Part shown: one piece after another, positions 1-20,000 of the stretch
Position numbering within the stretch: the stretch's first letter is position 1
Layout of the letters: each line of letters begins with the position of its first letter
Source: an uncultured virus (IMG/VR IMGVR_UViG_3300032038_000056)
Lineage: Duplodnaviria; Heunggongvirae; Uroviricota; Caudoviricetes
IMG/VR virus record: IMGVR_UViG_3300032038_000056
Length of the DNA stretch: 20,000 nucleotides
Strand: one strand, 5' to 3'
The notes under the pieces: generated by a model
Databases searched by the model: none
The model's input: only the letters and a program-made list of their open reading frames with translations
Told to the model about the DNA's origin: nothing
Translations under genes and position numbers: made by a program

Positions 1-60
1 GGCATCCTTGATGTGCTCGAAATAGGTCTTTGACAGAGAAGGGGAGGTGTAGTACATCAT
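1..60 (-). CDS. Partial hypothetical protein (5' end, MMYYTSPF...)
   Basis: ATG overlaps the TGA of the upstream gene (ATGA), GAGGAGG upstream, frame open to the window edge. Confidence 0.45.
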   Translation of the reverse strand, partial: MMYYTSPSLSKTYFEHIKDA

Positions 61-476
61 TTCCTCCTCGGTCTTGTCCAGACCCCTGCTTTAGGGGCGT
101 CGTGGTCAAAATACCAACTGAAACTATCGCTGGTCATAGAGATACTACCATCCTTCCCGATAAGGTAGTATTTGTATGTACCAGTAGGACGGTCATCCTT
201 CAGGATCGCTTCTCTGCCGAATGATTTGAACTCGTACTTCGGTCTGATGAACATCTCTGTCGTAACAGTGACCAACTGAAATGCTGGCCTTATAACGCCA
301 TTGGTAATCTTCGGGTTCTTGATGATGATAGTATCAAAATACCTCCCACCGAGTTCCCTACCAGACATTTGGGATGCTTTCTTACGTGCTTCCGTAAGAG
401 AAGTAAACCTTCCGTAAAAGTTCTTCTTGTTCGATGAATAAACATCGTAAGTCTGAGATGTTTTGTAGATCGGCAT
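57..476 (-). CDS. Hypothetical protein, array paralog family
   Basis: SLTEARKKA and YLIGKDGSI motifs; start moved to the ATG after GAAGTGA. Confidence 0.8.
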   Translation of the reverse strand: MPIYKTSQTYDVYSSNKKNFYGRFTSLTEARKKASQMSGRELGGRYFDTIIIKNPKITNGVIRPAFQLVTVTTEMFIRPKYEFKSFGREAILKDDRPTGTYKYYLIGKDGSISMTSDSFSWYFDHDAPKAGVWTRPRRK

Positions 477-481
477 TTTCT

Positions 482-1042
482 TCACTTCTTCTTAGGAGGA
501 TAATCCTTACTGATTTCGCTTACGTGGGAATATCTGAAATTTGCGGGTATCTCCTTGATTGATTCATAGGTCTTATCAAACCTTCCGATTGTCAGATACA
601 TATACTTCTTCTGTGTGGCAGAATATGTGTTCCATAAGGACTTTGCGTATTTGTATGCCGACTCATAGGTTCTAAAGTATTTCAGAGGAGGACGATAGTC
701 CTTATTTGGTATGACACCATCATATTCTCTCAAATTTGCCCACGGTTTGACGAAATACGAATAAGGCATGACCTTCTTTCCTTGGGGCGTCCTATATCTC
801 TCCACATACATTTTTCTAAGCAGAGAGACTGCTTTCTTCTCAATAGTCTTTGGAACATATTGCCATTGGGTATTGAACAACCCTCCTGTTACACGACCGT
901 TTTCATCGATCCCCGCGTAATACGCATACCATCCATCAGTTACCTGAACTTCGGCAATATAGACCCTACCATCACTTGCATCGTTTATCGCCCACTTTCC
1001 ATTGGGGGATTTCCATAGAAGTTTCATGTCTTTTGCTACCAT
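482..1042 (-). CDS. Hypothetical protein
   Basis: Long ORF tiling the array; RBS GGAAGTGA before MVAKD. Confidence 0.8.
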   Translation of the reverse strand: MVAKDMKLLWKSPNGKWAINDASDGRVYIAEVQVTDGWYAYYAGIDENGRVTGGLFNTQWQYVPKTIEKKAVSLLRKMYVERYRTPQGKKVMPYSYFVKPWANLREYDGVIPNKDYRPPLKYFRTYESAYKYAKSLWNTYSATQKKYMYLTIGRFDKTYESIKEIPANFRYSHVSEISKDYPPKKK

Positions 1043-1056
1043 TTTTTCACTTCCTC

Positions 1057-1386
1057 TCAAATTTCATACACAGTTCCGACTGGAACATCCATAGTACCAC
1101 GAATGACCTTCCTTGCGGTAGGCAGGAATGTTTCATCAGAGGATGTGGTGAATGACTTGTCGATCCTACCCGTCCTGTGGATTCCAAAATACCCGCTGTC
1201 AATGACGTTCTTGTAGGGGTCGTAACTATACCAGAGACACGTTGCGAATCCATAATCCATCAGATGCAGATTGGAACTCACAAGTTTCTTTGCACCTGTT
1301 TCTGTAGTACGATGCCCGATGAACATCCTACCACGCTTGCCGTTTGCCATCTTTACAGGGATAAATACAAAAAACATCTTTGCCAT
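1057..1386 (-). CDS. Hypothetical protein
   Basis: GAGGTGA RBS; TETGAKK helix-like motif. Confidence 0.8.
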   Translation of the reverse strand: MAKMFFVFIPVKMANGKRGRMFIGHRTTETGAKKLVSSNLHLMDYGFATCLWYSYDPYKNVIDSGYFGIHRTGRIDKSFTTSSDETFLPTARKVIRGTMDVPVGTVYEI

Positions 1387-1392
1387 ATTCTT

Positions 1393-1446
1393 TCACCTCA
1401 GTTCAGCACCCAGACTTCCGTCAGCGTAGATCTTGTATCTTACCAT
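1393..1446 (-). pseudogene. 17-aa mini-ORF or collapsed paralog MVRYKIYADGSLGAELR
   Basis: Hand translation; family-type N-terminus joined directly to the family C-terminal motif; ATG ~23 nt after a TATA box. Confidence 0.55.
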
Positions 1447-1468
1447 ATTTATTTGTATGGGGTACAGG

Positions 1469-1486
1469 ATATAAAAGAGTAACGTA
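1469..1486 (-). promoter_or_regulatory. Archaeal-type TATA promoter (TTTTATAT)
   Basis: TATA at 1469-1476, ATG at 1446, TTACGTTAC motif just upstream. Confidence 0.6.
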
Positions 1487-1496
1487 AAGATATTAC

Positions 1497-1508
1497 AAAA
1501 AAAGGGGG
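1497..1508 (-). terminator. Oligo-T terminator
   Basis: CCCCCTTTTTTT just after the stop of 1516..1920. Confidence 0.55.
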
Positions 1509-1515
1509 AATGGGG

Positions 1516-1920
1516 TCAAAGACCCATCGTTCTCTTGTTGGGATACGTGTAGTCGGAGATGACATCGCCAGACTTCTTCGACTTGATCCTCTGTGCGGTA
1601 ACGAACGTCAGATAGTTCGCACCAGGGATTCCAGCGAATGTTCCGCTGACCGAGAAGTACAGGGTGTTGTAGTATCCGTCGGACAGTTTTCCGCCCATCT
1701 CGGACTTGACCTCTACGGTGCGGGATTTGGATCTGTTCCTGACCATCGCTGTGAAACTGAGGTAGGAGTCCTTCGAGATATCGAACAACAGCATCTTGTG
1801 GCCGTTCTTCATCCCCTTCATATCCTGTTTGTCCTTGATCTCATCAACGGTCGCGTAGACCATCCCGTACACGATCCCTCTGAATCTTTCAGGCAGTTCG
1901 TCCAGTTGCATCCTTGTCAT
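1516..1920 (-). CDS. Hypothetical protein ending TMGL
   Basis: GGGGTGA RBS; ORF tiles the array. Confidence 0.8.
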   Translation of the reverse strand: MTRMQLDELPERFRGIVYGMVYATVDEIKDKQDMKGMKNGHKMLLFDISKDSYLSFTAMVRNRSKSRTVEVKSEMGGKLSDGYYNTLYFSVSGTFAGIPGANYLTFVTAQRIKSKKSGDVISDYTYPNKRTMGL

Positions 1921-1924
1921 ATCT

Positions 1925-2290
1925 TCACCCCATTAGGAATTGCTTTCTGCAATATGATATATATCCCTTTTGTGAATTTCCTTTCTCATACAATTTCTTT
2001 TCACTGATCTCTTTGTAATCAAAACTCTGAACGTAGATGTCCCCTTTGGAGTTCATTGTGTAATACCTGTTATTATCTATGTATGCTACCATCTTTTTTG
2101 TTTCTGTGTTATATACTTTACCATATTTACTGGTAGAGATATAACCGATAGGGGATGCATACGCAAATTTCAGCAAATCCTTGCGTGTTTTGAAATATTT
2201 TGCCCCTTCGTGACCGCTGACTCCAAATCCAGGCGCAGACGAACTGCTTGAGTACACATATTTCCATTTTCCGCTTTGAGTAGAAGTCAT
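1925..2290 (-). CDS. Hypothetical protein
   Basis: ATGA overlap with the upstream gene; YTMNSKGDI resembles the family motif. Confidence 0.8.
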   Translation of the reverse strand: MTSTQSGKWKYVYSSSSSAPGFGVSGHEGAKYFKTRKDLLKFAYASPIGYISTSKYGKVYNTETKKMVAYIDNNRYYTMNSKGDIYVQSFDYKEISEKKLYEKGNSQKGYISYCRKQFLMG

Positions 2291-2559
2291 ATTTTCACCA
2301 GTTTACCTTTGATTATGATGTAACTCCCGTGCAGTTCCCAGACGGGTCTGGTCACGACGGTATATCCGATGTGTCCGCTACCGCCGAATCTGTATTCTAC
2401 GCCTTTCTTGAGCGCAACGTTCTTGTGGATCATAACTTCAGAACCGTCGGGAAGGGTCTTAGCGAACATCTTTGCGGACGATAATGCATCCAGAGGGACT
2501 TCGTGCTGTCTTCCCGTAGGGGAGGTTCTGTACCATATCTTGTATTTCGTGTTAATCAT
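2287..2559 (-). CDS. Hypothetical protein
   Basis: GAGGT RBS; LSSAKMFA motif. Confidence 0.8.
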   Translation of the reverse strand: MINTKYKIWYRTSPTGRQHEVPLDALSSAKMFAKTLPDGSEVMIHKNVALKKGVEYRFGGSGHIGYTVVTRPVWELHGSYIIIKGKLVKI

Positions 2560-2571
2560 AGCCTTACCTCT

Positions 2572-2898
2572 TTATGATTTGATCATTCTCCACCCAATCT
2601 TTCCGAGTTTTCCATTGGGGGGTATCGTGTAACTGTACTTTTCGGTATTTCTCGAACTTTCATACTGAGGTGTGAATGAAGGGGACACCCAACATACACC
2701 TATGATATACCGTGAATCCCCTCCAGAATCATCGCGGAGATCCTGTCTGATCTGTGCTCCTTTTCCAGCGGGATATTTGTATACATCGTATATGGTGTAA
2801 TCATACGATTTCTGTTTAAGAGATCTGTATGCAAATGCCAGAGCCTCTGACATTGTACCAAATTCCTTGAAGATTCTTCCAGTGTTTATACCGTACAT
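2572..2898 (-). CDS. Hypothetical protein, array paralog family
   Basis: TMSEALAFA and YTIPPNGKLGK motifs; start 4 nt after the upstream PFGL stop. Confidence 0.8.
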   Translation of the reverse strand: MYGINTGRIFKEFGTMSEALAFAYRSLKQKSYDYTIYDVYKYPAGKGAQIRQDLRDDSGGDSRYIIGVCWVSPSFTPQYESSRNTEKYSYTIPPNGKLGKIGWRMIKS

Positions 2899-2902
2899 CT
2901 CA

Positions 2903-3235
2903 TCACAATCCGAATGGATGCGGTTTTGCATCCTTCCTTTTCTTTCTCTTATTCGTAGTGCCGTCCAGATTCAGATGATGTGCGCCAGAACCGTTGCCGC
3001 TCCAGTTGAACCACGAGAACCCGCCAGAGGCATTCTTACGGACGTATCCGCAAACTGTTCCGTCCGAAAATACACCAATCTCATGTTTCTTGCCGTCCGC
3101 TCCAAAACGCCCGTTCATTAGGATCTCTATAGCGGACGCTCTTACTCTTTCGAGTCCTGTTATATCCCCTGTAAGGAATCTCTCGGTCTGCCCGTCAAGA
3201 TCTCCGATGCGGTAAAGGTAGAGCGAATACATCAT
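2903..3235 (-). CDS. Paralog-family protein with C-terminal HPFGL tag
   Basis: LERVRASA, LNLDGT, ends KRKKRKDAKPHPFGL. Confidence 0.85.
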   Translation of the reverse strand: MMYSLYLYRIGDLDGQTERFLTGDITGLERVRASAIEILMNGRFGADGKKHEIGVFSDGTVCGYVRKNASGGFSWFNWSGNGSGAHHLNLDGTTNKRKKRKDAKPHPFGL

Positions 3236-3236
3236 A

Positions 3237-3554
3237 TCACATCCTCTTTCCAAATGTCCTATACAGGTTTTCAACGGATTCAGAGGTCAATGCCTCCGAA
3301 ATCCTGTCAGCGTATTGCACTGCTTTTTTGAGTGAATCGAGTTCAAGTGTATACTTCTTGTAGACACTGACCATACCTTTTATCGGAGACCACATGGATG
3401 CCACATACCCGCTGGCCTTCTTATTTATCCTCCAATAGTAGTTATAAGTCCCTATCTTCGGGATGTTTATCCCTATATCGTATCCCCATATAGAAGGTTC
3501 TTTGCTGATGATGTACGTTCTTCCGTAATTTCCGATGACGTATGATATGGCCAT
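3237..3554 (-). CDS. Hypothetical protein
   Basis: GAGGAGAGG RBS; DSLKKAVQYA motif near the C-terminus. Confidence 0.8.
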   Translation of the reverse strand: MAISYVIGNYGRTYIISKEPSIWGYDIGINIPKIGTYNYYWRINKKASGYVASMWSPIKGMVSVYKKYTLELDSLKKAVQYADRISEALTSESVENLYRTFGKRM

Positions 3555-3564
3555 ATCCCTCTCC

Positions 3565-3906
3565 TCACAGTCCGAACGGTGCTGGCTCGGTTTTCTTCTT
3601 CGTGTACGATTTGATGCGGTTCATAGCCTCCCTCTCGGTCAGAAGAACCTTTCTGGACAGACCAGTGAACTCGTACATATACGTCCTTCTCTCGCTGTCG
3701 TACCACTTGTACCCCCTGACGACAGCAACCGTTTCGTGTACCCCTCTGGAGGAAATCTTGTCGATGGTGGCGTAATAATACGCACCTTCCTCTACCGATC
3801 TGGAAGTCAGTCTTTTCAGCCACCAGAGTCCTTCTCTGATGACCTTGTTCTCAATCGCTGTACGCGATGCGGTTGTATATGAGTCCCCTGTCGTATACTC
3901 GGTCAT
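3565..3906 (-). CDS. Hypothetical protein with C-terminal APFGL tag
   Basis: Ends KKKTEPAPFGL. Confidence 0.85.
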   Translation of the reverse strand: MTEYTTGDSYTTASRTAIENKVIREGLWWLKRLTSRSVEEGAYYYATIDKISSRGVHETVAVVRGYKWYDSERRTYMYEFTGLSRKVLLTEREAMNRIKSYTKKKTEPAPFGL

Positions 3907-3907
3907 T

Positions 3908-4228
3908 TTACCACTTTTTCAGTTTGCCGTTCGTGAACAGTCCATGTCTACCGTTATGCACCCAGTACCATTCATGAGTTCCTTCGTATCTGAACTTGGG
4001 ATTCCTCCAATAGATGTTTTCTTCGACTACGCCAGCAATCTTGTTGCCAGATGGGTCGAGGTATATGTACGGTCCTGTGGATTTACCCTTGACCTTACCA
4101 GACTGTAGTGCGATGGATCTTGCTCTTGCCTTTTCGAGAGATGTATAAGGGCGGGCATAATGCTCGTAGAGGTTGCGGTCCCATCCCCTTCCCCCTCTTA
4201 ATTTATGTTCAATTACATAGTAGGTCAT
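3908..4228 (-). CDS. Hypothetical protein, array paralog family
   Basis: MTYYVIE start, SLEKARARS, FTNGKL. Confidence 0.85.
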   Translation of the reverse strand: MTYYVIEHKLRGGRGWDRNLYEHYARPYTSLEKARARSIALQSGKVKGKSTGPYIYLDPSGNKIAGVVEENIYWRNPKFRYEGTHEWYWVHNGRHGLFTNGKLKKW

Positions 4229-4232
4229 ATTA

Positions 4233-4622
4233 TCACAATCCGAACGGTGCTGGTTTGCTCTTGTTCTTCTTCCTCTTCTCCTGTCTCTCACGGGTCTCAT
4301 CGGAGTCATATGCCCATCCTTTGAGTGCCTTGACCATCTGTGCCTCGGTCATATCTTTCAGCGACGGGAATATAAGAGGTATCTCGGACAGGGGGATCAC
4401 AACAGCATCGCTGTCCTTTATGCGCGTGCCGTATTCCCTCTCGGCATCGAATACGACTGCGGTCTTGTTCCTCAGTGCGCCCAGATAGGTTCTGAACACC
4501 TGTGAGACCGCTAGACCCTTGCCCTTGACCTCCATTACGATGACGTGGGGTTTCTTCATCTGTGTGGAGGTAGGCACGTATGCATCTTCCAGATAGGATC
4601 CAGGGAACTTGTATTTGGCCAT
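4233..4622 (-). CDS. Hypothetical protein with C-terminal APFGL tag
   Basis: Ends KRKKNKSKPAPFGL; body lacks the family motifs. Confidence 0.85.
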   Translation of the reverse strand: MAKYKFPGSYLEDAYVPTSTQMKKPHVIVMEVKGKGLAVSQVFRTYLGALRNKTAVVFDAEREYGTRIKDSDAVVIPLSEIPLIFPSLKDMTEAQMVKALKGWAYDSDETRERQEKRKKNKSKPAPFGL

Positions 4623-4635
4623 TCAATCCCCCTTC

Positions 4636-4974
4636 TTACTGTCTCTTCTTTTTGAGGAACTGCTCTCTGTGTTCCTTGATTTGTTCCACAACCCAATCGG
4701 TATCCTTTTTGATGACCCCGTAGAGATCGCCAGTCGAATCCATACTATACAGTTTACCGTTGCTGTACCACACCAAATGTTCATCGTAGTGGTTGTTGCG
4801 ACCGATGGTGTAGTATTCCATCGTTGCACCGACATAACGGTTCTCGTTGTAGATCATAGCGATACGACCACCGCGAAGTCCGTCGCTGAAGAACATATCG
4901 TAACTCTTCCCTCTCGCACCGTTAAGGGTCTTGGCTGATGCCTTCTTTCCTTTGCAATAGATGTAGTAGGTCAT
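4636..4974 (-). CDS. Hypothetical protein, array paralog family
   Basis: MTYYIY start, TLNGARGKS, YSMDSTGDL. Confidence 0.85.
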   Translation of the reverse strand: MTYYIYCKGKKASAKTLNGARGKSYDMFFSDGLRGGRIAMIYNENRYVGATMEYYTIGRNNHYDEHLVWYSNGKLYSMDSTGDLYGVIKKDTDWVVEQIKEHREQFLKKKRQ

Positions 4975-4978
4975 ATTA

Positions 4979-5263
4979 TCATAATCCGAAAGGATGCCAC
5001 TCCTTGTTCTTGTTCTTCTTGAACTCGGACGTAAGCCCGTTCTCGTGCAGTCTGAGTTTCTTCCCGAAGACCGTCTCATAGTACGAACCGTTCTTTGAAT
5101 AGTGGCACGTACCGACCCATTTCTGTCCGTTGTAGATGTATGCCTCGTTGCCGTATCTACCGCCAGACAGGATGAAGTAAGCGTTCCTGCGTGCCTCGAT
5201 CAGCGTCATACCCGCTCTCTCACGGATCCCAGAGGCTTTCTCATATTCGACCCAATAGACCAT
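4979..5263 (-). CDS. Paralog-family protein with EWHPFGL tag
   Basis: MVYWVEY, TLIEARRNA, ends KKNKNKEWHPFGL. Confidence 0.85.
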   Translation of the reverse strand: MVYWVEYEKASGIRERAGMTLIEARRNAYFILSGGRYGNEAYIYNGQKWVGTCHYSKNGSYYETVFGKKLRLHENGLTSEFKKNKNKEWHPFGL

Positions 5264-5269
5264 TTTCAA

Positions 5270-5311
5270 TCACCTGTATAGTGTACCGTCTTTTAAGATA
5301 TAATATCTTTC
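5270..5311 (-). pseudogene. Remnant paralog C-terminus ERYYILKDGTLYR
   Basis: In frame immediately after the TGA of 5312..5581; matches the family C-terminal motif. Confidence 0.5.
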
Positions 5312-5581
5312 TCAAGTCTTCCTTATGACCCCTTCCGAGTTCACGAAATATGCACTGCGGGTCTTGGCATCCGACCAGATGAAATCTCCCCTGTCCTCGT
5401 CGAACGTAACGAACCCTATGGGGAATCTGGAGGTCTTGCTGAGGAAGATCCACGCGACCCTTCCGATACCGACTGTCTTGACCGCCTTTCCGCGTGCCAC
5501 GTTGATGCGTTCGGTGTGTACGTCCTTGCGCTTATCCAAGGGCTTTCCCTTGTAATCCGTGTACTCTATCCAGTATGACAT
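5312..5581 (-). CDS. Hypothetical protein, array paralog family
   Basis: MSYWIEY, INVARGKA, YFVNSEGVI; GAGGTG RBS. Confidence 0.85.
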   Translation of the reverse strand: MSYWIEYTDYKGKPLDKRKDVHTERINVARGKAVKTVGIGRVAWIFLSKTSRFPIGFVTFDEDRGDFIWSDAKTRSAYFVNSEGVIRKT

Positions 5582-5590
5582 TCGGACACC

Positions 5591-5875
5591 TCAATCGAGT
5601 TTCCTTCCCAGAGTTCCGTCTGGGTTCATGAGGTATGTTGTGCCTTTACTCCCCCCGTAGGAGATGTAGATGGGTGTCGCATATTTGTTGTATCTTTTAC
5701 CCATCACAACACCGAGTGCAGTCCATCCCTTATTGTGTTTTGCCTTCTCATTACGGGCGCATACATAGATTTCGTTGCATCTTTTTCTGTATGCATTCTC
5801 TCTGGCCTCGGTGATTGTATCATATTCTTCTTTGAACCACTTTTTATCAGAATTGTTCCATAACATATATCTCAT
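5591..5875 (-). CDS. Hypothetical protein, array paralog family
   Basis: TITEARENA, YLMNPDGTLGRK; GAGGTGA RBS. Confidence 0.85.
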   Translation of the reverse strand: MRYMLWNNSDKKWFKEEYDTITEARENAYRKRCNEIYVCARNEKAKHNKGWTALGVVMGKRYNKYATPIYISYGGSKGTTYLMNPDGTLGRKLD

Positions 5876-5885
5876 TACGCTCACC

Positions 5886-6260
5886 TCACGGGGTCAGATC
5901 CTTCCTCTTGACCTTCTCGCCCAATGCACCAGTGGATGGATTGACCTTGTAGCGATATGTCCTCTTATGCTCGATTTCGCAGTAGTACCCTTTCTTTTTA
6001 GTGTTGTTGTTATAATCCCACGATATCTTCTCTACGAGTATGCCTTCATATCCTCTGTGATACTCGTAGATGAAGCACTTGGCGTAGAACCACCTGCTGT
6101 TCTCCTTGATGAGTTTCACAGCGTCCACTCTGGCCTTTTCCAAGGACTGATACTCGCCCTTCTCCACGCCTTTCGAGGGGTATCTGCTACCGCCGAACAG
6201 AATGGGCTGGATGGTGTATTTGCGGAACTTTCCGATGAATCCGTCTTCTGGATAGTACAT
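5886..6260 (-). CDS. Hypothetical protein, array paralog family
   Basis: SLEKARVDA, YKVNPSTGALGEK. Confidence 0.85.
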   Translation of the reverse strand: MYYPEDGFIGKFRKYTIQPILFGGSRYPSKGVEKGEYQSLEKARVDAVKLIKENSRWFYAKCFIYEYHRGYEGILVEKISWDYNNNTKKKGYYCEIEHKRTYRYKVNPSTGALGEKVKRKDLTP

Positions 6261-6274
6261 TTCAATCCCTTACC

Positions 6275-6655
6275 TCACAATCCATACACATAATTTGAGG
6301 GATGCCAAGGTTCAACCTCTTCCTTAGAGACTTTACGACCGAGAGTGCCGTCAGAATTGAGGATGTACGCCTCCATACTGTTGTGCAGGAGTTTGCGCCA
6401 ATAGATCTTACCGTTACGGCAGAACACGACACCAATCGACATCATCTTCCTTTCAAGATAAGGATCAGATTTTCCATACGTGGAATATATCTTTATGCCG
6501 TTGCCCATCTTCTTACGTGTACTCATCATACGGTACGCCCATTTACGTACATCGGTAAGTGCGCTGTTCTTATCCCATATGGCCTCATTGAACTCATGGG
6601 AAAGGTTCGGTGCGTATCTGTTGCCGATGATTACATCTCCTGTGTATATTGCCAT
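6275..6655 (-). CDS. Paralog-family protein ending WHPSNYVYGL
   Basis: LTDVRKWA, YILNSDGTLGRK; variant tag. Confidence 0.85.
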   Translation of the reverse strand: MAIYTGDVIIGNRYAPNLSHEFNEAIWDKNSALTDVRKWAYRMMSTRKKMGNGIKIYSTYGKSDPYLERKMMSIGVVFCRNGKIYWRKLLHNSMEAYILNSDGTLGRKVSKEEVEPWHPSNYVYGL

Positions 6656-6665
6656 TTTTCTCACC

Positions 6666-6986
6666 TCACAGCCCGAACGGGTGTGCTGTTCCTTTCTTCT
6701 TTACGATAGGTCTGCCCGTGTCGGGATTGACCGCTTTTCCAGAGTCACGAACGAACCTTCCACCCGTATAGGATACTGTGTCAAAATACTCATAGTATTC
6801 CAACGCGCCACCATTGTAAAGACGCAGGATCATAACATAATAAGGGGATAGGGGTCTGTCAATACCTTTCCCACGGATCCACCAGCACGCATACTTGATG
6901 GCATTATAGGGAGAGTCCACGGACATAACCTCTGACTCCTCTTTGTTCGTCATAGCGTTTCTCAAAATAAATCTGTATTCTACCAT
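6666..6986 (-). CDS. Hypothetical protein with HPFGL tag
   Basis: Ends KKKGTAHPFGL. Confidence 0.85.
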   Translation of the reverse strand: MVEYRFILRNAMTNKEESEVMSVDSPYNAIKYACWWIRGKGIDRPLSPYYVMILRLYNGGALEYYEYFDTVSYTGGRFVRDSGKAVNPDTGRPIVKKKGTAHPFGL

Positions 6987-7294
6987 TATATCCACTTCCA
7001 CTCCCTGTTATAATCAAGCAGTTTGCCATTGACAGGGGATACCCTGTATGTCCTGTTCCTGGCCCACTGATGAATGTGATAGCCGTTCAGCAGTTCCCCT
7101 GTGATGATCCTGTAGTTATGATAGTACGTGATGTCCTCGATGGGATGGCTGAACATCTTTGACGGATCATATATCGCAACCCTCTTGCCAGGGTTCTTCT
7201 TTGCGATGGCACACGCCTTGACGCGGGTATCCTCAAGTCTCTTGGATCCGAGTACCCTGTCTCCCTTTCCGAATATCTCTATCAAGTAAGTCAT
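6986..7294 (-). CDS. Hypothetical protein, array paralog family
   Basis: MTYLIE, LEDTRVKA, YRVSPVNGKL. Confidence 0.85.
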   Translation of the reverse strand: MTYLIEIFGKGDRVLGSKRLEDTRVKACAIAKKNPGKRVAIYDPSKMFSHPIEDITYYHNYRIITGELLNGYHIHQWARNRTYRVSPVNGKLLDYNREWKWI

Positions 7295-7620
7295 ATCTTT
7301 CCCTTCCTGATTGAACCATTCCTGTATAGTGTGTAATATTTCCCACTCCAGTAAGGCACATAGGCTACCCAGAAATCATTACCAGAACCCAATGTCCCGA
7401 CAGATCCGCAGACATATTCTTCCCCATCCCTTTCCACAGAGCATACCGCAACGATAGTAGAGGATGATCTGGCTAGATGGTGCTTCGGACTCAATGCAAT
7501 CTTGCTGTATGCGTAGGCACGGGCTTCCGTAAGGCTGTTGAACTGCCTATTGACTACCTTTTTGCGCGGGATGTCCTTATTGTCGTTCTTATACCAATAC
7601 AATACGTATCCGTCTATCAT
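7291..7620 (-). CDS. Hypothetical protein, array paralog family
   Basis: SLTEARAYA, YTLYRNGSI; start 4 nt after the upstream PFGL stop. Confidence 0.85.
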   Translation of the reverse strand: MIDGYVLYWYKNDNKDIPRKKVVNRQFNSLTEARAYAYSKIALSPKHHLARSSSTIVAVCSVERDGEEYVCGSVGTLGSGNDFWVAYVPYWSGKYYTLYRNGSIRKGKI

Positions 7621-7624
7621 AGTA

Positions 7625-7903
7625 TCACAGTCCGAACGGCAGATTAGACTTCTTCTTTTTCTTATACAGATTCCTGTACTCCGAGCCAATAGGCATAGCG
7701 AGACGGGTATTCGTGTAGATGACGGTCCACTGATACGGTTTTCTGTCACGCACATACTCTTGGAGTTCGATAGGGTACTCCGCACTCGCCTTGCACCTCT
7801 GGTCGTAATACCTTAGTGCTTCCGTGTATGAGAGGAACTCTCTGGATGTCATTCTGTCCCCAAATCTTATGACCTTGTAGAAATGATCCGATGTGTATTC
7901 CAT
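7625..7903 (-). CDS. Hypothetical protein with LPFGL tag
   Basis: Ends KKKKKSNLPFGL; GAGGTGA RBS. Confidence 0.85.
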   Translation of the reverse strand: MEYTSDHFYKVIRFGDRMTSREFLSYTEALRYYDQRCKASAEYPIELQEYVRDRKPYQWTVIYTNTRLAMPIGSEYRNLYKKKKKSNLPFGL

Positions 7904-7912
7904 TGTTTCACC

Positions 7913-8215
7913 TCACAGTCCGAACGGATGCCATTCTTTCTTTTTCGTCTTCTTAGCGAACGTCCCGTCTGCATTTATGCGTCTCTCTCTTCCGTCAGTG
8001 GTCTCGTATGTATATTCTATGATACCATAATGGTTATACTTGCTGACAATTCCTATAAGAAGTCCAGATTCGTTGTTTCTGACCCACATCTCTCCGTTGC
8101 ACCCTCCTGCGTTGATGATTATCTTCCTTGCCATCGTTTCAGTGGTTGCATTGGCATAAGACTCACGGTTTTTGTCATAAACGACAGAATATTTGTAGAA
8201 CAGATGTCCGCTCAT
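7913..8215 (-). CDS. Paralog-family protein with EWHPFGL tag
   Basis: ETMARK, INADGTF, ends KKTKKKEWHPFGL. Confidence 0.85.
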   Translation of the reverse strand: MSGHLFYKYSVVYDKNRESYANATTETMARKIIINAGGCNGEMWVRNNESGLLIGIVSKYNHYGIIEYTYETTDGRERRINADGTFAKKTKKKEWHPFGL

Positions 8216-8216
8216 T

Positions 8217-8522
8217 TCAATCCCTCACAGAGCCGTCCCCGTTCAGAATGTGTTTCCTGTTATCGTGGTAGTAATCGTACCAGATGAACTGTCCGTTCTC
8301 CCTCTTCACGACACCAGCGACAGGATTCATAATCCTCCCGCCGAATATTGCAACGACCTTGACGGAGTAATGTTCATCGAGGTATCTGTATGCGCCAGCA
8401 CGTGCATTCTTTATTCCCGTGAACCTCTTTGAATCCCCAGAACTGTTCTTGACCCTGTGGTACTGTCCGTTGATAGGGCATTTGTATTCAAGGCTGTACG
8501 TTTTGTATGATGCGTTTGCCAT
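8217..8522 (-). CDS. Hypothetical protein, array paralog family (probably leaderless)
   Basis: GIKNARAGA, ILNGDGSV; no RBS, ATG ~20 nt after TATA. Confidence 0.85.
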   Translation of the reverse strand: MANASYKTYSLEYKCPINGQYHRVKNSSGDSKRFTGIKNARAGAYRYLDEHYSVKVVAIFGGRIMNPVAGVVKRENGQFIWYDYYHDNRKHILNGDGSVRD

Positions 8523-8541
8523 ACATCTGAAACGTTGTAGG

Positions 8542-8563
8542 TATATTTAAAAGTGTATTACGT
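8542..8563 (-). promoter_or_regulatory. TATA promoter with upstream ACGTAATAC motif
   Basis: TTTTAAATATA at 8542-8552; GTATTACGT (+ strand) at 8555-8563. Confidence 0.65.
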
Positions 8564-8581
8564 AAAAAGAGGAAAAGGTTT
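8564..8581 (-). terminator. Pyrimidine/oligo-T terminator
   Basis: AAACCTTTTCCTCTTTTT, similar to 11889-11907 and 12268-12284. Confidence 0.55.
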
Positions 8582-8597
8582 CAGCGGTGCTTGAACT

Positions 8598-8834
8598 TCA
8601 GTAGATCCTCTCACCGAGAGTTCCGTCCTTGTTCAGTCTCCACATACAGCCGTCAGTGGATTTCCAATATCTCTTTTTCATTCTGTAATACACCGCACCG
8701 ACATAGAGTTTGGTGTGTGCGCCATACTTAGAGACATCTACCGCATAGATGTTCTTGTTCACTCTGGATGCAGCGTATGCCCTTGCCTCGTCCAGCGTAT
8801 CAAACTCTTTTGCTCCGACAACATATATTGCCAT
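8598..8834 (-). CDS. Hypothetical protein, array paralog family
   Basis: TLDEARAYA, RLNKDGTLGER; GAGGTGA RBS. Confidence 0.85.
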   Translation of the reverse strand: MAIYVVGAKEFDTLDEARAYAASRVNKNIYAVDVSKYGAHTKLYVGAVYYRMKKRYWKSTDGCMWRLNKDGTLGERIY

Positions 8835-8861
8835 ATTTCTCACCTCTTTCAAATTATCTCA

Positions 8862-9224
8862 TTAGAGATCGTCCATTTCTCCTCTACGGATTAGTCTCTT
8901 GTTATGCCTTCCGCCATTCGCATCCAGATCGTAAGCGTAATCCGTATCGGCCATGTACATCACAGGTCTTCCGTGTCTCAAACAGATGTACGCATAGTCC
9001 TCGCATCCCGATGAGATCGTGAACCCGTATGTGCTTGCACCCCTGCCCTCGACCGTATAATGCTTTCTCAATCTGGCATAGACAGAGGGGGCGCATACCC
9101 TCATACCAATCTTAATCGCGTCCTCTCTTGAGAGTTCCCCAGAGAGACCTCCGTAGGATTTGCCAGCATACGGCCCTCTGAATTTGAAGGTATCCACACT
9201 GTATCCGCTAATCGTCTTGCTCAT
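8862..9224 (-). CDS. Hypothetical protein
   Basis: GGGATGTGAT RBS-like site; YDLDANG resembles the family motif. Confidence 0.8.
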   Translation of the reverse strand: MSKTISGYSVDTFKFRGPYAGKSYGGLSGELSREDAIKIGMRVCAPSVYARLRKHYTVEGRGASTYGFTISSGCEDYAYICLRHGRPVMYMADTDYAYDLDANGGRHNKRLIRRGEMDDL

Positions 9225-9242
9225 CTGATCACATCCCGAACT

Positions 9243-9500
9243 TTACCATTTTAACTGATTTGTAGGAACGATGTACCATCTCTGTCCTTTTCTCTCGTAG
9301 GTCGCCCAATACCATGAAGATCCCAGATAGGGATTACTCACCCAGATCTGGATGTATTTTGCACGATTCTTGAGACCTTCCTTTTTTGCCTTACTTGTTA
9401 AGGCTTCTAAACTGATTTTATCAGAAGAGTAAGAATCTTGGATACGATAATGCCTATCAAACCAATAATTAACTGTGTAATCATCAGGATTCTTTTTCAT
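9243..9500 (-). CDS. Hypothetical protein
   Basis: True start MKKNPDDY 5 nt after the upstream PFGL stop; AT-rich. Confidence 0.75.
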   Translation of the reverse strand: MKKNPDDYTVNYWFDRHYRIQDSYSSDKISLEALTSKAKKEGLKNRAKYIQIWVSNPYLGSSWYWATYERKGQRWYIVPTNQLKW

Positions 9501-9505
9501 GGGTC

Positions 9506-9982
9506 TCACAGTCCGAAAGGATGCCACTCCTTTTTGCCAGTATTCGCCTTTGCACCCGCGAGAGGAACGCTGTACGTCCTTCCAGTTCTCGGATCCGTCC
9601 ACGCCTTGAGTCCGTATGCTCTCATCCAAGGAAGGATGCACTCTTCGGGCATACGGCTGTTGAACTTGCGGAGAATGGCACGGTACACCGTCTTCACGTC
9701 CTCCGTCTTGGGTCTGATGTCCCATCCCCTGTCGTAGTTCACGACAATACCATTCTGGTAGATCTGGAGTTTGGAGATGCACCCTTTGTTAATCCCGAAG
9801 GCGGACTTCTCAAGGAACGTCTTGGTCTCGAAGGGGTATCTGATGCCTTTGTAGAACACGTTACCCGTGATCCACGCATCTACGAACTTCTCAATCTTGA
9901 TCACGGGCTTGTCCGCTGATGCGGAGGTCATAGGGCGCACGACCATCACGTGTTCGTCAATGAACTTGTTGCCTGTACTCAT
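9506..9982 (-). CDS. YDRGWD-motif protein (DUF7678-like by recall) with EWHPFGL tag
   Basis: S.FGIN.G.ISKL.I...VVNYDRGWD motif recalled from small phage/ICE proteins. Confidence 0.7.
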   Translation of the reverse strand: MSTGNKFIDEHVMVVRPMTSASADKPVIKIEKFVDAWITGNVFYKGIRYPFETKTFLEKSAFGINKGCISKLQIYQNGIVVNYDRGWDIRPKTEDVKTVYRAILRKFNSRMPEECILPWMRAYGLKAWTDPRTGRTYSVPLAGAKANTGKKEWHPFGL

Positions 9983-9991
9983 CGTCCCACC

Positions 9992-10285
9992 TCATGCACC
10001 TACGTAATGTTCGGCATACTTCTTCGCGGCATTCAGCGAATAGAATGTCTTGTCAGCCACGATATCAGTGGTTACATAATCGTAGAAGGAGACACGATAC
10101 TTGTACCTGTGCTTTCCGTCTTTTGCAGGAATGCGAACAAGGTATGCTGCGTCCCTTCCGAGCAAGGTCATTCCCCAGTGCATAGTCGTTCCTACCCGCC
10201 ATCCTGCACTCCACTTGATCGCCTTACGAAGTGCATCTTTATTAAATGATGTCTGCCAGGCACAAATTGCAGTAGATTTCGCCAT
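9992..10285 (-). CDS. Hypothetical protein
   Basis: GAGGTG RBS; C-terminal FYSLNAAKKYAE. Confidence 0.8.
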   Translation of the reverse strand: MAKSTAICAWQTSFNKDALRKAIKWSAGWRVGTTMHWGMTLLGRDAAYLVRIPAKDGKHRYKYRVSFYDYVTTDIVADKTFYSLNAAKKYAEHYVGA

Positions 10286-10294
10286 ATCGACACC

Positions 10295-10588
10295 TCACAG
10301 TCCGAAAGGATGCCACTCTTTCTCTGCTCTTCCTTGCAGTCTTCTGACATTCCCATCCTTGGAGATACGGTATTTCACACCGTCCTTATCCTCGTAGACG
10401 GGGTATCCGCGACCCTTGTAGATGTAGCCAATCCTCCACTGTCCGACAGCGTTGCCCTCGAAAACGGAGATGTAAGGATTAGGGATGCCCATATCACGCC
10501 AGTATGCGAAAGAATCTATTGCGAACTTCCTTGCGGATCTGATGTTCATAAACTTTCTGTTCGGTTCTGAATCCAATGTGTAGTACAT
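10295..10588 (-). CDS. Paralog-family protein with EWHPFGL tag
   Basis: IRSARKFA, YRISKDGNV; GAGGTGA RBS. Confidence 0.85.
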   Translation of the reverse strand: MYYTLDSEPNRKFMNIRSARKFAIDSFAYWRDMGIPNPYISVFEGNAVGQWRIGYIYKGRGYPVYEDKDGVKYRISKDGNVRRLQGRAEKEWHPFGL

Positions 10589-10598
10589 ATCTTTCACC

Positions 10599-10844
10599 TC
10601 ACAGTCCGAAAGGATGCGGTTCACTCTTCTTGGCGGGCTTATGCCATCTGGGGTTAGGCGATGCCGCAAACCTCATATGGTATTCATCCAGCGACATCCC
10701 GTTCACCCAGAAGTCCCCTCTGTAATGAGTAGGCTCTATATATCCCGCCTTGATCATATCGTCATAGGAATCGAACACCTCACGGATTGTCACATGAAGG
10801 AATCTAGGGGTCATTACCGTTGCTCCGACTTTAGGTAGTGCCAT
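10599..10844 (-). CDS. Hypothetical protein with HPFGL tag
   Basis: Start MALPKVG after GAGGTGA; TPRF..V.I and GY.EPTHY motifs; unrelated to the main family. Confidence 0.85.
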   Translation of the reverse strand: MALPKVGATVMTPRFLHVTIREVFDSYDDMIKAGYIEPTHYRGDFWVNGMSLDEYHMRFAASPNPRWHKPAKKSEPHPFGL

Positions 10845-10854
10845 TTGTTTCACC

Positions 10855-11025
10855 TCACAGTCCGAACGGGGATGCTTTCTTCTTTGCGGGGGACTTGACC
10901 TTTTTAAACTCAATAGTAACAGAGCCATAAATCCTAAGTAACTGACAGGTCTTATCACCGCAATCCTCGGCTGAGAAAGTTCCTTGCTGTTCTACTCCGT
11001 TTATAATTACCTTGAACATAGCCAT
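10855..11025 (-). CDS. 56-aa protein with SPFGL tag (not in ORF track)
   Basis: Hand translation MAMFKVIINGVEQQG...KVKSPAKKKASPFGL; GAGGTGA RBS. Confidence 0.8.
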   Translation of the reverse strand: MAMFKVIINGVEQQGTFSAEDCGDKTCQLLRIYGSVTIEFKKVKSPAKKKASPFGL

Positions 11026-11035
11026 ATCTTTCACC

Positions 11036-11428
11036 TCACAGTCCGCGAACCCTGTTCATCATCTGAATATATGCTGTAAGGGTCATCCCCAGAGTACCGT
11101 CCGCCTTGACGATCCTCTGCTCTCTTACGTTGTATCCATGTCCGCTCTTATCTTCGGGAGACCATAGCAGAAGGTTGTAGTCCTTGTCGAACCTGATGTA
11201 TGCGAGGGATTTCTTGATACCCCACTGCATCTTGCCGAGATAGTTCTTGACCATTCCATATTCATAGGCATATCCAACGGGATCCGAACTCCTCCACTTG
11301 TACTTGTTCCTCACTTTCGCATACAGCATCTTGCGAACCTCCGTGATGGAATCGCCGTAGCAAGTCTCGATGTCGCTCTGTATACCTGCGCTGTACTTCG
11401 GTTTGTCCGAAAACTTCTTTGTAGCCAT
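11036..11428 (-). CDS. Paralog-family protein ending VRGL
   Basis: ITEVRKML, IVKADGTLG. Confidence 0.85.
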   Translation of the reverse strand: MATKKFSDKPKYSAGIQSDIETCYGDSITEVRKMLYAKVRNKYKWRSSDPVGYAYEYGMVKNYLGKMQWGIKKSLAYIRFDKDYNLLLWSPEDKSGHGYNVREQRIVKADGTLGMTLTAYIQMMNRVRGL

Positions 11429-11433
11429 TTTTA

Positions 11434-11745
11434 TCACCAATTTTTAGGAAAAGATTTGACCTTGTATGCCACACCATACTCTTTACTCTTACGGCACTCC
11501 TCGTAACCTGCGGAGGGGTTCGCACCGTTGGAGAATCTGACCCAATGAGTGAAAGCCCTACCCTTCTGCGTATCATAGATCGGGATACCGCTGGTACTTC
11601 CTTCATACTCTCTAATCACCAGATGGATGCGTCCGTTCGTTCTTCTGTACGTACCGAGCAGTGTCTTAGCAGCCGTCAGATATGCGTCCTTTAGAGTGGA
11701 CTCGAATACCCTGACCCCGTTTTCAACTGGAATCCAATATGCCAT
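11434..11745 (-). CDS. Hypothetical protein
   Basis: MAYWI start, TLKDAYLTA; GAGGT RBS. Confidence 0.8.
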   Translation of the reverse strand: MAYWIPVENGVRVFESTLKDAYLTAAKTLLGTYRRTNGRIHLVIREYEGSTSGIPIYDTQKGRAFTHWVRFSNGANPSAGYEECRKSKEYGVAYKVKSFPKNW

Positions 11746-11755
11746 TTCTCATACC

Positions 11756-11839
11756 TCATATGATGCTTTCAACAGATACCCATTGGTTACATCTCACATC
11801 GCCGTTCTTGTCGATGATCGCCTTGGTATCGGTTGTCAT
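11756..11839 (-). pseudogene. 27-aa mini-ORF or remnant MTTDTKAIIDKNGDVRCNQWVSVESII
   Basis: ATG ~23 nt after TATA; IDKNGDV resembles the family motif; stop overlaps the next RBS. Confidence 0.45.
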
Positions 11840-11861
11840 ACTGATAGAATGGAAAAGACAG

Positions 11862-11888
11862 TATTTAATGGTTATGAAAATGTAATAC
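11862..11888 (-). promoter_or_regulatory. TATA promoter with GTATTAC motif
   Basis: ATTAAATA at 11862-11869; GTAATAC (+ strand) at 11882-11888. Confidence 0.55.
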
Positions 11889-11907
11889 AAAAAGAGGTAA
11901 GGAGTTT
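11889..11907 (-). terminator. Pyrimidine/oligo-T terminator
   Basis: AAACTCCTTACCTCTTTTT after the stop at 11919. Confidence 0.55.
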
Positions 11908-11918
11908 GGAAAAGATAT

Positions 11919-12206
11919 TCAGTAGAATGACAGCGAACCGTCTGCGAGTATGATACCCCTGTCCTCTGACGACCCCGAATCTGGGATGTCGATACTGAAG
12001 TTGCTCACATCGAACCATATAGGGTATTTGTTGAAACCGTACCAGATGGCTGAACCGAACGGGATGGGAGAATCGTTGCTCTTGAAGACATAGACCTCGG
12101 TCTCTTTGTGCTTCCTAGTCCACTCGTAGATGCCCTTACGGGCGGATTTCAAATCCTCGTAGCATTTCCTTTCTTTCTTCCATTCGTACATCACATATAC
12201 AGACAT
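11919..12206 (-). CDS. Hypothetical protein, array paralog family
   Basis: DLKSARKGI, ILADGSL; GGAGGT RBS; apparently monocistronic. Confidence 0.85.
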   Translation of the reverse strand: MSVYVMYEWKKERKCYEDLKSARKGIYEWTRKHKETEVYVFKSNDSPIPFGSAIWYGFNKYPIWFDVSNFSIDIPDSGSSEDRGIILADGSLSFY

Positions 12207-12221
12207 AGATTATTACCTCCG

Positions 12222-12257
12222 ATGTATGTATTCAGAATACATACATTTGTATATATT
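12222..12257 (-). promoter_or_regulatory. TATA promoter with a perfect 12-bp inverted repeat (putative operator)
   Basis: ATGTATGTATTC-A-GAATACATACAT at 12222-12246; AATATATA at 12250-12257. Confidence 0.65.
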
Positions 12258-12267
12258 ACTATCGAAG

Positions 12268-12284
12268 AAAAAAGGAAGAGGTTT
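12268..12284 (-). terminator. Pyrimidine/oligo-T terminator
   Basis: AAACCTCTTCCTTTTTT after the stop at 12289. Confidence 0.55.
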
Positions 12285-12288
12285 GGGA

Positions 12289-12546
12289 TCAGTTGAGACG
12301 GTCCATGACCGCACCAGTGACCCAGTTGAGGGAATAGGCTTTATCACCGCGAAGGAAGTAATACTCATACCTTCCCACATCGAACCCGACGATCCCGTAG
12401 ACAGGCACTTTGCCAGGCGTACCCTGATAGATTCTTACCTCTTTCTGACCGTCTTCGCTGATATGTTTCATCGCTTCCCATCTGGCCTTGCCCAGTGAAT
12501 TGACAAAGACCTTCTTCCTTCCCAATACAGCACGATATCTTACCAT
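12289..12546 (-). CDS. Hypothetical protein, array paralog family
   Basis: MVRY start, SLGKARWEA, YSLNWVTG. Confidence 0.85.
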   Translation of the reverse strand: MVRYRAVLGRKKVFVNSLGKARWEAMKHISEDGQKEVRIYQGTPGKVPVYGIVGFDVGRYEYYFLRGDKAYSLNWVTGAVMDRLN

Positions 12547-12555
12547 TTTCTCACC

Positions 12556-12912
12556 TCAATTATGTCCATAATTCTCTCTGACTGTCAAAGGGGTCTTACC
12601 ATCCCACGGATAGAGGTCCATCCAACCGTCTAACCACAGTTCTTTTCTTCCGTGATATATTCTGAAATACCCCTTTTCATGACCGACTTTCACCGTAGGG
12701 AGATAGAACCAATCATCATACGCATACGGTTTGCCTTTGGATCCGACCAGTTTGTACCCGTATACATCCACCTCAACATCCTCGCGTACAGAACCCGTCC
12801 AATCCAGATATTCCTTGCCAGATCTTTTGGTTATCTTTGCAAACCGATATTTGGGACGGAAATTAAGACATTGTGTGAGGTATCCCCACCAAGTTCCGAC
12901 GAGTCTGGCCAT
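12556..12912 (-). CDS. Hypothetical protein
   Basis: Tiles the array; GTGAT RBS-like site. Confidence 0.8.
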   Translation of the reverse strand: MARLVGTWWGYLTQCLNFRPKYRFAKITKRSGKEYLDWTGSVREDVEVDVYGYKLVGSKGKPYAYDDWFYLPTVKVGHEKGYFRIYHGRKELWLDGWMDLYPWDGKTPLTVRENYGHN

Positions 12913-12916
12913 TATA

Positions 12917-13207
12917 TCACGCAAATCTTAGAGCCTTGGCTTTCCACGACGGGGTTGCGTACTTCTCCCAGTTCTTGACCCACGTGGAAATTCTGACCCA
13001 TCCGCGACCAGTGTGCTGTGCGACGACGAGCCAGTTACCGCCCTTGGAATTGTACTTGAACAATTCAAAGTTGGTGTCATCGAACCCCCATCCAGTGAGT
13101 TTATCACGACATACCTTGGCGATTTCATTCATATCCATGGACTTGACGTTCAGCATCTTTACTGCAAATTCGTCACCGAGTTTACATACAGCGATTATCT
13201 GTGTCAT
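12917..13207 (-). CDS. Hypothetical protein
   Basis: Tiles the array; AGGTGTGAGG upstream. Confidence 0.8.
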   Translation of the reverse strand: MTQIIAVCKLGDEFAVKMLNVKSMDMNEIAKVCRDKLTGWGFDDTNFELFKYNSKGGNWLVVAQHTGRGWVRISTWVKNWEKYATPSWKAKALRFA

Positions 13208-13209
13208 CC

Positions 13210-13479
13210 TCACACCTTCCTCTTAGGCATAAGACCGATGTTCTGTAGAACAGATTTGCTCGCATACACGATGACTCCGCCTGATCTGAAACACCATCCA
13301 AGAACACGCCCTCCGTCACCAAAAAGTGTGGATTCCTTATAATCATCACGGTAGTTGTTCTGTGCGTGAGTTTTGAGTTGCTTTATAGCGGATTCATAGG
13401 TACTCGCTTTGAACTCCCACACACCCTTCGAGGGCATTCTTCCTTTCACAATTCCGAAACATCCGTAAAATGTTGCCAT
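13210..13479 (-). CDS. Hypothetical protein
   Basis: AGGTGA RBS; STYESAIKQ. Confidence 0.8.
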   Translation of the reverse strand: MATFYGCFGIVKGRMPSKGVWEFKASTYESAIKQLKTHAQNNYRDDYKESTLFGDGGRVLGWCFRSGGVIVYASKSVLQNIGLMPKRKV

Positions 13480-13488
13480 TTTCTCACC

Positions 13489-13842
13489 TTACCTGTACTC
13501 TTTTCTTAATGTCATAAGTGTCTTGAGGAGGTATACTGCCTCAGTATCCTTCTGACCGTTTCTGGACATATTCTCGATGTCCTCTTTCAAAGATGCGACC
13601 GTATACTCATAATTGGTCTTGTCCGTAACGATGGTGTAAAAACCCGCATAGGTGTCCTCATTGATACCCTCTACGTTCCCGTGAAATGCGTTATAGGTGT
13701 ATCTGTACATCCTGCACGCCCAGTTGAATACAGCGGGATCCTTGCAGAACCTCTGTATCTTGGGGGAATTGCTGTACGACAGAGCCTTACGGGGTCTCTG
13801 CATCCTCGACCTTACCGTTTCCAATTTGATAGCCATCGTCAT
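13489..13842 (-). CDS. Hypothetical protein
   Basis: GGGGAGTGA RBS; abuts the upstream stop. Confidence 0.8.
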   Translation of the reverse strand: MTMAIKLETVRSRMQRPRKALSYSNSPKIQRFCKDPAVFNWACRMYRYTYNAFHGNVEGINEDTYAGFYTIVTDKTNYEYTVASLKEDIENMSRNGQKDTEAVYLLKTLMTLRKEYR

Positions 13843-14097
13843 TCACTCCCCGTATCTCTTTCCGTTCTTACTGATAGAACCATCCTTGTTGATCCTTCTC
13901 TCGGACTTGTAATCCCCGTAGGTGTAGACACCATCCCATTCACGGACAAGCCCCATGAGCGTCTTGTAGTTCCAGATAAAGACCACTGTCGTATCGAAAC
14001 CGTCATTGACCTTCTTTATCGCCTTTCTGCGTGCGTCATCGAGGTTATCCGCCTCATCGAGCAGTCTGTCCATTCCCGATCTGATTTGATATCTCAT
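13843..14097 (-). CDS. Hypothetical protein, array paralog family
   Basis: NLDDARRKA, INKDGSI. Confidence 0.85.
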   Translation of the reverse strand: MRYQIRSGMDRLLDEADNLDDARRKAIKKVNDGFDTTVVFIWNYKTLMGLVREWDGVYTYGDYKSERRINKDGSISKNGKRYGE

Positions 14098-14106
14098 CTT
14101 TTCACC

Positions 14107-14349
14107 TCAATATGTTTTTCCGTTCCTGTAAAGTTTGTAGAATCTTTTACTCTTCTTAGAGAACCACACATATCCGTCATGTCTGGAGATCACGCCGTCC
14201 ATGACCGTCGAATTTTTGGATGGGAACATATATGCAACAGGGATTCCGTGATTCTCGTCCATCACATCCATAGCGTACTGACGTGTTTTGACTATGGAAT
14301 CGTAACCTCTCTCCCTATACCCTTTTCCGAAATCAATCCAGTACACCAT
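14107..14349 (-). CDS. Hypothetical protein, array paralog family
   Basis: MVYWIDFGKG, IVKTRQYA, LYRNGK. Confidence 0.85.
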   Translation of the reverse strand: MVYWIDFGKGYRERGYDSIVKTRQYAMDVMDENHGIPVAYMFPSKNSTVMDGVISRHDGYVWFSKKSKRFYKLYRNGKTY

Positions 14350-14354
14350 CTGCA

Positions 14355-14690
14355 TCACCTCTCTTTAGCAATCGTACCATCCATATTCAGTGCATATTTC
14401 GGATGACGCTCGTTATTGATGACCCAGTAAAATGTACCCTTATAGCGTACAACGGATCCGTACATATTATACTTTGATTTACCGACGGAGATGCCTTTTA
14501 TGGATTTTCCAAAGATAGCAGCATTGGGACGGAACGCTCTGGTGACATATGCAGACATCCCCTCGGATCTCCCCGCGATATACAGTTTGATTGCGAACTC
14601 CCTTGCTTTATCCAGCGTAGAGAATGTAAAATCCTCATATTCTTCACCGTACCCGCCTCTGCCTTTGGAAACAGTAACGTAGAACGTCAT
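14355..14690 (-). CDS. Hypothetical protein, array paralog family
   Basis: TLDKAREFA, YALNMDGTI. Confidence 0.85.
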   Translation of the reverse strand: MTFYVTVSKGRGGYGEEYEDFTFSTLDKAREFAIKLYIAGRSEGMSAYVTRAFRPNAAIFGKSIKGISVGKSKYNMYGSVVRYKGTFYWVINNERHPKYALNMDGTIAKER

Positions 14691-14703
14691 ACCTCTGGCC
14701 TCC

Positions 14704-15000
14704 TCAATATTCCTTCATCTTTACGATACGTCCGTCCGAGAGTGCGTAATAGGGGAAACGCTGAACACCGCTCTTGTCGATGGGCATCCACATCCACCTT
14801 CCGACATATCCCCCCGCAAAGTAGATTTTCCCGATGGGTCTCGACTTACTGCTGGTGTATAGAGTTGCTGCCGACCTGTAATCCGTCTTATATGCGTTCT
14901 TACAGACATCCAGAACGATCCTTCTGGCTTTTACCGCACTATCCGTCATAAGATTCTCGCGGATCCCTTTCTGAAACGAATACTCCACCCAGTATGCCAT
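14704..15000 (-). CDS. Hypothetical protein, array paralog family
   Basis: MAYWVEY, AVKARRIV, YALSDGRI. Confidence 0.85.
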   Translation of the reverse strand: MAYWVEYSFQKGIRENLMTDSAVKARRIVLDVCKNAYKTDYRSAATLYTSSKSRPIGKIYFAGGYVGRWMWMPIDKSGVQRFPYYALSDGRIVKMKEY

Positions 15001-15004
15001 GGTA

Positions 15005-15310
15005 TCACAGTCCGAACGGAGATGCCCTCTTCTCAACAGGTCTTCTGAGTCCGAGATACCTCTCCACCTCTCTCTTTGCGTCATCGAGATAATGGAAGGT
15101 ACGAATATATGTAGGCTTTTTTACAATCATATATGTAAGATGATGGCCGTCTAATCTCTTTTTCATTACAGTTATCGTATAATCAGAAGACCCTATCTTT
15201 TCAACTCTTCCAAAGATTTTATCGGACCCCTCGATATACAGATCGTACCTGACGAAACCTCTGACACCTGCTACTCTTTCAGTTTTGACCCATTTGAATG
15301 CTCTTGCCAT
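15005..15310 (-). CDS. Hypothetical protein with SPFGL tag
   Basis: FHYLDDAKRE; ends EKRASPFGL. Confidence 0.85.
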   Translation of the reverse strand: MARAFKWVKTERVAGVRGFVRYDLYIEGSDKIFGRVEKIGSSDYTITVMKKRLDGHHLTYMIVKKPTYIRTFHYLDDAKREVERYLGLRRPVEKRASPFGL

Positions 15311-15321
15311 CCTTCTTCACC

Positions 15322-15681
15322 TCAGAACATCGAATCGTTTGCCGACCATCCCTTGCTGTATCTCTCACCAGTGATGATGTTCGCCAGATAACGCTTGCGG
15401 GTCTTTGCATCAATCATCTTTCCGCACGTATGATCGCCGTAATGCACTACACCATAACAGTATGCAACGATACTTTTCGTATTGGATGCGGGGTTGTATG
15501 AATAAAGAGTGATACGGGGGTCGCCCTCGTACTGCACATTGATCTTGGAAACGAATGCTTCTCCGACCGTCAGTGCTGTTGCCATCGCCTTGTTGGTAGA
15601 GGTATATGAGACCTCGTGGCTCTTTCCGTTGATGATACACCATTTCGTATATTTGGTAGGCTTTTTTGTAACCGCTTTCAT
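15322..15681 (-). CDS. Hypothetical protein
   Basis: AGGTGA RBS; tiles the array. Confidence 0.8.
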   Translation of the reverse strand: MKAVTKKPTKYTKWCIINGKSHEVSYTSTNKAMATALTVGEAFVSKINVQYEGDPRITLYSYNPASNTKSIVAYCYGVVHYGDHTCGKMIDAKTRKRYLANIITGERYSKGWSANDSMF

Positions 15682-15690
15682 TTTCTCACC

Positions 15691-16035
15691 TTAAATTGTA
15701 TATTTGAGGGCGTGTATGCCCAGTTTCTTGAGCGTCACTCCGCAGTCCTCGGTGAACGCATCGAATCCTCCATCTACCTTAGCACAACTGATAAACTCGA
15801 TACCTGTTTTCGCCCATCCTGTCGGTTTCACCCATGCATCAAGGTACTCGATCTTCTTCTTGCGATATGTCTGAATGATGTTTCCTTTCCAATCGAAGAG
15901 GACCCCAGAGAGTGATTTTTCGGTCCTATCAGTTACCTTAAAGAAGTAGGCGAGTTCAGGTTTTCCATATATCCTTCCGACCTTGAACCTTGCCGTATCC
16001 GTAGTCTTGATACTCAAACGTGAACGCTCAACCAT
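15691..16035 (-). CDS. Hypothetical protein
   Basis: GAGGTGA RBS; FKVG.IY...FKVTDRTEKS motif. Confidence 0.8.
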   Translation of the reverse strand: MVERSRLSIKTTDTARFKVGRIYGKPELAYFFKVTDRTEKSLSGVLFDWKGNIIQTYRKKKIEYLDAWVKPTGWAKTGIEFISCAKVDGGFDAFTEDCGVTLKKLGIHALKYTI

Positions 16036-16044
16036 ACTCTCACC

Positions 16045-16437
16045 TCACAGTCCGAACGGGGATGCTTTCTTCTTAACGGATCCCTTACGCAGAGTTCCGT
16101 CAGAGTTGATTGTGATTTCAGACCTTGACTTGGTGGTAGAATACCCAGTCCATACGAACTTGACACCCCCAGAAGTGGTGCTCTTGACTCCGACGAATCC
16201 GCACCTTGAAACGATGCCGTTCTTTATGGTATTGATATTCACACCGTATACTGCATAAGGCAGTTCGTCTCCGTATTTGCGGTAGTTGTCAAATCTCTTT
16301 TCAGTCAGTCTGTACTGGGTCTTGAGGAACAGCATCGCGTGTTTGCGTGCATCGACAAGATTGCTGAATACCTTGAGCCTGCCACCCATATTCTTGGGTC
16401 CGCCCGATCCGTAGAAATCCATAAAGAACTGTGCCAT
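16045..16437 (-). CDS. Paralog-family protein with SPFGL tag
   Basis: NLVDARKHA, INSDGTL, ends KKKASPFGL. Confidence 0.85.
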   Translation of the reverse strand: MAQFFMDFYGSGGPKNMGGRLKVFSNLVDARKHAMLFLKTQYRLTEKRFDNYRKYGDELPYAVYGVNINTIKNGIVSRCGFVGVKSTTSGGVKFVWTGYSTTKSRSEITINSDGTLRKGSVKKKASPFGL

Positions 16438-16457
16438 TCTTTCACTTCCTTTAATTT

Positions 16458-16487
16458 GTATTACGTATCTGCGTTATACTATATAAT
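16458..16487 (-). promoter_or_regulatory. TATA promoter with downstream ACGTAATAC motif
   Basis: ATTATATA at 16480-16487; GTATTACGT (+ strand) at 16458-16466. Confidence 0.6.
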
Positions 16488-16500
16488 GACTCCTCTCTCC

Positions 16501-16833
16501 TCAATATGCCGACTGTATCAGATGCCAGTCGCGAATGTCGGAGATGTGCTTTCCGAGAGTTCCGTCCTTACGGAGAACATACCAGAAACTCCTCTCTCTG
16601 CCATCGATCATAACCCTCTTTTCAAGGATGAATTTGCCCTCTTTTGTGAAATACACACCCTCAGTACAGGGGGAACGGACAAATGCGACGATTGCCTCAT
16701 GTGTCCTTATCAGACTCATGCACTTCTTACGCGCATCGGACTTGAACTTGAAGGTCGTGAACTTCCCGTCTTTACCACGCATGAATACGTAGTGGTACGG
16801 ATGTACTGTTGTCTTATACTCTATGCAATACAT
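16501..16833 (-). CDS. Hypothetical protein, array paralog family
   Basis: KSDARKKC, YVLRKDGTLGK. Confidence 0.85.
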   Translation of the reverse strand: MYCIEYKTTVHPYHYVFMRGKDGKFTTFKFKSDARKKCMSLIRTHEAIVAFVRSPCTEGVYFTKEGKFILEKRVMIDGRERSFWYVLRKDGTLGKHISDIRDWHLIQSAY

Positions 16834-16838
16834 CTTTT

Positions 16839-17186
16839 TCACCAGAACGTGTAACCTATCTTCTTATAATGATTACGTGCTTCCATGAAATTATTATACC
16901 CGACAGTACCATAACTGAGAGTGGAAAGGCTGCCATAATAGGTATCTATATCCCAATACTTTTCTGGGGTCTCCCACACACAATGGAAATAATATTTTCC
17001 CAAAAACTCTGTACGATAGGGTGTCAGTATTCCGATAGGTTCTTTTGTATTCTTACCAGAATAGAAATACACGGGTCTCAGTCTCTTGAAAGAGGGGAGT
17101 TGTTTGATGAAATCCGATCTGATGTTCTTCACAGTATCATTGATCGCCATCCTCTCTCCTTTTCCAATCTGCACATACGTAACCAT
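16839..17186 (-). CDS. Hypothetical protein
   Basis: GAGGTGA RBS; weak family resemblance. Confidence 0.8.
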   Translation of the reverse strand: MVTYVQIGKGERMAINDTVKNIRSDFIKQLPSFKRLRPVYFYSGKNTKEPIGILTPYRTEFLGKYYFHCVWETPEKYWDIDTYYGSLSTLSYGTVGYNNFMEARNHYKKIGYTFW

Positions 17187-17191
17187 TTTTC

Positions 17192-17500
17192 TCACCTCAG
17201 TCTCTTTCCGAGTGTTCCGTTCTTATACAGTTGGTACTTACCATCGGCTGCATAGTGTCCATCCTTGGAGGGATACCAGTATCTTGTTCCCTGATACCAC
17301 TTGTGTACCTCTCCCTTGAGAACATACGGACCAGCGATGTTCTTTCCGACCTCATAGACCGAGACCATCTTGTTGTTGTAATTTCCCACGACCTCGTAGG
17401 CGGACTTGCGTGCATTGGTAAGGGTATTGTGACTGCTCACAGTCCTTCCGACGTTCTTCCTGTAATAGTCCTCGACTACGACCTTGTATTTTCCTTCCAT
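17192..17500 (-). CDS. Hypothetical protein, array paralog family
   Basis: TLTNARKSA, YQLYKNGTLGK. Confidence 0.85.
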   Translation of the reverse strand: MEGKYKVVVEDYYRKNVGRTVSSHNTLTNARKSAYEVVGNYNNKMVSVYEVGKNIAGPYVLKGEVHKWYQGTRYWYPSKDGHYAADGKYQLYKNGTLGKRLR

Positions 17501-17511
17501 ATCAAAACACC

Positions 17512-17799
17512 TCACAGTCCAAAGGTATAGGTCAGCAGTTTCTTGACCGTACCATTCACGTTGAGTTCCTGAATGGAATCATAAGTGACCCACCAGAACC
17601 TGTCCATCTTACAGGAAACCTTACCGACATAAGAGTTCTTGTTCTGTGATGCATAAATCTTACAGACCTTCGGACGAAAATCCGCATAGATCGTCTTCTG
17701 TTTGAAATCCATAAAGGAAATCGCCATACTACGGGTTTTTGAAAGAGAGTCCACGCCTTTCTCAAGTTTTCCGTTTCCGAAATCGAGCCAATATACCAT
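17512..17799 (-). CDS. Paralog-family protein ending TFGL
   Basis: MVYWLDFGNG, SLSKTRSMA, LNVNGTV. Confidence 0.85.
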   Translation of the reverse strand: MVYWLDFGNGKLEKGVDSLSKTRSMAISFMDFKQKTIYADFRPKVCKIYASQNKNSYVGKVSCKMDRFWWVTYDSIQELNVNGTVKKLLTYTFGL

Positions 17800-17837
17800 A
17801 TTGAACACCTTTTGAATGTATTACGAATATAACGGTT

Positions 17838-18128
17838 TCAGTATTTATACATTCTTTTCAGACTGAGGGAGTTCTGACGCGGATGTATGAAGTTCCCGTT
17901 ATAATCCAGACGTTTGATGACCTTCCGCCCTCTGTGGAATGTCGTATAGAAATAACCGATCCCGTTGGTCTGCACCCATCCAGAGGGTCTTTGCGTACCC
18001 CTGTCGCGGTACAGCGGGATATTGGTATAGAAATCATGGCGTTTCATCTCTCTGACGCATTCCCTTACGGCATCCTCCAGAGAGAGGAAGCACGCCTCGT
18101 AATCATAGAACTCGACGTAGTATCTCAT
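17838..18128 (-). CDS. Hypothetical protein, array paralog family
   Basis: MRYYVEF, SLEDAVRE, LDYNGNF. Confidence 0.85.
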   Translation of the reverse strand: MRYYVEFYDYEACFLSLEDAVRECVREMKRHDFYTNIPLYRDRGTQRPSGWVQTNGIGYFYTTFHRGRKVIKRLDYNGNFIHPRQNSLSLKRMYKY

Positions 18129-18349
18129 TCTTTGATGGATCCATCGCTGTAAAGCACATATGTCTTATCGTTCGGCGGGGAGAACAGTACCCTGTTATCC
18201 TTGGTAAGAACGACTCCAGCATAAGCGGCCCCCTGTGCCGTGATCCTCGTGAGGTTGGCTGATACGCCCGTTTTCTTCACTTTCTTGTATGCGTAAGCCC
18301 TTGCTGAATTTATCGACATGAATCTTTTATTGCCTATCGTATAGAACAT
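18125..18349 (-). CDS. Hypothetical protein, array paralog family (first gene of the array)
   Basis: GAGGTGA RBS before MFYTIG; SINSARAYA, YVLYSDGSI. Confidence 0.85.
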   Translation of the reverse strand: MFYTIGNKRFMSINSARAYAYKKVKKTGVSANLTRITAQGAAYAGVVLTKDNRVLFSPPNDKTYVLYSDGSIKE

Positions 18350-18380
18350 ATCTTCACCTCTGTCATACATCGTCACAGGG

Positions 18381-18389
18381 ATATTAAAA
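18381..18389 (-). promoter_or_regulatory. TATA box for the first array operon
   Basis: TTTTAATAT overlapping the TAA of the AbrB-like gene. Confidence 0.45.
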
Positions 18390-18551
18390 GTCCTCGTCTG
18401 TCGGCTCGGTGAGATTATCATCGATCCTTTCCAGAGTGACCTTTACGGTATCCCCTTTCATAATCCCGATTTGGGAGAGTTCTTTCGTTGCTACGATCAC
18501 CAGGGACGAACCCTGTTTGACCACTGTCTTGTATGCGGAAATCTGATCCAT
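18384..18551 (-). CDS. AbrB/MazE/SpoVT-family DNA-binding protein (55 aa, not in ORF track)
   Basis: Hand translation MDQISAYKTVVKQGSSLVIVATKELSQIGIMKGDTVKVTLERI...; matches the swapped-hairpin pattern V.K.G.SL.I....L...GI..GD.V.V. Confidence 0.8.
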   Translation of the reverse strand: MDQISAYKTVVKQGSSLVIVATKELSQIGIMKGDTVKVTLERIDDNLTEPTDEDF

Positions 18552-18569
18552 ATTGGGTACATATGATTG

Positions 18570-18594
18570 TATAATATATAATACGTTGTATTAT
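18570..18594 (-). promoter_or_regulatory. TATA promoter overlapped by a 7-bp inverted repeat
   Basis: TTATATATTATA; ATAATAC-GTT-GTATTAT at 18578-18594. Confidence 0.55.
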
Positions 18595-19196
18595 GTGCGT
18601 TCTGACGGAACATCCATCCCGTAATCCTTCATATAGAGTTCGATGGATTCGCGCCTGTCATACAGCGTCATAGTGGGGATGTCCAACTCCTTCGATATAC
18701 GCGACCAAGCCAGACCTTTCGAGCGCAGAACGGCGATCTCGTGCAACGGCAGACGCTTGCGGGGTCTCCCGCCCTTGCGACCGTATTTCTCCTCGGAATA
18801 CTTCTGTCCCCTCTTTATCGCATCGGAGCGGTACTTGCTGTCCCTCTTGGACAGATCGGACAGCGTATGTATCACGGCCTCGAATGTGTCCCGCATCGGG
18901 TCTATCTCCCAATCTGGCAGTACGATCTTCAGATTGTGTCTCCTTATCTCTGTAAGTATCTCTGCACCCTTGCGGAACGTCTTGCATAGATCCCAGAGGG
19001 AATCGACATAGACCACGGAGACCTCCTCGTGCCTTATGGCCTTCATCAGTCTGTCTATTCCGTCCGTCTTGCCGTCCACTATGCTCTCTACGACGTTCAG
19101 ACCCTTACTGAATGCGTTGTCGTTCAATCTCTTGGACGTTTCCTCGTCCAGTGCGAACGATACCGCATCCTCTGTCCTTCCGTCCATCCATCCCAT
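18591..19196 (-). CDS. Serine resolvase/invertase-like protein with C-terminal HTH, degenerate active site
   Basis: G+DRLM...VVYVDSL.DL, long helix ending GRKGGRPRK, HTH (GLAWSRISKELDIPTMTLY); lacks Y.RVS and DRL.R motifs. Confidence 0.7.
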   Translation of the reverse strand: MGWMDGRTEDAVSFALDEETSKRLNDNAFSKGLNVVESIVDGKTDGIDRLMKAIRHEEVSVVYVDSLWDLCKTFRKGAEILTEIRRHNLKIVLPDWEIDPMRDTFEAVIHTLSDLSKRDSKYRSDAIKRGQKYSEEKYGRKGGRPRKRLPLHEIAVLRSKGLAWSRISKELDIPTMTLYDRRESIELYMKDYGMDVPSERT

Positions 19197-19215
19197 ACAA
19201 CTGTATGAACAAAAA

Positions 19216-19223
19216 TATATAAA
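19216..19223 (-). promoter_or_regulatory. TATA box for the resolvase-like gene
   Basis: TTTATATA ~20 nt before ATG 19196, no RBS. Confidence 0.5.
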
Positions 19224-19242
19224 AAAATTAAGGAAGGCGTTT

Positions 19243-19968
19243 TCACTCGTTCTCTGGATTGCGTTCTCCAGACAGCCTGTACCAATTATACAGACCTACG
19301 AAGGCCATTATGAGATATATCATCTTCTTGGTCAGATATACGGGATCGAAATGAACGATGAACATAGCAACGGCTATGATGTCCGTGATCAGCCACAGGA
19401 TGTACTGCTCACGATATCTCAGCAGTTCCAGTGAGATCGCCACCAGCCCTATGGCCACGGTATACGCATCCAGCATTGCTACTGGATCCCCTATCTCTGA
19501 CAGTATCGCTTCATACACCAATCCAGAAAGGATGACAATGACGGCGCATACGGCCATCACGGGATAGGACATTCTCTTGGCCTTGGTCAGATCCCTCTCC
19601 TTCGTATCCCTGTGACGTACCCACATCACCCAAGAGCCTACGGCCAGAGGAAGGTACACGCACGCTTCCAACAGGAATGTACCCATTATGTTCCAATAGA
19701 GCAGATAGGCCATGTAGGAGAGGGTGTTCACGATGGAGAACACGAAATTGCTTATGCTTACCTTTGCGGTGAGGAAGATGCAGAATACTCCCGCTACGGC
19801 GGACACGAAGTTCACCACCGTAAGCCATGTGGGGTTATCGGATGAAGACGAATCTATGAATGAGGACAGCATCACGTATCCCGCAATGACGATCATCACG
19901 GTCGCCATGACCCACTCATACCACGTAAGTCTCCTTATCGACGTTCCCAGATTCTTCAGACCATCCAT
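19243..19968 (-). CDS. pnuC: PnuC-family nicotinamide riboside transporter
   Basis: Multi-pass membrane protein with K..SNF.F.I.N and YREQY.LW...D motifs typical of PnuC. Confidence 0.85.
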   Translation of the reverse strand: MDGLKNLGTSIRRLTWYEWVMATVMIVIAGYVMLSSFIDSSSSDNPTWLTVVNFVSAVAGVFCIFLTAKVSISNFVFSIVNTLSYMAYLLYWNIMGTFLLEACVYLPLAVGSWVMWVRHRDTKERDLTKAKRMSYPVMAVCAVIVILSGLVYEAILSEIGDPVAMLDAYTVAIGLVAISLELLRYREQYILWLITDIIAVAMFIVHFDPVYLTKKMIYLIMAFVGLYNWYRLSGERNPENE

Positions 19969-20000
19969 TTTATCAGTTCCTCGATGTCGTCCTTCTCTCT

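Follow-up and report, generated by a model that had tools for sequence, protein, structure and literature searches.

Gene content of the array

The window analysed was a 20,000-nucleotide stretch of IMG/VR record IMGVR_UViG_3300032038_000056. Positions 57-18551 carry 55 co-oriented, tightly packed small genes (g00-g54) on the minus strand, lying back to back over ~18 kb; all features below are on this strand. Gaps of ≤12 nt were found at 40 of the 54 gene junctions, and at least 5 nt of GGAGGTGA lay 3-12 nt upstream of 33 of the 55 starts. Given these ribosome-binding sites, the tight gaps and a pooled dN/dS of 0.13, the 55 ORFs are real genes, and they are best explained as translationally coupled.

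Nearly all array proteins were strongly basic and Tyr-rich, inside and outside the family described below: pI exceeded 8 in 53 of 55, median net charge was +7 and Tyr made up 8.3% of residues.

Membership and reach of the protein family

Iterated hmmbuild/hmmsearch from 7 seeds converged in 5 rounds and recruited 29 of the 55 genes; none of the 1,155 decoys, made by shuffling every gene 20 times and adding reversed sequences, scored at E<10. When each member was scored against a profile lacking it, a slightly circular procedure in that the row was taken out of an alignment originally built with it, 28 of 29 lay above the best decoy (9.5 bits, filters off). The exception, g33 (7625..7903), scored 5.6 bits and is a doubtful member. 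Gene g02 (17838..18128, 96 aa) was not recruited and is a probable member, with 14.8 bits against the full model and an hhalign probability of 80.8% over its N-terminal 30 residues. The array holds 28-30 copies of the family, in agreement with the original prediction of about 30, and the members are basic as it described (median pI 9.6).

The limits originally proposed for the expansion, 57 and 18349, coincide with the outermost members, g54 (57..476, 139 aa with an insertion, 18.7 bits leave-one-out, as for the scores that follow) and g01 (18125..18349, 74 aa, 42.3 bits), which has GAGGTGA 4 nt before its ATG and a dN/dS of 0.07 against contig L015. Six positions offered as examples of the motif proved to be the stop-side ends of minus-strand ORFs, all recruited by the profile: g39 (5591..5875, 32.8 bits), g37 (6275..6655, 36.3 bits, dN/dS 0.10), g30 (8598..8834, 78 aa, 41.8 bits), g12 (14355..14690, 111 aa, 34.3 bits, dN/dS 0.16), g06 (16501..16833, 110 aa, 16.7 bits) and g04 (17192..17500, 102 aa, 42.7 bits, dN/dS 0.04).

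Further members were g11 (14704..15000, 98 aa, 18.5 bits, dN/dS 0.26), g14 (13843..14097, 84 aa, 30.4 bits, dN/dS 0.08), g19 (12289..12546, 85 aa, 17.4 bits), g34 (7291..7620, 109 aa, 41.9 bits), g35 (6986..7294, 102 aa, 14.4 bits, dN/dS 0.17), g38 (5886..6260, 124 aa, 17.8 bits), g40 (5312..5581, 89 aa, 22.9 bits, dN/dS 0.05), g44 (3908..4228, 106 aa, 14.5 bits) and g48 (2572..2898, 108 aa, 20.9 bits). The only acidic member was g20 (11919..12206, pI 5.8, 18.1 bits).

Across 162 sequences the motif read M-x-Y-x-[VI] ... [ST]-[LI]-x-x-A-R(96%)-x-x-A ... G(98%)-x-V ... W ... Y-x-L-N-x-[DN]-G(99%)-[TS]-[LI]. An exhaustive search of 1.84 billion proteins returned 401 representative clusters at E≤1e-3. 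Among 153 relatives inspected, 129 were single-domain and 23 were forms of 179-472 residues, most carrying the family domain in tandem; pI was >8 in 149 of the 153. No match to the family was found in Pfam, PHROGs, NCBIfam or PADLOC (the last comprising defence, not anti-defence, models). No relatives were returned by tblastn with three members against 50,697 GenBank phage records, or by three IMG/VR scans addressing the family or its C-terminal tail.

Predicted fold

The AlphaFold model of g39 (pLDDT 89.5, pTM 0.81) was ordered strand-strand-helix, then five strands. A model of g32 (7913..8215, 23.6 bits; pLDDT 78.4) placed its tail as coil. The two models, derived from different member sets, had an identical order of secondary-structure elements, and profile similarity between members was significant, so the original description of one conserved small scaffold holds. 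The domain is predicted to be an undescribed alpha+beta domain of 80-130 residues, comprising two strands, one helix and five strands. On our reading of model and alignment, the conserved Tyr in strand 1, the A-R-x-x-A helix, G-x-V, the Trp and the Y-x-L-N-x-D-G hairpin would form the core, around which the surface appears to vary from copy to copy, also as first proposed.

Searching PDB and BFVD with the g39 model returned nothing at E≤0.001. A VIA structural comparison gave no clear structural neighbour (best Z 5.3), AcrIF9 matched at Z 5.2, under the usual background, and no protein of known ligand emerged as a neighbour.

The Pro-Phe-Gly-Leu tail

Thirteen of the 55 array genes end in a Lys-rich linker followed by Pro-Phe-Gly-Leu (PFGL). 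Six belong to the family: g07 (16045..16437, 28.3 bits), g25 (10295..10588, 27.2 bits), g32, g33, g41 (4979..5263, 24.1 bits) and g47 (2903..3235, 14.3 bits). The tail is also carried by seven non-family genes and is portable between small proteins: g10 (15005..15310), g23 (10855..11025, 56 aa), g24 (10599..10844), g27 (9506..9982), g36 (6666..6986, dN/dS 0.05), g43 (4233..4622, dN/dS 0.25) and g45 (3565..3906). Degenerate forms end g03 (TFGL), g22 (VRGL) and g37 (VYGL). A weak lead to a HerA fragment was noted for g43.

Distant relatives also keep the tail. All 17 tail-bearing family proteins that were aligned had an unchanged PFGL and a variable linker; likewise, comparison of g24 with L013 (dN/dS 0.11) showed a different linker there and the same PFGL. 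PFGL-COOH on its flexible Lys-rich linker may be a portable docking peptide, which would recruit small proteins with nothing else in common to a single reader, either a host or a virion hub. The Pro and Leu codons of the tail vary among copies. Codon choice was nevertheless far more uniform in tails than in gene bodies (GGA in 12 of 13 vs 37%, TTC in 13 of 13 vs 74%, CTG in 10 of 13 vs 33%), and for this reason part of the conservation may act on DNA or RNA, through the gene junction, the ribosome-binding site or recombination.

Genes outside the family

The 25 non-family array genes, like the shared tail and the cassette turnover, were absent from the original prediction. The first array gene, g00 (18384..18551), encodes an acidic protein of 55 aa (pI 4.4) with no family hit; its dN/dS was 0.06 and, by eye, its sequence looks AbrB/SpoVT-like. 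Gene g27 encodes a DUF7678 domain protein (PF24726 at 1.3e-22; phrog_4709). The largest array gene is g53 (482..1042, 186 aa, net charge +15).

The other small basic genes are g05, g08, g17, g21 and g26, located below with the contig comparison, g50, and g09 (15322..15681), g15 (13489..13842, dN/dS 0.19), g16 (13210..13479), g18 (12556..12912), g28 (9243..9500), g29 (8862..9224), g46 (3237..3554, dN/dS 0.07), g49 (2287..2559, dN/dS 0.21), g51 (1516..1920, dN/dS 0.17) and g52 (1057..1386). Gene g50 (1925..2290) has a hairpin-like motif, with hhalign at the noise level (4.2%).

Selection and cassette turnover

Diversifying selection, which had been suggested for the family, was not supported: dN/dS over 17 orthologue pairs was 0.04-0.26 (pooled 0.13), and the orthologues are under purifying selection. 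The best paralogue pair in the window was 34.7% identical over 72 residues, neighbours were seldom nearest paralogues, and several paralogues had their own orthologue lines in other elements at 52-68% identity. Judged from these sequence comparisons, the divergence of the paralogues is old. The statement that copies share no long DNA repeats was correct in general, with one exception, a junction unit of 31-55 nt present in 11 copies. It comprises tail codons, stop, ribosome-binding site and next start.

Between related ruminant-gut contigs, whole genes were gained, lost or swapped at gene borders. On backbones ~97% identical, g10 was removed exactly in X1, X2 and X3 (joint 15005->15318, 3 nt between). 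The same three lacked the block from g03 (17512..17799, 37.2 bits) to g05 (16839..17186; joint 16825->17794) and also g26 (9992..10285), and the tail of g25 was exchanged in them for another PFGL tail (joint 9994->10338). X1 and X2 carried 606 other bases in place of g42 (4636..4974, 112 aa, 16.9 bits) and 525 nt in place of g17 (12917..13207); g21 (11434..11745) and g22 (11036..11428, 13.5 bits) were replaced jointly. Gene g08 (15691..16035) was skipped in both, with 12 nt microhomology at the ribosome-binding-site/start junction. JGI contigs L015 and L025 had the same mosaic pattern, and g13 (14107..14349, 80 aa, 46.4 bits) was missing in L015. Recombination at short conserved gene junctions would exchange, lose or replace whole genes between related genomes in this way.

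Flanking genes, probable virus identity and likely host

The array is flanked by a resolvase-like (invertase-like) gene (18591..19196; PF00239 at 2.1e-06, model positions 30-140 only; phrog_125) and a PnuC nicotinamide riboside transporter gene (19243..19968; PF04973 at 1.8e-29; TIGR01528; phrog_1880). In X1 and X2, PnuC did not adjoin the array (loose end at 19231).

The array is best read as an accessory arm with fast turnover, belonging to an uncultivated mobile element of the ruminant gut. That element is most likely a virus, because the Atlas structural neighbours of g30 (TM 0.84) were 100% viral-labelled, because PHROG families exist for DUF7678, PnuC and the invertase-like gene, and because the family occurred in 0 of 401 sampled Bacillota genomes. 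Against this, hallmark virus genes such as capsid or terminase are missing from the window, and the GenBank phage and IMG/VR searches described above yielded no relatives.

Intergenic DNA made up 5.8% of the window, though it held 7 of 12 TATA-like matches; it also held 6 of 10 T-runs. Four units were distinguished: 11746..11918, with a T-run, a TATA-like box and a 27-codon mini-ORF bearing a family-like hairpin motif (95% identical in L015); 12207..12288 before g20, with a T6 run, a TATA-like box and a 12+12 nt inverted repeat; 8523..8597 before g31, with a T5 run and a TATA-like box; and 1387..1515, with a short hairpin, a T7 run and a TATA-like box. On our reading of the gap sequences, 4 of 5 gaps holding T-runs lacked a hairpin. 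Three TATA-like boxes ended 19-23 nt before starts that had no ribosome-binding site: 23 nt upstream of g00, 19-21 nt before the ATG of the resolvase-like gene and, as TTTAAATA, 21 nt before the ATG of g31 (8217..8522, 45.3 bits).

TAG was used at 0 of 57 stops. TAG avoidance is expected of pyrrolysine-using methanogens, the rumen cluster included (PMC3941956). The promoter and terminator layout and the missing TAG stops favour an archaeon, perhaps a methanogen, as host, which makes the archaeal host of the original prediction plausible. A bacterial host would fit several other observations: the only array genes having database relatives point to bacteria, with g27 matching 36 GenBank phage records by tblastn, nearly all on Firmicutes where a host was named, and the best PnuC matches (47-49% identity) being a Scybalousia and a Treponema genome; and the strong GAGGTGA ribosome-binding site also suits Firmicutes. 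We consider a methanogenic archaeon a more likely host than a bacterium.

Proposed function

The original interpretation is supported in its conserved scaffold and plausible archaeal host, and not supported in its diversifying selection. We propose, at roughly even odds, that the locus is a region of accessory cassettes in a virus-like element with a likely archaeal host, encoding a library of basic binding modules. The array proteins would bind nucleic acid, or acidic host targets, and each paralogue would have its own binding specificity. One type of anti-defence protein is an acidic DNA mimic; the uniform basic charge of the array proteins fits the nucleic-acid binders of the original prediction better than a protein of that type.

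Organization of the array and its flanks

All plausible genes ran on the minus strand from 18551 down to 57, forming an array of 55 genes of 55-186 codons (median 103), numbered here g00 to g54 from 18551. Gene starts were picked by ribosome-binding site; at least 5 nt of GGAGGTGA stood 3-12 nt upstream at 33 of the 55 starts, and 4 nt at 14 more. The 54 intergenic gaps had a median length of 9 nt, 40 of them being 12 nt or shorter, with 4 overlaps. GC content was 43-49% along the window and GC skew was steadily negative. No tRNA genes, no matches to Rfam families and no capsid, portal or terminase genes were found within the window.

Two further minus-strand genes lay upstream of the array, a resolvase-like gene (18591-19196) with a partial match to Pfam Resolvase and a PnuC transporter gene (19243-19968). 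The Resolvase match (28.3 bits) covered only model positions 30-140 of 145, leaving the N-terminal 30 residues unaligned, and the NCBIfam YneB-like match, with 20 bits, fell well short of its cut-off of 175. At the N-terminus no clear catalytic Ser motif could be seen, and judged by its sequence the protein may be an inactive, DNA-binding relative of the resolvases. Related contigs from two bovine sequencing runs, X1 and X2, diverged from the window directly after the resolvase-like gene, so that PnuC is not a constant neighbour of it. Within the array, g27 was assigned to DUF7678 (PF24726) with 79.9 bits against a Pfam cut-off of 27; a literature search found no paper mentioning this domain.

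Almost all array proteins were basic, with a pI above 8 in 53 of 55 (median 9.6), a median net charge of +7 and Tyr as 8.3% of residues. The exceptions were g00 (pI 4.4) and g20 (pI 5.8). The acidic g00 (18384-18551, minus strand) is the first gene of the array and by eye resembles an AbrB/SpoVT-type swapped-hairpin regulator, with no match in the libraries searched. Directly upstream of the g20 ribosome-binding site (12216-12240, minus strand) stood a perfect inverted repeat of 12+12 nt around a 1-nt centre, a candidate operator or RNA hairpin. A 27-codon mini-ORF (11756-11839, minus strand) lay behind a TATA-like box in the 173 nt that separate g20 from g21; its peptide carries the family-like hairpin motif I-I-D-K-N-G-D-V, and the region was 95% identical in the related metagenome locus L015. 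From its sequence the mini-ORF could be a cassette remnant or a micro-gene.

Identification of the protein family

The original prediction was of about 30 highly diverged copies of one small basic protein family. All-against-all phmmer on the array genes gave 17 pairs at E < 0.01. An iterated profile, started from 7 genes with the shared C-terminal Pro-Phe-Gly-Leu (PFGL) tails removed, converged on 29 of the 55 genes and on none of 1,155 shuffled or reversed decoys, even at E < 10. In a leave-one-out analysis, mildly circular in that rows were taken out of one fixed alignment, 28 of the 29 members scored above the best decoy (9.5 bits, all filters off), with g33 below it at 5.6 bits. Among the 26 non-members, g02 scored 14.8 bits against the profile and 80.8% by hhalign; the other 25 were no better than shuffles by hhalign (best shuffle 6%). 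The family is real. All six genes put forward as examples in the original prediction are members, and the outermost members bound the interval it had named, 57-18349. Non-members of the array were as basic as members, and 149 of 153 external relatives were also basic.

Across 162 sequences the signature consisted of M-x-Y-x-[VI], then [ST]-[LI]-x-x-A-R-x-x-A (Arg in 96%) and G-x-V (Gly in 98%), followed by W and Y-x-L-N-x-[DN]-G-[TS]-[LI] (Gly in 99%). Members had no match in Pfam, PHROGs, NCBIfam or PADLOC at E ≤ 0.001-0.01. Sub-threshold Pfam matches of 16-22 bits were to DUF6117, DUF6296 and Hepar_II_III_C, none at the curated cut-off, and a Pfam scan of 27 external relatives gave no domain at threshold.

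The closest paralogues within the window were 34.7% identical over 72 residues and were seldom neighbours, and several paralogues had external orthologue lines of their own at 52-68% identity. The expansion is therefore old and not a recent tandem burst, in agreement with the deep divergence that had been read from the sequence.

Predicted fold and structural comparisons

An AlphaFold2 model of the family member g39, from a 29-row alignment, had a pLDDT of 89.5 and a pTM of 0.81 and consisted of two strands, a helix and five strands. The tail-bearing member g32 was modelled from a different alignment, in which 12 external relatives joined 5 window genes (17 rows); it had a pLDDT of 78.4 and the same order of elements, with its last 14 residues as coil. 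The two models, compared by element order, are consistent with one shared fold. A two-copy (A1) complex prediction of the family domain scored 0.02 and gave no evidence for or against a homodimer.

Foldseek searches of the PDB and BFVD returned nothing at E ≤ 0.001, and an exhaustive VIA structure search gave a top Z score of 5.3 against a usual background of 7-8 for the tool. The second-ranked VIA match was the anti-CRISPR protein AcrIF9 (PDB 7chr, 7bb5; Z 5.2, rmsd 3.3, 62 residues aligned), absent from the best 50 Foldseek PDB rows. AcrIF9 is a small alpha+beta protein of similar size to the family; the sequence identity is 10%, with no sequence signal. With a Z score below background, the resemblance does not by itself point to kinship or a shared function.

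A profile search of PDB sequences matched only beta-propellers and trefoils, designed or natural, through the C-terminal hairpin. Propeller-type matches in the PDB and other databases covered only profile positions 42-99, as multiple repeats. The blade motif of PQQ-like beta-propellers (the database proteins P0019 and P0048; the designed 'Bagel' and 'Cake' propellers of the PDB) fits the family hairpin Y-x-L-N-x-D-G-T-L, and repeat proteins therefore turn up among matches to the family profile. Unlike a propeller, the family domain folds in the model into a compact monomer, with a strand-strand-helix unit at its N-terminus. Kinship with the PQQ-like propellers was rejected, the likeness being confined to the common hairpin motif (hhalign probability 32.8% over 24 columns only).

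Distribution of relatives

A word-indexed search returned 10 near relatives only, none of them named, and an exhaustive profile search returned 401 representative clusters at E ≤ 1e-3. Inspection covered 150 listed sequences of these clusters, of which P0011, P0019, P0048 and P0049 were repeat proteins matching through the hairpin only. The external set inspected, including the 10 near relatives, came to 153 sequences, with 129 single-domain forms and 23 forms of 179-472 residues. In most of the long forms the profile matched in two stretches; P0026 and P0044 had an extra N-terminal part by reading of the sequences. The longest contigs on record for the clusters of eight relatives were 68.4, 65.7, 64.2, 52.8, 34.9, 28.4, 26.4 and 16.4 kb. 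In the Atlas clusters that neighbour g30, every labelled member was a virus; the best structural TM among them was 0.84.

Sequencing runs containing parts of the window (shares of at most 0.39) were bovine and sheep gut metagenomes in the four runs examined, for which the habitat was stated; no RNA runs were listed among the matching runs. There was no match to GenBank phages by megablast with the window or by tblastn with g30, P0040 and P0031, and none to plasmids by tblastn with P0040. IMG/VR was scanned with g11, giving no family relatives, with the tail pattern, giving 5 loci of which none had family or tail ORFs, and with the hairpin pattern, giving one locus in a 243-kb contig with no family matches. 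Four genomes with PnuC relatives gave one marginal family match (E 0.003). The family was found in none of 401 sampled Bacillota genomes, in a search run without a positive control and so weak. Titles and abstracts of the literature on rumen phage paralogues and on viruses of Methanomassiliicoccales held nothing on the family.

A metagenome scan with the pattern E-W-H-P-F-G-L-stop gave 17 loci, of which L013, L015, L018 and L025 (each at most 5.3 kb) were true relatives; seven were soil loci (~60% GC) that carried the motif and six had no family or tail ORF. The 24-nt pattern recurred in the soil contigs L011, L014, L019, L022, L023 and L024, where it was rejected as a tail homologue and taken as a chance match, its frame being opposite to a long ORF in L014 and L024. 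Such matches could mislead motif searches.

Selection and cassette turnover

Four short JGI/ENA contigs were close relatives, and dN/dS was calculated for the 17 orthologue pairs that aligned without gaps at 75% identity or more. Values were 0.04-0.26, with a pooled value of 0.13. By these gene-wide values the array genes are functional, with no diversifying selection at this depth; the original prediction, which had supposed such selection, is not supported on this point.

Gene content changes fast among related elements. Contigs from X1 and X2 were ~97% identical to the window in shared stretches, for example with 75 differences in 2,708 bases. Both lacked g10 exactly, with 3 nt between the ends, as well as g03-g05, with 2 nt between the ends, and g26; g25 carried a different PFGL tail, g42, g17 and g21-g22 were replaced by other DNA, and g08 was skipped across 12 nt of microhomology. 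In X6, a further run, g52-g53, g12-g13 and g30 were absent and g46-g48 were replaced. L015 and L025 had the same mosaic pattern, and cassette breakpoints lay at gene borders.

The original prediction had offered an anti-defence arsenal as one reading, under which the array would be an arms-race library and every paralogue would block its own immune protein of the host, for instance a CRISPR effector or restriction enzyme. Small single-domain proteins in a fast-turnover accessory region, with cassettes present or absent between near-identical genomes, suit this reading, and the AcrIF9 match points the same way with a Z score under the tool background. Many anti-defence inhibitors are acidic DNA mimics, unlike the basic proteins found here; the purifying selection among orthologues and the age of the paralogue lineages, conserved across elements, also argue against an arsenal, which we regard as unlikely.

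Tandem, small, diverse and co-oriented genes with cassette replacement between strains would also fit a chromosomal island of polymorphic-toxin immunity proteins that is not a virus at all, a gene pattern reportedly described for such islands (PMC3482391). This is highly improbable: the 57 proteins included no toxin module and no known immunity family, the nearest Atlas clusters were viral, the family was absent from the 401 sampled genomes, and the longest contigs of the eight relatives' clusters were about 16-68 kb, several of them 64-68 kb.

The C-terminal PFGL tail

Thirteen array genes ended in a Lys/Arg-rich stretch, 2-4 variable residues and Pro-Phe-Gly-Leu-stop. Six belong to the family (g07, g25, g32, g33, g41 and g47) and seven do not (g10, g23, g24, g27, g36, g43 and g45); four more array genes had degenerate versions. 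The tail DNA pattern occurred 15 times in the window against 0.78 expected, and tail DNA formed the only repeat families there. Among the 153 external proteins, 13 ended in PFGL and 3 in close variants, some of them less than 40% identical to any window gene. In the distant members P0047, P0068 and P0130 the PFGL end was replaced by a longer [FM]-G-L-[ND]-[WL]-N-[IL] tail, which may be a sister version of the putative docking peptide. The tail-bearing gene g43 (4233-4622, minus strand) had HerA/DUF87/TrwB fragments as its language-model neighbours (0.92, 143 shared features); 143 is below the 170 that signals kinship.

Constraint on the tail could act on the peptide, on the DNA or on both. The Leu codon was CTG, TTG or TTA and the Pro codon CCG, CCT or CCA, PFGL was still present at the 6 of 13 tails not followed by a ribosome-binding site, and in orthologues the linker was altered with PFGL unchanged; these are evidence for peptide-level constraint. 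Codon choice in the tails was at the same time much narrower than in gene bodies (GGA in 12/13 against 37%, CTG in 10/13 against 33%, TTC in 13/13 against 74%), and several cassette joints of the related contigs were located at tail junctions, which speaks for a further constraint on the DNA, or for the tail having spread as a DNA unit. A tail conserved mainly as nucleic acid, in which the tail codons, TGA, GGTGA and ATG would make up a translational-coupling or recombination joint with the peptide as a by-product, could draw on these two observations and on an 11-copy repeat of 31-55 nt that spans the tail, the stop, the ribosome-binding site and the next start. It is nevertheless improbable in view of the varied Leu and Pro codons, the tails that keep PFGL with no ribosome-binding site, the relatives under 40% identity that keep exact PFGL behind a varying linker, and the tail-less genes, which are equally tightly coupled.

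Short docking or address peptides include bacterial sliding-clamp-binding motifs, the ClpX IGF loop, the T4 capsid-targeting sequence and encapsulin cargo-loading peptides. They resemble the PFGL tail in being carried by unrelated proteins and in combining a flexible linker with a handful of invariant hydrophobic residues at the very C-terminal end. To our knowledge no known motif equals Pro-Phe-Gly-Leu-COOH behind a Lys-rich linker, and among sliding clamp, ClpP, HslV, PCNA, proteasome, ribosomal stalk partners and PDZ proteases we know of none that fits well enough as the reader of the tail. In the titles and abstract beginnings retrieved for 'PFGL' with 'C-terminal', no such tail was described.

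The proteins could alternatively be virion cargo that is packaged together with the DNA and later ejected into the infected cell, with PFGL as a capsid- or portal-targeting label. Uniform basic charge would suit co-packing with DNA, and one short tail on unrelated proteins is what address labels look like, the T4 capsid-targeting sequence and the encapsulin cargo peptides serving as analogues. With the tail in only 13 of 55 genes, no structural genes in the window, and a regulator-like neighbour and long coupled operons that say nothing on late expression, we hold virion cargo to be distinctly improbable.

Transcription signals and host

The nine array gaps of at least 25 nt and the two flank gaps were AT-rich, at 62% compared with 53% for coding DNA. 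Of the 12 coding-strand matches to a TATA-like consensus, 7 fell in the intergenic 5.8% of the window, as did 6 of 10 T-runs of at least 5 nt. Three TATA-like boxes ended 19-23 nt ahead of start codons that have no ribosome-binding site, those of the resolvase-like gene, g00 and g31, and a fourth ended ~25 nt before the mini-ORF at 11756-11839. Candidate transcription units of archaeal type, with a box ~22 nt before a putatively leaderless start and an oligo-T terminator without a hairpin, are recognizable in this layout. Neither sigma-70-like sites (29 found, 34.6 expected) nor hairpin terminators (18 against 14.4) were enriched over shuffles. The 57 genes ended in 47 TGA, 10 TAA and no TAG codons. 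Amber is rarely a stop in the pyrrolysine-using seventh-order methanogens, the rumen cluster included (PMC3941956). Whatever the frame, TAG trinucleotides were also few on the coding strand, at 88 compared with 390 TGA and 232 TAA.

These signals suggest a host that is probably archaeal. A bacterial host of the Firmicutes, with the element an ordinary lytic phage and the TATA-like boxes simply AT-rich spacers, is possible to a lesser degree. The DUF7678 gene matched 36 GenBank phage records whose named hosts are nearly all Firmicutes, the best genome matches of PnuC were bacterial (47-49% identity), the strong GAGGTGA ribosome-binding site would fit, and a short hairpin precedes one T-run. A Firmicute phage is harder to reconcile with sigma-70-like sites and hairpin terminators at shuffle level, three or four starts with no ribosome-binding site 19-25 nt behind a TATA-like box, and the absence of TAG stops. 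That the family was missing from the sampled Bacillota genomes also counts against it, although the same would be seen with a lytic phage.

Proposed role and comparison with known systems

We propose that the array is an accessory, cassette-exchanging arm of a virus-like element. The arm would encode a library of small basic modules, presumably for binding, on one old scaffold, with a subset fitted with a common C-terminal peptide that may serve in docking. The most specific form of this proposal is a tentative one, to which we give a low probability: that more than 50 small basic proteins are adaptors of a rumen-methanogen virus, and that the Lys-rich linker with Pro-Phe-Gly-Leu-COOH is a new portable address peptide for one common hub, which would be a host machine or the virion itself. 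If so, the virus could connect interchangeable binding modules to one host process and exchange them as cassettes between genomes.

Few parts of virus genomes are as poorly understood as the small-gene arrays of their accessory regions, and the present array is a tractable case, with cassette exchange clearly caught between near-identical genomes. One undescribed fold with hundreds of natural variants suits structural and binding studies, and a four-residue tail common to unrelated proteins could be used directly as bait for its reader. Should the host prove to be a rumen methanogen, the array would be among very few leads on how viruses handle the archaea behind ruminant methane.

Lineage-specific expansions of small proteins have reportedly been described in jumbo phages (PMC7824862). 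The likeness lies in tens of diverged paralogues of one small domain in a virus genome. The domain here is a different, undescribed one; its genes stand in one contiguous array, interspersed with 25 unrelated small basic genes, and a common tail crosses family borders.

The closest behaviour described is that reported for the hyperplastic regions of T4-type phages with their PeSL junction cassettes (PMC2839356, PMC4122927), where small genes are shuffled as modules. In both cases near-identical genomes differ by groups of small genes of unknown function, inserted, deleted or replaced at short conserved intergenic motifs. In T4-type phages the junction is a promoter/stem-loop unit, whereas here it is a ribosome-binding site with a start codon, often together with the coding 24-nt tail; the present array differs further in that more than half of its genes form one paralogous family and in that its host is likely archaeal.

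What the first reader, a model, noticed from the sequence alone, without database searches (positions are those of the whole stretch)
2903..17530. Shared C-terminal (K-rich)-[EWH/H/A/S/L]PFGL-stop tag on many different proteins: candidate sorting or docking system
Seen: 13 genes end in PFGL-TGA (stops at 2903, 3565, 4233, 4979, 6666, 7625, 7913, 9506, 10295, 10599, 10855, 15005, 16045), nearly all after a Lys-rich stretch; four of them end EWHPFGL. Four more end TFGL, VYGL, VRGL or TMGL (17512, 6275, 11036, and 1516 outside this span). The tag sits on paralog-family members and on unrelated proteins. Within PFGL the DNA differences are synonymous (CCA/CCG/CCT, GGA/GGG, CTG/TTG/TTA), which argues for selection on the peptide. 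Inference: a portable address label, for example for virion loading and co-injection, conjugative export, protease targeting or binding one hub protein. I do not recognise it as a described motif.
Basis: partly seen in the sequence, partly recalled or inferred. Interest (0 to 1): 0.92.

Follow-up and report, generated by a model that had tools for sequence, protein, structure and literature searches.

The report
Shared lysine-PFGL tail on small proteins
In an uncultured, probably viral DNA element from ruminant guts, about a quarter of some fifty tiny, positively charged and mostly unrelated proteins end in the same floppy lysine-rich tail closed by Pro-Phe-Gly-Leu, which looks like an undescribed address label read by one still unknown partner.

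Summary
13 of the 57 genes I called in the window end in PFGL plus stop, and all 13 PFGL in these proteins are terminal. The 12-base DNA motif occurs 17 times, all on the coding strand, against 1.8 expected.

Selection acts on the peptide:
- Differences inside PFGL are synonymous.
- Orthologues elsewhere keep the lysine run and PFGL but change the residues in front.
- One tail uses TAA with a separate ribosome site.
- A relative carries a different tail in the same frame.

The tail sits on at least four unrelated kinds of body: one large basic paralogue family, DUF7678, DUF4313 and several ORFans. AlphaFold2 predicts it as flexible and undocked.

The DNA is more uniform than the peptide requires (GGA in 23 of 25 tails). 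The tails lie at the joints where single-gene cassettes are swapped between relatives.

The partner and the function are not shown. My best reading is a short docking motif read by one conserved, probably element-encoded receptor, with virion loading as my first guess. A degron is the main rival.

I found the motif in no paper, and this scan has not noted it before. The scan has noted other end-tags on other phage DNA.

The parts
16045..16437 (-). tagged gene, 130 aa, paralogue family, ends KKKASPFGL-TGA
   Evidence: orthologue in L005 keeps the same tail
15005..15310 (-). tagged gene, 101 aa, ORFan, ends EKRASPFGL-TGA; the stop is followed by TACC-ATG of the next gene
   Evidence: homology with L001 begins at 15020, exactly at the PFGL codons, with a different upstream gene
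10855..11025 (-). tagged gene, 56 aa, ORFan, ends AKKKASPFGL-TGA
10599..10844 (-). tagged gene, 81 aa, ORFan, ends KKSEPHPFGL-TGA
   Evidence: orthologues P0008, P0010, P0014 and P0026 keep PFGL but read EPH, EWH or IPS in front
10295..10588 (-). tagged gene, 97 aa, paralogue family, ends EKEWHPFGL-TGA
   Evidence: contigs of runs X1 and X3 replace 9995-10337 by 40 bases that give another in-frame tail ending AAPFGL
9506..9982 (-). tagged gene, 158 aa, DUF7678 domain at residues 37-108, ends GKKEWHPFGL-TGA
   Evidence: of 5 homologues, 3 have a tail (PFGL, GFGL, PFEL) and 2 have none
7913..8215 (-). tagged gene, 100 aa, paralogue family, ends KKKEWHPFGL-TGA
   Evidence: AlphaFold2 gives a confident body and a mean pLDDT of 57 with no secondary structure for the last 10 residues
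7625..7903 (-). tagged gene, 92 aa, ORFan, ends KKKKKSNLPFGL-TGA
   Evidence: orthologue P0009 ends KKKKKEAHPFGL
6666..6986 (-). tagged gene, 106 aa, ORFan, ends KKKGTAHPFGL-TGA (Gly codon GGG)
   Evidence: in contigs of X1 and X8 the body is replaced, with the joint at 6673 or 6666 inside or at the tail
4979..5263 (-). tagged gene, 94 aa, paralogue family, ends KNKNKEWHPFGL-TGA (Leu codon TTA)
   Evidence: cassette joints at 4979 and 4986 in X8 and X1
4233..4622 (-). tagged gene, 129 aa, ORFan, ends KKNKSKPAPFGL-TGA (Leu codon TTG)
   Evidence: five orthologues P0019 and P0021-P0024 keep the tail
3565..3906 (-). tagged gene, 113 aa, ORFan, ends KKKTEPAPFGL-TGA
2903..3235 (-). tagged gene, 110 aa, paralogue family, ends KRKKRKDAKPHPFGL-TGA (CCA, TTG)
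   Evidence: relatives differ at 2908 and 2915, and both changes are synonymous in the tail (table 3)
17512..17799 (-). probable variant tail, ends KKLLTYTFGL-TGA
   Evidence: orthologue P0050 keeps TYTFGL; the gene is absent from L001
6275..6655 (-). probable variant tail, ends EPWHPSNYVYGL-TGA
   Evidence: orthologue P0055 keeps it, and P0144 ends RPYGL
11036..11428 (-). gene ending VRGL-TGA: the motif DNA (CGCGGACTGTGA) is kept in a shifted register, with no lysine run
   Evidence: the X1 contig has a joint at 11045 inside the motif
9229..9240 (-). non-coding relic of the motif (TTCGGGATGTGA) behind the stop of gene 9243-9500
   Evidence: the X8 contig joins 9228 to 9506, so gene 9243-9500 is a cassette lying between two motif copies
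5591..5875 (-). untagged member of the basic paralogue family (29 of the 57 window proteins), used for the fold model

Best explanation
The tail is a portable short linear motif. It has a flexible, lysine-rich linker of about 8-12 residues (consensus KKK-E-[W/P/A]-[H/S/A]) and then an invariant Pro-Phe-Gly-Leu whose free carboxyl end is part of the signal.

Shown: selection keeps the tail as a peptide. It is attached to unrelated small proteins of one group of uncultured ruminant-gut elements, probably phages of Firmicutes-type hosts. It is gained, lost and exchanged together with single-gene cassettes, because its coding DNA lies at the recombination joints.

Inferred: four invariant terminal residues on more than 40 different bodies point to one conserved pocket in one receptor. 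The lysines would steer the tail to an acidic surface or to nucleic acid nearby. The motif is confined to this element group, while relatives of the same protein families elsewhere lack it. I therefore think the receptor is encoded by the element rather than being a universal host hub.

Guess (about 0.25-0.3 on its own): the receptor is a capsid, scaffold or portal component. The tag would then load a changing set of small basic proteins into the particle for delivery with the DNA, as the capsid-targeting sequence does for the T4 internal proteins.
For: Frame and position:
- 25 of 25 PFGL-stop sites in the window and L001-L005 close ORFs of 62 codons or more on the coding strand.
- 13 of 13 PFGL in the window proteome are terminal.

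Peptide-level selection:
- The variable bases inside PFGL are the third base of Pro, the third base of Gly, and the first and third bases of Leu.
- Relatives differ at 2908 and 2915, both synonymous.
- Leu appears as CTG, TTG and TTA.
- Orthologue sets change the residues in front but keep the lysine run and PFGL.
- X1 and X3 carry another in-frame tail (table 5c).
- One tail ends in TAA with its own ribosome site further on.
- There is no conserved RNA structure and no Rfam match.

Portability:
- The tail sits on the basic paralogue family (5 of the 13), on DUF7678, on DUF4313 in L002, and on 7 bodies with no detectable relation.
- Orthologues exist with and without it.

Exposure: in the AlphaFold2 model of a tagged member the last 10 residues have a mean pLDDT of 57 and no secondary structure, on a confident body.

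Logo: 39 distinct 16-residue tails were collected because they end in PFGL. On average 4.4 of the 12 residues before it are K or R.

Restriction to the lineage:
- 0 matches to the DNA motif in viral contigs and in genome contigs.
- The 13 WHPFGL-stop hits in viral contigs look like chance: 10 follow fewer than 25 in-frame codons, none follows a lysine run, and about half end FGF.
- Only 10 of 114 small family relatives end in [FY]GL.
Against: No partner was found and none could be tested. Only 20 kb of a record of about 74.5 kb is visible, and the complex predictor was not available.

Tagged and untagged genes are interleaved in what looks like one translationally coupled unit. That is not what one expects if only the tagged ones are late, packaged proteins.

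Almost all array proteins are basic, tagged or not: 40 of 41 untagged ones have pI 9.0 or more. Tagged bodies are less basic (mean net charge +2.5 against +7.4, Mann-Whitney p = 0.0004). The lysine run may therefore simply restore charge rather than steer docking.

Codon use in the tail is far narrower than the peptide needs: TTC in 25 of 25 tails against 77% background, GGA in 23 of 25 against 37%, CTG in 21 of 25 against 37%. A DNA- or RNA-level force also acts.

That the element is viral is not settled. It has no DNA match in GenBank phages or IMG/VR, and no structural gene is in view.
Confidence: 0.55

Rival explanations
1. C-terminal degron. The tail marks a subset of co-transcribed small proteins for timed removal by a host AAA+ protease such as ClpXP, possibly through an adaptor, or by an element protease. 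This would give a second layer of control inside one operon.
For: A basic stretch followed by a hydrophobic free end resembles the MuA C-terminal ClpX signal RRKKAI. A strict three-residue C-terminal ClpXP signal (LPF) that is recognised only in some strains is documented in a Firmicute (PMC5143411, passages read). So a narrow distribution does not exclude a host reader. Tagged and untagged genes are interleaved in one unit, and the tail is exposed.
Against: No degradation data exist. Relatives of the same families in other elements lack the tail, and the WHPFGL form turned up in no real ORF of 2.9 million viral contigs. The invariant Pro-Phe-Gly has no counterpart in the known ClpX C-terminal signals named in that paper.
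Confidence: 0.15
2. Generic physicochemical tail. The lysines add positive charge that every array protein needs, for example to bind nucleic acid. The aromatic or hydrophobic tip adds a wedge or a membrane anchor. No specific receptor is involved.
For: 40 of 41 untagged array proteins have pI 9.0 or more, and family relatives elsewhere have a median pI of 9.7. Tagged bodies are significantly less basic. Body charge and linker charge are weakly anticorrelated (Spearman -0.28, p = 0.04, n = 52, orthologues not independent).
Against: Charge or hydrophobicity alone does not need four invariant residues at the exact end. No tail puts another aliphatic residue in place of Phe or Leu. Tyr for Phe and Glu for Gly do occur in variants.
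Confidence: 0.12
3. Junction DNA element. The conserved thing is the DNA or RNA at gene boundaries, serving as a recombination joint for cassette shuffling or a device for translational coupling. The peptide would be incidental.
For: Codon use is too uniform (GGA in 23 of 25 tails, TTC in 25 of 25). By my reading of the joint tables, about 7 of 11 cassette replacements or deletions seen in relatives have one boundary within about 10 bases of a tail motif. Gene 9243-9500 lies between two motif copies. Two motif copies are not translated as PFGL (11036 and 9229). In 6 of the 13 junctions the next gene starts 4-5 bases after the stop, with no ribosome site of its own.
Against: The motif is always in the same frame at an ORF end when it is intact (25 of 25). 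Variation is synonymous. The lysine run is kept as composition, not as sequence. Alternative tails stay in frame, and a TAA form exists. No RNA structure is conserved. Cassette joints lie just as often at untagged ribosome-site/start junctions: 7 of 11 against roughly 44% expected by chance, which is my arithmetic and not significant.
Confidence: 0.08
4. Docking to a universal host hub or export machine. The candidates are the DNA sliding clamp and the coupling protein of a type IV secretion system, the latter if the element is conjugative rather than viral.
For: A DNA-binding-like basic body, a flexible linker and a hydrophobic C-terminal peptide make up the usual build of clamp clients. The E. 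coli Pol IV motif QLVLGL also ends in x-G-L at the C-terminus (bioRxiv 10.64898/2026.05.27.728225, passages read). Type IV signals are C-terminal and positively charged (recalled). DUF4313, carried by one tagged protein, is in my memory common on conjugative elements of gut Clostridia (recalled).
Against: The clamp motif is defined as Q-aliphatic-x-L-F or Q-aliphatic-x-L-x-L, with positions 1, 4 and 5 mattering most. The tail has no Gln and has His/Ser/Ala at position 2. A universal hub should have drawn the motif into many other elements, yet it is confined to one group. No transfer gene is in view. DUF7678 relatives lie in 36 phage records against 2 plasmid records.
Confidence: 0.1

Closest known systems
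Capsid-targeting sequence (CTS) of the T4 internal proteins (PMC3012670, passages read)
   Same: One short conserved terminal peptide sits on a highly diverse set of small, basic, rapidly changing phage proteins. [quoted passage not shown] Foreign proteins fused to the peptide follow it.
   Different: The CTS is N-terminal. By my recollection it is cut off by the prohead protease. The tail here is C-terminal, and neither processing nor packaging is shown. There is no sequence likeness.
Encapsulin cargo-loading peptides (PMC11866011 and PMC8229669, search listing and start of abstracts only)
   Same: A short C-terminal peptide selects unrelated cargo for the inside of an HK97-type shell, and heterologous proteins fused to it are loaded.
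   Different: The consensus is different (recalled as Gly/Ser/Leu-rich). As a rule there is one cargo type per shell. No shell gene is in view here.
C-terminal ClpXP recognition signals: MuA RRKKAI, and LPF of Streptococcus mutans SsbA (PMC5143411, passages read)
   Same: These are very short signals at the free C-terminus in which every position matters. One has a basic run before a hydrophobic end. One is read only in certain strains.
   Different: These signals cause degradation, which is untested here. No known one contains Pro-Phe-Gly-Leu.
Bacterial sliding-clamp binding motifs (bioRxiv 10.64898/2026.05.27.728225, passages read)
   Same: A penta- or hexapeptide, often at the C-terminus behind a flexible linker, is shared by many unrelated clients of one hub. 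Pol IV ends in L-G-L.
   Different: The defining Gln and the aliphatic second residue are missing.
PeSL cassettes of T4-type hyperplastic regions (PMC2839356, abstract read; PMC4122927, listing only)
   Same: Short repeated sequences at the borders of small non-essential ORFan genes mediate modular shuffling between close relatives. Here the joints lie at the stop/ribosome-site/start junctions, and some lie in the tail codons.
   Different: PeSLs are non-coding promoter plus stem-loop units. Here the repeat is coding, kept in frame, has no conserved stem-loop, and promoter-like sites are not enriched (29 found against 34.6 expected).
PTS1 peroxisomal signal and class II PDZ ligands (recalled, no call)
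   Same: The signal is the last three or four residues with the free carboxylate, often behind basic residues. It is read by one receptor domain. Phe-Gly-Leu fits the hydrophobic-x-hydrophobic end of class II PDZ ligands.
   Different: These are mostly eukaryotic or extracytoplasmic systems, and no such receptor is seen here.

Membership tests
Sliding-clamp binding motif (Q-aliphatic-x-L-F / Q-aliphatic-x-L-x-L) | Gln at position 1 | tested here: not met
   Six residues from the end, the 39 distinct tails have W (14), P (11), A (7), M, N or S among the six commonest residues listed, and Gln is not among them. Definition.
Sliding-clamp binding motif (Q-aliphatic-x-L-F / Q-aliphatic-x-L-x-L) | Aliphatic residue at position 2 | tested here: not met
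   The position holds H (23), S (6), A (5), L (3), G and R among 39 tails.
Sliding-clamp binding motif (Q-aliphatic-x-L-F / Q-aliphatic-x-L-x-L) | Hydrophobic Leu/Phe at positions 4 and 6 of the hexapeptide | tested here: met
   F and L are invariant in the 39 tails, which were collected by their PFGL end.
Sliding-clamp binding motif (Q-aliphatic-x-L-F / Q-aliphatic-x-L-x-L) | Binds the clamp pocket | not tested
T4-type capsid-targeting sequence | Short conserved terminal peptide shared by diverse small proteins of a variable locus | tested here: met
T4-type capsid-targeting sequence | N-terminal position and removal by the prohead protease | tested here: not met
   The tail is C-terminal. Cleavage cannot be tested.
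T4-type capsid-targeting sequence | Tagged proteins are found in the virion | not testable with these tools
   No proteome is available and no structural genes are in view.
Encapsulin-type cargo-loading peptide | C-terminal peptide behind a flexible linker | tested here: met
   (the last 10 residues have a mean pLDDT of 57 and no secondary structure).
Encapsulin-type cargo-loading peptide | HK97-fold shell gene beside the cargo | tested here: not met
   None of the 57 window proteins matches a capsid family in Pfam, PHROGs or NCBIfam. The rest of the element is not visible.
ClpXP C-terminal degron | Signal at the free C-terminus, basic then hydrophobic (MuA type) or a strict tripeptide (LPF type) | tested here: inconclusive
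   The general pattern fits. The sequence matches neither known signal.
ClpXP C-terminal degron | Tail confers ClpXP-dependent instability | not testable with these tools
   This needs an experiment.
Type IV secretion C-terminal signal | Cluster of positive charges in the last 20-30 residues | tested here: met
   Mean net charge of +3.5 in the last 20 residues. The definition is recalled.
Type IV secretion C-terminal signal | Relaxase, coupling-protein or type IV genes on the element | tested here: not met
   None among the 57 window proteins or the L001-L005 proteins that I scanned. Only part of the element is visible.
PeSL-type shuffling cassette | Repeated sequence at the borders of exchanged ORFan cassettes | tested here: met
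PeSL-type shuffling cassette | Non-coding promoter plus terminator stem-loop | tested here: not met
   The consensus fold is -0.59 kcal/mol with 2 pairs and no covariation. Promoter-like and terminator-like sites are at shuffle level. The repeat is coding.

The most novel reading that the evidence does not exclude
The element runs its own protein-addressing system. One dedicated element-encoded receptor reads the free -Pro-Phe-Gly-Leu end and loads, or exports, a fast-changing arsenal of small basic proteins so that they arrive in the next cell together with the DNA. The codons of the address label also serve as the recombination joint. Any cassette that recombines there gains or loses the address in one step, which couples who gets delivered to how genes are shuffled.
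Probability: 0.22. Interest if true: 0.85.

Novelty: new variant of a known kind. Interest (0 to 1): 0.62.

Why it matters
Shared terminal tags are one of the few handles on the function of phage 'dark matter'. A tag sorts dozens of ORFans into one pathway before any single one is understood. It also gives a ready experimental hook: a 10-residue peptide for pull-downs and reporter fusions.

If the tag loads proteins into particles or exports them, it would be a compact natural delivery tag for Firmicute phages or elements. It would also mark out which of the many small proteins act at the moment of entry, the likely anti-defence set.

If it is a degron, it would be a new Gram-positive degradation signal. 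The link between a protein signal and the DNA joints of cassette exchange is of interest for how hyperplastic regions evolve.

Tried and rejected
Searches for relatives that found nothing or only chance hits:
- No whole genome is held for the window.
- Megablast of the window found nothing in GenBank phages or in plasmids.
- The 20-base motif had 0 matches in viral contigs and in genome contigs.
- The search for related loci returned no usable locus with the 186-aa protein, with P0024 or with a family member.
- A degenerate WHPFGL-stop scan of viral contigs gave 13 hits that I judge to be chance.
- A degenerate LNKDGTLGK scan gave 2 loci without family members.
- tblastn with a family member found nothing in phages.
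- DUF4313 relatives in six fecal 'Bacteriophage sp.' records were found; the two I read (L021, L022) have no PFGL end.

Family and fold searches:
- Pfam, PHROGs and NCBIfam name only PnuC, a resolvase-like protein and DUF7678 among the 57 proteins.
- The confidently modelled family domain has no clear fold match. PDB Foldseek's best E-value is 0.65, VIA wide's best Z is 5.5 (AcrIF9 at Z 5.2, noise level), and BFVD's best E-value is 0.24.
- The ESM Atlas nearest clusters score 0.83, which is a lead only.
- The big hits of the family profile are DUF5122 propeller repeats, a spurious hairpin match.

RNA and expression:
- No Rfam family, no tRNA and no conserved RNA structure.
- No RNA holder is listed among the 20 runs, so nothing can be said on expression.

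Other:
- Readings by frameshift or stop read-through that would fuse neighbouring genes were rejected. The next start lies in all three frames relative to the stop.
- The TMGL end was rejected as a tag.
Clamp binding is simply untested.
- The listing of cluster members gave no names.
- Full-text searches for PFGL with 'C-terminal' (69 papers, 20 listed) and for HPFGL, APFGL or SPFGL (13 papers, 12 listed) showed no paper on such a tag, judged by title and start of abstract.
- The earlier-findings index holds no note with 'pfgl'.

Full report
**Anatomy of the window.** All recognisable genes lie on the minus strand. A PnuC transporter sits at 19243-19968 and a small resolvase-like protein at 18591-19196. 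About 55 tightly packed small genes of 56-186 aa follow, down to position 57. I chose the starts by eye. The usual junction is TGAGGTGAnnnnATG, in which the stop codon overlaps the ribosome-binding site of the next gene. Stops are 47 TGA, 10 TAA and 0 TAG. Pfam, PHROGs and NCBIfam name nothing else except DUF7678 in gene 9506-9982.

**The observation.** All 13 listed genes end in PFGL-TGA, and four end in EWHPFGL. All 13 PFGL and all 14 FGL in my 57 proteins are at the very end. The DNA 12-mer TTCGGACTGTGA with up to two mismatches occurs 17 times, always on the coding strand. That compares with 1.8 expected, and none of 200 shuffles reaches 17. The finding is real and far beyond chance.

**Peptide or nucleic acid?** Several lines point to the peptide.
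- The window plus five related metagenome contigs (L001-L005, found with the motif) hold 25 PFGL-stop sites. All 25 close ORFs of at least 62 codons on the coding strand. Only about one site per contig was used to find the contig.
- Within the 12 bases, only the third base of Pro, the third base of Gly, and the first and third bases of Leu vary. That count is partly circular, because I selected on PFGL. Independent support comes from relatives laid on the window, which differ at 2908 and 2915, and both changes are synonymous (table 3).
- Orthologue sets keep the lysine run and PFGL while the residues in front change. The 81-aa protein reads EPH, EWH or IPS, and the 92-aa protein reads SNL or EAH.
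- The DUF7678 protein has relatives ending GFGL and PFEL behind different lysine-rich linkers, and two relatives with no tail.
- In contigs of runs X1 and X3, bases 9995-10337 are replaced by 40 bases. Read in the frame of gene 10295-10588, these give a different tail ending AAPFGL directly before the TGA at 9994 (table 5c; translation by hand).
- One tail in L002 ends in TAA, with the ribosome site further downstream, so the TGA/ribosome-site overlap is not required.
- No RNA structure is conserved over the 13 tails (-0.59 kcal/mol, no covariation), and Rfam finds nothing.
- The two motif copies not read as PFGL are both degenerate. One is 11036, shifted by one base with no lysine run. The other is the non-coding 9229-9240.

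**A nucleotide-level signal as well.** Codon use in the tails is narrower than the peptide needs. TTC occurs in 25 of 25 tails against 77% in the bodies, GGA in 23 of 25 against 37%, and CTG in 21 of 25 against 37%. The reason is probably recombination.

The relatives are mosaics of the window in which single genes are inserted, deleted or replaced, with joints at the gene junctions. Examples:
- Homology with L001 begins at 15020, exactly at the PFGL codons. The upstream gene is different, and the downstream gene is the same.
- L005 lacks genes 16839-17186 and 15691-16035.
- A 10.8-kb contig of run X1 is collinear with 2500-12000 except for replaced cassettes. Its joints are at 4623/4986, 6673/6983, 9994/10338 and 11045/11804.
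- A contig of X8 joins 9228 to 9506, so gene 9243-9500 lies between the intact motif and the relic motif.

By my reading of the joint tables, about 7 of 11 such events touch a tail. I estimate roughly 44% by chance, so this is not an enrichment. Cassettes are exchanged at junctions in general, and the tail is one kind of junction.

**What carries the tail.** An iterative profile search among the proteins at hand joins 29 of the 57 window proteins into one very divergent family. Its signature is Y..L..AR..A...G.V...G..W...Y.L..DG. Five of the 13 tagged proteins belong to it. One tagged protein is DUF7678, and seven have no detectable relation. In L002 a DUF4313 protein carries the tail.

The family domain folds confidently (pLDDT 91, pTM 0.83; two strands, one helix, five strands). 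It has no clear match in the PDB or BFVD.

A profile of the family finds 419 representatives at E-values up to 0.001. Among the 114 small ones (140 aa or less) of the best 150, only 10 end in [FY]GL. The tail is therefore an optional addition that is particular to this element group.

In the model of a tagged member the body is confident. The last ten residues are flexible, with a mean pLDDT of 57 and no secondary structure.

The 39 distinct tails give the logo KKK-E-[W/P/A]-[H/S/A]-P-F-G-L. On average 4.4 of the 12 residues before PFGL are K or R.

**Charge.** Forty of the 41 untagged array proteins have a pI of 9.0 or more. Family relatives elsewhere have a median pI of 9.7. The bodies of tagged proteins are less basic, with a mean net charge of +2.5 against +7.4 (p = 0.0004). 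The lysine run brings them back above pI 9, except for one at 8.1. I cannot explain why the whole array must be basic. Binding to nucleic acid is the obvious guess.

**Where it occurs.** The motif DNA is absent from IMG/VR and from the GTDB species genomes. A WHPFGL-stop scan of IMG/VR gave only hits that I judge to be chance.

A profile of the tails found 21 proteins among 7,998 scored candidates. All are small ORFans of 81-137 aa without Pfam domains, and one is the window's own protein.

Runs that hold parts of the stretch are labelled bovine, sheep or gut metagenomes. There are 20 rows from 11 studies, and the best hold 0.40 of the words. None is RNA.

DUF7678 relatives lie in 36 phage records, mostly of Firmicutes, against 2 plasmid records. 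Together with the PHROG matches and the strong GAGGTGA ribosome sites, this makes a phage of a Firmicutes-type host the likeliest carrier. No structural gene is in view, so this is not settled.

**How it most likely works.** The following are shown:
- It is a selected, exposed, portable C-terminal peptide.
- It moves with cassettes.

The following are inferred:
- An invariant four-residue end on dozens of bodies implies one conserved pocket.
- The narrow distribution suggests an element-encoded reader.

My first guess is virion loading, by analogy with the T4 internal proteins. The T4 head review says these are highly diverse and share only the capsid-targeting sequence (PMC3012670). Against this guess, tagged and untagged genes are interleaved in one apparently co-expressed unit.

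The main rival is a degron. A strict, strain-specific C-terminal ClpXP signal exists in a Firmicute (PMC5143411). The clamp-binding motif is excluded as a family, because the tail has no Gln and no aliphatic second residue. Binding itself could not be tested, because the complex predictor was unavailable.

**Novelty.** Two full-text searches found no paper on such a tag. The scan's own index has no note on 'pfgl', though it holds notes of other shared end-tags on other phage DNA. I file this as a new variant of a known kind, a portable terminal tag. Its coding DNA also forms a cassette joint.

Noticed in passing
window 57-18349: Almost the whole array is basic. 40 of 41 untagged proteins have pI 9.0-10.0, and the family's relatives elsewhere have a median pI of 9.7. 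The only acidic untagged one is 11919-12206 (pI 5.8). The reason is unknown.
   Followed up: partly
window, all gene junctions: The stop codon overlaps the next gene's ribosome site (TGAGGTGAnnnnATG). Stops are 47 TGA, 10 TAA and 0 TAG. Six tagged genes are followed by a start only 4-5 bases after the stop, with no ribosome site of its own.
   Followed up: partly
window 11804-11907: This stretch matches L001 3441-3544 at 95% identity. It looks like the 5' remnant of a tagged gene that is whole in L001 (about 3509-3886, ending KKKSGPFGL, equal to P0025). Most of the gene is missing from the window.
   Followed up: partly
window 4636-4974 and L002:141-485: These are orthologues with and without a tail. 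The window copy ends KKKRQ-TAA, and the L002 copy ends KEKHKFGL-TGA.
   Followed up: partly
window 9243-9500 with 9229-9240 and 9506-9517: A one-gene cassette lies between an intact and a degenerate copy of the motif. It is absent from a contig of run X8, which joins 9228 to 9506.
   Followed up: yes
window 18591-19196: In this resolvase-like protein the Pfam match starts only at profile position 30 of 145, and there is a weak YneB-like match. The catalytic N-terminus may be degenerate.
   Followed up: no
window 18384-18551: A 55-aa first gene of the array, with an acidic end, looks AbrB/SpoVT-like to my eye. No family match supports this.
   Followed up: no
window 1509-1528: A terminator-like hairpin covers the TMGL stop of gene 1516-1920 and is followed by a T run. 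It may mark the end of a transcription unit.
   Followed up: no
window 5591-5875 and 28 paralogues: A large family of small basic domains has 419 representatives in public data. The AlphaFold2 model is confident, and no solved or viral fold matches above noise.
   Followed up: partly
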